Shown here: one piece after another, positions 1 to 64,000 of the stretch | How positions within the stretch are numbered: position 1 is the stretch's first letter | How the letters are laid out: every line of letters begins with the position of its first letter | Origin: Caldisericia bacterium | Lineage (GTDB): Bacteria > Caldisericota > Caldisericia > JAAYUI01 | Length of the DNA stretch: 64,000 nucleotides | Direction of reading: 5' to 3' | Assembly: GCA_963674785.1 (NCBI GenBank) | Contig: OY771555.1 | Location: 1,504,001-1,568,000 of the forward strand | Translations under genes and position numbers: made by a program | Notes under the pieces: generated by a model | What the model was told of the DNA's origin: nothing | Database searches by the model: none | The model's input: the letters and a program-made list of their open reading frames with translations, nothing else

Positions 1-1277
1 TCGATTGCGAGATCACCACTTTCAACGTTACCACTGATTACCGAGCCAGCACCAGTGTAGGAATCGTCACCAAGTTCGATTGGAGCAATAAGCATTGTAT
101 CTGAACCTGTGAAAACCCTGTTTCCAATTTTTGTTTTGAATTTATTTTTTCCATCATAGTTACAGGTTATCGTGCCTGCACCAATATTGACATCCTCACC
201 CATTTCTGTGTCACCAATGTAGGAAAGGTGTGGGACTTTCGAGCGTTTTCCAATTTTACTTTTCTTCAGATCGATGAAACAACCGATTTTTGCATCATCA
301 AGTATTTCTGCAGGCGGTCTGATTCTGACAAATGGTCCAACTTTTACATTGTTTGCAATCTGAATTCCCTTATTGTCCCCGATAAGGTGAACGAATGGAC
401 CAATCTCGCAGTCATCACCAATCGTAATTGAACCTGTAAGTATTGTGTTTGGGTGAATAACTGTATCTTGACCTATTGTCACATCTGCTTCAATGTATGT
501 GGATTTTGGGTCAAGGATAGTAACACCGTCTAGGCAGAGATTTTTCAGTCTGAGTTCAAGTAGGTCAGACGAAATCTCGGCAAGTTGCCATTTGTTGTTT
601 ATTCCCCGGTATTCCTCAAGGTTATGAGATTTTACAGCGAGGGTTATTTTTTGTTGTTCATGTAAGATGGAAACAACATCGGTGAGATAATACTCTTTCT
701 GGTCGTTGTCTGGTGAAATTTTTTCGAGCGCCTGCCAGAGATCGTCAATCTTGAAAAGATACACCCCGGTGTTGACCTCGTTGATCATTTTTTCTTCAGA
801 AGAGCAGTCTCTTTCTTCAACAATTTCTTCAATGTTGTTCCAGTTGTCTCTTATGATTCTGCCGTAGCCTTGAGGATCGGGAACTTTTGCAGTCAACATG
901 ACACACGATGGATTCTCTTTTTCCGCAAGCTCGATCATCCTTGCGATTGTGGTTTTTTGAAGGAGTGGAGTGTCACCACAGAGGACAAGAAGATATCCTG
1001 GAACTTTTTCAAAGGTGGTTCTGGATTTGATAACTGCATCACCTGTGCCGAGTTGACTCGGTTGTGGGATGTATTTGTATGAGTCACCAAGAGCTTCCAT
1101 AACCTCGTTTGCACCATGACCCACTACAATACCAATCCTATCAATATCAAGAGCGTGTACAGTGTCAAGAACGTATGATATTATTGGTCTACCAAGGATT
1201 TCATGCATCACCTTTGGCTTCTTCGATTTCATTCGAGTGCCGCTTCCTGCGGCTAGTATCAACGCAGATACTTCCAT
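1..1277 (-). CDS. glmU: Bifunctional UDP-GlcNAc pyrophosphorylase / glucosamine-1-phosphate N-acetyltransferase (3' end runs off the window; absent from ORF track)
   Basis: Reverse strand reads MEVSALILAAGSGTRMKSKKPKVMHEILGRPIISYV...GYGRIIRD...EVNTGVY...EYYLTD...NIGAGTITCNYDG; AAGGAGA SD upstream of ATG at 1277. Confidence 0.95.
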   Translation of the reverse strand, partial: MEVSALILAAGSGTRMKSKKPKVMHEILGRPIISYVLDTVHALDIDRIGIVVGHGANEVMEALGDSYKYIPQPSQLGTGDAVIKSRTTFEKVPGYLLVLCGDTPLLQKTTIARMIELAEKENPSCVMLTAKVPDPQGYGRIIRDNWNNIEEIVEERDCSSEEKMINEVNTGVYLFKIDDLWQALEKISPDNDQKEYYLTDVVSILHEQQKITLAVKSHNLEEYRGINNKWQLAEISSDLLELRLKNLCLDGVTILDPKSTYIEADVTIGQDTVIHPNTILTGSITIGDDCEIGPFVHLIGDNKGIQIANNVKVGPFVRIRPPAEILDDAKIGCFIDLKKSKIGKRSKVPHLSYIGDTEMGEDVNIGAGTITCNYDGKNKFKTKIGNRVFTGSDTMLIAPIELGDDSYTGAGSVISGNVESGDLAI

Positions 1278-1290
1278 TATTCTCCTTGAT

Positions 1291-1364
1291 TGGCTGGGGA
1301 GGAAGGATTCGAACCTTCGGTCACGGCTCCAAAGGCCGTTGCCTTACCGCTTGGCCACTCCCCA
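1291..1364 (-). tRNA. tRNA-Gln (anticodon TTG), CCA encoded
   Basis: Reverse complement TGGGGAGTGGCCAAGCGGTAAGGCAACGGCCTTTGGAGCCGTGACCGAAGGTTCGAATCCTTCCTCCCCAGCCA folds as a cloverleaf; anticodon loop CTTTGGA; T-loop GTTCGAATC. Confidence 0.96.
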
Positions 1365-1482
1365 CAGCTCTAGATTACGTTACCTCAAACAAATTCATGT
1401 TTCAATCAAAAAAATCTTCATATGAAAAATTACCACTATTTAAACCATAAGATTGAGTTATATGTATTATGGGCAGGTGGTC

Positions 1483-4197
1483 ATGAGAAAAATAATCGCA
1501 ATTATACTTGTTATATTGGTTTCTGTGTTTGGTCTTCAGTTTTATAATGCGAAAGCTGAGCTGTATGAATGGGCTCAACTCGGTGGAAACTCAATGAGAG
1601 AAGGCCGAGTTGAAGTTATGCCAGATTACGCAGAGCTAGAAGTTGTTTGGGAAAATGACATAAGGTGGGCTGAAGATGATTCTCCTTTGATGATTAAAGG
1701 TTCTCCGGTTTTTGATGGGGAGACGGTCTATATACCATCAGGGAGCATTTCGAAAAATAGGGGATTGATTGTAAAAGTTAACAAAGAAACTGGCAACGTG
1801 TCAACCTTTTTAAGCTCTGAGGCTCCATTTTTGAGTACTCCCCTGATTCACAATAACCATCTTTTAGCTACTTCGGGGTCATACATCTATGATCAAGAAT
1901 TAGATGGAAAAACGAACAGATCCATACTTCTAGCTCCTGATAAGGTTGGTTTGGCAACTGAATCCGCAGCACTTTTTAATGGAACTTATGCATATTTTGC
2001 CTGCTCGAGTTCCGACAAAAATCTTATCTGTGTTGAAGAATCAAATGGTTCAAGAATCTGGCAGGCTGATATTGTTGCGAATATAAACTCGGATATTTGC
2101 TCTGCATTGGGTTTTATCTTTGCCCCAGCTGAGGATGAAAAGCTCTATGCGGTTGATGAATACACCGGTGAAGTTAAGTGGGTAAAGGAAGTTTCTGGTG
2201 GATTCTCAGCCTCACCAATCGTTTTAAGTTCCGAACTTATCGTCCCTGTGAGTGGATATGGGATCAGAGTCTTTGGTTCCGATGAAGGTGAGGTCTTATG
2301 GCAAAAACAGATGGAAAATGTTTCTGTGATCCCTTCAACAGATGGAAGACTGATTTTTCTCGGTTGCCAGGATGGTTCGTTCCACGCAATCAATTCAGAT
2401 ACCAGAGATTTTGAGTGGTCGATTCAAACTGAATCGAAAATAACGTGCGCTCCTGTTTATGGTGCGGGTGTCGTTTGTTTTGGTAATGAGAATGGAGAGT
2501 TTCTATTTGTTGATTCAGATACTGGAGAGATTCTTAGAAAGTTTGAATTTTCAGCCATTCCAACTGCACAACCCCTTGTTCTAAATGAGAGAGTTATTAT
2601 TCCTTTCAGCAGTGGACATATCGTCTGTTTGGGTTATGATCTGGAAGATGTGATACCTGACCCCGAACCAGAACCCGAGCCTGAACCAGAACCTGAGATA
2701 AGTCCATCGACACTTAAGATAATTGCCACCGATACTGTAACACTTGATACAGAAATAGAAATTGCAATTGATGTTGTAGACGCTGAGTCTCTTTATGCAA
2801 GTGAATTCTATTTTGAATACGATTCCAGAAAAATTGATTATGTTTCCGCTAGATCTGGAAGCTTTTTTTCGTCTGTAAATGATGAACCAATAATCGAAGT
2901 GAATCCAAGTAATGGTGAAGTAAAAGTTCTCATTCAAAAACAAAATCAAATCAATTGTCCTTCAGGAAATGGAAGATTGCTTTCATTTCATTTTGTCCCT
3001 AGGGAGATCGGAAATTTTAATTTCACAATTCTGGATGCAGTGCACACAAGATGTGATGGAAAAACATATGAGCCATATATAAAGACCGCATCAATAGAGG
3101 TTATCGATCCCTTTGTGCCTGAAGTTGAGTTTATATTGACACCAAAGTCAATTGAGCTTGGTGAAATCTCAAAGCCAGTTTCAGAGTGGATAACCTTGAC
3201 TCAAAAAAATGGCGATATCGAAGAATATGTGATAAGAAGTTCCGATGAAAGATTCTTTGATGAGTATGAAGAAAACAAGATTGTTGGTAGTATTGCTGGG
3301 AATGATTATATTGAGGTTGAGGTAATAACTGATCCATCTAAATTTGAACCAGGAAGAAGATTTCATGTCGTTATTTCGGTCAATGTAGCTGGGAAAACCC
3401 TCAATTGCGATATTTTCTTTTCTACACCTCCAGTGGAAGAACCTGAACCAGAGCCTGAGCCCGAACCAGAACCTGAGCCGGAAGAGCCACCACCTTGTAT
3501 CAATGTTGAACCGGGGAATCTTGATTTTGGATTTGTACCTCGAGGCCGAGAGATTTCAATTGATTTTGAACTAAATTTTGAAACCGATGGTGAAATCTCA
3601 GGAGTTATAACAACTGATAAAAATTGGCTGAGAGTCACTCCTGCAACATTTAAAACAAGAAGCAACAAAGTCAGCGGAATTGTAACAATTTCGGCTTCAG
3701 AACTTCCTGGTGGAAGCAACTTCGTTGGACATCTTGTGATTTCTTCTAATGATAATGTTTGCCAGCAGGTAACTGTTGAGGCAAAGGTTGAGACACAACC
3801 GTCGATTATTCTTGAGATGGACATTGGAATCCCAAAAGCGACTATTGGATCTTTATCAGTTGGGTTGGATCAACCTCCAATTATAAGAAATGACAGAACG
3901 CTTGTCCCGATAAGGTTTGTCTCGGAGTCTTTTGGTTCAAGAGTGCAATGGGAAGCCTCAACAAAAAAGATAACAATCACAAGATTTGCTGATACAATTG
4001 TTCTCTGGGTTGGCAAAAAAACCGCGATAATAAATGGAAATCGAGTTACACTTGATGTCGAACCATCAATTGAAAACGGAAGCACAATTGTTCCGATTAG
4101 ATTTATTTCAGAATCATTTGGAGCAGAGGTTGAATGGTTTCACGAGACTAAGCATATCAAAATAACCTATGTCCCGCCTGCTGACTTCAAGCCTTAG
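1483..4197 (+). CDS. Secreted multidomain protein: PQQ-like beta-propeller, cohesin-like domain, Ig/BACON-like domains, C-terminal copper amine oxidase N-terminal-like (stalk) domain
   Basis: Signal peptide MRKIIAIILVILV; repeated LYAVDxxTGEVKW-type blades; LYASEFYFEYDSRKIDY...SGNGRLLSFHF cohesin-like motif; RTLVPIRFVSESFG and STIVPIRFISESFG repeats; ATG 1483 follows AGGTGG. Confidence 0.8.
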   Translation: MRKIIAIILVILVSVFGLQFYNAKAELYEWAQLGGNSMREGRVEVMPDYAELEVVWENDIRWAEDDSPLMIKGSPVFDGETVYIPSGSISKNRGLIVKVNKETGNVSTFLSSEAPFLSTPLIHNNHLLATSGSYIYDQELDGKTNRSILLAPDKVGLATESAALFNGTYAYFACSSSDKNLICVEESNGSRIWQADIVANINSDICSALGFIFAPAEDEKLYAVDEYTGEVKWVKEVSGGFSASPIVLSSELIVPVSGYGIRVFGSDEGEVLWQKQMENVSVIPSTDGRLIFLGCQDGSFHAINSDTRDFEWSIQTESKITCAPVYGAGVVCFGNENGEFLFVDSDTGEILRKFEFSAIPTAQPLVLNERVIIPFSSGHIVCLGYDLEDVIPDPEPEPEPEPEPEISPSTLKIIATDTVTLDTEIEIAIDVVDAESLYASEFYFEYDSRKIDYVSARSGSFFSSVNDEPIIEVNPSNGEVKVLIQKQNQINCPSGNGRLLSFHFVPREIGNFNFTILDAVHTRCDGKTYEPYIKTASIEVIDPFVPEVEFILTPKSIELGEISKPVSEWITLTQKNGDIEEYVIRSSDERFFDEYEENKIVGSIAGNDYIEVEVITDPSKFEPGRRFHVVISVNVAGKTLNCDIFFSTPPVEEPEPEPEPEPEPEPEEPPPCINVEPGNLDFGFVPRGREISIDFELNFETDGEISGVITTDKNWLRVTPATFKTRSNKVSGIVTISASELPGGSNFVGHLVISSNDNVCQQVTVEAKVETQPSIILEMDIGIPKATIGSLSVGLDQPPIIRNDRTLVPIRFVSESFGSRVQWEASTKKITITRFADTIVLWVGKKTAIINGNRVTLDVEPSIENGSTIVPIRFISESFGAEVEWFHETKHIKITYVPPADFKP
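2658..2697 (+). repeat. (Pro-Glu)n linker repeat
   Basis: PDPEPEPEPEPEPE encoded with mixed codons. Confidence 0.9.
3436..3495 (+). repeat. (Pro-Glu)n linker repeat
   Basis: EEPEPEPEPEPEPEPEEPPP encoded with mixed codons. Confidence 0.9.
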
Positions 4198-4199
4198 TT

Positions 4200-4613
4200 T
4201 TAGGCTTGCTTCTTTTTGTATTTTAGTCTCTCAAAAAGACTTATTGATAATCTCTCATTGTAGTTGGCGACAGTTGCTTTAAATGTCATAAGGTCATATG
4301 TTGATCGTACCAGATTTGGCATCAGCAACAGGAAACTTAGCGAACTTAATATCAGACTGACTCCGAGATAATTTTTGAGAAAAAAGAATCCGCCAACCGC
4401 TAGAATAAATAGCGTGAGATAAACAAATGAGCAGTTGTCTTTCATGTAGAATCTCTGACCACAAAAAACTCCAAGTAGAAGTATAAAAACAAAGTTTACG
4501 TATGGATTTCTTCTGTTCTTGTAGAATTCTTTTAGAAATGAGTACTTCTTATCCGCACTCCATGTTCTTGTGCATTCATTGATAAGTTCGGTTTCTGTTT
4601 TATATCTGCCCAT
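4200..4613 (-). CDS. TM2-domain-like membrane protein
   Basis: RRNPYVNFVFILLLGVFCGQRFYM matches the TM2 pattern (LG.fG.hRFY); ends in DLMTFKATVANYN. Confidence 0.7.
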   Translation of the reverse strand: MGRYKTETELINECTRTWSADKKYSFLKEFYKNRRNPYVNFVFILLLGVFCGQRFYMKDNCSFVYLTLFILAVGGFFFLKNYLGVSLILSSLSFLLLMPNLVRSTYDLMTFKATVANYNERLSISLFERLKYKKKQA

Positions 4614-4615
4614 TT

Positions 4616-5758
4616 TTACTCTTGAATTGTTTCGTCAGGTTCAAAACAATATAATGAGCCATCATTTGAGCCGATTACAACATATTTTCCAAATCCAGCA
4701 GCAGATGACCAAATCCTATCATTTGTTTTGTAGTTCCAAAGTTTCTCACCCGTTTTTAAATCAACACAGTAAACAAATCCATCTGTGGCACCAAAGAAAA
4801 CAAGAGAGTTGGTTATTAGTGGAGAGTTATTTATGGGTTGCCATAACCCTGTATCAAAAACCCATTTCTCCTCGCCTGTCTGCTGGCTTAGGCAGTAGAG
4901 GTATCCATCATTTGCTGGGATGATTGCGTATTTTGGTGAAAGACCGGCTGATGATTGAATCTCTGCTCCAGTCATATATTTCCATATTAGCTTACCTTTT
5001 TCTGCATCTATGCAGTAAAAGTGTTTATCGTATGATCCAAAATATATCTTGTTGTCCTTTATTGCCGGTGTTGAAACAATCGCGCCTTCAGTTTTAAATT
5101 TCCAGATCAACTCTCCGCTGTCTTTGTCGAGGCAGTACAGATTTGAGTCGTTGCTTCCAAAGTACACTCTTTCACCAAAAACAGACACACATGAATTGAC
5201 TGATGCATCTGTTTTATATCTCCATAATTCGGCACCACTGTCTATATCGAAACAATACACATATTTATTTCTACATCCTACATAGACGCTGTTTTCAAAT
5301 ATTGTTGGTGCAGTAAGTGTTGTATTTATTGCCACCGCCCAGATTGATTTTCCCGTGTCGACATCAATACAGTTTAGGACTCCTGGCTCAACCGGTGCTA
5401 TCAGTCTCTTGGATTTTGGGTCAATTGCTGCAGATTTGATTATATCTTCTGTTTCAAATAGCCATTTGATGTTGCCGCTTTCGATGTTTATTGCATGGAG
5501 AACTCTCCCAAATGACCCAAAATAAACGAGTGTTTCTTTTCCGTCATTTCTGATTATTGGTGAGCTTTCCCCCGCAGCACCTGTTGTTGTCTTCCATTTC
5601 AGTTTCAGGTTTGAAGTTATTTCGCTTCCATCGATATAGCGTTGGTGCATTTCGTTGAAACCGAACATATCCCAGTTTTCAGGAGTTGGCTGCTTTCCAG
5701 CTTGACATCCAACCAAAAGAGCGATGATTATTCCTGAAACAATTATTATTCTCTTCAT
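4616..5758 (-). CDS. Lipoprotein with PQQ-like (BamB-like) beta-propeller
   Basis: Lipobox LLVGC; about 8 blades of VYFGSxDxxLYCLDxxTGxxxWKFKT; ATG 5758 preferred over TTG 5797. Confidence 0.85.
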   Translation of the reverse strand: MKRIIIVSGIIIALLVGCQAGKQPTPENWDMFGFNEMHQRYIDGSEITSNLKLKWKTTTGAAGESSPIIRNDGKETLVYFGSFGRVLHAINIESGNIKWLFETEDIIKSAAIDPKSKRLIAPVEPGVLNCIDVDTGKSIWAVAINTTLTAPTIFENSVYVGCRNKYVYCFDIDSGAELWRYKTDASVNSCVSVFGERVYFGSNDSNLYCLDKDSGELIWKFKTEGAIVSTPAIKDNKIYFGSYDKHFYCIDAEKGKLIWKYMTGAEIQSSAGLSPKYAIIPANDGYLYCLSQQTGEEKWVFDTGLWQPINNSPLITNSLVFFGATDGFVYCVDLKTGEKLWNYKTNDRIWSSAAGFGKYVVIGSNDGSLYCFEPDETIQE

Positions 5759-5801
5759 ATTAAGTCTTATAGTATTGAACTTTTGAAAAATCTTCAAGAG
5801 A

Positions 5802-5833
5802 AATAAAAAAAGGCTGGCTCAATTGAGCCAGCC
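5802..5833 (-). terminator. Intrinsic terminator of the Cys-rich repeat gene
   Basis: GGCTGGCTC-AATT-GAGCCAGCC hairpin followed by a T-tract on the minus strand. Confidence 0.85.
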
Positions 5834-5853
5834 AAAATGGTAGGAAGCAGAAA

Positions 5854-8800
5854 TTAATTACACGGTGTTACTTTAACGATCTCAACCTCTTTGATGATGC
5901 CTGTTGTATATATCATTCCTCTGAAAGTAAGACAATCGCCAGCATTAACTGATGAACAATCAAAATATGGTGGATAGTAGAATTTGTAATGTGTTGGGCC
6001 GTATGTTACTTCCATATATCCCTCATCACAATATGTATTGACAACCGTGCATCCAAGTAAACTCAATTGTCCGCAATCTCTTTTTTCAACATTTGCAGCT
6101 CTTATGTTTCTTCCATTCAATGTCCCCTTGACCTTGATACATTGATAAATGTAAAAAATCTCTGGGTTACAGTCGAAACCTTCTGGAAGATAGACGTTAT
6201 AGAGATAACCTCTGTATGTTGCTACAAAATATGGCATTCTTGTATCACAGTGTCTCTCATAAATGATCATGTCAAATTCTTTGGAGTCTTCATTTCCTCC
6301 ACCACAAGGACAACCCACTTTTTCCATTGAGGCGACTTTGAAGCCCGTTGCGCCAGTCGTTTCATCAAAAAACCAGCTTCCATGAACTTCCCAGCATTCT
6401 CCTTGCATCATTGTTTCGCATTCGTAAGAATCATCGAAGTAAAGCACAATACTTTCATCATTTGGTCTTCTTGCGTAAACCCTTGGCATATCACCATGGC
6501 ACGCAGGGTCTTCGACAGTAACGCAAAGTGTGATTTCTTCGCTAAGACATGGGCAATCAACTCTTTCGATATAGGTAATTTTTATTCCCTCGATACCGTC
6601 GACACCCACGGCGGGTTCACCACAAATTGTCCAACAAGAGCCTTCCTCAAGTTTTTCACAGTCAATATCAGCATTATCGGTGTAAACTACCCATTTTCGA
6701 CCCTTTTCACCTCTTACATAAACGAAAGGTGTTTTTGAATCACAATTAGCCTTGATTACTGTTGCACAGATACAGATTTCCTTTTCTGGGTCGTTATCTC
6801 CACAAGGGCAATCTACTTGATCTATATATTCAACTCTTAACCCCTTATACTCTGCTTCTTCGTCTTCGGTTGTGTAACCACAGACATACCAGCATGTGCC
6901 ACTGGTCATCTTTTCGCAGATACCATCGTGATTTTTATCCAGAAGGATCAGCCAGCTATTTCCGTTTGAATCCTTTACGTAAACTTTGCCGATGTCTCCC
7001 TCACAGTTTGATTTGACAACCTCAACACAAACACAATGCTTTCTAGAATTGCATTCTGCTGGATCAATTTTCTTCATCCATAAAATTGTATTCTCTCCAT
7101 TTTCGCCTTTTACTATGCAGGCCAGAACACAATCACCAATTTCAAATCCGTTACATACTCTTGCATTATCAGATAAAAACTCGACCTCGTCTCCAAGAAC
7201 TTCAAGAATTATCTTGTCATCTTCCTTGCAACCTAGGTATTTTATAACTCCTTTTAAGTGCACATCGCATTCACCCTCACCACATGGACACTCTACCTGT
7301 TCACCCCATGTGACTTTGATAACTTTATTGTTACCAACAAAACCTGCTGCGTTTCCACAAACACTCCAGCATGTACCGATTTTCATCGCTCCACACATGT
7401 TGTCGTTTTCGGGGTAAAGAACCCACATCATCCCATTTTCATCTTTTCCATAAACCATTGGCACATCGCCATCACATGCAGTTCTTACTATCTCTACGCA
7501 TGTGCATATCTCGTTTTCTGGAACACATGGGCAATCAACTGGTTCAGCGTTAATATCTCTAAGAACTCTGAAGTTTCCCTGTGAGTTTCCATAATGATTT
7601 CCACAGAGCTGCCAACAAGTTCCAATTTCCATCTCTTTGCATACATCGGGGTCATCTAAAACAAGCACCCACTTGTTACCATTTTCATCGCTTCCGTAAA
7701 CCATTGGTTGATCGGAGTCACATGCAGTTCTTTCAACTGTGAAGCACATGCAGACTTCTTTGATGGCTGGTCCACCGCAGGGGCATTCAACCTTTTCCAT
7801 GGTTGCTACATCTAACCTTCTAAGGTTGGTTGCAGCAGTTGCTGTAGGTGCAATCACTGTTCCGCAAACCTTCCAGCAATCACCGACTTCCATGTTTGTA
7901 AGGTCAATATCTGCGGATGATGTTGTGAGTGTCCATGCTCCTCCAGTTGCGTCTACACCCGTTACGCCGTTTGGAGTTACTTCTTTGATCGTCAAACATA
8001 TACAGAAAAGACGTGCCTTACATGGGCATTCAGCTTCAGCGATCTTTTCAACCTCCATCTTTTTTGTGAGCGAATCGTTTGTTGAGGTCGGTGGAATAAT
8101 TTCTCCACAAACATTCCAGCATCCACCTTCACTCATTTTGGTCAGATGGTCTGGATCTTTAAATGTTAATACCCACATGTTTCCATCAGCGTCTTCTGCA
8201 TAAATACTATCGTTAGTTGGGTCTACAACCTCAACACAGATACATGGCATTGGCTCTGCTACTCCGCCACATGGGCATTCTACAGGTCTGAGCTCAATAT
8301 CTTCAACGTTTATTGTTGATGTATCTGTTCTGGATATTTTTCCACAAACTTCCCAGCATGTTCCAATACCACCAGCCTCAGAAATCTTGGCACAGATATA
8401 GTATGGGACAGGGATTGTCACAATCATTCCGTTGTTACCCAACTTTGCAAGAATAAATGGTTGATCAACATCACAATTGATTCTTATTATCTCGATACAG
8501 ATGCAATCTTTTTCTGTTTCTTCCCCACAACAATCATCCATATCTGGGTGTGGTTCCCAATACTGAATAATTCCATTCAAGACACATATCATCGCACAAC
8601 CTTCATACTCTGAAAGATTGTAGTTTCTGTATGTTAGATCTGATTCGGCGTGGTATGTTTCATATGTTTCATCGCACTTTTTGAATTTGACTTCCCATTT
8701 CTCTGTCATTGTATCGAAGATTGTGTACATAATCTCGCCTTCCATCTCGATACATTTTGGCTCGATTACCTCATCACAACATGGTTCCTCTGCAACTTTC

Positions 8801-9840
8801 CATTTCTGGATTATTCCCTCTGAAATACAAACCTCTACACAAAGCCCTATTGCATCAGAGATATAATACTTACCTGTTTCATCTGGGTTGTCTCCCCTTG
8901 CGTAGAAGATGTGCAGGTTGCCACCGCAATCCTCAATTTCAACCTCATAGTGTGGAAGTGTTGCATGAGTTAGTTCAGTTGAACCTTCATTATAGATTGA
9001 ATTTATAATTTTTCCTCTAACCCATTCACATTCGTCACATTCAGGGTCATCAAACCTGAGTTCAACGATTTTTGTATCTCCATACCATTTAATATCGTTT
9101 GGACCCGTTGCACCAAGGTTTTCTGCAACAAATCTCATTGGACAAAGTGTTCTGCCTTCAGATATAAAGGGGACTACCTCTGGGTTATTTGGGTCAATCT
9201 GTATGACCTGACCATTCACCTTTGCATCTTTATTTCCAATCTGCAATTCAATCGTTGTTCCGTCAGCTGTTTTTACAATAACCGTTTTTGTTGCTGCATC
9301 CCAGTCAATTGTTGTTCCTGGGATTTCTTGTGTAACGTATCTCACAACAAGGAAAAGTCTTGCATTAACGTTGACAGGAGGTGTATCCATTGGACCTTTT
9401 TCAACATCGTTGACCCAATACTGCACATTATCCTGTTGATATTTGAGAACTAATTTACAGTCATCATCATCATAACATCTCGGAGTTGCACATCCTTCGA
9501 TTGTTGTTGCAAACTCCTCAGCATCACTGTTTACAGCTTTTACAAAGTAGCAGTAGAGTGTGCCGTTCTCAATGTTAATGGTATCTTTAAACTCAGTCTC
9601 AGATATTGGGAAATCTGTCAGGGGTGTTGAAAACTCCTGGCCAGGACCATATCCTCTGTAAATCCAATAATGGGCTGCACCGGGGATGGCATCCCATTCT
9701 AACATGTTGTAACCACAACCTGGGGTTACTGTGAGGTTGTATGCCCCACCTGCATTTGCGTAGTTTACGATTGGGGCTACACTAACAATCATAAACGCAA
9801 TCAATACCAACGATAAAATCTTTGATGTAAATCTTCTCAT
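5854..9840 (-). CDS. Secreted protein: FN3-like domain, copper amine oxidase N-terminal-like domain, 13 tandem Cys-rich OB-fold-like repeats
   Basis: Signal peptide; WDAIPGAAHYWIYR...YCYFVKAVN (FN3-like); GRTLCPMRFVAENLG; about 80-aa repeats CxC...C...C...GxCWxVCG...CPC; ATG 9840 lies 11 nt after AAGGAG (alternative TTG 9849). Confidence 0.8.
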   Translation of the reverse strand: MRRFTSKILSLVLIAFMIVSVAPIVNYANAGGAYNLTVTPGCGYNMLEWDAIPGAAHYWIYRGYGPGQEFSTPLTDFPISETEFKDTINIENGTLYCYFVKAVNSDAEEFATTIEGCATPRCYDDDDCKLVLKYQQDNVQYWVNDVEKGPMDTPPVNVNARLFLVVRYVTQEIPGTTIDWDAATKTVIVKTADGTTIELQIGNKDAKVNGQVIQIDPNNPEVVPFISEGRTLCPMRFVAENLGATGPNDIKWYGDTKIVELRFDDPECDECEWVRGKIINSIYNEGSTELTHATLPHYEVEIEDCGGNLHIFYARGDNPDETGKYYISDAIGLCVEVCISEGIIQKWKVAEEPCCDEVIEPKCIEMEGEIMYTIFDTMTEKWEVKFKKCDETYETYHAESDLTYRNYNLSEYEGCAMICVLNGIIQYWEPHPDMDDCCGEETEKDCICIEIIRINCDVDQPFILAKLGNNGMIVTIPVPYYICAKISEAGGIGTCWEVCGKISRTDTSTINVEDIELRPVECPCGGVAEPMPCICVEVVDPTNDSIYAEDADGNMWVLTFKDPDHLTKMSEGGCWNVCGEIIPPTSTNDSLTKKMEVEKIAEAECPCKARLFCICLTIKEVTPNGVTGVDATGGAWTLTTSSADIDLTNMEVGDCWKVCGTVIAPTATAATNLRRLDVATMEKVECPCGGPAIKEVCMCFTVERTACDSDQPMVYGSDENGNKWVLVLDDPDVCKEMEIGTCWQLCGNHYGNSQGNFRVLRDINAEPVDCPCVPENEICTCVEIVRTACDGDVPMVYGKDENGMMWVLYPENDNMCGAMKIGTCWSVCGNAAGFVGNNKVIKVTWGEQVECPCGEGECDVHLKGVIKYLGCKEDDKIILEVLGDEVEFLSDNARVCNGFEIGDCVLACIVKGENGENTILWMKKIDPAECNSRKHCVCVEVVKSNCEGDIGKVYVKDSNGNSWLILLDKNHDGICEKMTSGTCWYVCGYTTEDEEAEYKGLRVEYIDQVDCPCGDNDPEKEICICATVIKANCDSKTPFVYVRGEKGRKWVVYTDNADIDCEKLEEGSCWTICGEPAVGVDGIEGIKITYIERVDCPCLSEEITLCVTVEDPACHGDMPRVYARRPNDESIVLYFDDSYECETMMQGECWEVHGSWFFDETTGATGFKVASMEKVGCPCGGGNEDSKEFDMIIYERHCDTRMPYFVATYRGYLYNVYLPEGFDCNPEIFYIYQCIKVKGTLNGRNIRAANVEKRDCGQLSLLGCTVVNTYCDEGYMEVTYGPTHYKFYYPPYFDCSSVNAGDCLTFRGMIYTTGIIKEVEIVKVTPCN

Positions 9841-10016
9841 ACTTCTCAAAACTCCTTTCGGGGTGTTCTTTGATAATACTATATCACAAAGTCAATAGAA
9901 ATGTGACCTGACTAGTTGATAAGTTTGAAACATTTTGCTATTATTTAATAATCAAAGTTTGGAAGGGGGTGTAGATGTAAAAATATCGAAAGCTAATTTC
10001 AGTTAACAAATGGATG

Positions 10017-10049
10017 TTGACAAAAAAAACCCAATAACTATAATTATTG
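10017..10049 (+). promoter_or_regulatory. Sigma70-type promoter with overlapping inverted repeat (candidate Fur/PerR-family operator)
   Basis: TTGACA (10017)-16 nt-TATAAT (10039); CAATAA-N6-TTATTG dyad at 10032-10049. Confidence 0.7.
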
Positions 10050-10080
10050 CAACTGAATCCGAATAAGGAGAAAGAGAAAA

Positions 10081-10659
10081 ATGAGTAAAAGTATTAAAGG
10101 AACACAAACTGAGAAGAATATTTTAAAGGCATTTGCTGGTGAATCACAGGCAAGAAACCGATACACTTATTTTGCCTCAAAAGCAAAAAAAGAAGGGTAT
10201 GTTCAAATATCACACTTCTTTGAGGAAACAGCTGACCAAGAGAAAGAACATGCAAAGAGACTTTTCAAGCTTCTTGAAGGTGGAATGGTAACTATATCAG
10301 ATGAGTATCCTGCAGGAATGATTGGGACAACCGTTGAAAACCTTAAAGCTGCTGCAGATGGTGAAAATCATGAACATTCCTCCATGTATCCAGAATTTGC
10401 AAAAATCGCTGACGATGAAGGACTTTGTGAAATTGCAGCAATTTTTAGATCGATTGCTGTTGCTGAAAAGCAGCATGAAAAGAGATTCAGGGATGTCCTT
10501 GAAAATATCGAAAAAGACAGAGTTTTTAAAAGAGATGAGAAAGTAACATGGAGATGCAGAAATTGCGGATATCTTCATGTTGGAACATGTGCACCGACAA
10601 AATGTCCTGCTTGCGATCATCCACAGGCTCATTTTGAGCTTCTCGGTGAGAATTGGTGA
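10081..10659 (+). CDS. rbr: Rubrerythrin
   Basis: AFAGESQARNRY, EKEHA, EKQHE, C-terminal CRNC...CPAC. Confidence 0.95.
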   Translation: MSKSIKGTQTEKNILKAFAGESQARNRYTYFASKAKKEGYVQISHFFEETADQEKEHAKRLFKLLEGGMVTISDEYPAGMIGTTVENLKAAADGENHEHSSMYPEFAKIADDEGLCEIAAIFRSIAVAEKQHEKRFRDVLENIEKDRVFKRDEKVTWRCRNCGYLHVGTCAPTKCPACDHPQAHFELLGENW

Positions 10660-10693
10660 TAATCAATTCAAAATAATGAAAGGGGTTTAAAAA

Positions 10694-11083
10694 ATGGCAA
10701 AAAGGTTTGAGATATATAAGTGTGAAATGTGTGGTAACGTTGTCGAGGTTTTACATGGTGGGATGGGTCAACTCGTGTGTTGTGGAAAAGCGATGCATCT
10801 TGAGGCAGAAAACACAGTTGATGCTGCCAAAGAAAAGCATGTTCCAGTCGTTTCCAAAACAGATGCTGGGGTGGTTGTAAATGTTGGTAGTGTTGCTCAT
10901 CCGATGACTGAAGAGCATCAAATCGAGTGGATTCAACTTGTTGATAATGATGGGGTTCATTACCCAAGACATTTTTTGAAACCAGGTGACAAACCAGAGG
11001 CTATTTTTGGAGTGAAAAACAAAGATGGTTGGAAGGTCAGATCGTATTGCAACCTTCACGGTCTTTGGACAGTGGAGATATAA
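10694..11083 (+). CDS. dfx: Desulfoferrodoxin (2Fe superoxide reductase)
   Basis: YKCEMCGN...LVCCG; EKHVP, HPM..EH, YCNLHGLW. Confidence 0.95.
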   Translation: MAKRFEIYKCEMCGNVVEVLHGGMGQLVCCGKAMHLEAENTVDAAKEKHVPVVSKTDAGVVVNVGSVAHPMTEEHQIEWIQLVDNDGVHYPRHFLKPGDKPEAIFGVKNKDGWKVRSYCNLHGLWTVEI

Positions 11084-11089
11084 GAAATC

Positions 11090-11623
11090 ATGAACAAAAG
11101 AGTACTTGATGAACTAAACACACAGATCAAGCATGAAATGGAATCTTATTACATCTACCTTTCCATGGCAGCTTGGTTGGAATCAAACAGTTATGATGGA
11201 ATGGCTCATTGGATGAGGATTCAAGCTCATGAAGAGATGGAACATGCAATGAGGTTTTTCAATCACATCATCGAAAGAGGGGAGAAAGTTACCCTTCTTG
11301 ATCTCAAACAGCTCAAAACTGACTGGAGTTCAGTAAAAGAGATTTTTGATGATGCTTATGAACATGAGAAATTCATTACAAGTCGAATCAACACATGTAT
11401 GACTGCCGTAAGAGAAGAGAAGGAATACGCTTCAGAGGGCATACTTAACTGGTTTGTTGAAGAGCAGATTGAGGAAGAGGCGAATACCTCAAAAATTGTT
11501 GACCAGTTGAACATGATCGGAAATGAGGGCAAAGGCATCTACATGCTCGATAAAGAGCTTGGTGCGAGAGTTTGGCCAGCAATTTCGCCAATGAACCCAA
11601 TGGTTGGTCAGGCAGCAGAATAA
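11090..11623 (+). CDS. ftn: Non-heme ferritin
   Basis: HEMESYYIYLSMA, EEMEHA, WFVEEQIEEE ferroxidase motifs. Confidence 0.93.
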   Translation: MNKRVLDELNTQIKHEMESYYIYLSMAAWLESNSYDGMAHWMRIQAHEEMEHAMRFFNHIIERGEKVTLLDLKQLKTDWSSVKEIFDDAYEHEKFITSRINTCMTAVREEKEYASEGILNWFVEEQIEEEANTSKIVDQLNMIGNEGKGIYMLDKELGARVWPAISPMNPMVGQAAE

Positions 11624-11647
11624 GGATAACTGAACAATATTTACAAT

Positions 11648-11683
11648 AAAAGCCTGGGTCAGGTTGACCAGGCTTTTATTTTT
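11648..11683 (+). terminator. Intrinsic terminator after ftn
   Basis: AAAAGCCTGGGTC-AGGTT-GACCAGGCTTTT followed by ATTTTT. Confidence 0.8.
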
Positions 11684-11692
11684 ATATAGAAT
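11664..11692 (+). promoter_or_regulatory. Sigma70-type promoter with its -35 inside the ftn terminator
   Basis: TTGACC (11664)-17 nt-TAGAAT (11687). Confidence 0.55.
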
Positions 11693-11703
11693 TGTTTCTG
11701 GAA

Positions 11704-12045
11704 ATGGGTGTTCTAAAAGAATTTCTCAAAAATCGAGAGGAACTCAACGGTGTTGTTTCGAGATATGCAGGAAACAGCATGAAGAAGTTCTTTGGTTTGG
11801 ATATCGAAACATACAAGCCTGGTGCAATTGACCGCAGAACAAAGGAGATGTTGGGGCTTGTTTCATCTCTCGTCTTGAGATGTGACGATTGTATTTTTTA
11901 CCACCTTGATCAACTCAGACGATTGAAAGTAAGCACTGAAGAAATTGAGGAAGTATTGATGATAGGAATGATTGTTGAAGGGTCAATAACCATTCCACAT
12001 ATTAGACGTGCATTTGCTGCTTGGGAAAGCGAAATGGAGGGATAA
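11704..12045 (+). CDS. Carboxymuconolactone decarboxylase / AhpD-like protein
   Basis: GAIDRRTKEMLGLVSSLVLRCDDCIFYH. Confidence 0.85.
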   Translation: MGVLKEFLKNREELNGVVSRYAGNSMKKFFGLDIETYKPGAIDRRTKEMLGLVSSLVLRCDDCIFYHLDQLRRLKVSTEEIEEVLMIGMIVEGSITIPHIRRAFAAWESEMEG

Positions 12046-12047
12046 TA

Positions 12048-12506
12048 ATGGAAAAAGATGAGCTTTTTGAAACCCTTACTCCAATAATTAGAGAGATCAT
12101 AGATGATAGCAATAGCCTGGTACCCAAAATGCAGAAGATTTGTGAAGTGCTTTCGGAGAAAGTTGAGTACTATGATTGGCTTGGGTTTTATATAATGGAA
12201 GAGGGTATGCTCCATCTTGGTCCATACGTTGGCGAGGAGACTGAGCATAGCGTTATTGAAATCGGGAGGGGAATTTGTGGTCAGGCTGCAAACCTGAAAG
12301 CAACCTTCATCTCCAAAGATGTCTCAAAAGAGGAGAACTATTTATCTTGCAGTTTTAAGGTGAAATCAGAAATTGTGGTTCCGATTATCAATGGTTCAAA
12401 AGTTTTTGGTGTGATTGATGTCGATTCTCACACGATGGATGCATTTTCTGAGGATGACAAGGTTTTTCTTGAGTGGGTTGCAAAAGCAATTTCATCAATA
12501 TTGTAA
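12048..12506 (+). CDS. GAF-domain protein, free methionine-R-sulfoxide reductase-like
   Basis: YDWLGFY, LHLGPYVG, GRGICGQAA, YLSC...SEIVVP...GVIDVDS; GGAGG SD before ATG 12048. Confidence 0.85.
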   Translation: MEKDELFETLTPIIREIIDDSNSLVPKMQKICEVLSEKVEYYDWLGFYIMEEGMLHLGPYVGEETEHSVIEIGRGICGQAANLKATFISKDVSKEENYLSCSFKVKSEIVVPIINGSKVFGVIDVDSHTMDAFSEDDKVFLEWVAKAISSIL

Positions 12507-12524
12507 TATTTAGAAGGAGAAAAT

Positions 12525-13742
12525 ATGTTAGGTCCATACAAAGCAACAAAAGTTACTGATTCAGTTTGGTGGGTTGGTGCAATCGATAGAACAATCAGAG
12601 ATTTCCATGGATACGGAACCCCAAGTGGAACAACTTACAACGCATATCTTGTAATGGGTGAGAAAGTTACCCTCATTGATACAGTAAAAGATCAATTTAA
12701 AGGTGAGCTTTTATCACGAATCAGTTCAGTGATTGATCCTTCAAGAATCGATTACATTGTCAGTAACCATGCTGAAATGGATCATACTGGTTCGTTGCCG
12801 TTCATGATTGATAGGATTCAGCCAGAAAAAGTTTTTGCAACAGCAAAAGGCAAAGAAGCTTTGAACGCTCAGCTTTCCATCCCTCTTGATATTGAAGTTG
12901 TAAAAACTGGCGACAAACTAAGTCTTGGCAACAAAGAACTTTCATTTATCGAAACAAGAATGCTTCATTGGCCGGATTCAATGTTTTCTTATCTTCCAGA
13001 TGAAGGGGTTCTCTTCTCTCAAGATGCTTTTGGAATGCATCTTGCGTCATATGAAAGATTTGATGATCAATTACCAACCGATGTTCTTGAATGGGAAGCA
13101 GCAAAATACTTTGGCAATATCTTGATGCCATTTTCACCACTTGTGTTGAAGCTCCTTGAAAATGTTGGCTCAATGAATCTGGATATTAAGGTTGTCGCTC
13201 CTGATCATGGTCCGATATGGAGAAGTAAAATACCTTGGATTCTTGATCTATATCATCAGTTTGCAAAACAAGACCCAACAAACCGTGCAGTTGTATTGTT
13301 TGATTCAATGTGGGGAAGTACCACAAAAATGGCCAGAGCAATCGGTGAAGGGATATATGCAAATGGTGGGACTCCGAGATTGATCCCAATGAGCACATCA
13401 GATAGATCGGTTGTAGCAACAGAGGTTTTGAAATCTGGTGCCTTGATTGTTGGCTCTCCAACGATGAACAGAGAGATTTTTCCATCACTTGCAGATGTCA
13501 TGGTTTATTTGAAAGGTCTTAAGCCAACAAATCTTATTGGGGCATCTTTTGGTTCGTACGGATGGAGTGGTGAGGGACATAAAAACCTAGACACAATGCT
13601 TAAAGAGATGAAGGTGAATGTTATCTCAGAACCCCTTTCAATTAAGTGGGTTCCATGTAATGAGACTCTAAAAAAATGCTTTGATTTTGGTGCTGAGATT
13701 GCAAAGAGACTTTGTAAGGAGTGCAATATAAATGGAGATTGA
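12525..13742 (+). CDS. fprA: Flavodiiron protein (FprA, O2/NO reductase)
   Basis: [30 protein letters not shown]; flavodoxin domain [18 protein letters not shown]. Confidence 0.93.
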
Positions 13743-14421
13743 TAGAAAGGCTTTTAGAAGCATTAGCTATGGCTTATATATTATAACCACAAGGGCTGGT
13801 GACAAAAAGAATGGTCAACTTGCAAATACTGTTTTCCAAGTGACATCAGACCCACCAAAAATAGTGGTTTGTCTGAATAAGGAAAACTATACTTGCGAGT
13901 TATTAAAGGACTCTAATCATTTTGGTGTGAGTGTTTTGTCAACTGATGCAGACCACAAATTCATTGGACCGTGGGGGTTCAGATCAGGAAGAGACTTTGA
14001 CAAATTTGAGGGAATTGAGTTTAAGGAGGGCGAAACCGTTCCACTTGTGACACAGAATTCACTTTCATGTTTTGAACTAAAGGTTACAGATACTATTGAT
14101 GTTGGAACACATATGATGTTTATTGGAGAGGTAACCTCTGCCGAGGTAGTAGGTAGCGGAGAGGCTCTGACATATGCTATTTATCATTCCCGAAAGGGAA
14201 GAGAACCCAAAACAGCACCCACATATATTCCTGAAGAAAAGGAAGAAAAGAGGAGTAAGAATATGAAATATGTTTGCAATATTTGCGGTTATGTTTATGA
14301 TCCAGCAGTTGGAGATCCTGACAACGATGTTGATCCAGGAACAAAATTTGAAGATGTTTCCGAAGATTGGGTGTGCCCACTTTGCGGTGCCCCGAAAGAT
14401 GATTTTTCACCACAGGAATAA
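13732..14421 (+). CDS. Flavin reductase-rubredoxin fusion (high-molecular-weight rubredoxin-like)
   Basis: [25 protein letters not shown]; C-terminal [12 protein letters not shown]...WVCPLCGA. Confidence 0.9.
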
Positions 14422-15237
14422 ATCAAGTCTATCAATCTACAGATTTTAAAAACTGAGCTTGAAAAGCTCTATGTCAGGCTGAATCGGAAAGAGTACATTC
14501 AGCCTGACCCTCTTCAATTTTTATTCAGTTATCCAGATATTAAGGATCGTGAGATTGTTGGATTTATTGCGTCTGCTCTTGCTTACGGAAATGTAAAGCA
14601 GATTGTAAAAAGTGTTTCAGTCATTCTCGATAGTATTCCTGGTAGTCCATATGATTTTTTGATTTCAACAGACATCAAAGATTGGACACATATCTTTTCC
14701 GGATTCAAGCACCGATTCGCTCGAGATTCTGATATTGTAAACCTGTTTTCCGCAATAAAATTTACAATTTTGGAATACTCATCTCTTGAAAATCTTCTGC
14801 TTTCAAAAATTGATACTTCCGATGAGAACGTATTGTCAGCTCTTTGTTTTATGGTTTCTGAAATGGAAAAGAATTCGGTTTCAAGGTTTGGTCATTTGGT
14901 TCCATCCCCTGAAAAAGGAAGTGCGTGCAAAAGATTGCTTCTATATCTCAAATGGATGATAAGAAAAGATGATGTTGACCCAGGTGGATGGAATCTTGAC
15001 CCATCAAAACTTGTGGTACCCCTGGATACACATATGTATTATATCACAAGTAAACTTGGCTTCACAAATCGAAAATCAGCTGATTTAAAAACTGCTCTTG
15101 AAGTTACCGATGTTTTCAAAAAGATTTCACCAAACGACCCGACAAAGTATGATTTTGCTTTGACAAGGCTTGGTATAAAAAACGAACTTGATCGAGATGA
15201 ATTTATTAATCATATCGATGGGTTGACTGGCAAGTGA
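14422..15237 (+). CDS. TIGR02757/DUF2400-like protein; true start uncertain (no ATG/GTG/TTG in frame before 14659)
   Basis: Open frame from 14422 encodes LEKLY...YIQPDPLQF...DREIVGFIASALAYGNVKQI; downstream SACKRLLLYLKWMIR..DVDPGGW, PLDTH, DPTKYDFAL. Confidence 0.8.
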   Translation: MKSINLQILKTELEKLYVRLNRKEYIQPDPLQFLFSYPDIKDREIVGFIASALAYGNVKQIVKSVSVILDSIPGSPYDFLISTDIKDWTHIFSGFKHRFARDSDIVNLFSAIKFTILEYSSLENLLLSKIDTSDENVLSALCFMVSEMEKNSVSRFGHLVPSPEKGSACKRLLLYLKWMIRKDDVDPGGWNLDPSKLVVPLDTHMYYITSKLGFTNRKSADLKTALEVTDVFKKISPNDPTKYDFALTRLGIKNELDRDEFINHIDGLTGK

Positions 15238-15308
15238 AAAAGTACTATTAAAGGGTTGTTGTTTTAAAATAATAAATCAAAGCTAATGAGATTTGCAGGT
15301 GGTATTTT

Positions 15309-16700
15309 ATGGAAACATTGGATACATCAATCAAAGATACCTTTTTAACCTGTCTTGAGATAGGGGACACAGATAAAATTAAGGCTGTTGCAGAGGATTA
15401 CTCCCCTGTAGATATTGCAGAACAGATTGAAGAGTTGCCGATTGAAACAATTTGGCAAATCCTTCAGGCGATGGAAATAAAAACAGCTGGTGAGGTAATG
15501 GGTTATTTCCATATCGACCTTGAGGTTCAACTTGCAGAAAACACCCCAAAGGAAACACTTGCCCCTCTAATATCAAGTATGCTCAGTGATGAGGGTGCAG
15601 ATTTGTTATCAGAACTATCTGTTCCTCTTCAAAATAGTTTGATTCCGCTGCTTGCAAAAGCCAAAAGGGAGCAGCTTTTGCATCTGAGTTCTTATGATAC
15701 TGGCACTTGTGGAGCTTTGATGACAGCAGATTATGTTGCTGTCCCCCCAAATATAACAGCAAAAAATGCACTCAAACGAATACAGGTTGAAGCTTCTAAA
15801 AGAGAGTTTATTTATTATGTTTATATTGTTGACGATTCACATCGAATAATTGGTGTCACGTCTATCAAATATCTTGTGCTTGCTCATCCAATGAAGATGA
15901 TAAATGAATTGATGTTTAGGGAAGTTGTTTCTGTAAAAGCTGAAGATGACCAGGAAGAAGCTATTGAGCATATCGAAAACTATGACCTTATGGCGATCCC
16001 CGTTCTTGGTGTTGACGATAAGATGGTTGGAATCATCACTCATGATGATATTTTTGATGCCTTAAGACAGGAGCAGACCGAAGATATAGAAAAAATCATG
16101 GGTATCTCTGGTGAACACGAATCCGAGATGTATCTGAAGAATTCTCCATGGGAACACTTTAGGAAAAGGATTCCGTGGGTAGCATCTCTTTCTGTGTTTC
16201 AGATTTTGACAGGAACGGTGATTAGTTTCTTCCAAGGAACGCTAAATAGCCTTATTATTTTGATTGTCTATATGCCGCAAATGGCTGCAACCGGAGGAAA
16301 CGCTGGTAGTCAATCTTCAACCGTTATAATTAGAGCTCTTTCAACACAGGAATTAACACCAGGTGTTTTTTTCAAAGCAATCATAAAAGAGTTTTGGACA
16401 TCACTTCTGATGGGAGTTTCACTTGCTGGAATTGCTTTTATAAAAGTTTGGATATTGTCAGGTGCTGCCGGATCATCGCTGCCAACAGGTATAACCCTTA
16501 TGGATATTGCATTACTTGTAGCTCTTGCTTTAGGGATTCAAGTTGTAACCGCTATGACTATGGGTGCGATTCTTCCTATTGTTGCTGTAAAGTTCAAACT
16601 TGACCCAGCAGTAGTAGCCAGTCCTGCTCTAACGACGCTTGTCGATGTTTCAGGAATGCTGATATATTTCGGGCTTGCAAAACTGATGATTGGCATATGA
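15309..16700 (+). CDS. mgtE: Magnesium transporter MgtE
   Basis: N-domain, CBS pair, GGNAGSQ, DPAVVASPALTTLVDVSG. Confidence 0.93.
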   Translation: METLDTSIKDTFLTCLEIGDTDKIKAVAEDYSPVDIAEQIEELPIETIWQILQAMEIKTAGEVMGYFHIDLEVQLAENTPKETLAPLISSMLSDEGADLLSELSVPLQNSLIPLLAKAKREQLLHLSSYDTGTCGALMTADYVAVPPNITAKNALKRIQVEASKREFIYYVYIVDDSHRIIGVTSIKYLVLAHPMKMINELMFREVVSVKAEDDQEEAIEHIENYDLMAIPVLGVDDKMVGIITHDDIFDALRQEQTEDIEKIMGISGEHESEMYLKNSPWEHFRKRIPWVASLSVFQILTGTVISFFQGTLNSLIILIVYMPQMAATGGNAGSQSSTVIIRALSTQELTPGVFFKAIIKEFWTSLLMGVSLAGIAFIKVWILSGAAGSSLPTGITLMDIALLVALALGIQVVTAMTMGAILPIVAVKFKLDPAVVASPALTTLVDVSGMLIYFGLAKLMIGI

Positions 16701-16854
16701 TGATTTAACTTTATTTCAAAAAAAAGATAATAACCGCTCTTTTGAAAATTTCCTTGTTTCCAAATTCTTGTCATATATTTAATACAAAAATGCCCATGAA
16801 TTGAGCATTTTTCTTGATTTGATAAAATAATATTATCTGAAATTGCGTTTTCGA

Positions 16855-16882
16855 TTGACAGTTGAGTAAATATGACTACAAT
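16855..16882 (+). promoter_or_regulatory. Sigma70-type promoter of the chemosensory operon
   Basis: TTGACA (16855)-16 nt-TACAAT (16877). Confidence 0.6.
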
Positions 16883-16892
16883 GTAATTGAAT

Positions 16893-17270
16893 ATGAGTGA
16901 GAAGTTTTTTAATCTTTTGAGTTTGGAAATTGAGTCAGAAACTGTTTTTGTTGATACAAGACATGTAGATGAGGTGTGTGAAATTTCATATGTTAAATCC
17001 CTTCCTTTACAAAAAAATAAAATCAAAGGTTTAACATTAATAAATAATAATATCCTCCCAGTAATCTCGTATTCAGATGAACTCAAGATGCCTGTAAAAG
17101 GAATTGTTGTAAAGAAAGTTAGCCCCCTATTTTTTATAGCTGTTGATGGTATTGGAAGCATTGTAGAAAAGGAAATTGGTGAACTAAGGAAGACAGATTG
17201 GGAATTCATATATGAATCATCTGATATAAAAATATTAGACGTTGACGAAGTCGAAAGGCATATTGCTTGA
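16893..17270 (+). CDS. Divergent CheW-like protein
   Basis: VDEV..ISYVKSLP....IKGLTLINNNILPVI...IAVDGIGSIV...ILDVDEV follows the CheW pattern. Confidence 0.65.
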   Translation: MSEKFFNLLSLEIESETVFVDTRHVDEVCEISYVKSLPLQKNKIKGLTLINNNILPVISYSDELKMPVKGIVVKKVSPLFFIAVDGIGSIVEKEIGELRKTDWEFIYESSDIKILDVDEVERHIA

Positions 17271-18259
17271 AAATAATAGCGAAAGATTATGTCAATAGAG
17301 GAGATTTGCTTTCAGGTGTTGTAGACCTTACGAGCAAGAATTCTGAAAGCTTACAGTTGAACATAATCGGTGTTGCTAGTCTTAGGAGTCCGGTTGATCT
17401 GAGAAAAATATCATTCAGGCTTTTGCCTAAGGGAATGTCTTTGGATATCCCAGAGGCTGATGTTGTTGAAATTGAGAAGATTTTTTGGTGGGAGCATGTT
17501 GAGATTCAGATTGATTCCGAAGCCTTAGAGAGTGTTACCAAATGGCTTTCCTATGATTCATTTAGAAAGATTGCCGAGAAATGGGCAATGAAAGAACAGC
17601 TGCTTTTAGAGAATGGTGTAAATTCTGATGATGTGTTGTATACAAAATCTATCTCTAATCACGGTTCTTACTCGATATCTCGAGAGGATTTGGTGATTTT
17701 GCTTGGGATGAATGGGAAGATGACTGTCAGAGAATCTATACTTAGTTTTGAGCTTCCAGAGGACTTGGTGTTGGATAGAATTCTAAAAGCTTTAAAACAC
17801 CATTTGCTCTCTAAAAGCCCCTATATGAAGAAGATAAGCTATCCCGAAACAATCAAGGCCATGGGTATGAGAATTAATATGTTTTACTCGAATCTCAAAA
17901 GCTGGTTTGGAAGTTCTTCGTTTCCACAACATAGCTATTTTGCCAGAGAACTTGAGCTGTTGTCTACGGAATATCCCGATGCTGAATGTCTTGCTGTAAG
18001 CCCTGATGGTATAGATGTTAGTGAAAGCGTAATCTCCTTATCATTTTCGAAAGACCCAGAGTTTGTCTGTTCTGTTGGTTCGAGGATACTGAAACCTTTA
18101 AATATGTTGTTTTGCAATATGGTAATAGGTGCAGCTTACGAACACTCTTTTGATAGCATATTGAAAGTTTTGAATATCACTGACAAAGGCTTGAAAGATG
18201 CATATAGGAAGCTAGGTAATGATGAGTTGCCGCCTTTTTTAAGGAGTACTGATGAATAA
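17267..18259 (+). CDS. Hypothetical protein with PatA/DUF4388-like winged-helix segment
   Basis: REDLVILLGMNGKMTVRESILSFELPEDLVLDRILKALKHHLL resembles the wHTH of PatA-type proteins; overlaps both neighbours. Confidence 0.5.
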   Translation: MKIIAKDYVNRGDLLSGVVDLTSKNSESLQLNIIGVASLRSPVDLRKISFRLLPKGMSLDIPEADVVEIEKIFWWEHVEIQIDSEALESVTKWLSYDSFRKIAEKWAMKEQLLLENGVNSDDVLYTKSISNHGSYSISREDLVILLGMNGKMTVRESILSFELPEDLVLDRILKALKHHLLSKSPYMKKISYPETIKAMGMRINMFYSNLKSWFGSSSFPQHSYFARELELLSTEYPDAECLAVSPDGIDVSESVISLSFSKDPEFVCSVGSRILKPLNMLFCNMVIGAAYEHSFDSILKVLNITDKGLKDAYRKLGNDELPPFLRSTDE

Positions 18260-18656
18260 CGAGGTTGTACCGAAAAAACTCAGAGAAAAACCTTTAGTTC
18301 TTGTTGTCGATGATTCTCCAACTATTAGGCGAGTTATTGATATGGCCTTCTCCGACACTAATTGTGAGGTGGTCTCGGCTAAAGATGGGCTTGAGGCTCT
18401 TAAAAAAACGAAGGAATATGACCCTGATATAATCATTTTGGATGTTATGTTGCCACTCTATAATGGCTATCAGGTGTGTTCATTACTTAAGAAAAATCCA
18501 AAATTTAAGCATATACCGATAATAATGCTTACCGCGAAATCTGGCACGATTGATAGAATTAGGGGAAGGTTTGCTCATGCCGATATGTACCTTGCAAAGC
18601 CTTTTTCTAAAGAAGAGTTGATCGATGCCTATAATAAATTCATTCAGGAGGAATAA
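18252..18656 (+). CDS. Single-domain response regulator (PilG-like)
   Basis: VVDDSPTIRR, ILDVMLP..NGYQVC.LLKKNPKFKHIPIIMLT, DRIRGR, KPF. Confidence 0.85.
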   Translation: MNNEVVPKKLREKPLVLVVDDSPTIRRVIDMAFSDTNCEVVSAKDGLEALKKTKEYDPDIIILDVMLPLYNGYQVCSLLKKNPKFKHIPIIMLTAKSGTIDRIRGRFAHADMYLAKPFSKEELIDAYNKFIQEE

Positions 18657-18658
18657 GG

Positions 18659-19018
18659 ATGGCAAAGATTTTAGTCGTTGATGATGTTCAGGTTGATCTT
18701 GATAGACTCTCTGATATTGCTAGATCACTTGGTCATAATGTTATTACCGCAATGGACGGTGAGGAAGCCCTAAATAAGATTGTCTCGGAAAGGCCTGATT
18801 TGGTGTTGTTGGATGTTGTAATGCCTAAGAAAAATGGATTTCAAGTCTGCAGAGAGATGCGTGGTATGCCAGATGTTGGCGATACCAAAGTTATCATGAT
18901 AACAAGCAAGGCCTCAGAATCAGATAAATTCTATGGTTTAAAGCAGGGTGCAAATGAGTATCTTGGTAAACCTTTTGATGATGAGAAGCTTGCAAAACTA
19001 ATTAAGAAATTCGTGTAA
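18659..19018 (+). CDS. Single-domain response regulator (PilH-like)
   Basis: MAKILVVDD, LLDVVMPKKNGFQVCR, ITSKASESDKFYGLKQGANEY. Confidence 0.87.
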   Translation: MAKILVVDDVQVDLDRLSDIARSLGHNVITAMDGEEALNKIVSERPDLVLLDVVMPKKNGFQVCREMRGMPDVGDTKVIMITSKASESDKFYGLKQGANEYLGKPFDDEKLAKLIKKFV

Positions 19019-19450
19019 ATGGCTGAAAGATACCTCTCTTTTATAATCTCTGGTCAAGAGTGTGCTCTTGATTCAGATAGAATTATAGAAGTTTTAGATG
19101 ATATCCTTATTACGAAGATTCCACTTGCACCAGAATATGTTATTGGTGTTGCAAATTTCAGAGGCGATCTTGTGGCGATTGTCGACCTCTCTCTTTTTTT
19201 GGGGCAGGGTCAATCCAATTTACCTGAAAAAGCATATCTGATTTGCTCATCAAAGTTGGGTCCAGTCGCTTTAAAGATCGACTCAATAAGGGATATCATT
19301 ATGCCAGAGAAGATTACATTAGCAGAAGAGATTGACGCTGAAATAAACCTTCCACACTTTTTAGGTGTTGTTTCCGGTGAGAAGGGGTTAATAAGGATTT
19401 TGGATATTGATTCGATCCTTTCAGAAATCAATATGAAAAAAGGTGATTAG
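19019..19450 (+). CDS. cheW: CheW (PilI-like)
   Basis: ITKIPLAPEYVIGVANFRGDLVAIVDL. Confidence 0.9.
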   Translation: MAERYLSFIISGQECALDSDRIIEVLDDILITKIPLAPEYVIGVANFRGDLVAIVDLSLFLGQGQSNLPEKAYLICSSKLGPVALKIDSIRDIIMPEKITLAEEIDAEINLPHFLGVVSGEKGLIRILDIDSILSEINMKKGD

Positions 19451-19511
19451 AATTGGATTACTTATATAGCTAACCTTTGGGTTTGCTATTTGAATATAAG
19501 GAGGAGTTGCC

Positions 19512-22118
19512 ATGGCTGAAAGACCAGGACTATTGTCTAGAGTACTCAACTTTAGAAGATGGAGAGTCTCATCTAAAATAGCATTTGGAGTTGTTTCTCT
19601 AACTTTGGTTGTATTTATGATCGTTTTCTCGATTTTTGGAGTTTTCTCATCCAGAAATATTGAAGCCCAAATGCAAGAAAACCTTTTATTTCAAACCCAG
19701 ACTGTTGCAACAGAAATCGATAGGAATCTTTTGGAAAGACAGTCGAATCTCCTGGAGTTGGTTCAGCGTGGAAACGCTCCAAAAATCGCGAATCTTATCA
19801 ATTCGTTTTCAAAGGATGAAAGAAGAACCCTGTACAACCAGTCTGCAAATGGTAAAACACTCAATTTGAGTTCAGCATCATACGATATGACTCAATTGAT
19901 GCAGTGGGAAAACACGATGAGAACGATTTCTGAGTTGTACGGGTATTCCAAGGCTGTGCTTACGGCAAGTAATGGAGATATTGTAATTTCATCCGAGCCG
20001 ATTATTGATTATCCATTGCAGAGATTTGAAGAAGAGATAAAACATGGTGGTAAAACTAGTAATGAAAAGCTACCAGAGCCTGGAATGATAAAAGCACTGT
20101 CGACTGATGTTTTAGACAATGTTTCTGATACTGAATGGTTTATGAGAGCACGGAAAAGAACAACAGAATATTCAAAAAGCAAAAATTATGAGGATAAAAT
20201 CTCGATGACTGTTGTCAAAAATGATCCCAATGGTCAAACATGGTCTGTTGTTGTATCTGCTCCAATTGTTGGAGATGTGAATAATTCTGGATTTGTTTCG
20301 TTCTGGTTTCCTGTATCTTCTCTTGGAAAACCAATTGATTTGGTCAACAAAGAAAATCCGGCTATTAATGGTGCTGTTGTTTATATACCGTATGAACCAA
20401 ATGAGTATGAAGTAGACGGGGAAAAAGAGTTAAGATATGAAGCATTGCTTCTTCATCACTCAATTGGTGGTATTGTTGGATGGAGTATAGGATCAATCTA
20501 TTATCTGAGACCTGATGAATATGATGAAGAGGGTAAAATTAGATTGCAGAGTGAGTTTGACAAGGACAAGTATGAACACCCAGACATTCCTTGGACAATC
20601 TATCATTATGAGTTTACCAAGAAGTATGTCTACGACTATCTTGAAGAAGTTCATCATATTAGAGAACAGGAAGGAAAAACAGAAGAAGAAGTCTTGGCAG
20701 ATATTCAAGCAAAAATAAAGGAAACAGCATTAACCTATGATGTTTCAGGTCGAGGTATTCCTCAGCTCTATGTTAACTATGATATTACTCACACAGGTAA
20801 CCAAGTTCTTGCGAATCAGGGAATCGAGATGTTTGCTTATCTTAGAATCACCAGAAGTTCTTATAGAGCACCAATTAACCAGATTATTATCCTTTCAATT
20901 ATTACAACTTTGTTTGCAATGATTCTTTTGGTTTTACTCTTCATTCTTATTATACAAAGACTTATGAATCCACTTCTTGTTCTTAGAGGGGGTATCCAGG
21001 AGGTTTCATTTGGTAACTACGACATTGAGGTTCCTGTTGAAACAGAAGATGAGATCGGTGACCTTGCGAAAACCTTTAACCAAATGATTCAAGATATCAG
21101 GGGTTACGTCCAAACAGAGGCTGACCGAGAGCAACAGGACAATACTATTGCTCAGCTTCTTGATACTATGTCATCAGCATCAGGTGGTGACTTGACTGTT
21201 CAGGCTGAGGTCACAGCTGACATCCTTGGTGGTGTGTCTGACTCCCTTAACTATCTTGTTGCACAGCTTAAAGAGGTTATTTCTGGTGTTATCAACGTCT
21301 CCACGAGTATCGGTGAAAACTCACAGGAGACTCTTCAGTCAACCGAAAAGCTTTCAAATGAATCACAGAAGCAGCTTGAGCTTATTACAGATACATCAAG
21401 TGCTGTAAGTATTATTGCTCAATCAACAGAGGACGCATCATCTCTTGCAGGTAATGCAGCTGATTCCGCTAGACACTCAGCTGAAATAGCTGAGACCGGT
21501 GGAAAGACTGTTGCTGAGGCTGTAGAGGGAATGAACCAGATTAGAGGTTCTGTTGCAGAAATCTCTAAGAGAATCAAAAAACTCGGTGAATCTTCACAGG
21601 AAATCGGAGAAATTGTCGACGTTATTTCTGATATTGCTGAACAGACAAATATGCTTGCTCTTAACGCCGCAATTGAGGCTGCCAGAGCTGGTGAACAGGG
21701 AAAAGGTTTCAGTGTCGTTGCCGATGCTGTTAGGCAGCTTGCTGAAAGGTCTGCAAAAGCCACAAAAGACATTGCTCTACTTATCAGAGGTATTCAGGCA
21801 GAGACTGCTGAAACTGTTGAGGTTATGGAAGAATCAACAAGGCTTGTTGTTGAGGGTTCAAGGTCAGCAGAAACTGCAAGACAAACTCTTGAGCAGATCG
21901 TTGAAAGTTCAAGGATTCTTGCTGAAACAATTTCTGGTGTATCTGAATCATCCAAACAGCAGTCTGAGGCTACTCAGGATATCAACAGATCGATGGGTGA
22001 GATTTCAACAATCACACAAGATACCACTGATGGTGTCTTGAATGTGGCAGAAGCTCTTGCACAAATTGCTGTTCTTGCTGGTGAACTTCAGGAGCTTGTA
22101 TCAAGATTTAGAATCTAG
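19512..22118 (+). CDS. Methyl-accepting chemotaxis protein (PilJ-like) with large extracytoplasmic Cache-like region and HAMP domains
   Basis: Two TM helices; [13 protein letters not shown]; [14 protein letters not shown]...DSLN; [30 protein letters not shown]. Confidence 0.92.
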
Positions 22119-22141
22119 TTTTTAAGGCAAAATCTGTTTTT

Positions 22142-22165
22142 GGGAGCAGACGAATGTTTGCTCCC
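22142..22165 (+). other. Intergenic stem-loop without U-tract between MCP and CheA
   Basis: GGGAGCAGAC-GAAT-GTTTGCTCCC. Confidence 0.6.
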
Positions 22166-22210
22166 TATGCATATAGATCATCTAGGATTTTTAGTAGTAA
22201 GGAGTTGATA

Positions 22211-24952
22211 GTGGAAGATGAAAAGGTAAACAAATATCTCCCCTCCTTCATTTTTGAGTGTAAGCAACTTTTGGCAAGTATGACTGTCACACTGGAGAAG
22301 ATATCTTCTGGTGATACATCAAACGAAACTTTGTTTGAATTGTATAGGCTTGCGCACTCAATTGGGAGCTCTGCTCTAACCGTTAATTTGGTGAGTGTTT
22401 CAAATATTGCCAGATTGATGGAAGCCGCTCTTGAGCAGTACGGAGAGGAATTCCCTCCAGCGTGGGACACAAATCTTGAAACACTCTTATCTTTCACGAT
22501 TGATAGGCTTGTTGAGGTTATTGCTGAAATAGAAGCTACTGAAAAAAAGGATTTCGAAGCCGATTTTGAAGAAATGAAAGCTTTGTGGGAAGAAGTAAAG
22601 AATATTTTTGAATTTGAGCAAGATGATGCCATAGATGAAGTTGAAGAGGAACCAGTAGAGCCGACAACAAAAGAAGAAAAATCAAGGGAACTTGATAGCG
22701 TTGTAGCTGATTTTTTCAAGATAGAGGCAGAAGAGCACCTCAAAAATCTTCAGGATGGTTTTTTGGGTCTTGAAAAAGATCCAAAAAATGAGCAGCTTAT
22801 TGAAGAAGTTTTTAGAGCTGCTCATACACTTAAGGGGGCTGCATCCACAGTTGGATTTAGATCAACTGAAGTTGCCTCCCATGCAATTGAGGATGTCCTC
22901 GAGCCAATCAGAGATGGTCAGATTGGTTTAACTCCGAACACTGTTGATGTCTTGCTTGGGTCGCTTGATGCTCTAGTTGAGGTGTTTAGGCTCGAATGTG
23001 ATGATGATCCTAAGTCTGCACAGGCAGCCGGCGAGGTTGTGAAGATTCTCGGTAAGCTTTCAGGCAAAGAGGTTGATAAGATTCCTGCTGAAACACAAGT
23101 TTTTTTTGCTGAGAAAAGAGAATCTGGTCAAAAGGACGAGTCTGTTACGGTCAGACTTTCAAAACTCGATTCCCTCATGAATCTATCAGGTGAATTACTT
23201 GTTCAACAATCAAAGCTTGTTGAAACAAGGGAAAAGTTTTCCACTATTGCAGAGTCGGTAAGGTTGTCTTTGAGAAGGCTCGCATCACTGAACACAGATT
23301 TATCCCAGCAACAGCTTATGACAAGGGCTACTCAAGCGATGAAAGTCAGGATTGCTCCTTCTGCTGATGAAGACTCAAAGTTTGCAGATGAGTTTGATGA
23401 GCTTGAGTTGGATAGATATAACGAGCTAGACCGAATTGTGAAAAATGAAACTGAGGTTCATGCAGATTTGACCGAAGCTCTCTTTGATTTGGAAAATGAG
23501 ATTTCTGAGCTTATAGTGAACTCAGATTCATTGATGCAAAGTGTTTCTACGATCCAGGGTTCTGTTATTTCAACAAGACTTATTCCGATTAATCATATTT
23601 TGAATCGATTCCCAAGAATGGTTCGTGATCTTGCAAAATCAGAAAAAAAATTGATTGATCTTCGAATGTACGGAGAAGATGTTGAAGTAGATATTACTGT
23701 TTTAAGAAATATCTTTGACCCACTTTTGCATCTTGTTCGAAACGCAGTACATCATGGGATTGAGACTCCAGAGGTAAGAGATTCTCTTGGAAAATCAAAA
23801 CAAGGTGCAATTACGATTGATGCACGATATGTAGGTAACCAGGTTCTCGTAAATGTTTCAAATGATGGTACGCCACTTGACACCTCAAAGATCTCCGATG
23901 AGGCTGAAAGAATTGGTCTGGCAACAAGAGAAGAACTTGAAAAGATGTCAGATGAGGAAATCAATAACTTTATCTTTTTGAGTGGTTTTTCAACAAGCGA
24001 AGAAACTGGACTTGTTGCTGGAAGAGGTGTGGGGCTTGATGTTGTGAAAAACACTGTTGAGGCAATTGGTGGTTCAATTTCTGTTGAAACATCTGACGCT
24101 TCGACTTCATTTTTGATGACTCTTCCGATCTCTCTCGTTATTTCACAGGGAATTGTCGTTAATGCCTCTGATCAGAAATTTATCTTCCCACTTGGATCAA
24201 TTCAGGAAGTTGCAAAAATCAATAAATCAGATATTGAGATGATAGGCTCAGGACCAGTTGTGAAATATCGAGATGAACTCTTACCCATAAGGTATCTCGA
24301 CGAAATACTGCTTATGGATCCTAAGATTTCTAAGATGTCTGAATTCCCAGTATTAATTGTGTCAAAAGGAGCTTCTTTATCTATGATCGCTGTTTCCTCG
24401 ATTGAGGGAAGACAGGACATAATGATCAAAAAACTCCCGACATGCCTTGAACACATAAATATCTTTTCAGGTGTTTCAATTTTTGGATCGGGATATGCCT
24501 ATCCTGTTTTGAACACATCCGCGATTTTAACAAAAGAGTACACGTTGAAAAAACAAGAACCTCTTGATGTTTTGAAAGAAACTCAAGTTTTGAATATTCT
24601 TGTTGTTGAGGATTCCCTTTCAATGAGAAAGATTTTGAAAATGGATTTAGAATCTGCAGGGTTCAATATATACACAGCATCTTCAGGACTTGAGGCTCTC
24701 GACATTATTGAGAGCAAACCTATTGATGGAATCATTCTTGATATTGAAATGCCTGAAATGGATGGTTTTGAATTTATGTCGATTCTCAGAGACGAGAAGA
24801 CGCTATCGACAATCCCAAAGATGATTATCACATCAAGAGCAGGACAGAAACACCGTGATAAGGCATTTGGATTGGGAGCTGATGCCTATCTAATCAAGCC
24901 TTATGATAAACAGATCGTCCTCTCAACCTTAACAAACCTTGTTTCAGGATAA
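22211..24952 (+). CDS. cheA: Hybrid CheA (ChpA-like): two Hpt, dimerisation, HATPase, CheW and receiver domains
   Basis: RLAHSIG and FRAAHTLKG Hpt motifs; FDELELDRY; HLVRNAVHHGIE; GFST; GRGVGLDVV; C-terminal REC; GTG 22211 follows AAGGAG. Confidence 0.9.
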   Translation: MEDEKVNKYLPSFIFECKQLLASMTVTLEKISSGDTSNETLFELYRLAHSIGSSALTVNLVSVSNIARLMEAALEQYGEEFPPAWDTNLETLLSFTIDRLVEVIAEIEATEKKDFEADFEEMKALWEEVKNIFEFEQDDAIDEVEEEPVEPTTKEEKSRELDSVVADFFKIEAEEHLKNLQDGFLGLEKDPKNEQLIEEVFRAAHTLKGAASTVGFRSTEVASHAIEDVLEPIRDGQIGLTPNTVDVLLGSLDALVEVFRLECDDDPKSAQAAGEVVKILGKLSGKEVDKIPAETQVFFAEKRESGQKDESVTVRLSKLDSLMNLSGELLVQQSKLVETREKFSTIAESVRLSLRRLASLNTDLSQQQLMTRATQAMKVRIAPSADEDSKFADEFDELELDRYNELDRIVKNETEVHADLTEALFDLENEISELIVNSDSLMQSVSTIQGSVISTRLIPINHILNRFPRMVRDLAKSEKKLIDLRMYGEDVEVDITVLRNIFDPLLHLVRNAVHHGIETPEVRDSLGKSKQGAITIDARYVGNQVLVNVSNDGTPLDTSKISDEAERIGLATREELEKMSDEEINNFIFLSGFSTSEETGLVAGRGVGLDVVKNTVEAIGGSISVETSDASTSFLMTLPISLVISQGIVVNASDQKFIFPLGSIQEVAKINKSDIEMIGSGPVVKYRDELLPIRYLDEILLMDPKISKMSEFPVLIVSKGASLSMIAVSSIEGRQDIMIKKLPTCLEHINIFSGVSIFGSGYAYPVLNTSAILTKEYTLKKQEPLDVLKETQVLNILVVEDSLSMRKILKMDLESAGFNIYTASSGLEALDIIESKPIDGIILDIEMPEMDGFEFMSILRDEKTLSTIPKMIITSRAGQKHRDKAFGLGADAYLIKPYDKQIVLSTLTNLVSG

Positions 24953-24965
24953 TGAGATCAACAAC

Positions 24966-25400
24966 ATGACTGAAGATAATGATAGATACTTTTTGATAAC
25001 TGTGAACTGTAGAGATGCTCTAATTCTTCTACCTTCAGGTATTCGGATTTTGCAGGAATATGAATATCGATCTGTGCCAGGGGAATTTGTAAAGGCTCTT
25101 CACTTGGGTACACCTCTTGTTGATTTGGGTCTTGTTTTAGGTGGTGAGGAATCGAAAAAAGCCTTCGGTTTTCATGTTAATGGGTATCCTGGGATACTTG
25201 TCGATAACATATCTGAGTTTCCTGAAATCATTTCTGAATTTTTTTTGACTGATTCATTAGCGAATACCAAAGGTATCTTGATTGAAAAGTGTGCTAAAAC
25301 CAATCGAGGATTACTCCCAGTTTTGTCACTTGAGAAGGTTTTTTCTGTTGAGTTTACAGTTGCGATTGATGAAGAGTTATCACGTAGAGAGTGGATATGA
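24966..25400 (+). CDS. Divergent CheW-like protein (alternative start 24939)
   Basis: GTPLVDLGLVL...GILVDNI...LLPVLSLEKV; located in chemosensory operon. Confidence 0.5.
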   Translation: MTEDNDRYFLITVNCRDALILLPSGIRILQEYEYRSVPGEFVKALHLGTPLVDLGLVLGGEESKKAFGFHVNGYPGILVDNISEFPEIISEFFLTDSLANTKGILIEKCAKTNRGLLPVLSLEKVFSVEFTVAIDEELSRREWI

Positions 25401-25828
25401 TTGATACAAAAAATCCAAAGATTTATCTAACGGTTATAATTGGTGGTATAAACTATGCTATTCCTGCATTGGATGTTTTTCTCATAGATGATAAAAGTGA
25501 ATCTGTTTGGATTCCAGTTTTTGGTTCAAGCAATCGATCTGGTGTACTGGTTGGTGATACAGTGATGCCTCATGTGGATATCTATGACCTTTTCGGGATT
25601 GAAATTAAAAACCCAAAAAAGACCTTGCAAATAAAAACTGAAGCTGATGAGTTTGCTATCTCAGTTGACGCTGTGGGTGAAATTATAAATGTTGAAGACA
25701 GTAGCATCAAAAGAATCCCGTCTGTTTTTGAATCAATGGAGCTCTCTCAGATTATCAATAAAGCGATTTTGCGAGAGGGTCAAATCGTTCCAATTATTTC
25801 AGTTGCAAACCTTGTGTCAAGCCTCTGA
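25397..25828 (+). CDS. CheW-like protein
   Basis: NYAIPALDV, MPHVDIYDLFG, FAISVDAVGEII, IVPIISV. Confidence 0.7.
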   Translation: MIDTKNPKIYLTVIIGGINYAIPALDVFLIDDKSESVWIPVFGSSNRSGVLVGDTVMPHVDIYDLFGIEIKNPKKTLQIKTEADEFAISVDAVGEIINVEDSSIKRIPSVFESMELSQIINKAILREGQIVPIISVANLVSSL

Positions 25829-25837
25829 AGTAGTCTT

Positions 25838-27499
25838 TTAATAATCCTTCTTTTTCTCAATTATATCGATGATAACATCCTCAAGACCGTGTTTTGATTT
25901 TGTGCCTGTTGCTTCAACCCACTCTCCAACAGAGTAGTTGTCAATATTGTACCATTCTGGATTAACTTTAATAATCATTTCTATATTTACGATATTTTTA
26001 ATAGTCATTTGTTGATTGTACGAATCAATGGATATTATCTCACCTTTTGTTTGGTTCAGTTGCTTGAAGGTTGCATTTTCTATTTTCAAATATTCATCTT
26101 CTGAGAGGTCTCCCGTTATCTGGTATATATCACCTCTTCTAAAAAAGCTTTTTCCACCCTTTGTTGGCTCAACAAGCCAAACGGTTTTTGTGAACAAATC
26201 TGAAACCATTGTGTCTGAACCTTTTTTGCTATTTGATGCAATCTTGGCAAGTATTTTGACTTTTGATTTTTCAAGCGTTTCCGCCTTGATTATTTTTGAA
26301 TTATAGCTTTGAATCGAGCCATCGACTCTTACCCAGTCACCCATCTCAAAGGCTTTGCAATTGAAGTCATCAGGAGTCAGTATATTCCATCTTCGCTTGC
26401 CAGTACTAACTGTTATTATCTTGTCTTTCTCGCAAGATTCGCATTCATAGATTTCTCCAGAAAATGAAACAGGCTGAATTATATCCTCATCAATTGGAAA
26501 GATTTCACAAAACTGAAGTGGCAGGTCAGGTATTGTTTCAATCTGGTAGCCAGTTATTCTCACACTTTGGTCGACTTCAATATTTTTTAGCTCTGATTCG
26601 GGTGCTTCCAGAAATGCCTTGTGAACAGTGTTTTGTGTGTCAACAATTGAAACAATTGAATGACTTGGAAGAACCTCGATTACCTTTCCTGCAATATTCC
26701 TTTTACTCAAAATGTCAAGCAAAACACATTCATGAAGGGTTTGTTCGAGTGTAAAGTCTTTTACGCCTTTTACAGCAAACTCCATGTAGCTCTTCAGATG
26801 TTCATTTGGCTGCTCATCTAGGAAATTTACCTGCCAGTATTCGTTGTTAGTTCTTATCCTGAAAAGTCCATCATGCCATCCACCTGACGAGATGATGCAT
26901 GACTTTAATAACCTTTTGTTCTCCTCATCCTCAACAATTTTATAGTTTGCAGATGTAATTAAAAACGGTCGGTTAATTACCGATTTCCCTGTAACCCTCA
27001 AGTTGTCACCAATAGAGAACTCTGTTGTGTCGATGTTCTCATCAAAAACAATCCTGTAGAAACTGAGATTTGACTCGATAACAAATAATCCTTTTTCTCT
27101 GTTGATGGCGTACACAATACCTGTGATTTCTGAGTCAATTTCTTTTTCGCCCACGATGGCGAAATCACAGTTAATATACTTGTAAATAACCTCATCTTCA
27201 GGATTTTTTTCCCTGAAGCATATCGATTCAACGATGTCTCCTGGTTTGAACCATTTTGTTTTTTGATGAGTTGCAAGTTTGATTTTAATAGGTATGTGTT
27301 TTTCCTCATCAACAATCGAGATGTCATTGAAAATCCCATCCAGCACGAAAAGATAATCCTTCCCGTTTGGAATATCAAAGATTGTGAACGTTTTGATCTC
27401 CCGAACCAGTTCCTCCCCGGCTTGAGTATTAACATCTATATTTGTAAAACATGGAGCGACAAGCAAAACAACGCACACGAATACGATCCATTTCTTCAT
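25838..27499 (-). CDS. Secreted protein with about 7 tandem OB-fold/DUF5666-like repeats
   Basis: Signal peptide MKKWIVFVCVVLLV; repeats ITGIVYAIN...FSIGDNLRVTG, KGEIISID...YSVGEWVEATG; GAGGTG SD. Confidence 0.65.
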   Translation of the reverse strand: MKKWIVFVCVVLLVAPCFTNIDVNTQAGEELVREIKTFTIFDIPNGKDYLFVLDGIFNDISIVDEEKHIPIKIKLATHQKTKWFKPGDIVESICFREKNPEDEVIYKYINCDFAIVGEKEIDSEITGIVYAINREKGLFVIESNLSFYRIVFDENIDTTEFSIGDNLRVTGKSVINRPFLITSANYKIVEDEENKRLLKSCIISSGGWHDGLFRIRTNNEYWQVNFLDEQPNEHLKSYMEFAVKGVKDFTLEQTLHECVLLDILSKRNIAGKVIEVLPSHSIVSIVDTQNTVHKAFLEAPESELKNIEVDQSVRITGYQIETIPDLPLQFCEIFPIDEDIIQPVSFSGEIYECESCEKDKIITVSTGKRRWNILTPDDFNCKAFEMGDWVRVDGSIQSYNSKIIKAETLEKSKVKILAKIASNSKKGSDTMVSDLFTKTVWLVEPTKGGKSFFRRGDIYQITGDLSEDEYLKIENATFKQLNQTKGEIISIDSYNQQMTIKNIVNIEMIIKVNPEWYNIDNYSVGEWVEATGTKSKHGLEDVIIDIIEKKKDY

Positions 27500-27595
27500 C
27501 TGATTACAGCACCTCAAACATAATTACTCTTTTCCCACTCAAAAAGTTCTAACAAATTAACAATATCATACTATTTTAAAAAAGCAATACATGAA

Positions 27596-27631
27596 AAAAG
27601 CCCCTCAAAGACGAGAGTTTGAGGGGCTTTT
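27596..27631 (-). terminator. Intrinsic terminator of the S8 protease gene (T-tracts on both strands)
   Basis: AAAAGCCCCTCAAA-N8-TTTGAGGGGCTTTT. Confidence 0.85.
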
Positions 27632-27654
27632 GTTAGTTTAGGGTTTTATAAAAG

Positions 27655-30600
27655 CTAGTTTACCTGAACTTTGTATTCGATCAGTTTTGTGACACCATAT
27701 CTGTCTGAAACTTCACATTCAATCTTGTACTCACCTGGTGAGCCATATGAGTGAATGAGAGTCTTTGGAGTTTTCAACTCAGCGTTTCCAGATGTTGAGT
27801 CACCATCGCCCCAGTCTATCTTGAAGCTAAATGGACCGTTTCCGCTCCACACCTGGAGAATAAACTCAGTATCCGAATTTGATTTTGCGTCTCCATTGAC
27901 TTTGAAAGTTGCATCTGGTGCAGGGAATCCAGAGGTGTTTGTAGTTACTATCACTGATGAGTAGTCTTCTGCTTTCACATTGGCATTTGATGCAGTTACT
28001 GCAACCTTATTCTGTACAACTTTTCCATTGAGTCTTTCGTCTGTGATTTTTGCCCAAACTTTCAATGTTACCGATGAGCCGGCTTCAATTTTGTTGATGA
28101 TCCAATAAACACCATTTGTCCTAATTTTTGCCTCAGGTCTACTGCTGATGTATTCCATTCCCTTTGGCATGTAGTCATTAACTGAGACGTCAGTCAGTGC
28201 GATTGAGCCTTCATTTGTGACAACGATTGTGTATTCAATCTTTTCGTTAACTCTGACATTTGATTTGTCGGCTGTTTTTGAGACTCTCAGTTTTGTTTTG
28301 AATGGGTTTGAGGTTGTTGATTTAGTTTTTGTGGTCTCAAAGTTTGTTGCACCGTCAATATAGACACCGCTAATATAGGCATTATTTACGATTGCATTGA
28401 CTCCAGTTGGAATCTCATCGTTGATTTTTGCTTCCCAGATAATTTCGCCAGGGAAGTTAGCGTTTTCATATTCAAGAACTGGATAGGTTACATAAACGTC
28501 ATCATCACCAGTTCTATTATCGACAAACGAGAAGAATGGGGTTCCACTGTTATCGATCTGAGCGTTAGGAAGAATGCTCTCTGAGTCAATATCTGTGATC
28601 GCCTCAGAGCCACCATTATTAAACAGGTCTCTCCATCCGGCGTTGAACCAGCTAAATCTGATGTTTGTTGAATCGCTCTGCTCTTCCCAAATCAGCGCTG
28701 GTCTTCCATCTGGCTGAAGGCAAACATATGGATTGTCCTCAATTAGAGCTGAGTTTGTGATGTTTTCATAACCTGGAGTACCATTGGCAGTAACCCACTG
28801 ACCACCATCAAATCTTGTGTAGATAATGTCACTTGAACCAATCTGTTCATCCATCCATGTGAGATGTGGAATATCGCCTGTCTGCATCTTAAGCTCAGCG
28901 TTTGAATGTGCAACAGCGAACAATCCAATTGTAGGAACCATGTCTTCCCAACCAGGTGTTACGCCATTGAAATGCGTCCAGTTGTTTGTGGCACTGTTCC
29001 ACTTTGAAACAAGAAGGCTGTCGTCGATAATAAACCACCAGAACCATTCTCTTGTTTCGATGCCAGCGTATGTATCACCATTACTGTCAACTGCAAGCGT
29101 CGGGCTTGATGTCCAGTTTCCTGAGTTAAGCTCTTGCTGTGCACCGGGTGTTACACCGTCAAGCTGTGTCCAGATTCCACCGCTTACCTTTGTGAAATAA
29201 AGTCCGTATGCTGGATTGACGTATGTCCACCACATTCCATTCCATACCCATCCACCTGGCATGTAGTATGAGAAGACGACTGAAATGTCACCGTTCTCTC
29301 CCTGTTCAATCCTTGGAGAGTAGTATCTGTAGCTTGAGTTTAGGCCAGTTGTGAGAATGTCTGTTCCTGCTGTTCCGTCAAGTTTTACAAGGCTGCTGCC
29401 ATTCCAATAGCAATGATGTACTGAGAGTTCATCTTCTTTCCAGATAAAGTGAGGATTATCGAGATCATCAATAAACATGTCTGGATTAGCTGAAATTGTG
29501 GCTGCTGTGTTTGAGATGTTCGATATACCTGGGTCACCCTGAAGGTCTACCCATTCATTTCCATTCCATTTGGTATAGAATATCTCGTCATCACTTGGGA
29601 AGCTTCCAAGGATGTGGTTGCTCCATACAACATGAGGATAACCCATGCTGTCAATCTCCATTACCTGTTGGGTTGATGATTCAATATCATCGCTGACATT
29701 GTCGTATCCTGGGATTCCCGTTGAAAGTCTCATCAGATGTCCTGAGCCTGGAATATTGTGAATATCCCATCTCATTCTGTATCCGTAGCCAACACCGTCA
29801 GGGATCCTCTCGTTGATCCATGTGTTTCCGTTATCTGCTGAATAGTGAGTTGGGATTGGGAATGCCTTACCGTTGTAGTATGCGCCCATTGGAATTGCAT
29901 CTTCAACAGTCATTTCAGCGAAGAGATCCATGTCACCGAGGTTATACTGCATGCTGTATCCAAGTTTTTCGCTTGGATAAACCATGACTCCGTTATCACC
30001 ATGAGTGTTTCCAATTCCGCCTTTGCCAACGTCCTTTATGAAATCAAATTTGTAATTTGGACCTGGTCTAACTCTAATGGTGATGATGTCTTCGTGGTAA
30101 AGGTTTCCAGATGTTCCCCTGACAATTATGTAGTATGTGCCGACTGGTAGTTGGTCGCTTGTAGAAAGGGTGAGAATAGATGTTTCAGTATCTATATTCA
30201 GGTAAACTGAATTAGGGTTGAATGACGAGTTGAGTTCTGCTGGGATTAACGAACATGAAAGAGCAACATCACCTGTAAAGCCAGCAATTGGTGTTACGTC
30301 GACTGGGAATGTTCCTGTTCTCCAGTCAGAATCAATGTCTACCAAGTCTGGTGTTACTCTGACATCAAAATCTGGAACGATTGCTTCGTACTCAATCGAA
30401 ACTGCAAACGGCTGAGGTCCCTGTGGTACATTCGCAGCATCAACATAAACCATGTACATTCCAGTTTCAAGTGAGTTATTGATTGTTACACCTTCAACGT
30501 TGTTGGCTGTGTCGGTTGATGTTGCATTAATCTCTGAATCAGATGAGAAACCGATTCCGCCAACGTACTGGTTTCCACGATAAATGTCTCCGCCAGGGGA

Positions 30601-32787
30601 TTCAACAACAAGGTCAAGATCGTTTACAAGATGAGTGAGAGCGCCTGGAATGGATGGATAATCTGACCATACGAGGTTTACTTTGAATGTTCCTGGTCCA
30701 GCCATAATTGGGAAGCCGACCCTCTGTCCTGTTACAACACCAGGTTTGTAGTCAGAGTAGTCTCTTCGTGTTGGTGCTGTTGGGAAAAGGGTGTCATAGA
30801 GATCAACATATCCCCATCCACCGATGTAGCTTGGAGTGAAAAGAGGTGTGCCATCATAGTCTTCTCTGATGTCTCTTGAACCATTGAGGAGTAATGCTTT
30901 TACAAGAGCTGCTGATGGTTCCCCATGAAGCTCAACTTCATCAAGCCACTGCTGGGCAAGCACAGAGCATCCGGCTACGTTTGGACATGACATGGAGGTG
31001 CCAGATGCCTCGGAGTATGTTGTTGTGTATGCCTCAATACCCATGACGTTTGCACCGGGACCTGTGATGTCTGGTTTGATTCTGGTGTCTGGTGTTGGAC
31101 CGCGGGACGAGAATCTTGCTACAACCTCTGCATGAACTTCGTGAACTCTTCTTCCGACTGAGTGGCTATATGTTAGAGGTGCGTCGATTCTGATTCTGTT
31201 TCCGCCTATTCTTGCGGTGTATGTTCTAAATTCGTCTTCGCCTGGGTTGTCTCCCGCGATCATGACCCTGTTACTTCTGCTGGCATTAAGGTTGAAACCG
31301 GCATTACTTGTGACCCAGAGGATAGTATCTCCTGGGTTTGCAATGTTTGTGAGTGATGTCGATGGTCTGTTGTTTCCGCCTGCTGCAACGCTCATGTCAT
31401 TTTTGGCAACGGATGGTGTTCCGAGGGTTGATGTACCTGGTCCGCTGTTTCCTGCAGAGATACAAACAACCATGTCTGGATTATCCCAAACAAATTGGTC
31501 TGTGTACTGACATTCTGCGGTATAGGTATCAATGCTTGAACCCCAGGAGTTACTGTGAACTCTTGCTCCAAGACCGTAGGAATCTGGAAGACCTGGGTTG
31601 AGGTATCCTAAACCTCTCTGTACAACAAGACCTGCCTCTGGTGCTACGCCTGAGTACTGTCCAAGTGGGGAGTTGTATCCATCACCCATTACCTGGCCTG
31701 ATGTGAAGGTACCATGTCCGTTATAGTCACTCCAGTCCTTTGACTGAGTTGGATCTGGCCCAGCTGGTGCAGAGTTATATCCGAAGTGTCCTACAATTCT
31801 TGGTGGGATACCAAAGTCTCTGTTTAATGTTGCAAGGTTTCCTGTGTCGCAACCTGTATCCTGGACACAAGCTACTCTTCCTTGTCCTCTGAGACCATAA
31901 TCCCAGACACCTTCTGATCTTGCTTCAAGGCTTGGTGATGAGTCATCACTTCTTGCCTCAATACCCATGATCTCTCTTGATCTGTCCATGAAAAGTTCTG
32001 GTTCAACATACGGGGTTATTGATGAAACTGCTTCAATCCATGCAATGCTTGCGATATCTTCTGCTTCGCATTCAATATTTATGCTTCCGTATTCTTTTTC
32101 AATGCTTCCGTCAAAACATTCGCCTGGAATAAGGTTTCTTACATCTGAAATTTTCTCATCAGAGTACAGATTGACAGTAATTTTTACAAGATTTTCTTCG
32201 TCAGCCTGAATTGTGTTTGCTATTTTTAAACCTGGATGCAGAGGTGTTCCACCAATTACTCTTCCCCAGCTATGTAGTTTTGAAACTTCATTTGCTGATG
32301 CCTTGATGATGATGCCGCCATCGGGAAGGTAACCCTGGATTTTTGCACCATTTGCTCTTATATTTTCTGTCCATTCGTTTTTAATTGGGAGGTCAAACTG
32401 GACGATGTAGTGGGTATCACCCATTGGCATGATATTTGGAATTGTCAAATCGTTTGGGAGTTCAGGGGAGACTCTTAAAATCCTGTCCCCATCAGCAATC
32501 AGCTTATAATCATTAATACTGACTTCTGTAAATGGGATAAATGGATTAACTACAAAGCCGTCACTTTCCAAAGAAGGAACAATGTTTGGTGCAATATTGC
32601 AGATTGCAAAATTATCGTACTCTTCAACAATCGATACGCCTGAAACGTGTAAAGAGTCAAAGTTTGTAGCCTTATTCCCAAGCTGAACCTTAAATAATTG
32701 TCCATCAGCGTTGGTTGGGATAATTGTGAGCAGGCTGAAAACCATTATAAAAGCCACAACAATAGCGATTGTCTTAAATCGGTGCAT
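27655..32787 (-). CDS. Secreted S8 subtilisin-family protease (KP-43-like) with Ig-like, beta-propeller, DUF11-like and PKD domains
   Basis: Triad VQDTG, NGHGT, SGTSMS; HSNSWG, SAGNSG, FSSRGP..D.RIKPD, PSAALVKALL, LVNDLDL, NNVE; C-terminal IDWGDG..HSYGSPGEY; GGAGG SD before ATG 32787. Confidence 0.9.
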   Translation of the reverse strand: MHRFKTIAIVVAFIMVFSLLTIIPTNADGQLFKVQLGNKATNFDSLHVSGVSIVEEYDNFAICNIAPNIVPSLESDGFVVNPFIPFTEVSINDYKLIADGDRILRVSPELPNDLTIPNIMPMGDTHYIVQFDLPIKNEWTENIRANGAKIQGYLPDGGIIIKASANEVSKLHSWGRVIGGTPLHPGLKIANTIQADEENLVKITVNLYSDEKISDVRNLIPGECFDGSIEKEYGSINIECEAEDIASIAWIEAVSSITPYVEPELFMDRSREIMGIEARSDDSSPSLEARSEGVWDYGLRGQGRVACVQDTGCDTGNLATLNRDFGIPPRIVGHFGYNSAPAGPDPTQSKDWSDYNGHGTFTSGQVMGDGYNSPLGQYSGVAPEAGLVVQRGLGYLNPGLPDSYGLGARVHSNSWGSSIDTYTAECQYTDQFVWDNPDMVVCISAGNSGPGTSTLGTPSVAKNDMSVAAGGNNRPSTSLTNIANPGDTILWVTSNAGFNLNASRSNRVMIAGDNPGEDEFRTYTARIGGNRIRIDAPLTYSHSVGRRVHEVHAEVVARFSSRGPTPDTRIKPDITGPGANVMGIEAYTTTYSEASGTSMSCPNVAGCSVLAQQWLDEVELHGEPSAALVKALLLNGSRDIREDYDGTPLFTPSYIGGWGYVDLYDTLFPTAPTRRDYSDYKPGVVTGQRVGFPIMAGPGTFKVNLVWSDYPSIPGALTHLVNDLDLVVESPGGDIYRGNQYVGGIGFSSDSEINATSTDTANNVEGVTINNSLETGMYMVYVDAANVPQGPQPFAVSIEYEAIVPDFDVRVTPDLVDIDSDWRTGTFPVDVTPIAGFTGDVALSCSLIPAELNSSFNPNSVYLNIDTETSILTLSTSDQLPVGTYYIIVRGTSGNLYHEDIITIRVRPGPNYKFDFIKDVGKGGIGNTHGDNGVMVYPSEKLGYSMQYNLGDMDLFAEMTVEDAIPMGAYYNGKAFPIPTHYSADNGNTWINERIPDGVGYGYRMRWDIHNIPGSGHLMRLSTGIPGYDNVSDDIESSTQQVMEIDSMGYPHVVWSNHILGSFPSDDEIFYTKWNGNEWVDLQGDPGISNISNTAATISANPDMFIDDLDNPHFIWKEDELSVHHCYWNGSSLVKLDGTAGTDILTTGLNSSYRYYSPRIEQGENGDISVVFSYYMPGGWVWNGMWWTYVNPAYGLYFTKVSGGIWTQLDGVTPGAQQELNSGNWTSSPTLAVDSNGDTYAGIETREWFWWFIIDDSLLVSKWNSATNNWTHFNGVTPGWEDMVPTIGLFAVAHSNAELKMQTGDIPHLTWMDEQIGSSDIIYTRFDGGQWVTANGTPGYENITNSALIEDNPYVCLQPDGRPALIWEEQSDSTNIRFSWFNAGWRDLFNNGGSEAITDIDSESILPNAQIDNSGTPFFSFVDNRTGDDDVYVTYPVLEYENANFPGEIIWEAKINDEIPTGVNAIVNNAYISGVYIDGATNFETTKTKSTTSNPFKTKLRVSKTADKSNVRVNEKIEYTIVVTNEGSIALTDVSVNDYMPKGMEYISSRPEAKIRTNGVYWIINKIEAGSSVTLKVWAKITDERLNGKVVQNKVAVTASNANVKAEDYSSVIVTTNTSGFPAPDATFKVNGDAKSNSDTEFILQVWSGNGPFSFKIDWGDGDSTSGNAELKTPKTLIHSYGSPGEYKIECEVSDRYGVTKLIEYKVQVN

Positions 32788-32928
32788 GTCCACCTCCATT
32801 TGATTCTGCCAATAAATCCTGAAATAAAAAGACATTCGTACTATATATTAATAAACTGTTACTTTCAAGTATTATGAGATTTTTTCAATAATGAGAAGAT
32901 TTTGCACATTTGTATTTTTAAATCGATA

Positions 32929-32958
32929 TTGACGTTTTACCTTCCTTTTCTGTATACT
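32929..32958 (+). promoter_or_regulatory. Sigma70-type promoter giving a probable leaderless rel mRNA
   Basis: TTGACG (32929)-18 nt-TATACT (32953); ATG 7 nt after the -10; no SD. Confidence 0.6.
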
Positions 32959-32965
32959 ACTCTCC

Positions 32966-34942
32966 ATGTCTGTAGAAAGCAAAACGCCTCTTGAGTTATT
33001 TGAAGAACTTGTTGATAAAGCCAAGTACCTTGTTGATGTAAGGGATGACCTCTACAAGGCTTTCGATATTGCAGAGCGTTATCACGATGGGCAAAAAAGA
33101 GAAAGTGGCGATCCCTATGTTACGCATCCTCTTAATGTCGCGATACTTTTGACTGAGCTTGAGGCAGACCTACCTACTCTTCAAGCGGCAATTTTACACG
33201 ATACCATAGAAGATACGTCCATGAAGGAAAGCACTATTTCCGATCATTTTGGAAAAGAAGTTTTGGAATTAGTGTTGGGGATGACAAAGTTATCAAAAGT
33301 TAAATTTAAATCCAGCAAAGACAAACAGCTCGAAAATATTCGAAAAATGCTTCTTGCGATGGCAAGTGATATTAGAGTAGTTTTGATAAAACTTGCAGAT
33401 CGACTTCATAATATGAGTTCAATTGGTATTTTCCCTAGAAAAAAACAGACTAGAATTGCCCAAGAGACAATGGATATTTTTGTTCCTCTTGCTGGAAGGT
33501 TAGGGATATACAAATTTAAGTGGCAGCTCGAGGATTTGTGTTTTAGGTACCTTGATCCAGATACGTACAAAGAACTTGGGAAGAAGGTAGAATTAAAAAG
33601 GTCTGAACGCGACCTTTTTGTTGGCGAGTTATCTCTAGAATTGAAAGCGCTTCTTGAGGATGCCAAGGTAAAAGGCGAGATTTCAGGAAGAGTAAAAAAT
33701 CTATATAGCATTTATAAAAAAATGAGAAAAGAAAACAAGAATCTTGATGAAGTTTTTGACCTTCATGCAGTTAGAGTTCTTGTGGATGATATACCAACAT
33801 GTTATAAGATTTTAGGACTTGTACATGCAACTTGGAAACCTCTTCCTGGCCGAATAAAAGACTATATTGCGATCCCAAAATCAAATGGTTATCAATCATT
33901 ACACACAACAGTAATTGGATCAAATGGTAGCCCAGTAGAGATCCAAATTAGAACATTTCAAATGCACGAGGATGCTGAGTATGGGATATCAGCACATTGG
34001 AAATACAAAGAAGGAAAAAAGACTTTCAGTGCCAATTACGAGCAAAAGCTCAATTGGCTGAGACAGTTACTCGAATGGCAGGGAGAGCTTGAGCCATCAG
34101 AGGATTTTGTAGAACGTGTTAAGACCGATTTGTTCTCTGATGAAGTTTTAGTTTTTACTCCCAAAGGAGACATTATCAATCTTCCCGCTGGTGCAACCCC
34201 TATTGATTTTGCCTACAGGATTCATACTGAGGTTGGGCATAGTTGCAATGGTGCGAAAGTAAACGATAAAATCGTCCCGCTGACATACAAACTCAAAACG
34301 GGTGACCGTGTGCGCGTAATGACCAGCAAAAAAATCAGAGGTCCGTCAAGGGATTGGTTGAGTATTGTTGCGGCACACTCTACAAAATCAAAAATCAGAC
34401 AGTGGTTTAAGAAAGCCTTGGAGTCAACAGAGGTAGCCCATGTACCTGATAAACCAAAGGCTGCCCCGCAGAAGAGAAAGCCAATCAAGGTTGGTAAAGA
34501 AGGTGCACTTGTTGAGTTGGAAGGAATTGATAATTCACCAGTTGTGCTTGCGCATTGTTGCAATCCAATCTTTGGTGATGAGATAGTTGGATTTATAACT
34601 AGAGGGCGTGGGGTTAGTGTACACAGGACAACTTGTCCTAACCTCAAACATCTATCACACGAGAATGATCGATTTGTGAAAGCAAGATGGGTTGATGAAT
34701 CAAAGCAATCATTCATTGTCAGAATTTCTCTTGTTGTTGAAAACAGAACTGGAGTCCTCGCGATGCTTTCTGGGATAATTTCTGAGATGGACATAAATAT
34801 CCAGATGGCAAAAGCATCTAAGATAGACTCAAAAAGAACCAGATTGATTTTTGCCCTTGAAGTGACATCAAATAGGGAGTTGAACGACACGATTGCCAGG
34901 CTTGAGCAGGTTATTGAAGTAAAGAAAGTCACAAGACAATGA
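32966..34942 (+). CDS. rel: Bifunctional (p)ppGpp synthetase/hydrolase
   Basis: HDTIED hydrolase motif, IKLADRLHNM, RIKDYIAIPKSNGYQSLH, EIQIRT, TGS (DFAYRIHTEVG), CCNP, ACT. Confidence 0.95.
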   Translation: MSVESKTPLELFEELVDKAKYLVDVRDDLYKAFDIAERYHDGQKRESGDPYVTHPLNVAILLTELEADLPTLQAAILHDTIEDTSMKESTISDHFGKEVLELVLGMTKLSKVKFKSSKDKQLENIRKMLLAMASDIRVVLIKLADRLHNMSSIGIFPRKKQTRIAQETMDIFVPLAGRLGIYKFKWQLEDLCFRYLDPDTYKELGKKVELKRSERDLFVGELSLELKALLEDAKVKGEISGRVKNLYSIYKKMRKENKNLDEVFDLHAVRVLVDDIPTCYKILGLVHATWKPLPGRIKDYIAIPKSNGYQSLHTTVIGSNGSPVEIQIRTFQMHEDAEYGISAHWKYKEGKKTFSANYEQKLNWLRQLLEWQGELEPSEDFVERVKTDLFSDEVLVFTPKGDIINLPAGATPIDFAYRIHTEVGHSCNGAKVNDKIVPLTYKLKTGDRVRVMTSKKIRGPSRDWLSIVAAHSTKSKIRQWFKKALESTEVAHVPDKPKAAPQKRKPIKVGKEGALVELEGIDNSPVVLAHCCNPIFGDEIVGFITRGRGVSVHRTTCPNLKHLSHENDRFVKARWVDESKQSFIVRISLVVENRTGVLAMLSGIISEMDINIQMAKASKIDSKRTRLIFALEVTSNRELNDTIARLEQVIEVKKVTRQ

Positions 34943-35388
34943 GGGCAGTTGTTCAAAGAGTAACAGACGCTTCTGTTGTTGTTGATTCGTCTGTGGTTTC
35001 TTCGATTGGAAATGGATTACTTGTTTTACTATGTGCTGTTTCAGGCGATGATGAAAAAGATGTTGAATACATAACAAGAAAAATCTCCAGTCTTAGGGTT
35101 TTCCCAGACTCAGATGGAAAAATGAACTTGAATATAAATCAGGTTGGTGGGTCAATTCTTCTTGTATCTCAGTTTACCTTGGCTGGAGATGTCAGAAGGG
35201 GAAATCGACCGGAATTTACAACTGCAATGCGTCCAGAATCTGCGACGGTAATGATTAACCAGATCGTGGATATTTTTAAAGGTAACAATATCAAAGTTGA
35301 ACAAGGAGTGTTTGGTGCTCACATGGAGGTTAAGCTGACCAATGATGGTCCAGTGACCATACTTCTTGATTCGAAGAAGGTGTTTTAA
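34939..35388 (+). CDS. dtd: D-aminoacyl-tRNA deacylase
   Basis: MRAVVQRV, VSQFTL, GNRP, FGAHM, NDGPVT. Confidence 0.96.
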   Translation: MRAVVQRVTDASVVVDSSVVSSIGNGLLVLLCAVSGDDEKDVEYITRKISSLRVFPDSDGKMNLNINQVGGSILLVSQFTLAGDVRRGNRPEFTTAMRPESATVMINQIVDIFKGNNIKVEQGVFGAHMEVKLTNDGPVTILLDSKKVF

Positions 35389-35391
35389 AAA

Positions 35392-36042
35392 ATGACTATT
35401 GAAAGATTTCCAAATGGAATGCTCGATGTAAACACTTACCTTGTTTACTCTGACAAAAAAAATGCTGTGGTGATTGACCCATCATATGAAGTTCAACCAG
35501 TCCTTGATAGAATTGAAGAACTTGGTTTGAATTGTGTTTATATCATCAATACACATGGACATGCGGATCATATATCTGGTAACTCTGTAATAAAGAATGC
35601 AACAAGTGCAGATATCTTAATTCACGAAAATGCAAAAGATGCATTGGTGAATCCAAAATCAAATCTTTCAATCTCTCTTCCTCCAATTGTAGAATCACCG
35701 CCAGCAGATAGAGTTCTTTGCGATAATGACGAGATTTTAGTTGATGATGGTTTGAAATTGAAAGTTTTGTTTACTCCTGGTCATTGCCCTGGTCACGTCT
35801 GTCTCCTTTGCGAAAATAATGCGTTTACAGGCGATTTGCTTTTTGCTGGGTCAATCGGAAGAACCGATTTTCCAAACTGTGATATTTATCAGATGAGAGA
35901 TTCTCTAAGAAGGATAAGCAAAGAGATCCCAGATGATTTTAACATCCTCCCGGGACATAATGAAACAAGCACCCATATAAAAGAAAAAAGCTCTAATTAT
36001 CTATACAAAAGTATGATAAGAGGAGATATATCCGATCTATAA
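35392..36042 (+). CDS. MBL-fold metallo-hydrolase (glyoxalase II-like)
   Basis: THGHADH, TPGH, FTGDLLF..SIGRTD, PGH; usual rel-dtd-MBL synteny. Confidence 0.9.
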   Translation: MTIERFPNGMLDVNTYLVYSDKKNAVVIDPSYEVQPVLDRIEELGLNCVYIINTHGHADHISGNSVIKNATSADILIHENAKDALVNPKSNLSISLPPIVESPPADRVLCDNDEILVDDGLKLKVLFTPGHCPGHVCLLCENNAFTGDLLFAGSIGRTDFPNCDIYQMRDSLRRISKEIPDDFNILPGHNETSTHIKEKSSNYLYKSMIRGDISDL

Positions 36043-36045
36043 TCC

Positions 36046-36636
36046 TTAGAATTTCCTGAATACTCCTTTTACTCTACCAACGATAACGACCGATTCTGGA
36101 TTTATTACAGCTGAGTCTTTTTTTGAGTCAGACGGTTTTATAACAATTTTTGTACCAAAATGAAATAATTTTCCCAGTATCGGCTTGTATCCGTCGATTA
36201 GGCCTATAATTGTGTCACCGTCCATAATTCCGTTTCCAGGTATAGCAATTACAAAATCACCATCTCGTACCCCCTCTTCTTCTAGTGATTTTCCCTGGAT
36301 GGCAACAGCAACACAATCAGAGTTTCTCCCAAAGATTTTATTCATCTTCAATGAACCAAGGTCGCGACTTGTTTTGTTAATTATATCTTGAAGAGTTGTA
36401 ATTTTAAGATTCGGTGCACTGAAATCTTTAAGTTGCATTGATCTTGCTTTATTTGGGTGTTTTTCTAAAAAACCTTTACATATCAGCCTTGAAACATGTT
36501 CATGGACTGTAGAAATTGACGATAACCCCATAGCCTCCCTTATCTCATCGAGACTGGGTGCAAATCCGTGATCAATCGAAAAATCACTGATAAAACCGAG
36601 AATATCCTTCTCCCTTTTTGTAAGATATTTTTCCAT
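36046..36636 (-). CDS. LexA-like repressor with degenerate autoprotease domain
   Basis: LTKREKDILGFI...GFAPSLDEI...SISTVHEHVSRL...KARSM is a LexA wHTH; GKSL..EGVRDGD; C-terminal IVGRVKGVFR. Confidence 0.8.
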   Translation of the reverse strand: MEKYLTKREKDILGFISDFSIDHGFAPSLDEIREAMGLSSISTVHEHVSRLICKGFLEKHPNKARSMQLKDFSAPNLKITTLQDIINKTSRDLGSLKMNKIFGRNSDCVAVAIQGKSLEEEGVRDGDFVIAIPGNGIMDGDTIIGLIDGYKPILGKLFHFGTKIVIKPSDSKKDSAVINPESVVIVGRVKGVFRKF

Positions 36637-36978
36637 TATCGGTCACCTCTCTATCATTCATACGATATTTTCGGCGAATCAGTTCATAAATTTCTCTTAA
36701 CCTTGTGTGTAATAATTTTACGAAAAAAAACCGAAAATGCAAATCGCCAATAGATTTGCTCAAAATACGTCACCCGATGTCTGTAGTTGAGTTTACATGC
36801 ACTTGCTACAAAAACACCTCATATCACTAAATATTGCTCCAGACAGTGATTCTATTCTGTATAAATACACTAAACAGCTGATTAATATATATAAATTATT
36901 TTTATGCAAATATATATTAGTAAAGATATGATAACACTCAAATCAATATATCTACAATAGCAAAAAGCATAAAACCTA

Positions 36979-37007
36979 TTGACAAGTCGCTATATAGCAC
37001 ATAGACT
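36979..37007 (+). promoter_or_regulatory. Sigma70-type promoter with a palindrome in the spacer
   Basis: TTGACA (36979)-17 nt-TAGACT (37002); GCTATATAGC at 36989-36998. Confidence 0.65.
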
Positions 37008-37036
37008 ACGTGACTGAAGTAGATTGGAGGCGGTTT

Positions 37037-37249
37037 ATGGAAGATAAAAAATTGCTGAGCCTTAAGGAGGCTGCTGAATTACTGGGTATCCATTACACTA
37101 CGATGCGTCAGTATGTGCGTAAAGGGAAATTCCCAGTCGTTCGAATTGGTCGACTTCTCAAGATAGAAGCTTCTGATCTGGAGTCATACATCAAAAGCAA
37201 CAAAGTGATCCTTAGAGAAGATGACTTACAGAAAGAAGATGAGGAATAA
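37037..37249 (+). CDS. Small excisionase-family (HTH_17 / BldC-like) DNA-binding protein
   Basis: LLSLKEAAELLGIHYTTMRQYVRKGKFPVVRIGRLLKIEASDLESYI; GGAGG SD before ATG 37037. Confidence 0.88.
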   Translation: MEDKKLLSLKEAAELLGIHYTTMRQYVRKGKFPVVRIGRLLKIEASDLESYIKSNKVILREDDLQKEDEE

Positions 37250-37380
37250 CCATAATACCAACCGTTGGATAAACCAAATTCAGAAACCAAAGGTATTCTT
37301 GGTATGTTCGAGGAGTTCAGAATCATAAAGATTATTCAAAAAGGCACACTAATTTGTGTGAAAACTGAAAGGAGTGCCAA

Positions 37381-40300
37381 ATGAAGAAGCTGATAAATAT
37401 CGTGTTGTCATTACTTATGATGGCAAGTTTAATAACTGTTTTGCCTATGGCATCAGCAAGTGCTGCAGTTGCGGGAACACTGAATATCACAGTTGATCCA
37501 GCAGTCTGTGGAGAGGGGGCGGAGATTGTTCTTGAGTTTGAACAGGCTCCGGGAACTTTTAGCGGGTTCAACGTAACCTTTCTTGGAGGAGAGCTTCTTC
37601 CACCGACCTCAACCACTTCCTACAATTACTATGTGACTATGACAGTACAGGATAATGATTTGTTCACACCTTATCCTGTTTCTCAGTATATCGAATCGAT
37701 CACCACAAGTGGAAATACGCTTGAGATGAGGTTGATGAATGATTACACAGTCACAGGCACAAATGATGAGGTAAAGATTACCATCAATGAAAGCTTTGGC
37801 ATCAAATTACCACCTTGTCCTAATTGTGGACCACAAAACATTCAGGTTGAGGATGTCGATGCGGCTGGTACTCCATCTGGAGCAATTGCCATTAGCTCGT
37901 ATGAATTGATGGGAAAAGTTACTGAGATCAAGGTTTTGAGCGATCCCAACACTGCATCTTCATCAACATCAAGTTATTACTATGGTTATGGTTCAACTTC
38001 TTCAAATACCAAGTTCGGTGTCCTTTTTAGAAGAGATAGTTGTGGAGCACTCGATACAAATGAGTATATCCAGATAAAGTTTCCATCAAGTTTTGGTGGA
38101 TATACAACTTTCCCTGATGGTTTGCTGGATAGTTCAAAAGTAAGAGTTTGGCATGATCCTGTTGCCCCAATTTTCCAAGATACAGTAAGCCATCTTGATG
38201 GCGCACCATATTGGGTTCCATCAACTTCAGTTCCAGTTCTTGCTGTTGAGGCTGACTCAACACAAAGAACGATCACTGTGTATCTTGATGCTGGTGCATC
38301 AATTGCAGCAGATGACTATGTTAGTGTGATTTTTGATAAAGATATTGGCGTATCTCTTCCAACCACTGCGGGTTACCAGACGATTGAGGTTTCAACAACC
38401 GAAGAGTCATATTATGCAACTTCACCAGATTTTATGGTTGCAAATCAGGCTACCGTTGTTGCAAGATCAAATGCCGCAGGAGCTCAGGATGTTGAATACA
38501 ATATCGAGTGGAGTTTGCCAACTGGAATCACGCTCTCGGGAGATGCAGGGGACTGGATTGAGATTCAATTCCAGGATCTAGAAAATCTGAATTGGCCACT
38601 TTCCTCAAACACCCCGTTTGCACCCGGAATTGGCAATTATCCACCAACAGTCGCATTCACAAATTCTTCATACAGTTATTATTATAGTGATGTTGAATAC
38701 GGATCTGTTGTAGAGCCAACAGCACCAACTGCAACATTAAGAATCTATCTTCCACTTGGATATACTATCACTTCGGGCTCAAAATTTACCATGACTATCG
38801 ATCATCCAACACTCGACAACAATGTTAACCCTGGAAGATATAGGGTTATGCTCAAGCATAATAAAGATACTTCAAATACCTGGTCGTACTCAAATTATTT
38901 TGCTTTAATTGATGGAGTAATCTTCAATAGTGGATATGTCATTGTTGAGCCACCAACAGTAAGTAAAGAAGCTCAGTACACAATCCTCTTCGAAGTTGGA
39001 CAGGAACTTAGACCAGGTCAACAGATATTCATTGAATTCCCACAGGAAACTTCATTCACAAATTATACATCAATTCCAGCAGGTGGAGTCTGGTTGGTTT
39101 GGGATACGGTTACACCAACGTTTGGGGCAGATGATTGTGATATTAATTACAATACTGGAACGTGGGTTGAAGGCTTGCCGAGACCTCTTGAATTGAATCC
39201 GTCGATTTCAACAACAGGAACCAATAGAAAGGTAACCCTCACGCTTCCAGGTTCACCAGGTGATTATGTTATTAATGACACCGGTGATAATTTTGTTGCG
39301 ATCAGATTCTGTCTGAATGCTGGCATAAAAAATCCAATGACTGCAGGAATCTATAATCTTGAGGTTTCCACAACAACTCAGCCTGAAAGCTCTCTTTCTG
39401 CCCCATACACAATATCAACCTCGATTACAAATGTTGAGGTAACACCAACACCAAATGCAACATGCTCAAATGGAGTCCAGTATGAGGTCTCATTCAATAC
39501 AGGCGCAAACGGTGGGCTTGATGGTTCAGCCGGTGACTATATTGATATTGATTTCAGAGATCTAAACAAAAATCCTGCCCCTGATTATGCTTCAATCCTA
39601 AATACCTTTGAGTCAACCCAGGCTGTAACTGAAGTATCAGGATATAGTTCACCACCATTTGCAAGTTCAATGGCTTATTGGACAATCGGATTTAGAACCG
39701 GTGCTGCATTGGTTGCAGGCGATACAATTGATCTTCAATTCCCTCCGAATGTCACAGTTCCTGGAAGCATAAATGCAACAGATGTATTTATTTTTGATGC
39801 AACAGTTGCAGCACCAAGCATCTTTGATAACGATGTTCTTGGTGCAGGAGTTACCAATCCATCTGCAGTTGTTGTGGATGGAAACAGAATTACTCTTACA
39901 ACTTCCGCGGGATATGTGATTGACCAGATGATCTATATTAGATTCAGAAGGGCAGCAGGAATCATCAATCCATCTGCTCCAGGTTCAGCATACACAGTTA
40001 AGGTTGCAACATTGCAGCAGCCATATTTTACGCCAGGATTCTTTGCAATCACCGAAGACTTTATTCCGGATTACGGTGCACAGGTACCAACAGCTGATCC
40101 TGAGTGGAGAACAAATACAGCCCCAAGCCCTCTTACCGATGTATTCTGCCCAACTCCAATCCCAAATTCTGCAAGCTCTCCAGCACAGTATATCTTCTCA
40201 GTAAGAACACACGAAACTTGTCAGTTTTCTGGGTCAACTCTTACCGTCCAGTTCCCACAGGGGACATATATTCCAAGTTCAATTGACCCAAGTTTTATTC

Positions 40301-43300
40301 AACTTCGAACACAGGCAGATACTGCATTTTTGTTTGCACCAGATTCTGCATGTTCAACAGGAACATCAACGCCTGCATCGGTTACAATCGATCAAACAGC
40401 AAGAACAATTTCATTCCCTCTTCCTGCAGCATTCAATGCAACTCAATTTGCTCATGTTCTTATCTGTAGAGACGCTGGAATCAGAAACCCTCCAACAGTT
40501 GGTGTCAATTATCAGCTTGGAATTACTATTCAAGGAACAGCAGGTTGTTCTGGTGGTGAGGTTGAAGTAAAGGCCACTTCAGAATATTTTGCAATTACAC
40601 CTGCACCAATTGGTGGAATTATCCCACCACTCCACACAATAAACATTGGCGGTGGTTATTATTATTATGGTTATTCATCAAACCACCCAAGCAGTGTTGT
40701 CGCAATTGGACCACAGGCACTTAGAATTTATTTACCAGCAGGTCTCAAGATTCAGCAGACCCAGTCAGTTACAGTTACCTTCACAAGTGCATCAGGTCTT
40801 GTAAACACTTGTACAGAAGGTGGATATATTGCAAAAGTCAGGACATCAAAAGAAACATCATGGGTTGATAGTACTCAATATTCAATTGTTGATACCGTGC
40901 AGTTTAGTTGCGGAACATATCCTGATGTAAATCCACCATCCACATCAACTGAGGCACAGTATGATTTGAGTTTCACAGTTGGACAAACTGGTGGACTTGA
41001 AGCTGGTGTTGATACAATCACTGTTGCATTCCCAAGTTCAACAACCATGAATAGTTTTAACATGCCGGCAGGATCAATCTATGTTTCAACTCTCCCAATT
41101 ACTGGAGGGTGCCCTGCTGATTCTCCAGCAAAAGTTGTCACACTTCCTCCAACTGCCTCAGGAACGGCGGTAACATTTACTACACCAATCCATATTGGAA
41201 ACAGTCAAACGGTTTATGTCAGATTCTGCAAATCTGCAGGAATCAAAAACCCATATCAGGCTGGAAGTTATACGCTTCAAGTGAAAACATCGAAACAACC
41301 TAACTATGGTATCTCCTGTAGATATGCAATTGGAACAGCAATTTCTGACGTACAGGTTGAACCGATCCCAGCATCAGCTTGCAACGAAAATACTCAGTAT
41401 AAGCTCACATTTAAACAGGGAAGTTCGGGAGGACTTAAGGGTTCGAACGGTGACTATATAGATATTGATTTCTATCATCCAGATAACCCTGGAACTGATA
41501 TGGCTTCTATAAGCAATATCTTCACAGCTATAAATACTCCATCACCATCATCGGTCACAGTTAGTCCATACGGATATTCGTACAGTTATGGCAATAGCTA
41601 TGCTAGTGCTGTTGAATGGGTGGATACGCCACAAGGGAAGAAACTGAGGGTGTATGTACCCGCAGACTTCACCTCATCATCCTCTGGACAGATTACCGTG
41701 ATATTTGAATCAGGTGCTGGACTTGATAATACCTGCTTCCCAGCACAGTACAAAGTTAGAGTCAGCACAAGTCTTGAACAGGAAGAGGTTGATTCCTCTC
41801 CGTATTCCATTGAAGATGCTCCAAGACAGATTACAGTTGATGTCAATCCATCAACGATCTCAGAGGAAGCTGAATACACAATCAGATTCCAGGTTGGTGC
41901 AAATGGTGGCTTGACTGCAAACTCTGACACAATCACAATCGCATTCCCATCGGGTACAACTGTTCCTTATAACTCGATTTCAGCAGGCTCAATATGGATT
42001 GCGGAAGCATCAGACTTTACAAGCACTGGTTGTCCACCAACTCCTGTTGGTGGTGGGTCAGCTGTGCAGGTACAACTCCCACCAGATATTTCAGGTCAAA
42101 GTGTTACTTTCACAACACCAATGAATATTTCAAACAATGCACAGGTTGTTGTGAGATTCTGTCTTAATGCGGGAATCAAGAATCCATATACTGCTGATGC
42201 CTACAGACTTCAATTGAAGACATCCAAACAATCTGCATATGGAATATCTGAGCCATACGCAATTACATCAGCAATCTCTGATGTTAAAGTCTCGCATACA
42301 CCAAACATTATTAATGAGTGTGATGTTGAAGTAGAAGTGGAATTCAAAAATGCAAACACAAGCTTGTCGGGTGACCTTGGAGACTATGTTGATATTCAGT
42401 TCCAGGATTTTGTAAAGAATCCAGGCCCAGATTATGCATCAATCTCAAATAACTTCTCATCAAGCACCTCAATTGCAAATCTTACCGTTCATCCATTGAC
42501 ACAGCCATTTGATGCCACTGCAGTTCCATGGAATACATCAAGATGGGATATTGATTTCATGACGGGAACTGGTGGAGCGTTAACTACTGGTGACACAATT
42601 GTTCTTGATTTCCCCGCCAACTGTTCAATGACAGTTGCATCGCTTACAAACAGACTTTTCCTTTCTGATGAACAGTGGGATGAGTATTCATTCTATGCTG
42701 GTGATAACTATATCAATGCCGGTGGAGTAGCAAAACTTGCCGTTCCAGCTGCAATGATAACCGTTGTTGGAACAAGGGTAACAATTACAAACCCACCAGT
42801 TGCAGCAGGAGGAATTGATGTTGGAGATGGTGAGACTGTTTATATCAGAGTTCTCCAACAGGGAATCACAAATCCATCAACTGCCGGAGACTCATATGTT
42901 CTTCAAGGATACACAAGTACTCAGCCAACATCTGCAAACTCAAATTACTTTGGAATTTCCTCACTCAGACCAACAAGAGCTCCAGTCCCAATTATTGATA
43001 TGAACTGGGTTGGCCCTAACCCAATTCATAAACTTCCACCAAGCATACACACAAGCACTGCAGGACAGTCAGCTCAGGTGGACTTGATGCTTGAACTCAG
43101 ATCTAACTTTGATTCAACACTTCTCCCAACACCACAGCTTTCTGTTACCTTCCCAACTGGATTTGTAGTTCCATCATCTATTTCTGCAAATGACATTTGG
43201 TTATCTGTTGCAACAGCACCTGCTGGAGTCGGATATCCATTCCTCAATTGCTCAAATTATATGGGGACTCCATTTGTTGACTCAACAGCTCCAGCGGGAA

Positions 43301-46300
43301 CATTCGGTCCACTTGACAATACTCCAACTGTTTCTGGTAACACTGTAACATTTGATGTCCCAGCATTTTTTACGGCAGCAAATGCTATACCAGGTGCAAT
43401 TGTTTACATTCAGTTTAGACAATCAGCGGGAATCAGAAATCCAACAACAAATGCAACAAACACATATGCAATCGATGTCTCAGGAACTGATAACGCTGGA
43501 GTATCCGGTTCTTGTGGATCGGAGTATGTACCAGTAACACCACTTGAAAATCCAGCCTCAGCTACCTCAATAAATCCATCATCAATTACTCTCGGAACAA
43601 GCTATTCAGGAAGCTATACAACTGGATCAGTTCATCCTTCAAAGGTTGTTGCTCTTGGTGACAAATATCTGAGAATTTACTTGCCACTTGGATTTACATT
43701 CAGTGCAAACACAACTGCAAAAATCAAATTCGAAAAATCCGCAGGTCTTTGTAATACCGGAACCGCTGGAAGTTATATTGCAAAAGTTAGCACCTCAAAA
43801 GAATCAACGATGATCGAGTCGGCACCTTATTCGATTATTGCTGCTGTCACCGGTGTCAATGTTATGGTAGTTCCACCAGTCATCAATATGTATGCAAATT
43901 ATACAATCGACTTTGTTGACTCTTCATCAGGTGGATTATCAAAAGGAACTGGTACCATAACAATTGCCTTCCCAACTGAGACAGGTGTTCTGACCTCAAT
44001 TGCAGCAGGAACTGTCTATGTTGCAAAGAATGTTAACTTTGACAACAGTATCTGTCCACCGACTCACAGTGGAGTCTTTGGAACAGACTATGCACCACTT
44101 GAAGCACCACCAGTTGTTTCTGGAAAACAGGTCACACTCACAGTGCCAATCAATATCGACCCTGGTGATCATATCTACATCAGATTCTGTGAAAGCGCAA
44201 AAATCAAAAACCCTGCAACTGCGGCATACTATACGCTTCAGGTCATGACATCTGCACAACCCGACTTTGTTGTTTCAAACCCATATGCAATCAAGAGTGG
44301 ATTGAATCTACCAGAAGTTGAAGTTATTCCAAATTCAATCAGTAGATCAGGAAGCACAGCCAGACTTGCTGCAAACGCAACAGGAACAAATGTCATTGAA
44401 CTTGATACAGTCTCTGGTTGGATTGCAGGAGACCTCATTCTTGTTGGTGATGTGAGTCATCCATTTGGTGCAGGAGCCGTATTTACCAGTGTCACTTCAG
44501 TTGATACCATAAACAACACATTAACACTTTGCGACAATGTACCTGCGACATTTACAACTGGAACTGAAGTATACAGGTCAAGAACTGGAATCTTTACAGG
44601 CGCAACAAACGACCCAGCTCCTGGTAATAACTTTGTTGATGTAACCGCAGCAACAAGAGATTTGTTCCCAATCAGTTCATACGTTGCACTGATTGATTTG
44701 ACCGGTACAAATTGTCCTGAGTTGTTCCTTGTCTCATCACATATGTCCGCTACAAGACTTGGTCTCTCTAGAAATATCGTTGCTGACTTCCCTGCACCTG
44801 GAAACACAAGAGTTGAACTTGTACAGTTCCATCAACCAAATGATGGATGTTCAGGTGACACATTTGCCGAGACAAAAATCACATTCAAAACTGGTTCATC
44901 GGGAGCTCTTCTTGCAAACAGAGACAAGATATATGTTGCTCTTGAATATGCTCCATCAGTAAATGACAGGGGTTATCATATAACCGGATCATCAATTTCA
45001 TCCGGAAGTGTAATGGTTAATGATACAGTGTGTTCAGTTGCACCAACAATTGGAATTACACCAGTTGGTGGAGTGTATACACCATCACCAACTCCAACAT
45101 TTGGAAGTGATTATGTAACACTTGAAATCACCGTGCCAGAGGATATCTCGGGTGGACAAGAAGTTGTTTTAAGAATCCTTCCAAATTCTGGAATTCCAAA
45201 CCCATATGTTGCTGGAAGCTATACTCTTGCAGTTTGGACAAGTATTGAACAGTCAGCAAACGAATCTCGAACCTATGAAATAGTTGATGGTGTAGCATTC
45301 GATGTTAATGCTGTGACAGTTACTCCGCCAAGCACATCTGAGAACGCAAGCTATGTTGTTGACTTCTATACCTGTGTTTCACTTACTGAGAATTATGACA
45401 CCATCACAATCACATTCCCAGATGATACTGTTGTACCAGCGTCAATAATGCCAAATCATATCTTTATAGACGATGATCCAGTATTTGATGGAACAGTATC
45501 AGATGCGACTCCTCATCTTCAGGCACTTGCTCCGATTATTGTAGATAGCGGTGAACGTTCTATTACATTTACAACTCCTATGAGTTTCAGTGGAAACGAT
45601 AATCACGTGTATGTTAAATTTACGTATGAGGCTGGCCTGGTTAACCCGTCAGTTGCTGACTCATATAGGTTAAAAGTAAAAACAAGCAAGCAGCCAAAGG
45701 ATGTTGAAAGTCCGTATTATGAGATCAGAGATACATCTTCAAAGGCTATTGTTTTTCCAAATCCACCAACAGCAAATAGAGAAAATGTTGAATACACAAT
45801 TACATTCACACTTTCAACAGCTGGAAATCTCACAAAAGACATCAGTTGGGTAAAACTTCAGTTCCCTGATAACGATATCTACGGACTTGGTGGTGGATAC
45901 TCAACAGTTGAAGCATTACTTCCAACTTCCATTTCACCAGACAACATTACCGTCAACGGAACAAGGCTTACTGTCATCCCAACTGTTGATACAGTTGATA
46001 GAACTTTGAAGCTCATCGTTCCAGAAACGATTGAAGCCGGCGAAGAGATTGTGATTGTGATCCAGTCTGGTGCAGGTATTACAAACCCAGTTGTTGGATC
46101 ATACAGAATGGGTATTCAGACCTCAGTTGAACCCGTTTACATCGATACTGAGATTTACACCATCAAATCAGCCCTGGGTGGAACTGCCGGTTCACTTAGT
46201 CCAGAAATTTGCCTTTCCTATGACTATTCGGTTCTGACTGCAAATGAGGCTGCTGCAGCAACACCAGTTTTGAATGTTGATTCAGTTAGAAACTGGAGTG

Positions 46301-49300
46301 TCGGGGATATCGCTGTTATTGGTGATATGACAAGCACAAATATGTCAAATATTTTTGCAGCAAGAGTTGACACAATTGGTGCTGCTACAAATGTGCTCAG
46401 ATTCACAGTTCCACTTGATTTCAGTGTTCCTCTTGGTACCCCAGTATTTAGAATGAAAGAGATTCCAACAAGCGCAACACTTACTGGTCCTGGTGCCCCA
46501 GTACCAGCGGGAAGTGCTTTCATTCGAGTAACTGACCCCAGCCCATTTACTGCAGGAGACGTGATTGTATTCGGTGCTGGCTCAGGAGCAGAAGTCGTAA
46601 GAATCACAAGTATCAACGGAACAAGATTGGATGTTACCCCACCGCTTAGAAGTGCTCATGCCGTTGGTGCCGAGGTATCGATTGTTGCTTGCAATGTCGG
46701 TCTTGTAAATGCCGAAGGCTACTACATGATTCATTTTATAACTGGAGCAACAGGTAATCTAAACCAGGCCGTTTCGACAATAACTATGATATTCCCGTTT
46801 GACATGTATGTTCCTGAATCAATAGTTGCATCATCAATATCGCTCTCAATTGATGGAATCAATTTCACACAGTGTCATGATATCGATATTGATAGCGAAA
46901 ATCGAAAAATAACTCTTACGGTTCCGACATCAGTTCCATCAAACCATGATGCCTATATCAGGATAACAAATAAATCCGGAATCAGGAATCCATCTGTTCC
47001 GGGTAGTGTTTATAGGATGCAGCTTGCAACTTCCTCAGAACCGGATTTTGTTGATACAAGATCGTTTGTGATTGAAGGAGCAGGTGCTCCAACCGTTACT
47101 GTTAATCCATGTACCGCTGGTGAGGTTGGTGCGATCCATATTATTGAATTCTATATTACAAATTCGATACCACAGGGTGAGACCATCACAATTACATTCC
47201 CTGCTGACTACATGATGCCATCTGTTGTCAGACAAGAGAATGTCAAAGTTAATGGTACACAGGTCAGAGCTCCTCTTATTGGACCAACCGCAGACAATGA
47301 AATTGTAATTACCGCACCAAAAGATCTTCCATCATCTGGTAAGGTGACAGTTGAATTCCTTGAAGAATTCAAGCTTAAAAATCCTCCAACACCTGGTCAT
47401 TATAGACTTAAGATTAGAACAAGCATTGAACCAGATAACCTTGATGTTGATTCGAACAACTATTACATCTGTCCTGAGGTGCAGCTTTCTAGTCTGGTTC
47501 TTATTCCCTCATCTTTATCTCTAGGGATAAATCAAACAGGTCAGGTTCAGGCACAAGCTAAAGATGAGAATGGTGACAATATCTCTTACAATGTCGACTA
47601 CTCATGGCAGACCGACATTGGTGTTTTGTCTGGAATCACTGGAGACAGTGTTTCACTTACAGCTCCCGGTTCAGCAGGTTCAGGTATTTTGAAATGTGAA
47701 GCAAAGTACAATGGTCAAACTTTGTCTGCTCAGTGTGCAGTAACCATAACACCTCCCCTTGGGAGCGTTGTAATTACTCCCTCTACACCAAAATCTCTTG
47801 GGTTTGGTGTAACGCAAACTTATGTTGCAACAGCAAAAGATACCTCAGGTAACACAATGACTGGTGCAGCATTTGCGTGGTCTGTTACTGGTGGTATCGG
47901 CTCGCTTAGTCCAATATCTGGTAATACAACGACTTTGACAACTGGATCAACTGCTACATCTGGAACAGTTGTTTGTACTGCATCTTATGGTGGTGACACA
48001 AAATCAACCTCTGCAACTGTAAGCGTTCAGTCCAGTGGTGGGGGTGGCACTGACCCAGGTACCGATCCTGGCACAGATCCTACCTATATTGTCTCTGCTA
48101 CTGTAACACCAACTACTCATACGATAACCAGTAACCTCAGTGCTTTAACATTCCAAATAACAGCTTTGGATGACCTATCTGGTGGTCAGATAAGACTTTC
48201 AGTTCCATCTGGTTGGAGTTTCCCAAACTCTAACAACATGAGTGTGAGTGCTCCAGCGGGTGTTGTTGTTGGTACACCACAGTATTCCTCTTCAATCCTT
48301 ATTCTTCCAATTACAACTATGCCTAAAGGCAAAGCAATAAGTGTACAGTACCTTGCTCCAAATTATCCAACATCAGCCGGTGTACACACATTTAGTGTTT
48401 ATGCAAACAAAAACGGTGAAGCAACACAGGCTGCCGTCAGACAGCCAACGGTTACACTTATCGATTCGGGTGGCGGGACAACTACCAATGCCTCTGGAAC
48501 TGGTAAGTGCACAGTTGCTCCAACAATTGCATCATCAGGTGCACTCGGTGCAAAGTTTACTTTCACATTTGTTGCCGAAGTGGACATGTCTGATGGTGAG
48601 GTTCAGATTTATATACCAACAGATTGGACAGCACCAACTATGTCTCCAGGTGCAAAAGGATTTATCCAAATAAAGAATGCGACAGGAGAGGTAACCTTGT
48701 TGCAGGTTCTTCCTGGTGGAATCATTTCGCTTAATCTCGGAACCTTCCTTAAACACAACCAGGTTTCTGTAGAATACACAAATGTTGATGTTCCAGCAGA
48801 AGAGAAAACATATACATTTAATGTGAAAACTGCAGGTGTTAGTGGGGAGCTTAAAAACATCGCTGTTCCACCATCTGTTACCCTTGAAAGAACTAGGGTT
48901 ACTGCTGTCACATGCACACCAAAACCAAACTCTGCTGGTGGTGTAGCAAGCTATCAAATCACGTTCAGAACATCGGATGCTGGAACGCTTACAAAGGATC
49001 AATCGTTGGTTGTAATCAACTTCCCATCAGACACTGAGCTTCCAGGAAGTATAGCTCCATCATCAATAACTGTTCAGAAAGTCCCACTTATTGCACCACC
49101 ATCTATCAATCCTACAACACGTGATATTGAATTTACAGTTCCGACAGATGTTCCACCAAATACAACCGTTGCTGTAACATTTGAAACAACTGCTGGAATC
49201 ATCAACCCAACGAGTCCAAAAAACACTTACAAGATTACTGTTAAAACCTCATCTGATGCGACACCAGTTCCATCAAGTAACTATGCAATTGAAGCATCTA

Positions 49301-51435
49301 CAATCAGTACTCCTGATGTGACTCCTGACCCAGTTGTAACAAGTGCTGAGGCGAAATACACAATCAAGTTCAAGGTTGGTGGTTCTGGTGCACTAAAGCT
49401 TGGAACAGGCCAGATCGTGCTTAAATTCCCGAATGATACCTATATCCCAGCAAGCATTCAGTCTGGACATATCACTGTAAACGGAAAGGTACTCACAAAG
49501 AGACCAAATGTTGATACAGTAGCGAGAAAAGTTGCAGTTTATGTGCCAACTCCAGTTCAAGCAGGGGAAGAGGTAACCGTTGAGTTCTCAAAAGATGCTG
49601 GACTCAAAAATCCAACTAAGTCCGGAAATTACACAGTTTGGGCAAGCACAACCTCTGAGTCAATTGAGGTTGAATCCAACTCATACGGAATCGGAGAGTC
49701 GACGGTCTCAAACGTTAGAGTCGAAAGCAGTTCACTTGATTCTGGTGATACTTGTGTTGATTATGAGATAACATTTAGAACCGGAAGTTTTGGTTCGTTG
49801 ACATCTGCATCCACAATCACTGTTTGGTTCCATCCAAACTATAAGATCGGATCAATCAGCAAAGAGAGAATCACTGTAAATGGGGCAACAATCAAAAATA
49901 CTCCAAAGATTCAAAATAGTCAGTACATCACTTTCGATGTTCCACAGTCTCTCAATGCGGGAACAGATGTGACAGTCAAAATCAAATGTTTGAATAATCC
50001 AACAACACCAGGTCAGTATGAATGCAAAGTCAAAACCTCATCTGAACCAACATTGATTCAATCTAACACATACAAAATCGGTGAATCGATGAGTACAAAC
50101 ATGACAATCTCACCTGCCTCACCAAATGGCGACAATGGTTGGTACAATACAAATCCATCCATCATGTTTGATTGCAATGTCAACTCTGCAACTACTTACT
50201 ACACACTTGATGGAGGAAATAGAAAGTCATGGGCTAGTGTTCCAATCAGACTCGAAGATGGTGTTCACACAGTCCAGTATTGGTCAGAAGCTGACGGATA
50301 TAACGAAGAACAGAAACAGACAGTTTCGAATATCAAAGTTGATACCACAAAACCAATCCTCACAATCAATGAACCACAAAATGGTATCACCGTTGGTTCT
50401 GCAAAACTTGATCTTTCAGGAACATTTGATGAAGAAAATATTCTTGAGATAACAGTCAGCAATAACGGATCAAGCTCAGTAACAAGAATGACCTTTGACA
50501 AAAACGCAAAAACTTGGCAGGGTTCAGTCATGCTTGTTAAGGGTACAAATGTTCTTGATGTAAAAGCATATGATGAAGCTGGAAATGTCAGCTTCACACC
50601 AATTCTGACAATCAAGTATGAACCGGGTTCAGGTGATGGCGAATGTGCTATGATAGTTGTCAGTCCAAAGGATAATCAGGAACCTGTCGGTGGTGTACTT
50701 TTGGTCAATGAAGATCAGGCCGGTTATCATCATCTCGAAATGGATCTCCTTGTTCAAGCAACGACAACTGCAACAAATCCAACGGTTGAGGTAAGTTCTG
50801 AGCATGACCCAGATAATTGGATTGAAGTTCCATATGATTCTGTCAAGAAGGAAGCAAAAGGAAACGTTCAACTCAAGGCTGTTGCTGGAAACAATAAGGT
50901 TACAATCAGGCTTAAGGATTCATCAGGCAATATTTGTGGAACACCTGTAAACAAGATTGTTCTTTGTAAGGTTCTCGTTCATTTTGTTAACCCAAAGGGA
51001 TTTGATTCAACTATTAATGGACAACCTAATCCAAATATGCCTCCAGAATGTGACCAACTATTGTTCAATGGTAAGCCAATTACAAATCTTGATTCATCTC
51101 CATACATTGATAACGCAGAGGGAAGAACTTATGCACCTCTAAGACTTGTTGCAAATCTGTTTGGCGGAGTTGTCGGATGGGATGACACAACAAAAATGGT
51201 AACTGTTGATTTCGAAGGTAAACAATTAGCTTATAAGTTGGGTGCATCTTCTGCGACATTAACAGATGCCGATGGAAATAAATCAACCATTCAAATGGAT
51301 TCTAGTGACCCTAATGTTTCAGCAAAAACTGTCGCTAACAGATCGTATGTCCCATTAAGGATGTTTGATACTGCATTTGGATGGAGAGTTGGATGGGATG
51401 GCGATACTAGAACCGTTTCATTTGAATACCCATGA
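37381..51435 (+). CDS. Giant (4684 aa) secreted surface protein with about 22 Ig-like GIxNP modules, nested insertions and a C-terminal copper amine oxidase N-terminal-like domain
   Basis: Signal peptide MKKLINIVLSLLMM; repeated Y.I.F..G..G.L...I.I.FP...AGI.NP...Y.L.V.TS...S..Y.I; PNGDNGWY; RTYAPLR and RSYVPLR motifs; AAGGAG SD; uninterrupted 14-kb ORF. Confidence 0.88.
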   Translation: MKKLINIVLSLLMMASLITVLPMASASAAVAGTLNITVDPAVCGEGAEIVLEFEQAPGTFSGFNVTFLGGELLPPTSTTSYNYYVTMTVQDNDLFTPYPVSQYIESITTSGNTLEMRLMNDYTVTGTNDEVKITINESFGIKLPPCPNCGPQNIQVEDVDAAGTPSGAIAISSYELMGKVTEIKVLSDPNTASSSTSSYYYGYGSTSSNTKFGVLFRRDSCGALDTNEYIQIKFPSSFGGYTTFPDGLLDSSKVRVWHDPVAPIFQDTVSHLDGAPYWVPSTSVPVLAVEADSTQRTITVYLDAGASIAADDYVSVIFDKDIGVSLPTTAGYQTIEVSTTEESYYATSPDFMVANQATVVARSNAAGAQDVEYNIEWSLPTGITLSGDAGDWIEIQFQDLENLNWPLSSNTPFAPGIGNYPPTVAFTNSSYSYYYSDVEYGSVVEPTAPTATLRIYLPLGYTITSGSKFTMTIDHPTLDNNVNPGRYRVMLKHNKDTSNTWSYSNYFALIDGVIFNSGYVIVEPPTVSKEAQYTILFEVGQELRPGQQIFIEFPQETSFTNYTSIPAGGVWLVWDTVTPTFGADDCDINYNTGTWVEGLPRPLELNPSISTTGTNRKVTLTLPGSPGDYVINDTGDNFVAIRFCLNAGIKNPMTAGIYNLEVSTTTQPESSLSAPYTISTSITNVEVTPTPNATCSNGVQYEVSFNTGANGGLDGSAGDYIDIDFRDLNKNPAPDYASILNTFESTQAVTEVSGYSSPPFASSMAYWTIGFRTGAALVAGDTIDLQFPPNVTVPGSINATDVFIFDATVAAPSIFDNDVLGAGVTNPSAVVVDGNRITLTTSAGYVIDQMIYIRFRRAAGIINPSAPGSAYTVKVATLQQPYFTPGFFAITEDFIPDYGAQVPTADPEWRTNTAPSPLTDVFCPTPIPNSASSPAQYIFSVRTHETCQFSGSTLTVQFPQGTYIPSSIDPSFIQLRTQADTAFLFAPDSACSTGTSTPASVTIDQTARTISFPLPAAFNATQFAHVLICRDAGIRNPPTVGVNYQLGITIQGTAGCSGGEVEVKATSEYFAITPAPIGGIIPPLHTINIGGGYYYYGYSSNHPSSVVAIGPQALRIYLPAGLKIQQTQSVTVTFTSASGLVNTCTEGGYIAKVRTSKETSWVDSTQYSIVDTVQFSCGTYPDVNPPSTSTEAQYDLSFTVGQTGGLEAGVDTITVAFPSSTTMNSFNMPAGSIYVSTLPITGGCPADSPAKVVTLPPTASGTAVTFTTPIHIGNSQTVYVRFCKSAGIKNPYQAGSYTLQVKTSKQPNYGISCRYAIGTAISDVQVEPIPASACNENTQYKLTFKQGSSGGLKGSNGDYIDIDFYHPDNPGTDMASISNIFTAINTPSPSSVTVSPYGYSYSYGNSYASAVEWVDTPQGKKLRVYVPADFTSSSSGQITVIFESGAGLDNTCFPAQYKVRVSTSLEQEEVDSSPYSIEDAPRQITVDVNPSTISEEAEYTIRFQVGANGGLTANSDTITIAFPSGTTVPYNSISAGSIWIAEASDFTSTGCPPTPVGGGSAVQVQLPPDISGQSVTFTTPMNISNNAQVVVRFCLNAGIKNPYTADAYRLQLKTSKQSAYGISEPYAITSAISDVKVSHTPNIINECDVEVEVEFKNANTSLSGDLGDYVDIQFQDFVKNPGPDYASISNNFSSSTSIANLTVHPLTQPFDATAVPWNTSRWDIDFMTGTGGALTTGDTIVLDFPANCSMTVASLTNRLFLSDEQWDEYSFYAGDNYINAGGVAKLAVPAAMITVVGTRVTITNPPVAAGGIDVGDGETVYIRVLQQGITNPSTAGDSYVLQGYTSTQPTSANSNYFGISSLRPTRAPVPIIDMNWVGPNPIHKLPPSIHTSTAGQSAQVDLMLELRSNFDSTLLPTPQLSVTFPTGFVVPSSISANDIWLSVATAPAGVGYPFLNCSNYMGTPFVDSTAPAGTFGPLDNTPTVSGNTVTFDVPAFFTAANAIPGAIVYIQFRQSAGIRNPTTNATNTYAIDVSGTDNAGVSGSCGSEYVPVTPLENPASATSINPSSITLGTSYSGSYTTGSVHPSKVVALGDKYLRIYLPLGFTFSANTTAKIKFEKSAGLCNTGTAGSYIAKVSTSKESTMIESAPYSIIAAVTGVNVMVVPPVINMYANYTIDFVDSSSGGLSKGTGTITIAFPTETGVLTSIAAGTVYVAKNVNFDNSICPPTHSGVFGTDYAPLEAPPVVSGKQVTLTVPINIDPGDHIYIRFCESAKIKNPATAAYYTLQVMTSAQPDFVVSNPYAIKSGLNLPEVEVIPNSISRSGSTARLAANATGTNVIELDTVSGWIAGDLILVGDVSHPFGAGAVFTSVTSVDTINNTLTLCDNVPATFTTGTEVYRSRTGIFTGATNDPAPGNNFVDVTAATRDLFPISSYVALIDLTGTNCPELFLVSSHMSATRLGLSRNIVADFPAPGNTRVELVQFHQPNDGCSGDTFAETKITFKTGSSGALLANRDKIYVALEYAPSVNDRGYHITGSSISSGSVMVNDTVCSVAPTIGITPVGGVYTPSPTPTFGSDYVTLEITVPEDISGGQEVVLRILPNSGIPNPYVAGSYTLAVWTSIEQSANESRTYEIVDGVAFDVNAVTVTPPSTSENASYVVDFYTCVSLTENYDTITITFPDDTVVPASIMPNHIFIDDDPVFDGTVSDATPHLQALAPIIVDSGERSITFTTPMSFSGNDNHVYVKFTYEAGLVNPSVADSYRLKVKTSKQPKDVESPYYEIRDTSSKAIVFPNPPTANRENVEYTITFTLSTAGNLTKDISWVKLQFPDNDIYGLGGGYSTVEALLPTSISPDNITVNGTRLTVIPTVDTVDRTLKLIVPETIEAGEEIVIVIQSGAGITNPVVGSYRMGIQTSVEPVYIDTEIYTIKSALGGTAGSLSPEICLSYDYSVLTANEAAAATPVLNVDSVRNWSVGDIAVIGDMTSTNMSNIFAARVDTIGAATNVLRFTVPLDFSVPLGTPVFRMKEIPTSATLTGPGAPVPAGSAFIRVTDPSPFTAGDVIVFGAGSGAEVVRITSINGTRLDVTPPLRSAHAVGAEVSIVACNVGLVNAEGYYMIHFITGATGNLNQAVSTITMIFPFDMYVPESIVASSISLSIDGINFTQCHDIDIDSENRKITLTVPTSVPSNHDAYIRITNKSGIRNPSVPGSVYRMQLATSSEPDFVDTRSFVIEGAGAPTVTVNPCTAGEVGAIHIIEFYITNSIPQGETITITFPADYMMPSVVRQENVKVNGTQVRAPLIGPTADNEIVITAPKDLPSSGKVTVEFLEEFKLKNPPTPGHYRLKIRTSIEPDNLDVDSNNYYICPEVQLSSLVLIPSSLSLGINQTGQVQAQAKDENGDNISYNVDYSWQTDIGVLSGITGDSVSLTAPGSAGSGILKCEAKYNGQTLSAQCAVTITPPLGSVVITPSTPKSLGFGVTQTYVATAKDTSGNTMTGAAFAWSVTGGIGSLSPISGNTTTLTTGSTATSGTVVCTASYGGDTKSTSATVSVQSSGGGGTDPGTDPGTDPTYIVSATVTPTTHTITSNLSALTFQITALDDLSGGQIRLSVPSGWSFPNSNNMSVSAPAGVVVGTPQYSSSILILPITTMPKGKAISVQYLAPNYPTSAGVHTFSVYANKNGEATQAAVRQPTVTLIDSGGGTTTNASGTGKCTVAPTIASSGALGAKFTFTFVAEVDMSDGEVQIYIPTDWTAPTMSPGAKGFIQIKNATGEVTLLQVLPGGIISLNLGTFLKHNQVSVEYTNVDVPAEEKTYTFNVKTAGVSGELKNIAVPPSVTLERTRVTAVTCTPKPNSAGGVASYQITFRTSDAGTLTKDQSLVVINFPSDTELPGSIAPSSITVQKVPLIAPPSINPTTRDIEFTVPTDVPPNTTVAVTFETTAGIINPTSPKNTYKITVKTSSDATPVPSSNYAIEASTISTPDVTPDPVVTSAEAKYTIKFKVGGSGALKLGTGQIVLKFPNDTYIPASIQSGHITVNGKVLTKRPNVDTVARKVAVYVPTPVQAGEEVTVEFSKDAGLKNPTKSGNYTVWASTTSESIEVESNSYGIGESTVSNVRVESSSLDSGDTCVDYEITFRTGSFGSLTSASTITVWFHPNYKIGSISKERITVNGATIKNTPKIQNSQYITFDVPQSLNAGTDVTVKIKCLNNPTTPGQYECKVKTSSEPTLIQSNTYKIGESMSTNMTISPASPNGDNGWYNTNPSIMFDCNVNSATTYYTLDGGNRKSWASVPIRLEDGVHTVQYWSEADGYNEEQKQTVSNIKVDTTKPILTINEPQNGITVGSAKLDLSGTFDEENILEITVSNNGSSSVTRMTFDKNAKTWQGSVMLVKGTNVLDVKAYDEAGNVSFTPILTIKYEPGSGDGECAMIVVSPKDNQEPVGGVLLVNEDQAGYHHLEMDLLVQATTTATNPTVEVSSEHDPDNWIEVPYDSVKKEAKGNVQLKAVAGNNKVTIRLKDSSGNICGTPVNKIVLCKVLVHFVNPKGFDSTINGQPNPNMPPECDQLLFNGKPITNLDSSPYIDNAEGRTYAPLRLVANLFGGVVGWDDTTKMVTVDFEGKQLAYKLGASSATLTDADGNKSTIQMDSSDPNVSAKTVANRSYVPLRMFDTAFGWRVGWDGDTRTVSFEYP
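48035..48085 (+). repeat. Gly/(GTDP)3 linker
   Basis: SGGGGTDPGTDPGTDPT. Confidence 0.8.
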
Positions 51436-51481
51436 GAAAAATAGGCAAAATGATGAATAGATTTGAGCCACAGAATAATAG

Positions 51482-51719
51482 TGACAAAAGGGAGAAAACC
51501 TCCCTTTTGTCAGGTAGATTTCAAATCAGAACAGAAGAAAGAGAAGACAGAGACTCCTGGGGAGAAATCCCCGGGGGTTACGAGCGAGAAATCTCATTTG
51601 TTATGGTAGCTGGTGATTCCAGCTACCCGAAGAATAAAGATTTATAGGATGATAGATTTATTTTGTGATTCAAACCTGTTATGTTTGAATAGGAAGACTG
51701 AAAAAAATCCTCAGTTTTC
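51482..51719 (+). ncRNA. Candidate structured RNA element (five consecutive hairpins) between the two giant genes
   Basis: Stems at 51482-51512, 51552-51579 (GAAA tetraloop, G-U pairs), 51605-51627, 51668-51690, 51693-51719. Confidence 0.45.
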
Positions 51720-51743
51720 ATTTTTCCTCACAAGGAGGCAGAT

Positions 51744-54700
51744 ATGAAGAAGGTATTATCCGTACTTATTGTCTTTTTGATGATTATAATTATGGTTCCG
51801 TTTCAACCGGTTGAAAATGTCCAGGCTTCAGGAAATGTTATTTCGTACGTATATCTGGCTGGAACTACAACCGAGGCGATAGCAATTGCCAGAACAGGCG
51901 GTAACCAGATTCAGTTTGTATATACGCTTGCTCAGGAAGCTATAGCACAGCAGCACGATGATACAGCAACTCTCAGTTGTATTGCACCGGAGGCAGATCG
52001 TCTGCATGGTGTAAAAATCGTTATTCCAAATTATTTCCCACTACCATCACTTGATGCAACTGCTGAGGGTTATATTGATTTTACAGGTGGTTCAATTACA
52101 CCAAGTCCTGTCAGAATCGATAACAGAACGGTCTACGCATATTTCCCGACTGGAAGTATTGGTGATACAATAGTTGTTACATATGGTAATGCTACCACTG
52201 GTATTGTGATGCCTGACCGACCAAATAGATACAGTTTTTCATTTGGTGCAAGGATTTCAACCACTGAATGTACATATTGTCCTGGAAACATGAAAGACTA
52301 TTCCTCCGCAACGACTGGATTTCAGACAGTTTCACCTACCCCTCAAGTATATGTTATGACAAACATGACTCCTGCAACCCTCACATTTGATCCAAACACA
52401 GAGCTTACTAATTCAGAACTTACCGTAAACTTTGTGCTTGGAGCAGGTGAAGATCGTTCACTTTTTGCCGGTGACATCATCAGAATGCAACTTGACTATG
52501 ATGCTGCAACTGCTGCCTTTGTTGTTGATGCTGGTGCGGGTCTTCTTCCGAGAACCACGCAGGTTCCACTTTCAATCAATAAGGATTATGTGAAAGTAAA
52601 TGGTTCAAAATGCTCGGTTAGTCCGACGGTAACCATGATGGGTTCAGGCAACTACCAGATTGATGTATTTATTCCGAGAGACATCAGATGTACAAACACA
52701 ACAGGACGAGCTGTCTCGATTGTCTTTGATAAATCAGCTGGGATCATCAATGGTGCCGGTGCACCATTTGAGAGAAATGCACTGATTCAAACTCTCAGGG
52801 GAAGCTTAGTTCATGTTGAACCAAATCCTGATGTGACAGACGGTGTTGTTGATGGATTCCTGACATCTACTGCTTACAGGATTGGGTCTCAGGTTACCTC
52901 TCCCGCAGTAACTGTCATTTCAAATCAGGTTGAAGAAAATGCAGTTTACTATATTGGTGCAATCTCAAACCCTGGTGCATCCCCTCCATATATTATTCCT
53001 GCCTGCGGAACCCAGGGGTCGCTTCAGATTGGTGGAAATGGAACTCTGCTTGCAAATGACGGAACAATTACTGTTCAGTTCCCAGCAGGAACTGAAGTTC
53101 CAAGTTCAATGTCTCCAGGTTCAATAACAGTTGAAAACATCACAACAGGCTCTGGTCCAAATGTTGTCAGTTCAGTCCCTCAGGTTTCAAGTAACAAAGT
53201 AACCATGAAAACACCTATAGATATTAATCCAGGTGATTGTATCATGATTACTTTCCTGAAAAGTGCGCATATTGTGAACCCATCTGTTGGAAAAGATGAT
53301 TATTATCTGAATGTCTGGACAAGTGCAGAACCAACAGTTATCTCATCCATGCTTTATTCAATTGTTAACCCTGGATGGGCTGTTGTAAACGTTTTACCTA
53401 ACATATCGTTTACAGATGGTGCTGGATTCCCACCAGGACAGTCAGGACTCGGTATCAATGAATGTTCAGAACATTACCAGCTCAATGACCCTGCTGGTAA
53501 CCCAACACAGGGAGCAAGATACACAATTCAATTCTCACTTACAGAGGACTCAACAGTTCCAGTTGGCGGTTTTATTGATTTGATTTTTGATCCTGCTTAT
53601 TCAGCACTTATTGGTCTTGTAAACCTTGCAAGCCCACAGTTTATAACTGTTAATGGTGTCTCTTGTACAGTTGCTGCGGTTACCTCTGTACCAAACAGAG
53701 CAATCAGAATAACAACTCCAGTTGTACTTAATCCAAGTACACAGGTTACAATCACACTTCAAGAAGGCTTCCAGCTTTATAACCCAGACCTCTATGATGA
53801 AACAGAATCGTTCAACATCAATATTGATTATCTACCACTTGGTGCTGTTGGTGCAGGTGGGTTTGATGTTATTTCTGAACCTTACATGCTCAAGTGTGAG
53901 GTAAGCAATGTCAATTACACTGTTGGTCAACAGGCTGTTCAGACAATAACAGACTGGTGGATTGATTTCTGTCTTGGTGATGTTGGCGATAACACATTCC
54001 TCGGAACATCAAATCTTCTTCCTGGTGATACCATTTCCATCATGTTCCCTGAAGGTTCATATGTTCCATCTGGAATAATTCCATCTGGTTCGATTCAGAT
54101 TATGGATATGTCTATCCCACCTGGCCCTCCATGGCCAACATATTCTGTAACAAGTGCATATTTTGATGAAAATGTTTTAATTTTAACAGTTCCATCTGGT
54201 GCAGCATTTACCGAAAACTCAACACTTCAGATATTTGTTCCTCAGAGTGTTGGAGTTAAAACCCCAGAGGATCCAACATGCATGTCAGTTGGTGTTCGAA
54301 CATCAAAAGAAACAACATGGGTACAGAGTAATCCAGTTTGTGTCGGAACAACTGTAAAAGATGTTGGTGTGATTGCCTCTCCAAACACATCTGAATCGAT
54401 CAATGAAAATTGTGCCCCTGCATCGTCAGAATACACAATTAGATTCAGAAATGGAAGCTATGGTGCGCTTTCTCCTGGTAACTTTATTTCACTTGCAATA
54501 CCTGCAAATCCTGTAAATGCTGGTACAAACTCAGTTGGGTTTGACATTGATATTGACGATGACTCAGCAATTGGTGCAGGTGATGATATTGCGATGGGCA
54601 ATATCCTTCTAAATGGTATTCCAAATACCACTGCTTTAACGTGGTATGACCGATTTGATGGATACTACTACATCAACATTCCTGTTCAGACTTATATTGC

Positions 54701-57700
54701 TGCTGGCTCACTCATTCAAATTATTATTCTCAATACTCAGGGAATAAGAAACCCAAGAATTGATAAAACCCCTTCACAGTATATGTTTGAGATGAGAACA
54801 ACAACTGAACCAGCTTGGGTAAAATCACTTCCATTTGATATTATCACAAAGATATGTATGGATTGCGAAGATTTTGAACACACTGTATCTTTTGCAGGAT
54901 ATTCAATAATCAATATGGATTCAGCAGAGGTTTGGGATATTGGTTTTAGTATTCCAAGTATTATTGCGGGTGTTCTTGGAGGACTTGTTGCTGGAACTGA
55001 TACTATCACAATAGAGTTCCCTGCTGATGTAAGTCTTCCATCATATATTGATCCAGTATCAGTTTTTGTTGGTCCTCCTGGAGGGTTATTACCATGTAGC
55101 AAGGTTGTAGTCAGTGGACAGAAACTCATCATTACGACGCCATATACATTTACAACTGGTGATAACGAGGTCAGGATACAAATTGCTGAAAATTCGGGAA
55201 TTCTAACCCCATCAACACCTGGAGACCACACTCTCAATATTTGGACATCTCAATTGACAACATCGGTTATTTCTTGTCCGTTTACTGTTCGCGCACGAGG
55301 AATGACACCAGCAATAGTTACTCCGTTAACATCGATTGCAGGTGCGCCAAATACTGAGTACACAATCAAATTCAATGTTGGTCAATATGGTGCCTTATCG
55401 ATTGGTGATACAATCACTCTAGCTTTCTTTGAAGACAACCTAGGAGCACCAATTGCAACTGACATCAACATTGATTTTGGTGGCTACTCAATTCCAGCAG
55501 ATTTTGTAAAGATTAATGGTGTGTCTTGTTCGCTTCCTATCGAGTATACCGAGGATATTGCAGACCCATATAATCTCACAATGATTATTAGGACTCCTAT
55601 TGCGATTCCACCAGGTGGTGAGGTTGAAATCGTTCTTTCGACAGACTGTAGAATAACAAACCCACCATATCCATCTTCACCAAGTACAAACGATGCTCCT
55701 CCTATTGTGGGTGAACCGGGTGAATATCTTGAAAGAGAAGACAGAGACTACTTTGTCGATATTTTCACAAACAAGGAAATTACACCGGTCAGGTCCCTTG
55801 AGTATGAAATAACTCCTGCAAATATCTGTACCAGACCTGTAACTATAAACGATCCTTGTATGACAAGTGCAACAGCTGATTATACAATTTCATTCTATAC
55901 ACATAGAGAGCTGACTCAGTCTGTTGATAGCATTTTCTTGAGATTCCCCGAGGGATTCTATTTGCCAAATAGAATAGCTCCAAATCTTATAAGGGTTAAC
56001 GGCTACCTTTGTACTGATCCACCAACAATTGATGACTATTACCTAACAATTCTCGTTCCCGAGACTATTCTTCAGTATGATAAGGTTACAATTGAATTTG
56101 ACTCATCGCTAGGTTTACAAAACCTTGATCGAGAGGGTCAACACTTGATGAGGGTTTCAACTAGACAGGGAGGGACACCTCCGCCAAATGCTTGGATAAG
56201 CGATTACTTTACGGTCTGTGAGAGAAGAGAAATCTGTCATCTTACGATTTCAACATCTGTTGGAAGGGTTCAGGAAGTAACCGTTCCACAGGGTGGAACA
56301 ATGGATTTCACAGCAAGTGCCTTTGATTGCACAAATGTCGCGATTAGTAAAGATGTCAAGTATTCATGGATGTTTGTCCCAGATTCAAGCTCATATTCAA
56401 TAATTGGTCACATTAGCCCACTTGAAGGAACCTATACTACATTCACAGCCGGAGAAATGGGAGATGGCACATTGTACTGTTATGCGACATACGGTAATAA
56501 AACCATCTCAAATTCCGTTAAGATAAAAATCTCAGGAGAAGCTTCGAGTTTGATTATATCTCCTGGTGGACCAATGACTCTCATAAAGGGTGATTGCTAT
56601 ACGTATTCAGCTCAACTTTATGATAACAATGTACCTCCTCATGCAATTACATCTGGTGTTACATACTCTTGGGAAGTTACAAATCCAAATGTTGCAACTG
56701 CCGCTCCTGAAAGCTCTCAAACGACACAACTATGCCCAACAGCATCTGGTGCCGGAGCAATTGTTTGTAAAGCTTACTATAATGGTAATGAGGTTGTTGC
56801 AAGATCAGACTTTACTGTTAAGGCCGGAATATATGCCCTTAGACCAATTCCGACAGATGATCTTGGTCAACTACGTGTTGGTCAGGTTTCAAACGAACTA
56901 ATGTTCGAACTTATGGATGAGTATGGTGCAGCAGCACTTGCGAAGGAAAGTTTCAAAGTAGTTGTTGAATCTACTTCGCCAACTTCAAGGTTTACAACCA
57001 ACAAAATTGATTGGACAACAACCAACAAGATTGAACTTGAAATTGTTCAAGGCTTTTCAAGAACTCAACCTTTCTATTTCTCAGATTCAGCGTTAGGTAA
57101 CGTATCCATCACCGCTTCCGCAACAGATATAGTTTCTGCGAATATGAGGGTTAGAATGATGGGGCCTACGTCCACAATCACGTTTACAAATCCATATCGT
57201 GTGACTTCTGCGAGTTCGCCGACTGATAAGATGACACTATCTCTTGTTGATGAATATGGAATGATTTCTCCTCCAAATTCTGATATTACTGTTCAAATGA
57301 CAGCACACTTGATTGTTAATGGTTCAATTTCATCTCAGGCTTCATCAACAGGCGAATTCTCATTGTCAGATGTAAGCTGGTCACCACTTCCAAGTGGTAT
57401 GTTAACCATGAAGTCTGGTCAACAGAGTATTGATTTTTACTACAAAGATAGCATGAAGGGTACATATGTTGTAAAGGCTACAACAATCTTTAATGGAACT
57501 GCCACCCAGACACTCGAAGTTACTGATGAAACCGGAGTCGAGGGAAATTTGATTGTTGAAGTGCAAAGACCAATTGCTGGGGTTGATTCAGATTATCTCA
57601 TCGAGTTTAGAACCGGGGGTGGTGGATCAATGAGTGCTGGCGTTGGACACATCTATTTACAATTCCCAGTCGGGACAACAATTCCCGGTTTTGCAAAATC

Positions 57701-59942
57701 TGACATTACAATCAATGGAACACCGTGCCAGCAAACTCCAATAGTTGATACCACTACAAACTCTGTTGATATTGTTACTCCGGTTACTATTGGTCCAAAT
57801 ACCGATGTCAGAGTGATGGTACCAAGGATAATAAATCCACCTGAGGGAACGTATTCCATGCAGATTTGGACATCATCTCAGCCAAGAGTGGTACCATCAA
57901 AAGTCTACGAAATTGGAGTTTCAACGGTTTCTGATTTGAAGGTTTCTGTTGTCCCGAATTCGGTTGGGCTTGCCGGTGAATACACAATAACATTTAAAAC
58001 TGGGCCATCAGGTCAGCTTGCAACTGGTGCAACAATAACAATTCAGTTCCCTGTTGGTACAGTTATTCCTGCTGCAATCAGTGCTGATAAAATCGCTGTC
58101 AACGGTGTCTTGTGTACACAGATGCCATTTGTCCAGGGACTTCAATTACAGATATACAATCCAATGCCAATTCAAGCATCTCAGGATGTTGGAATAACAA
58201 TTGATGATACCGCAGGCATCAAAAATCCAGTTATTGCAAAAGCGGACTACACACTTAAGCTTGCCACAGCCTCAGACTCGAAATTTGTTGACTCAACTCC
58301 ATTTGAGATAACACAGGTTTCAACTCTACAGAATGTAAAAGTGAAGGTTACTCCACCAACAATAAACAAAGCTGCAAGATATGAAATTACATTCCAGACA
58401 GGGCAGAACGGTGCTCTTCTTGCTGGTGATGTTATCAGTATTCAGATGAATGACCAGACATTACCAACTGCAATTCCAAAACTCTATGTCTCTGTTAATG
58501 GTGTAAACCCATCATCAGATGTAATTGTTAATGGTAAGCGCCTTGAGATAAAGCTTGCTCAGGGAATTGCTGCAGGTCAGAATGTTGTCCTTATTATTGA
58601 ATCACAAGCTGGTGTCAGGAATCCAGTGACTCCAGGAAGTGACTATAGAATCTCACTGTTTACAAACAAAGAACCATATGCTGTAACATCAGAACCTTAC
58701 TCAATTGAGAGTGAGCTTGTTGTTTCCTATAGCGTGTCTCCATCTGAACCAAATGGTTCAAGAGGTTGGTATACAGTTCCACCAACAATCACACTCAAGT
58801 GTAATGTTTCCGCAAACATCCAGTATCGATACGAGGGTGACAGTCAGTATCAGACATACAATGGGCCTTTCACAATCACAAAAACTGGTCAGGTTGTAAT
58901 CTATTATAAGGCTACGAGTCTCACATCAGGCACTGAATCGCTCGAGAAGGATATTGTGATTAAGTACGATCCAGGCAAACCTGAGGTCACTTTGCCAGAA
59001 TTCACAACAGATGACAAAATACAGGTCAAGGACAGTTCTTACCGAATCTGTGGTTCAATTTCTGATGCCTCTGATGTTGAACTCACAATGAACGGTTCTC
59101 CTGTTTCACTCAATAGTGATGGAACTTTCTGTGTGAATGTTGCGCTTGTATCTGGTGATAACAAGTTTGAGTTCTGTGCAACAGATTTTGCTGGTAATGT
59201 TATCTGTAAAACAATTACGGTTGAGAAAAAAGATAAACCTCCAGTATTGATCTTTGATGAACCCGCCTTCATGGCAAGAATCTCAGAGACCGAATTCCCA
59301 TATGATAGTGCGACAAACCATTATCAGTTGAAGGTGACTCTTCATATCAAGGGCTCAACTGAAGAAGGTGTCGGTGAAATAATAATCACACCAAAAACAG
59401 TTGCAGGCGAATCACAGAAATTGACGGTTGGAGCTGACGGAAAATTCGAAGGAGACTTGACCTTTGATGCTGTCGGTGGTCTCAACAACTTTGAAGCTGT
59501 TGCAACAGATGCACTTGGAAATGTTGCTGTTTCAAGTCTTAAGCCTGTTGTATCTATAGATTTCAGGTTACCGATTGACTCAACAACATCGACTCTGAAC
59601 GGTGATAGTGTTACGCTTCTTTCGGCACCATACATCAACAGCGGAAGAACTATGGTTCCATTCCGAGTTATGGGTGAGGCGATTGGTGCAACAATTGGAT
59701 GGGATGGCAATACAAGAACCGCAAGCTTTACTCTCGGAACGACAACGATCAAGCTTACAATCGGCAGTAAAACTGCAACAGTTGTAACTGATGGACAATC
59801 AAAGACCGTTACGATGGACGTTGCGGCCGAAATTAAGAACGGTTCGACAATGGTTCCATTCAGATTTGTTGCAGAAAACTTCGGTGCATCAGTTACCTGG
59901 GATTCCGCAACAAGGACAGCAAGGATGGTTTATCCGAAATAG
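51744..59942 (+). CDS. Giant (2732 aa) secreted surface protein, paralog of 37381..51435, with C-terminal copper amine oxidase N-terminal-like domain
   Basis: Signal peptide; about 11 GIxNP modules; PNGSRGWY; GRTMVPFR and STMVPFRFVAENFG; AAGGAGG SD. Confidence 0.88.
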   Translation: MKKVLSVLIVFLMIIIMVPFQPVENVQASGNVISYVYLAGTTTEAIAIARTGGNQIQFVYTLAQEAIAQQHDDTATLSCIAPEADRLHGVKIVIPNYFPLPSLDATAEGYIDFTGGSITPSPVRIDNRTVYAYFPTGSIGDTIVVTYGNATTGIVMPDRPNRYSFSFGARISTTECTYCPGNMKDYSSATTGFQTVSPTPQVYVMTNMTPATLTFDPNTELTNSELTVNFVLGAGEDRSLFAGDIIRMQLDYDAATAAFVVDAGAGLLPRTTQVPLSINKDYVKVNGSKCSVSPTVTMMGSGNYQIDVFIPRDIRCTNTTGRAVSIVFDKSAGIINGAGAPFERNALIQTLRGSLVHVEPNPDVTDGVVDGFLTSTAYRIGSQVTSPAVTVISNQVEENAVYYIGAISNPGASPPYIIPACGTQGSLQIGGNGTLLANDGTITVQFPAGTEVPSSMSPGSITVENITTGSGPNVVSSVPQVSSNKVTMKTPIDINPGDCIMITFLKSAHIVNPSVGKDDYYLNVWTSAEPTVISSMLYSIVNPGWAVVNVLPNISFTDGAGFPPGQSGLGINECSEHYQLNDPAGNPTQGARYTIQFSLTEDSTVPVGGFIDLIFDPAYSALIGLVNLASPQFITVNGVSCTVAAVTSVPNRAIRITTPVVLNPSTQVTITLQEGFQLYNPDLYDETESFNINIDYLPLGAVGAGGFDVISEPYMLKCEVSNVNYTVGQQAVQTITDWWIDFCLGDVGDNTFLGTSNLLPGDTISIMFPEGSYVPSGIIPSGSIQIMDMSIPPGPPWPTYSVTSAYFDENVLILTVPSGAAFTENSTLQIFVPQSVGVKTPEDPTCMSVGVRTSKETTWVQSNPVCVGTTVKDVGVIASPNTSESINENCAPASSEYTIRFRNGSYGALSPGNFISLAIPANPVNAGTNSVGFDIDIDDDSAIGAGDDIAMGNILLNGIPNTTALTWYDRFDGYYYINIPVQTYIAAGSLIQIIILNTQGIRNPRIDKTPSQYMFEMRTTTEPAWVKSLPFDIITKICMDCEDFEHTVSFAGYSIINMDSAEVWDIGFSIPSIIAGVLGGLVAGTDTITIEFPADVSLPSYIDPVSVFVGPPGGLLPCSKVVVSGQKLIITTPYTFTTGDNEVRIQIAENSGILTPSTPGDHTLNIWTSQLTTSVISCPFTVRARGMTPAIVTPLTSIAGAPNTEYTIKFNVGQYGALSIGDTITLAFFEDNLGAPIATDINIDFGGYSIPADFVKINGVSCSLPIEYTEDIADPYNLTMIIRTPIAIPPGGEVEIVLSTDCRITNPPYPSSPSTNDAPPIVGEPGEYLEREDRDYFVDIFTNKEITPVRSLEYEITPANICTRPVTINDPCMTSATADYTISFYTHRELTQSVDSIFLRFPEGFYLPNRIAPNLIRVNGYLCTDPPTIDDYYLTILVPETILQYDKVTIEFDSSLGLQNLDREGQHLMRVSTRQGGTPPPNAWISDYFTVCERREICHLTISTSVGRVQEVTVPQGGTMDFTASAFDCTNVAISKDVKYSWMFVPDSSSYSIIGHISPLEGTYTTFTAGEMGDGTLYCYATYGNKTISNSVKIKISGEASSLIISPGGPMTLIKGDCYTYSAQLYDNNVPPHAITSGVTYSWEVTNPNVATAAPESSQTTQLCPTASGAGAIVCKAYYNGNEVVARSDFTVKAGIYALRPIPTDDLGQLRVGQVSNELMFELMDEYGAAALAKESFKVVVESTSPTSRFTTNKIDWTTTNKIELEIVQGFSRTQPFYFSDSALGNVSITASATDIVSANMRVRMMGPTSTITFTNPYRVTSASSPTDKMTLSLVDEYGMISPPNSDITVQMTAHLIVNGSISSQASSTGEFSLSDVSWSPLPSGMLTMKSGQQSIDFYYKDSMKGTYVVKATTIFNGTATQTLEVTDETGVEGNLIVEVQRPIAGVDSDYLIEFRTGGGGSMSAGVGHIYLQFPVGTTIPGFAKSDITINGTPCQQTPIVDTTTNSVDIVTPVTIGPNTDVRVMVPRIINPPEGTYSMQIWTSSQPRVVPSKVYEIGVSTVSDLKVSVVPNSVGLAGEYTITFKTGPSGQLATGATITIQFPVGTVIPAAISADKIAVNGVLCTQMPFVQGLQLQIYNPMPIQASQDVGITIDDTAGIKNPVIAKADYTLKLATASDSKFVDSTPFEITQVSTLQNVKVKVTPPTINKAARYEITFQTGQNGALLAGDVISIQMNDQTLPTAIPKLYVSVNGVNPSSDVIVNGKRLEIKLAQGIAAGQNVVLIIESQAGVRNPVTPGSDYRISLFTNKEPYAVTSEPYSIESELVVSYSVSPSEPNGSRGWYTVPPTITLKCNVSANIQYRYEGDSQYQTYNGPFTITKTGQVVIYYKATSLTSGTESLEKDIVIKYDPGKPEVTLPEFTTDDKIQVKDSSYRICGSISDASDVELTMNGSPVSLNSDGTFCVNVALVSGDNKFEFCATDFAGNVICKTITVEKKDKPPVLIFDEPAFMARISETEFPYDSATNHYQLKVTLHIKGSTEEGVGEIIITPKTVAGESQKLTVGADGKFEGDLTFDAVGGLNNFEAVATDALGNVAVSSLKPVVSIDFRLPIDSTTSTLNGDSVTLLSAPYINSGRTMVPFRVMGEAIGATIGWDGNTRTASFTLGTTTIKLTIGSKTATVVTDGQSKTVTMDVAAEIKNGSTMVPFRFVAENFGASVTWDSATRTARMVYPK

Positions 59943-59968
59943 ATTGTCCACACAGAATGAATACTTTC

Positions 59969-59997
59969 AAAAAGGGGATCATTTGATCCCCTTTTTT
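59969..59997 (+). terminator. Intrinsic terminator ending the giant-gene unit
   Basis: AAAAAGGGGATC-ATTT-GATCCCCTTTTTT. Confidence 0.88.
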
Positions 59998-60106
59998 GTT
60001 ATATAAATTATTTTATTTTTATTTACTTTTCACAATTAAAATCAAACTTATTGCTTTTGTGTCAAAAAACTTGTAGGATATAAGAGGATTAAATAAGGAG
60101 GCTAAC

Positions 60107-61546
60107 TTGAAAAAGCATATTGAAAGAGCTCTACAAAAGGCAAAAGTTGCTGGAGCAACCTATGTTGATGCAAGGATACTCAAAACCCAAGATGAAAGGA
60201 TTGCAACTAAGAACGGTGTTCTTGACAATCTTTCATCAAATGAATCAAAGGGATTTGGTATCAGGGTAATTGCCGATGGTGCCTGGGGATTTTCATCTTC
60301 ATCGGTAATTAATGATTCTGAAATTGACAAAGTAGCGCAGGAAGCCGTCGCAATTGCGAAGGCATCTGCAAAAGTAAAACATGAACCTGTAAAACTCTCA
60401 CCAGTCGAGGCATATGTTGACGATGTAAAATCACCTGTAAAAGATGATCCGAAGGATATCCCAATCTCAGATAGAGTTAAATTCGCTCTTGATTGTGATA
60501 AAACCATGAATAAAGATGGTATTGTCAGTAGATCAACAAGGCTTTTTAATAGACATGAAGACAAGTGGTTCGGTTCATCTGAAGGTTCAATGATCTATCA
60601 GGAGGATGTTAAGGTTGGAGCAGGATATACTGCCATTGCATCGAATGGGAAAGAAGTTGCGCAACGCTCATATCCGGCATCTTTTGGTGGTGTTTATTCC
60701 AGAGATGGCTGGAATTACATTGAAAAATACAAATTGATGGAAAATGGCGGACGAATTGCTGATGAGGCAGTTCAGATTCTTTCTGCTAAACCATGTCCAC
60801 AGGGCAAAAAAGATATTGTTATTGAAGGTTCTCAGCTTGCGCTCCAACTTCATGAGTCAATTGGACATCCGGTTGAACTTGATAGAGTTTTTGGAACAGA
60901 GGCTGCTTTTGCTGGAAAATCTTTTGTAAAACCCGAAATGATGAAAGATTTCAGATATGGCTCAGATATTGTAAACATTACAGCTGATGCCACAATCCCT
61001 CACGCTTTTGGTGGTTTTGCATATGACGATGATGGTGTTAAGGCTCAAAGGGTATTCATCATCAAAGACGGAATCTTCCAGAGGTTTCTCGATTCAAGAG
61101 AAGATGCTGCAAAACTAAATATGGCTTCAATGGGTGCAAACAGGGCATCATCATGGAGTAGAATCCCAATTGTCAGAATGGTTTCAGTTAATCTTGAACC
61201 TGGTAACTCAACATTCGATGATTTGATTAAAGATGTTGAAGATGGCATCTATCTTTCAACTGTTCTTACGTGGTCAATTGATGATATGAGACTCAACTTC
61301 CAGTTTACAACAGAACTTGGTTGGGAAATCAAAAATGGGAAACTTGGTGAGATGGTCAAGAGACCTACCTATACAGGAATCAGCTACGATTTCTGGAGAT
61401 CATGTGATGCAATTGGTAACAAAGACCTGTGGGATGTCTGGGGTGTGCCAAACTGTGGTAAAGGTGAACCAATGCAGCTTATGCATGTCTCACATGGTGT
61501 TTCGCCAGCACGATTCAGACAAATCCAGGTGGGGGTGGGATCATGA
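60107..61546 (+). CDS. tldD: TldD metalloprotease subunit
   Basis: GFGIRVIADGAWGF, HESIGH.ELDR, YDDDG, CGKGEPMQ; TTG start after AAGGAGG. Confidence 0.9.
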   Translation: MKKHIERALQKAKVAGATYVDARILKTQDERIATKNGVLDNLSSNESKGFGIRVIADGAWGFSSSSVINDSEIDKVAQEAVAIAKASAKVKHEPVKLSPVEAYVDDVKSPVKDDPKDIPISDRVKFALDCDKTMNKDGIVSRSTRLFNRHEDKWFGSSEGSMIYQEDVKVGAGYTAIASNGKEVAQRSYPASFGGVYSRDGWNYIEKYKLMENGGRIADEAVQILSAKPCPQGKKDIVIEGSQLALQLHESIGHPVELDRVFGTEAAFAGKSFVKPEMMKDFRYGSDIVNITADATIPHAFGGFAYDDDGVKAQRVFIIKDGIFQRFLDSREDAAKLNMASMGANRASSWSRIPIVRMVSVNLEPGNSTFDDLIKDVEDGIYLSTVLTWSIDDMRLNFQFTTELGWEIKNGKLGEMVKRPTYTGISYDFWRSCDAIGNKDLWDVWGVPNCGKGEPMQLMHVSHGVSPARFRQIQVGVGS

Positions 61547-62847
61547 AATTGACAGATGTAGCAAAAAAAGCTCTTAGTGTCGCAAATGGTGATAAAGTTG
61601 ATGTCATTGTGACAAAATCTGAAGAAGCTCTCACAAGGTTTGCAAATTCTTACATCCATCAGAATGTCAAGCAGACCAATGGAATGGTGAGAGTCCGAGT
61701 TATCAAAGATGGTAAAACTGGGATAGCTCTTACAAATTCTTTTGATGAAGAATCAGTTATTGATTGTGCAAAAAAAGCAAACGAACTTGCAGACCTTGCA
61801 GTCAAAGATCCTCAGGAATTTGAGCTTCCTGGGAAATCTGAATACAAGTCTATACCTGTACCCGATGAAGCAACAAAAAAGCTTTCTCCAGACCAGAGAG
61901 CTGATATTGTTGCAAAAATGGTGAGTATTGCAGATAAGGATAATCTTAAGATTGCGGGACAGGTTTCAAATAGCTGTGATAATTTCTGTGTTGTCAACAA
62001 CAATGGTGTTGAAATTGAACATGAAGAGGTGTCTTCAAAAGTGAGTATCACCGCAATGTCAGAAGACTCTTCTGGTCAAGCTGATATGACTGCACCTAGA
62101 ATTGGTGATATCAACGCTGAAAAATTAGCCACTGAAGCTTGTGGAAGAGCTGTGCAAGGAAGAAATCCTATTTCAATAGACCCTGGTGATTATGAAGTTG
62201 TTATGCTTCCATATGCAACAGCCGAGTTTTTAAGATACATGATCTATACTGGTTTTTCAGCAGAGAGTGCTGACTCAAAAAGGAGCTGGGTAGACCAAAA
62301 TATGGGTAAGAAAGTCCTTTCGGATAAGTTGACGCTTATTGATGATCCTTTCCATCCCATGGGAACTCAAAGCTTTGCTGATGCCGAAGGGTACCCAAAA
62401 GATAGTCTGATGCTTGTTGAAAATGGTATTCCAAAAAACATCGCCTTCAATAGCTATTTTGCAGCAAAAATGGGCAAAAAAAATACTGGACACGCAACAG
62501 GCGGTTGGGGACCAATGCCTATAAATGTCACAATGAGTCCTGGTAAAACATCCGTTTTTGATATGATAAAATCTGTAAAAAAGGGAATTCTTATTTCAAG
62601 ATTCTGGTACACAAACATAATGGATCCTATGACAGTTCAGCTCACAACCATGACAAGAGACGGACTTTTCCTGATTGAAGATGGAAAAGTAACCAAGGGT
62701 CTTAAGAATATGAGAATCACTGATAAGGTTCTCAGGGTTTATGATGGAATAATTGATGTTGGTGATGAACTTATTAACACTGATGGAATTATCGCCCCAG
62801 CAGTCCATCTTAAGAGTTTGAACTTTTCTGGTAGTACGAAGTATTAG
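61543..62847 (+). CDS. pmbA: PmbA/TldE subunit
   Basis: LTRFANSYIHQN, PGDYEVV, DAEG, ISRFWY, TRDGLFLIEDG; no HExxxH; overlaps tldD stop. Confidence 0.85.
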   Translation: MKLTDVAKKALSVANGDKVDVIVTKSEEALTRFANSYIHQNVKQTNGMVRVRVIKDGKTGIALTNSFDEESVIDCAKKANELADLAVKDPQEFELPGKSEYKSIPVPDEATKKLSPDQRADIVAKMVSIADKDNLKIAGQVSNSCDNFCVVNNNGVEIEHEEVSSKVSITAMSEDSSGQADMTAPRIGDINAEKLATEACGRAVQGRNPISIDPGDYEVVMLPYATAEFLRYMIYTGFSAESADSKRSWVDQNMGKKVLSDKLTLIDDPFHPMGTQSFADAEGYPKDSLMLVENGIPKNIAFNSYFAAKMGKKNTGHATGGWGPMPINVTMSPGKTSVFDMIKSVKKGILISRFWYTNIMDPMTVQLTTMTRDGLFLIEDGKVTKGLKNMRITDKVLRVYDGIIDVGDELINTDGIIAPAVHLKSLNFSGSTKY

Positions 62848-62871
62848 GTATAGAGCTAGTTATTACAACAG

Positions 62872-62903
62872 AAAGGGAGGGGGGCTGATAGCCCCCCTTT
62901 TTT
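62872..62903 (+). terminator. Intrinsic terminator between convergent pmbA and murF
   Basis: AGGGGGGCT-GAT-AGCCCCCCTTTTTT. Confidence 0.8.
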
Positions 62904-64000
62904 ATTTGATGTTTTCAACAACTTTTATCATGTTCATTGAATTTGAACCCTTCACTAAAACCCAATCATCTTTTTTCAGCTTTTGATTCAATACGTTTAT
63001 GAGTTCTTCTATATCATTAAAATGTGTTGCCATTGGACATTCAGCCGTGATATTTTCTGAGAGTTCTCCGTAACAAAAAACTCCATCAAGCCTTAAGTCT
63101 GATATAAAAGAACCAAGATTTTTATGTATCTCTTCTGTGTTTTTGCCAAGTTCTAGCATGTCTGCAAGAATTGCGAATTTGCGACCGTCTTTCTGTTCAA
63201 GTGCTTTGAGGGTTTCTCTCATAGAAACAGGATTTGCGTTATAGGTTTCATCAACAATATTTATTCCTTTTGATGAAACCACAATCCTACCTCTTCCTTT
63301 TACGGGCTCAAAAGATTCAATAACCTCAATTGAGTCAATCAGTTTTACTCCATATTCGATACCAATTGCAGCCGCAATCAATGAATCGTATAAGAAATGA
63401 ACGGTTGGAGTTTTTGGTTTTATCGAGTATATCTCATCTTTGTGGGTGAAGATAAATCTTCCATCAAGAATTTTCCCTGTTATATCGGCTTTGTTTTTTA
63501 TACCAATGGTTGTGATCTTGCAACGAGTTTTTTCTTTCATTGCGACTACATTTGGATCGTCAACATTTAGGATTGCAATCCCCCCAACAGGTAGAGCTTC
63601 GATAATATGACCTTTTGCTTTTGCAACCCCACTTATGTCGCCAAGTCTCTCAAGATGTGTTTCACCAACGTTTGTTACGGTTGCAATCCTTGGAGTCAGA
63701 ATTTGTAAAAGTCTTGGAATCTCATCAAAATGAGCCCCAGACATCTCTGCAACAAATATTTCAGTATCACTTTTGATATGCTTCAAAGAAATTGGTATTC
63801 CAACTGGAGTGTTCTGGTTCCCAAAGTTTTTCGCGACCCTGTATTTCCTGTCAAGGATTTGTGCTGTTAATTCTTTTGTTGTTGTTTTACCAGCAGAACC
63901 CGTAATACCCACAACATCAAGGTCAAATTTATTGATGTAGTAATGAGCAATTTGTATTAAAGCTTTTGGTGTTGATTCAACAATTATTTCAGGAATCCCG
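62902..64000 (-). CDS. murF: UDP-MurNAc-tripeptide--D-Ala-D-Ala ligase (5' end outside window)
   Basis: GITGSAGKTTTKE, TNVGETH, DETYNANP.SM, DMLELG, VLVKGS; frame stays open to the window edge. Confidence 0.93.
   Translation of the reverse strand, partial: GIPEIIVESTPKALIQIAHYYINKFDLDVVGITGSAGKTTTKELTAQILDRKYRVAKNFGNQNTPVGIPISLKHIKSDTEIFVAEMSGAHFDEIPRLLQILTPRIATVTNVGETHLERLGDISGVAKAKGHIIEALPVGGIAILNVDDPNVVAMKEKTRCKITTIGIKNKADITGKILDGRFIFTHKDEIYSIKPKTPTVHFLYDSLIAAAIGIEYGVKLIDSIEVIESFEPVKGRGRIVVSSKGINIVDETYNANPVSMRETLKALEQKDGRKFAILADMLELGKNTEEIHKNLGSFISDLRLDGVFCYGELSENITAECPMATHFNDIEELINVLNQKLKKDDWVLVKGSNSMNMIKVVENIK

Follow-up and report, generated by a model that had tools for sequence, protein, structure and literature searches.

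Giant Ig-domain adhesins such as staphylococcal Ebh and SasG, Salmonella SiiE and Pseudomonas LapA are tandem beta-sandwich rods of hundreds of kDa that extend outward from the cell, and use either LPXTG/sortase or T1SS/RTX with an outer-membrane plug. BslA, of the Bacillus subtilis biofilm surface layer, is small, has a single domain and assembles with itself into a film, a function driven by a surface-exposed hydrophobic cap, and YcnI is a single membrane-tethered domain. To our knowledge, the phylum Caldisericota is almost entirely uncultured and its cell envelope essentially undescribed. Here, we describe two adjacent giant proteins of this phylum, giant1 and giant2, which most likely belong among the wall-anchored surface fibres as a variant of an already known sort of protein and do not constitute a previously unknown system.

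The pair lies in a window of 64,000 nucleotides (the whole stretch of DNA analysed, to which all positions refer) from an uncultured Caldisericales bacterium with a genome of 2.2 Mb in a single contig, 92% complete. A first-pass annotation had described a promoter, an HTH_17 gene, two module-sharing giants, a terminator and a divergent LexA at this locus, all of which were confirmed by ORF, Pfam and profile searches and by sequence scans. All four ORFs are present in the sequence, among them the divergent LexA-like gene, together with the module, the tail, the terminator and a spacer rich in hairpins, as listed here.

36046-36636, minus strand: gene for a LexA-like repressor of 196 aa, transcribed away from the putative operon; Pfam LexA_DNA_bind and Peptidase_S24
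36979-37007, plus strand: promoter of sigma-70 type ahead of the HTH gene, TTGACA-17-TAGACT, 10/12 matches in a consensus scan
37037-37249, plus strand: HTH_17/excisionase-type DNA-binding protein, about 70 aa from ATG 37037; ORF open from GTG 37010 (79 aa)
37381-51435, plus strand: giant1, 4684 aa, 496 kDa, pI 4.55, with predicted signal peptide, 23 module matches and Cu_amine_oxidN1 tail
39433-40905, plus strand: nested unit 1 (giant1 aa 685-1175), one module whose two parts are separated by two complete inserted modules
42283-43848, plus strand: nested unit 2 (giant1 aa 1635-2156), arranged like unit 1
51064-51420, plus strand: Cu_amine_oxidN1 ('stalk') domain of giant1 (aa 4562-4680), probable wall anchor, PF07833 76.9 bits
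51436-51743, plus strand: hairpin-rich intercistronic spacer, MFE -102.7 kcal/mol, z -7.4, first stem-loop at 51482-51512
51744-59942, plus strand: giant2, 2732 aa, 292 kDa, pI 4.5, with predicted signal peptide, 11 module matches, Ig-like domains and Cu_amine_oxidN1 tail
59595-59921, plus strand: Cu_amine_oxidN1 ('stalk') domain of giant2 (aa 2618-2726), PF07833 120.6 bits
59969-59996, plus strand: intrinsic terminator after giant2, with a 12-bp stem (5 G-C pairs), a 4-nt loop and then a T run

Both giants are real and conserved. They are acidic and Thr/Ser-rich, and the signal peptide is the only hydrophobic run in each; the peptides, predicted by eye, begin with MKK and a hydrophobic stretch and end in ASA/A and VQA/S. 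That the two share one module and one tail, as first proposed, is borne out by the module matches and by tails of 451 and 411 aa that both start with the motif P-N-G-x-x-G-W-Y and are collinear at 26% identity (E 3e-29). Their earlier description as secreted, modular and paralogous is likewise supported by these predicted sequence features, and both end in a domain treated as wall-binding. Giant1 also holds the two nested units, two paralogous insert units and other Ig-like domains. A 189-aa insert matched a phage head-fibre cluster in the ESM Atlas (0.90, with just 146 shared features), which serves as a lead only, and a complex prediction on the two tails (score 0.00, mark 0.32) gave no call either way.

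The repeated module is approximately 125 residues long, and its repetition is far beyond chance, with iterated-profile matches reaching an E value of 6e-42. The AF2 model of the module (pLDDT 97.8) is an Ig-like sandwich, and the closest solved folds are YcnI, YweA and BslA, all of them secreted or surface proteins. In VIA comparisons the top match is YcnI (7me6; Z 10.2, rmsd 3.0, 110 of 129 residues aligned), but this DUF1775 copper-binding domain shares only 18% identity and gives no sequence-level match; YweA aligns over 112 residues (Z 9.4, rmsd 3.3). Foldseek returned BslA and YweA (4bhu and 5mkd) as the best matches, with E values of 1.7e-4 to 5e-4 and TM scores of 0.55-0.63, and the modelled module shows the BslA-type Ig fold. 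Like the predicted secreted module, BslA and YweA are secreted Ig-like sandwiches of about 120 residues, whereas in the giants, which are probably anchored in the wall, 23 and 11 copies of the domain follow one another and neither giant matches the BslA family PF17735 at E <= 0.01. PF17735 matches one module homologue (P0052) only weakly, at 23.4 bits, under the cut-off of 38.7, and the ESM Atlas gives a BslB cluster as the second feature-based match (0.86), which serves as a lead only. The portion of the literature on BslA-like proteins available to us seems to include nothing about tandem giants.

As the first-pass annotation had anticipated, Pfam, TIGR and PDB-sequence profile searches matched the module to no characterised adhesin or S-layer family, with a best E value of 0.07 against PDB sequences. 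The sole sequence family that touches the module is DUF2808 (PF10989), an uncharacterised family described from cyanobacteria, and profile scores suggest a distant relationship between the two. DUF2808 scores 34.2 bits against the whole of giant1 (cut-off 25.3), with no single stretch over the cut-off, and has no match in giant2 at E <= 0.01; taken singly, 4 of 30 modules reach E <= 0.1, the best of them at 23.3 bits and so under the cut-off, while 9 of 22 scanned module homologues match with up to 109.5 bits. A DUF2808 protein is named among the proteins discussed for the Anabaena exoproteome, in the part of that source available to us. As DUF2808 is itself uncharacterised, the link names the module without explaining it.

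The module is widespread. It occurs in 13 ORFs of the genome, 11 of them besides the giants, in 40 of 41 genomes of the class Caldisericia and in 2534 protein clusters with various anchors. The 22 scanned homologues include five with PF07833, five with T9SS-type C-terminal domains and one with a dockerin, and by these domain assignments homologues of the module appear to carry interchangeable surface anchors. The first reading of the locus as a self-contained system does not survive this distribution.

Within giant1, two modules are themselves interrupted by modules. A contiguous module (giant1 aa 1327-1480) aligns to residues 5-59 (E 8e-15) and 428-487 (E 2e-12) of unit 1, in which profile halves 2-37 and 63-125 flank two full module matches; in unit 2, halves 3-46 and 43-125 likewise flank two full matches, and the two units are 32% identical over 537 columns. 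Nested unit 1 is conserved in all six giant1 orthologues. Its AF2 model (491 residues) reached a pLDDT of 82.8 and a pTM of 0.73, and a fold search with this model returned only the two inner modules (ranges 55-401), so that the case for the discontinuous host domain is made by sequence. Module-in-module insertion appears to be an unusual way of branching a repeat protein.

The giants resemble Ebh/SasG, SiiE and LapA in being acidic, repetitive and large, with a probable anchor at one end, but differ from them in module type, in the module-in-module nesting and in the way they would be exported and held, with a predicted Sec signal and a C-terminal PF07833 domain in a genome where no sortase (PF04203) matched and no Omp85 was found (single contig, 92% complete). 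The claim that they carry no SLH, LPXTG, autotransporter or RTX motif agrees with the Pfam search, in which neither protein matched any SLH, sortase-signal, autotransporter or RTX family. Unlike T1SS/RTX adhesins and autotransporters, they lack such families and come from a genome in which no Omp85 was found, and unlike SLH-anchored S-layer proteins they have no SLH domain (PF00395), a domain with three matches in the genome, in two other ORFs. The module model aligns to Gram-positive pilins at a VIA Z of about 8, and to pilin/MSCRAMM CnaB-type domains (SpaD 4hss, PrgB 8beg) at Z 7-8 over 110-116 residues, which is the tool's background range. Sortase-anchored pilins and MSCRAMMs differ further, since the giants have no pilin motif and end in PF07833. 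In an alignment of 30 modules, the Asn of G-I-x-N-P is the one nearly invariant residue and no Lys is conserved, leaving no candidate isopeptide pair with that Asn.

The stalk domains of both giants score well above the PF07833 gathering cut-off of 24.2 bits. This domain rides on cell-wall hydrolases and is listed as a predicted wall-binding module in the accessible parts of two sources (PMC4137172; bioRxiv 10.64898/2026.09.23.753664), and by analogy with these associations it probably binds the wall in the giants. It is not special to the locus and instead appears to be the general anchor of the host: Pfam finds 148 matches in the genome, and an iterated profile finds the domain in 129 ORFs (C-terminal in 95) that together make up 17% of the genome. 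Thirteen stalk-domain ORFs are at least 2000 aa long, so giants are common in this organism. Our literature searches found nothing that links Caldiserica with copper amine oxidase domains, and only unrelated work that names Cu_amine_oxidN1. Caldiserica is among the lineages discussed as having lost the outer membrane, in the part of the source available to us (10.1101/2021.05.31.446380), and the host is probably monoderm (single-membraned). In a search for a LexA operator, the pattern GAAC-N4-GTTC gave 130 matches in the genome, which, judging by a few coordinates compared by eye, seem to fall largely within stalk-domain coding sequence.

The gene order lexA-like/HTH_17/giant1/giant2, proposed for a synteny check in the first-pass annotation, is kept in all six same-family genomes with contigs that permit the comparison. 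The conserved order also spans relA, dtd, an MBL hydrolase and tldD/pmbA, and much of it is therefore plain collinearity. Giant1 orthologues are 4421-4702 aa long in five relatives, with one further copy cut by a contig end, and giant2 orthologues are 2713-3026 aa long in four; intact orthologues of both in the same order occur in three genera. The absence of giant1 from three genomes (G004, G006 and G010) and its shortened match in a fourth (G007) look like assembly breaks: in G004 a contig begins 1.5 kb from the tldD orthologue, and G007 and G010 both retain the HTH gene. In a second family (f5), the giant pair is again adjacent, 43-53 nt apart, with giant2 orthologues of 2519-2533 aa and reciprocal best similarity (899 versus 285 bits and 867 versus 261 bits). 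Adjacency is thus kept across two families at only about 29% identity.

An excisionase-type HTH next to a repressor-like LexA might hint at a mobile element or a prophage, but such an origin was rejected, because the block sits in conserved chromosomal order in three genera, between relA-dtd-MBL on one side and tldD/pmbA-mur on the other. Its G+C content is unremarkable, which also counts against a mobile origin. An Rfam search of 36000-60200 returned no family. Four sequencing runs contain the stretch or part of it, two with a share of 1.00 each (possibly the source sample) and two with 0.13 and 0.05, and no RNA run is among them.

The giants are probably co-transcribed. The promoter scan is by itself not significant (7 sites found versus 6.5 expected), but the -35 TTGACA is invariant in six of six aligned relatives, and the -10 region reads TA(G/T/A)ACT in five of the six and TATCCT in the other (G008). 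Scans found no plus-strand terminator and no further promoter between the HTH gene and giant1, and neither in the spacer between the giants, and the strong terminator described after giant2 is present. The spacer had been described as having five hairpins; it is indeed hairpin-rich, although the count of local stem-loops is about six. In the first hairpin, 6 of 11 pairs stay paired with both sides changed (four sequences), in a spacer that is poorly conserved (mean column identity 45%) and reduced to 43-53 nt in the second family. Pfam gives nothing for a 71-aa ORF at 51432-51647, and the loci of the relatives contain no homologue of it.

Taken together, giant1 and giant2 are likely to be paralogous surface fibres that attach non-covalently to the wall of a Caldisericales bacterium, itself probably monoderm. 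Each giant would be exported by Sec via its N-terminal signal peptide, and the C-terminal Cu_amine_oxidN1 domain would keep it fixed to the wall. Its chain of Ig-like modules, with branches where modules are inserted into modules, would project outward as a semi-rigid acidic rod, roughly 100 nm long for giant1 and less for giant2 if each Ig domain contributes about 4 nm, and the two proteins together may form a fibrillar coat for adhesion, cell-cell cohesion or shielding. In the host's family, the HTH_17 gene and both giants would probably be read as one transcript from the promoter at 36979 to the terminator at 59969, and the stem-loops in the spacer may control how stable the mRNA is or in what ratio the two proteins are made. 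The giants are thus most likely long surface fibres that represent one case among the many wall-anchored proteins of this host, and not a self-contained new system.

The two giants could instead co-assemble into one ordered envelope structure, for example a two-component S-layer-like canopy or sheath. Such a structure would account for the persistence of both paralogues side by side across two families despite their divergence, and the collinear tails, the probable single transcript and the branched nested units, which could cross-link, are all compatible with it. Adjacent paralogues may persist without binding each other, however, and giants are common in this genome. Neither giant contains a lattice-forming family or an SLH domain, while the two SLH-bearing ORFs of the genome are separate from them, and 496 and 292 kDa are far beyond typical S-layer subunits, which makes co-assembly of this kind quite improbable. 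We regard as highly improbable a further reading, in which the giants are scaffolds similar to cellulosome scaffoldins, with modules that dock other secreted proteins and a stalk domain at the wall. The module model does align to cohesin modules, but at a Z of 7.1-7.7 that lies inside the stated background range of the tool, and Pfam finds no cohesin in the giants. A distant module homologue (P0061) carries a dockerin and the genome has six dockerin matches, but bona fide cohesins exist in other ORFs (seven Pfam matches, six above cut-off), and for at least five of these the ORF bears a stalk domain as well; the cohesin matches roughly equal the dockerins in number, whereas the giants hold 34 modules.

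A different question is whether the giants have their own regulators, as the first-pass annotation held. This stands at most for the HTH_17 gene, and within one family, since the pair in the second family has neither an HTH_17 nor a LexA-like gene nearby, so that control by these two genes does not hold for the pair in general. It is possible, though doubtful, that the LexA-like and HTH_17 proteins jointly switch the giant operon, as a stress-responsive or phase-variable surface module, from the shared 370-bp divergent control region, with the LexA-like protein as a non-cleaving repressor. The divergent arrangement is kept in the six relatives along with the promoter, but so are the unrelated housekeeping genes in the same conserved order. 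The HTH_17 protein is the most conserved of the block (77-89% identity in six relatives, above either giant) and has just one weak paralogue in the genome. It matches Pfam HTH_17 (PF12728) at 54.2 bits (cut-off 27) and TIGR01764 at 47.5 bits (cut-off 28.8), with the mycobacteriophage excisionase Gp37 (4j2n, E 1.2e-4) as its closest solved relative, and ATG 37037 is probably its true start, in view of a GGAGG located 7 nt upstream and of relatives whose alignments begin at residue 10. The degenerate LexA of the first-pass annotation is indeed present and transcribed divergently, with Pfam scores of 58.5 bits (LexA_DNA_bind) and 36.4 bits (Peptidase_S24) and a TIGR00498 score of 95.5 bits (93.1 in a six-frame genome search), under the equivalog cut-off of 110.95. 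The Ala-Gly self-cleavage site is absent, as the A-G of its closest solved relative, Thermotoga maritima LexA (3k2z, E 2.8e-15), aligns to I-N. The Ser/Lys dyad is present in this copy and is not conserved in six orthologues (Ser to Thr or Tyr in two, Lys to Arg in three), as would be expected of a repressor deaf to DNA damage. The gene is nevertheless the only full-length LexA-family ORF found in a genome search, and may be no more than the LexA of this organism. The search for a LexA operator gave nothing convincing: a motif conserved near the start of the lexA-like gene has just two occurrences in the genome, and a Cheo-box-like sequence has six, with no pattern among them. Dedicated regulation of the giants by the LexA-like protein is unproven.

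The giants as probable wall-anchored fibres change no major paradigm, and offer a way into the surface biology of a phylum that has been little studied. Across this phylum, PF07833 appears to serve as the general anchor for surface display, parallel to SLH or LPXTG in other single-membraned bacteria. The module represents an Ig-like building block that is widespread yet unnamed, probably related to DUF2808 and with a predicted BslA-like fold, and that combines with PF07833, T9SS or dockerin anchors and is a candidate family for Pfam curation; the insertion of a whole module inside another is kept across genera. More speculatively, and rather unlikely in our estimation, Caldisericia may wear a coat of stalk-anchored proteins, encoded by about a sixth of the genome, in which the giants, a pair of ancient standing, could be the main structural elements and nested branch points would cross-link the rods into a mesh (a sheath or canopy). 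If this is true, the envelope layer of these bacteria would consist of branched Ig-module polymers instead of a crystalline S-layer.

The source genome is a single contig of 2.23 Mb, 92% complete, of which the window covers positions 1,504,001-1,568,000. ORF calls recovered the four genes that a first-pass annotation of this DNA had described, arranged as follows (window positions):

36046-36636, - strand: LexA-like gene
37010-37249, + strand: small HTH gene
37381-51435, + strand: giant1, encoding 4684 aa
51744-59942, + strand: giant2, encoding 2732 aa

The small HTH protein matches HTH_17 (54.2 bits, Pfam) and an excisionase family (47.5 bits, NCBIfam). The giants, of 496 kDa (giant1) and 292 kDa (giant2), are both acidic (pI 4.5) and rich in Thr and Ser. 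Judged by eye, each appears to begin with a Sec-type signal peptide, and neither has another hydrophobic run. Both end in a Cu_amine_oxidN1 or 'stalk' domain (PF07833; 76.9 bits in giant1 and 120.6 bits in giant2, Pfam), preceded by a Glucodextran_B-like Ig domain (Pfam/NCBIfam), and a distant homolog carries the database name 'stalk domain-containing protein [Caldisericia bacterium]'. As the first reading had reported for SLH, autotransporter and RTX motifs, Pfam and NCBIfam place no SLH, RTX, autotransporter or sortase-signal family in either giant. Elsewhere in the window lie an oxidative-stress cluster (10081-14421, + strand: rubrerythrin, desulfoferrodoxin, ferritin, a GAF protein, a flavodiiron-type protein and a flavin reductase-rubredoxin fusion) and a chemotaxis-type cluster (17267-25828, + strand) that holds CheW, an MCP, a CheA-like kinase and two receiver proteins, along with two further ORFs lacking any Pfam match.

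Both proteins are built from an Ig-like repeat of about 125 residues, the GIxNP module, which an iterated profile started from a single repeat matches 23 times in giant1 and 11 times in giant2. Across 30 aligned modules the consensus closes with A-G-I-x-N-P, its Asn being the sole nearly invariant residue, and AlphaFold2 run on this alignment very confidently predicts an Ig-like sandwich (pLDDT 97.8, pTM 0.90). Nearest among solved structures are YcnI (VIA Z 10.2, rmsd 3.0, 110 residues aligned) and YweA (VIA Z 9.4), with BslA also recovered (Foldseek E ~2e-4, TM up to 0.63); Gram-positive pilin domains and cohesins score Z 7-8, near background by the tool's own rating. The only sequence-level link is to DUF2808 (Pfam), at 34.2 bits summed over giant1 with no single stretch above the cut-off; this family is absent from giant2, picks up 4 of 30 single modules at E <= 0.1, and reaches up to 109.5 bits in module homologs. 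For the module, ESM Atlas gives one cluster of BslB and one of DUF2808, as leads only, and a profile search of PDB sequences gave nothing below E 0.07. These searches, of the kind proposed in the first-pass annotation, make the module a divergent member of an Ig family that has a BslA-like fold and is uncharacterised, and not a member of any characterised adhesin or S-layer family.

Some modules are interrupted by others. When the contiguous module at aa 1327-1480 of giant1 is aligned with the unit at aa 685-1175, it matches in two pieces, at residues 5-59 (E 8e-15) and 428-487 (E 2e-12), between which sit two complete modules. Profile coordinates agree with this split arrangement, both here and in a second unit at aa 1635-2156, and both nested units are kept in all six giant1 orthologs. 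The AlphaFold2 model of the unit at aa 685-1175 is fairly confident (pLDDT 82.8, pTM 0.73). The packing of the split host module as one domain is predicted from sequence, because a fold search with this model returned the two inner modules only and not the host.

Giant1 also holds two paralogous inserts of ~180 aa between modules (window 44293-44859 and 46165-46704; aa 2305-2493 and 2929-3108), 28% identical to each other (E 1e-6) and with no Pfam family match. Each looks like two small beta-rich subdomains, and an ESM Atlas link of one insert to a phage head-fibre cluster is a weak lead. The tails of the two giants (last 451 aa of giant1, 411 aa of giant2) are collinear (26% identity, E 3e-29) and both open with P-N-G-x-x-G-W-Y, in which the ortholog alignments show no change at P, G and Y, nor at G-W in those of giant1.

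The locus is conserved across its family. Orthologs of the first 900 residues of giant1 occur in seven of ten other family genomes and in none of 30 genomes from four other families (E <= 1e-20); within the family, its apparent absences look like assembly breaks at repeats. The six relatives with fetched contigs keep an identical gene order as far as each contig reaches (S8 protease, relA, dtd, MBL hydrolase, divergent lexA-like, HTH_17, giant1, giant2, tldD, pmbA, mur ligase), bearing out the synteny check suggested at the outset. Identity to the source copies is 77-89% for HTH_17, 54-68% for the LexA-like protein, 42-73% for giant1 and 43-75% for giant2; the giants, intact over 4400-4700 codons, thus evolve like ordinary genes. 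The protease is a 1726-aa secreted subtilase (Peptidase_S8) with DUF11 (window 27655-32835, - strand), kept upstream of relA in relatives. On the other flank, tldD/pmbA lie 3' of giant2 in every relative. The giant2-tldD gap (window 59942-60107) is 165 nt with a terminator in the source genome and in the relative G003; in the relatives G002, G005 and G008 the two genes overlap or lie just 12-29 nt apart, so in those genomes tldD may share a transcript with giant2.

A profile search found the pair in a second family of the class, as adjacent genes for 3601-3608 aa and 2519-2533 aa, 43-53 nt apart, linked to giant1 and giant2 by reciprocal best similarity (899 versus 285 bits and 867 versus 261 bits). 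Around this second pair lie rimP-nusA-infB, an AAA_14 ATPase, a GT2 glycosyltransferase and more proteins that combine module and stalk, with no HTH_17, LexA-like gene, relA or tldD close by. The ancient, conserved core is therefore the giant1-giant2 pair, and the two regulators are either a family-level addition or mere neighbours.

The promoter at 36979 (TTGACA-17-TAGACT) falls short of significance in the scan by itself, with 7 sites against 6.5 expected; its -35 hexamer is invariant in all six relatives and its -10 region is conserved. The HTH gene likely starts at ATG 37037, 3' of a GGAGG. Scanning the HTH-giant1 gap and the spacer between the giants gave no + strand terminator or promoter, and in genus g3 the called HTH ORF stops only 22 nt before the called giant1 start. 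The 308-nt spacer is hairpin-rich, as first described, but with about six stem-loops rather than five; it folds far better than shuffled sequences (z -7.4), is poorly conserved and matches no Rfam family, and across four sequences 6 of 11 pairs in its first hairpin stay paired through changes on both sides. Giant2 is followed by the strong intrinsic terminator expected from the first reading, and the simplest reading would be one transcript of ~23 kb; a search of sequencing runs turned up no RNA run that contains the locus.

The LexA-like protein, the genome's only full-length LexA-family ORF, carries LexA_DNA_bind and Peptidase_S24 and scores 95.5 bits against the LexA equivalog, below the cut-off of 110.95. 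It aligns end to end with Thermotoga maritima LexA, with I-N replacing the Ala-Gly cleavage site, and among six orthologs the catalytic Ser is changed to Thr or Tyr in two and the Lys to Arg in three. The label 'degenerate LexA' thus holds, and self-cleavage of the protein is unlikely. No convincing operator was found for it, and it is a candidate regulator of the giant operon.

Neither the module nor the stalk domain is confined to this locus. The module occurs in 13 ORFs of the genome, 11 besides the giants, and in 40 of the 41 class genomes sampled; among 1.84 billion cluster representatives it has 2534 matches at E <= 0.001 and 452 at E <= 1e-30. PF07833 accompanies it in 8 of the 11 other ORFs by Pfam and in 11 of all 13 by our own iterated profile. 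Anchors among 22 scanned module homologs were PF07833 (5), T9SS-type C-terminal domains (5) and dockerin (1); two carry TIG and five lack any Pfam family. PF07833 itself has 148 Pfam matches in the 2.2-Mb genome, and our profile places it in 129 ORFs, at the C-terminus in 95; these 129 ORFs, 13 of which are at least 2000 aa long, together make up ~17% of the genome. Such ORFs lie elsewhere in the window (for example 1453-4197 and 5854-9849), and a run of stalk-domain giants at G000:C1 ~670,000-783,000 (open frames of 3039-3693 aa) has no GIxNP module. The genome also has seven bona fide cohesin and six dockerin matches (window example 1453-4197, + strand), and by match position at least five cohesin-bearing ORFs hold the stalk domain, which points to a small cohesin-dockerin system held at the wall of this Caldisericales bacterium.

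These counts argue against a stand-alone system: the giants are one instance of a lineage-wide design. What stands of the original interpretation is a pair of giant modular surface proteins with a stalk anchor, conserved and probably co-transcribed, built on an uncharacterised module; two-component assembly and dedicated LexA-like control stay putative. The locus falls among the giant Ig-repeat surface fibres, and what stands out most is the branching of its modules and how large the surface proteome with stalk domains is.

PF07833 has been treated as a wall-hydrolase-associated, predicted wall-binding module (PMC4137172; bioRxiv 10.64898/2026.09.23.753664), and Caldiserica are among the lineages discussed as outer-membrane losers that kept some SLH/CsaB (10.1101/2021.05.31.446380). 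Our literature search found no paper linking Caldiserica with PF07833. Omp85 and sortase were not found in the genome, and SLH has three matches only, in two ORFs. Most economically, the stalk domain would serve this organism as its general wall anchor, and the giants would be the largest clients of a surface proteome that is itself very large.

Follow-up and report, generated by a model that had tools for sequence, protein, structure and literature searches.

The giant surface proteins of bacteria are commonly pictured as beads on an unbranched string, and branch points alter the reach and binding of such fibres. A gene in a 64,000-nucleotide stretch of contig OY771555.1 from a Caldisericia bacterium (hereafter the window) raises the question of whether the chain of its product simply runs from one module to the next, or whether whole domains are nested inside others. 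The original prediction, made from the DNA letters, favoured nesting: A and B modules would alternate four times, and the second and fourth A modules would each be broken by two complete modules. We followed the chain through sequence profiles, structure models and related genomes.

A surface protein of Ig-like modules

The product, P0001, begins with a basic stretch, a hydrophobic core and ASASA, read from the sequence as a probable Sec signal peptide. Its C-terminal domain matches Cu_amine_oxidN1 (PF07833) with 76.9 bits, well above the cut-off of 24.2; the same genome holds 148 matches to this family. Since our searches returned no usable literature on adhesins of the Caldisericota, on the envelope of Caldisericum or on an anchoring role of Cu_amine_oxidN1, we infer the anchoring of P0001 at the cell surface from the position and copy number of this domain. 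The source, an uncultured member of the order Caldisericales in the Caldisericota, is probably monoderm. An NCBIfam scan of P0001 assigned no family.

P0001 contains about 24 copies of one Ig-like module of ~140 residues, recognized as 24 matches to a profile that was seeded from B modules only and then iterated. The segment from residue 366 to residue 2306 runs through four successive pairs of an A-type and a B-type module (Table 1), as the original prediction had it, and every motif it quoted was found in the translation where it had been placed. A sequence search of the PDB with the profile of the B modules found no credible relative; its top match was T4 gp10 (E 0.38). One module of P0001 (aa 4034-4092) scores 34.2 bits with DUF2808 (PF10989), whose cut-off is 25.3; B2, scanned alone, stays below it at 17.4 bits, and nine other modules give no match. 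Precomputed DUF2808 matches are listed for two orthologues, P0005 and P0007. These matches suggest that the modules are distantly related to DUF2808, a family with no function known to us that the four papers listed for it mention only in passing.

Table 1 Features of the P0001 gene, with positions counted from the first nucleotide of the window.
Feature	Residues	Position	Strand	Basis
Gene for surface protein P0001	4684 aa	37381..51435	+	ORF list and translation
Probable Sec signal peptide	~1-28	37381..37464	+	read off the sequence
A1, unsplit A-type module	366-511	38476..38913	+	profile positions 4-139
B1 module	526-680	38956..39420	+	profile positions 1-139; module alignment
A2 N-half: strands 1-3 and A-specific NPxPDYASIxNxF	680-747	39418..39621	+	BLAST, profile, models
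Insert 1: I2a and I2b, low-confidence linker between	748-1075	39622..40605	+	profile matches, Ig-like folds
I2a module	760-892	39658-40056		near-full-length profile match, positions 2-131
I2b module	930-1073	40168-40599		near-full-length profile match, positions 1-123
A2 C-half: strand 4, Tyr/Gly-rich loop, strands 5-9 with LRIYLP and GLVNTC	1076-1171	40606..40893	+	BLAST, profile, models
B2 module	1187-1319	40939..41337	+	profile; module alignment
A3, unsplit A-type module (internal control)	1333-1479	41377..41817	+	profile positions 2-139
B3 module	1492-1630	41854..42270	+	profile; module alignment
A4 N-half	1630-1696	42268..42468	+	BLAST, profile, alignment
Insert 2: I4a and I4b	1697-2057	42469..43551	+	profile matches; module tree
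I4a module	1717-1861	42529-42963		profile positions 6-139
I4b module	1893-2044	43057-43512		profile positions 1-133
A4 C-half	2058-2154	43552..43842	+	BLAST, profile, alignment
B4 module	2167-2306	43879..44298	+	profile; module alignment
C-terminal Cu_amine_oxidN1 domain, presumed cell-surface anchor	4562-4680	51064..51420	+	Pfam PF07833

Two A-type modules are split at the same loop

GDYIDI-type motifs lie at residues 390, 718, 1357 and 1667 of P0001, and LRIYLP-type motifs at residues 453, 1114, 1422 and 2097. The spacing between the two is 63-65 residues in A1 and A3, against 396 in A2 and 430 in A4. PDYASILNTF and PDYASISNNF stand at about residues 733 and 1682, and the break falls in one and the same loop of both split modules, the one that joins strand 3 to strand 4. 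The inserts measure 328 residues in A2 and 361 in A4, linkers included. Their limits had been put at 39610-40617 and 42457-43560; we place them slightly further in, at 39622-40605 and 42469-43551.

The profile matches A2 in two complementary parts, residues 694-761 (profile 1-55) and 1077-1171 (profile 67-139), and A4 likewise in two parts, residues 1644-1716 (profile 5-53) and 2045-2154 (profile 33-139). Two full-length modules lie between the partial matches at both sites. In a BLAST search against a database of only 14 fragments, the N-half of A2 aligns with residues 3-54 of A3 (51% identity, E 8.7e-15) and its C-half with residues 72-152 (41%, E 8.0e-14); the N-half of A4 matches A3 at 42% identity (E 1.0e-6) and the C-half of A4 matches residues 93-153 of A3 at 44% (E 7.0e-13). 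Once the inserts are excised, the alignment of A2 and A4 with A1 and A3, which have none, is colinear. A self-BLAST of the whole protein returned the self match only. That the N-half and C-half of each split module form one domain is supported by these alignments, and the predicted correspondence with the uninterrupted module is borne out.

Such a pattern could also be produced by faulty assembly or gene calling, as assemblies often go wrong in long genes full of repeats; this genome is a single 2.23-Mb contig. The gene is nevertheless one open frame with no stops, and the same architecture recurs, at 35-77% identity, in independent protein records and in the genomes of six relatives. Moreover, any two modules of P0001 share only 25-53% identity, a divergence at which an assembler would not mistake one for another. 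The chance of an artefact is practically negligible.

Structure models of the host and guest modules

Residues 680-1182, spanning the whole A2 unit, were modelled by AlphaFold2 with a mean pLDDT of 81.5 and a pTM of 0.74, from a shallow alignment of only 14 related rows that are not independent; the two-chain predictions rest on alignments of the same kind. Means over ten-residue blocks are 75-93 for model residues 1-60 and 70-93 for 401-490, which correspond to the two halves, and the pLDDT falls below 50 in the linker between I2a and I2b (model residues 220-233). The unsplit A3, which served as the predicted internal control, reached a pLDDT of 89.8 and a pTM of 0.87. The split A2 has its secondary-structure elements in the same order as A3, with the insert in place of an 11-residue loop.

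Given to the predictor as separate chains, the two halves of A2 interdigitate with a score of 0.79, while the best of three controls scored 0.00. Of 157 solved complexes 116 attain this score, and of 215 mismatched pairs 2 do so, counts that calibrate it only roughly because the alignments were our own. Contacts agree to at least 96% among the three runs, and the pLDDT of the partner does not fall below 79. The predicted contacts number about 290, among them those between residue 42 of chain 1 and residue 41 of chain 2 and between residues 24 and 57; on the N-half the interface takes in residues 1-37, 39-48, 51-56 and 58-66. Part of this agreement may stem from how well the models know Ig-like sandwiches. 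We take it to mean that the predictor sees in the A2 halves two pieces that complete a single fold, which is not proof of binding. Two outcomes had been named beforehand as refuting the nesting, namely halves that fail to align with the unsplit module or that fail to fold as one domain in models; neither occurred.

The best fold matches of guest and host modules alike are Ig-like sandwiches of the YcnI, YweA (BslA-like) and cohesin types. I2a (model residues 72-214) matches YcnI (7me6_A) with Z 9.9 and an rmsd of 2.8 over 110 aligned residues, residues 221-395 of the same A2-unit model match 7wrk_A (Z 8.8, rmsd 4.0, 138 aligned), A3 matches 7me6_A (Z 9.2, rmsd 3.1, 115 aligned), and 5mkd_A scores Z 9.8 and 8.0 against I2a and A3, all of these values lying near the level that the search tool calls common, with sequence identities of 3-16%. 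A wide VIA search of the three-domain model was taken up by its two guest domains, which is why the unsplit A3 was modelled as the host. Foldseek aligned the three-domain model with UafA, CNA and SdrG at E-values down to 7.7e-10, yet with TM-scores of only 0.2-0.3, and its matches were all generic multi-domain adhesins. No ligand-binding family was detected by Pfam in the inserts, whose fold matches are generic Ig-like sandwiches.

Paired cysteines in the two halves

Across 28 A modules of P0001 and its relatives, the cysteine state of the N-part matches that of the C-part in every case. Both cysteines occupy the usual positions in 18 modules; both are shifted in three (A4 of genomes G000, G010 and G009); and neither is present in the remaining seven, all of them A1, that of P0001 included. 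These three states stand for few evolutionary events among kin that are not independent. A disulfide probably staples the halves, and from the sequence its candidates are Cys695-Cys1144 in A2 and Cys1647-Cys2124 in A4.

Three-dimensional domain swapping classically arises where a long insert separates the two parts of a domain. An N-half of P0001 might accordingly find its C-half in another copy of the protein, giving a polymer or lattice, or in the other split module (A2n with A4c). The sequences would permit such cross-pairing, A2n and A4n being 51% and A2c and A4c 49% identical, and neither the single-chain nor the two-chain models separate cis from trans. In the three genomes with shifted A4 cysteines, however, the N-part and the C-part of A4 shift together while A2 keeps its usual pair, which fits A4n with A4c rather than with A2c. 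A1 and A3, both unsplit, further show that the fold is normally that of a monomeric module, and nothing observed points to polymerisation. We consider swapped pairing quite unlikely, and completion of each A module within its own chain remains the preferred reading.

Conservation and history of the nested units

Counting its own, 8 of the 11 genomes of the order hold a match at E ≤ 1e-10. Six of them (G002 and G006-G010) match end to end both the A2 unit (query 1/2-491), at 39-78% identity, and the A4 unit (1/2-484). In three genomes of the family, G001, G003 and G004 (90, 93 and 69% complete), the nested-unit query found no match. The succession of N-half, two full modules and C-half is also present in the orthologues P0002-P0006 and P0010, of 4405-4693 residues, and in truncated form in P0007. 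The nested architecture is thereby kept in six further genomes of the family, down to ~35% identity. Among 158 related proteins with 1214 module matches, the pattern occurs only in this orthologue group, that is in seven full-length proteins and the truncated P0007.

Arm modules, i.e. those of the inserts, diverge faster than stalk modules. Against P0005 and P0006, I2a and I2b are 28-43% identical, while A2n, A2c and B2 are 48-67% identical; in P0004 the A4 arm stands at 37-38% and its flanks at 67% and 82%. Among close orthologues the halves, at 77-85% identity, belong to the best-conserved parts of the protein, compared with 58-79% for the inserts.

This bears on a plainer reading, in which the halves are degenerate remnants or linkers beside tandem modules and never join. 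Its precedent is real: the related P0008 and P0009 string together 18-19 and 16 modules in plain succession, and in many relatives shortened modules are reported by the profile as adjacent N and C pieces. We rejected 14 proteins with such adjacent pieces as candidates for nesting, since they have compact modules that lack the middle of the profile and give overlapping match coordinates; P0093, which seemed to run N-half, full module, C-half, turned out to hold three ordinary modules with partial profile matches. Remnants would hardly be expected to outlast the inserts in conservation, as the halves do, nor to add up to exactly one complete profile, carry covarying cysteines, be modelled at high confidence and interdigitate where the controls score 0.00. 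A plain string is therefore very unlikely for P0001.

A tree of the modules recovers all 12 of 12 module positions with the minimum of 11 label changes. As the predicted higher-order repeat requires, I2a groups with I4a (98/90), I2b with I4b (91/75) and A2 with A4 (88/88, only moderate support); the A2 rows alone are supported at 70/55. According to the tree, the insertion took place once, and the nested unit was afterwards duplicated as a whole. This single origin and the duplication would both predate the divergence of the family's genera.

Proposed architecture

We hold it likely that P0001 is a Sec-exported surface fibre in which A2 and A4 are discontinuous domains with two-module arms, the nested unit having been duplicated. 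The fibre would consist of ~24 Ig-like β-sandwich modules of one superfamily and a Cu_amine_oxidN1 end. In A2 and A4 the chain would first lay down strands 1-3 and NPxPDYASIxNxF, exit in the loop before strand 4, fold outside into two complete modules and return for strands 4-9. Both halves are predicted to interdigitate in a single sandwich, with the DYIDI strand of the N-half between the LRIY and KVRT strands of the C-half, and a cysteine of each part would probably form the stapling disulfide. As host and guests each fold as units of their own, a guest pair has to lie beside the stalk, where it makes an arm of two modules. By this topology P0001 probably carries two side branches, whose chain would run out and back like a hairpin. 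By analogy with the split domains of RTX adhesins, the arms may present variable interaction surfaces sideways, for adhesion or for cell-cell and matrix contacts.

The arms, ~950 residues apart along the chain, could instead be connectors rather than ligand binders and tie fibres into a two-dimensional mesh, through arm-arm or arm-stalk contacts or through trans-completion of split A modules between molecules. We regard this as unlikely. If it were true, the coat or sheath would be made of branched rods within a surface proteome anchored by more than 100 Cu_amine_oxidN1 domains, and self-nesting with duplication would be an undescribed way to make branch points in a surface polymer. For the preferred architecture, with arms for display, the fragment boundaries (aa 680-1182 and 1630-2166) and the predicted disulfide are directly testable.

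Comparison with known systems

In the literature searched, to which subscription journals did not belong, we found no published account of the P0001 family or of nested DUF2808-like modules. Close to it are plain arrays of the same module: P0008, P0009 and the downstream ORF at 51744-59942 share with P0001 the GIxNP module family of ~120-140 residues, and the last of these also its C-terminal anchor domain. Unlike P0001, all three are beads on a string with no nested units.

Sortase-anchored pilins and MSCRAMMs resemble the P0001 modules only as generic Ig-like folds (Foldseek TM 0.2-0.3, Z 6-8.6). Their Ig-like domains are of the DEv-IgG or CnaB type, with intramolecular isopeptide bonds in the pilins, and they end in an LPXTG sorting signal before a hydrophobic segment. 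P0001 has no C-terminal LPXTG, its sole LPxTG being internal (aa 1238) and its C-terminus reading ...TVSFEYP. Some pilins, e.g. RrgA, contain nested domains. The paper on RrgB makes no statement on them (PMC3132780).

The nearest parallel is found in RTX adhesins. Split Ig-like domains carry ligand-binding domains in MpIBP, V. cholerae FrhA and A. hydrophila AhLap (PMC12077191, PMC10865825), and split domains have been a practical way to spot the ligand-binding parts of these proteins. The claim that P0001 is unlike typical adhesins thus overstated its novelty, as projection of guests from split Ig-like domains is established there (PMC12077191, PMC10865825). In both systems a complete guest interrupts an Ig-like stalk module that is completed afterwards, which keeps the guest to the side of the axis in a giant, fibre-like surface protein (PMC12077191, PMC10865825). 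The split point differs: the RTX-like unit of AhLap (PDB 9CSE) is described as broken after the first strand (PMC12077191), P0001 after strand 3, at profile position ~55 of 139, with three modelled strands in the N-half. Each RTX guest is one domain whose fold differs from the host's (CBM, PA14, vWFA, RTX roll), its two termini adjoining and its binding site at the opposite end; the guests of P0001 are a tandem pair from the host's own module superfamily, and the nested unit is duplicated inside a regular A-B repeat. P0001 further lacks the RTX array and the type I secretion signal: no RTX-type Pfam match occurs in it, and its lone GGxGxD sits in a Gly-rich linker. It has instead a Sec-type N-terminus and a Cu_amine_oxidN1 C-terminus, and no Omp85 match was found in its genome.

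P0001 opens no long-standing question. It suggests that the split-domain principle arose independently in a barely studied phylum, with a different fold family, a different split point and a guest pair of the host's own kind, and the duplication of a whole nested unit would make it a clean example for the evolution of domain insertions.

Modular order and split sites

A profile built on the four B modules and then iterated on P0001, the 4684-residue surface protein, returns 24 module matches in that protein. Over aa 366-2306 the order is A1, B1, A2n, I2a, I2b, A2c, B2, A3, B3, A4n, I4a, I4b, A4c, B4: alternating Ig-like A and B modules, with A2 and A4 split into N- and C-halves by a pair of guest modules (the arms). 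The original prediction held that A2 and A4 are broken at one point by two complete modules and that A3 is an uninterrupted control; all the motifs that it quoted occur in the translation.

Both split modules appear as complementary partial matches, covering profile positions 1-55 and 67-139 for A2, and 5-53 and 33-139 for A4. In a fragment BLAST against a small fragment database, the A2 N-half matches A3 residues 3-54 (E = 8.7e-15) and its C-half residues 72-152 (E = 8.0e-14); for A4, the N-half matches A3 at E = 1.0e-6 and the C-half matches residues 93-153 at E = 7.0e-13. With the inserts excised, A2 and A4 are colinear with A1 and A3, as anticipated. In the same small database A3 also matches B3 over its full length (E = 4.6e-7), so the A type is a diverged version of one and the same module.

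The chain leaves the split A modules after the A-specific segment NPxPDYASIxNxF and re-enters just ahead of a strand 4 of the "SI.P..I.V" type; in A3, about 11 residues bridge these two points. All A modules have a Tyr/Gly/Ser-rich loop (for example GGGYYYYGYSS, SPYGYSYSYGNSY) that adjoins the arm's return point; in the A3 model, pLDDT falls below 50 at loop residues 75-79. Head-to-tail stringing of modules on a stalk implies opposite termini, yet the insert begins and ends in one loop, and because of this topology we infer that the two guests are arranged out-and-back.

Two halves, probably one domain

Five lines of evidence indicate that each N-half and its C-half make up one domain. The A2 unit (aa 680-1182), modelled by AlphaFold2 from an alignment whose 14 rows are the A2 and A4 units of seven genomes, has a mean pLDDT of 81.5 and a pTM of 0.74. 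Means over ten-residue blocks are 75-93 for residues 1-60 and 70-93 for residues 401-490; the only low-confidence stretches are the linker between I2a and I2b and the final residues. In the model of unsplit A3 (pLDDT 89.8, pTM 0.87), the order of strands and the short helix before strand 4 are those seen in the two A2 halves taken together.

When the A2 halves are modelled as separate chains, each with its alignment, they score 0.79, against 0.00 for the best of three controls. Of solved complexes, 116 of 157 attain this mark, as do 2 of 215 mismatched pairs; because the alignments were custom-made, these counts apply only approximately. Contact agreement in the two-chain runs is at least 96%, with partner pLDDT of at least 79. 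The N-half DYIDI strand packs on the C-half strands LRIY and KVRT, with YEV packing on VTVTF: the halves are modelled as an interdigitated sandwich rather than in side-by-side contact. This interdigitation and the AlphaFold2 confidence bear out the claim that the halves fold as one domain in models. The two-chain pass may partly reflect how frequent Ig-like sandwiches are among solved structures; as a modelling result, it says that the halves read as parts of one fold, which is distinct from measured binding.

The best structural match is YcnI (7me6_A) both for A3 (Z 9.2, rmsd 3.1, 115 aligned) and for I2a (Z 9.9, rmsd 2.8, 110 aligned); YweA (5mkd_A) is also matched by both. Host and guest modules share one fold; these Z values barely exceed the level that the search tool calls common.

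In the A modules, a cysteine of the strand 1-2 loop (N-part) covaries with a cysteine of the GLxNTC loop (C-part). Seven genomes supply 28 A modules, of which 18 have the usual pair; both are shifted in three (A4 of this genome, G009 and G010) and both absent in seven, all A1. The states are thus matched in 28 of 28, although through few events and among related kin. The pattern fits a disulfide stapling the halves across the insert, predicted as Cys695-Cys1144 and Cys1647-Cys2124. B modules have their own conserved pair, in GCPP... and RFCxxAGIKNP (e.g. aa 1244/1283, 1551/1594 and 2225/2270), suggesting one disulfide per B module. That is notable in a surface protein, the lineage being presumably anaerobic.

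Origin and distribution of the nested unit

In a tree built from 72 modules, covering 12 positions across six proteins with split modules joined, each position is recovered with the minimum of label changes. All A modules fall in a single clade (support 100/100); A2 groups with A4 (88/88), I2a with I4a (98/90) and I2b with I4b (91/75). In the simplest history, two modules entered an A module together in a single insertion, and the resulting nested unit was duplicated as a whole before the genera diverged. The tree does not resolve how A1 and A3 and the B-type modules are related, and therefore does not demonstrate a strict four-module duplication.

Matches at E <= 1e-10 occur in 8 of the 11 genomes of the order Caldisericales, this one included. 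Six genomes besides this one align with each of the two nested units over its full length, with 39-78% identity for the A2 unit; G005 has a short C-half-like match only, and G001, G003 and G004 (90, 93 and 69% complete) gave no match with the nested-unit query. The nested pattern is present in P0002-P0006 and P0010; P0007 is a truncated copy. Two more distant relatives have plain arrays, with 18-19 modules in P0008 and 16 in P0009.

Against 1.84 billion representative proteins, the nested-unit profile finds 517 at E <= 0.001. Among the best 150 of these, only P0003, P0010 and a 650-aa fragment match end to end in a single stretch. Across 158 proteins with 1214 module matches, the pattern is confined to the orthologue group of P0001. 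One further candidate, P0093, was rejected once its sequence was inspected, and where other proteins show an N piece adjoining a C piece, these proved to be compact modules.

Divergence of the arms

Guests are the fastest-changing modules within aa 366-2306. Relative to the orthologues P0005 and P0006, I2a and I2b are 28-43% identical, and A2n, A2c and B2 48-67%. The A4 arm of the orthologue P0004 (aligned to 42529-43512) is 37-38% identical to the arm of P0001, its A4 flanks 67% and 82%, which suggests replacement or very rapid divergence in one lineage; its I4a is also the longest branch of the 72-module tree. Fast change is expected of exposed, interaction-determining parts. The nested architecture is well supported; for the arms we only infer, and propose, adhesion or display, because a Pfam scan of the protein and of its modules recognised no known binding family in them.

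Gene context and proposed surface anchoring

Pfam identifies little of P0001: Cu_amine_oxidN1, one DUF2808 and a Glucodextran_B of sub-threshold score. An NCBIfam scan of the protein gave no family. On inspection, its N-terminus is signal-peptide-like. The paired repeats between modules, for which Pfam gave no match, are a domain type distinct from the Ig-like modules.

Features of the giant gene, its product and its neighbourhood
Feature	Position	Strand	Remarks
LexA-like, metallo-beta-lactamase-fold and RelA/SpoT genes			upstream of giant gene
Peptidase_S8 subtilase, 1726 aa	27655-32835	-	upstream; large secreted-type protein; DUF11/DUF7507 repeats
Giant surface-protein gene	37381-51435	+	single open frame, 4684 codons (ORF list, translation)
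Strand 4-5 loops of A2, A3, A4	~40650-40690, 41570-41610, 43590-43620		Tyr/Gly/Ser-rich
Paired ~75-aa repeats	44299-44850 (aa 2307-2490)		'GD.I.(I/V)G' motif; between modules
Paired ~75-aa repeats	46171-46701 (aa 2931-3107)		'GD.I.(I/V)G' motif; between modules
DUF2808	aa 4034-4092		Pfam 34.2 bits, cut-off 25.3
Cu_amine_oxidN1, C-terminal	aa 4562-4680		Pfam 76.9 bits, cut-off 24.2
Perfect hairpin, 14-bp stem	51482-51512	flagged on -	~50 nt past giant gene's stop codon
Second hairpin	51548-51573	flagged on -
Second giant gene, 2732-aa product	51744-59942	+	downstream neighbour
TldD/PmbA genes			beyond second giant gene

The two hairpins may be terminators between the giant genes. The 2732-aa product has about 11 modules of the P0001 family, a Glucodextran_B-like domain and a C-terminal Cu_amine_oxidN1; the nested pattern was not seen in it.

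In the window, Cu_amine_oxidN1 (PF07833) lies at the C-termini of both giant proteins and as one domain in ORF 5854-9849 (-). Its apparent role is that of a general surface-anchor module for the organism, whose cell is probably monoderm. Because the genome (one 2.23-Mb contig, 92% completeness) has 148 matches to this domain and none to Omp85/BamA, Sec export of P0001 onto a probably monoderm surface, with retention via Cu_amine_oxidN1, is plausible.

Comparison with known systems

A search of the literature found no description of the P0001 family. Absence of a C-terminal LPXTG sets the protein apart from sortase-anchored pilins and MSCRAMMs. Passages of two papers on RTX adhesins say that split-domain guests project ligand-binding domains off the fibre axis (PMC12077191, PMC10865825), and the fast-changing arms of P0001 agree with the role assigned there. 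P0001 works like an RTX-adhesin split domain, yet stands outside that group: it has neither RTX arrays nor a type I signal, its host modules are split at a different point, its guests are a tandem pair from the host's own superfamily, and the nested unit is itself repeated.
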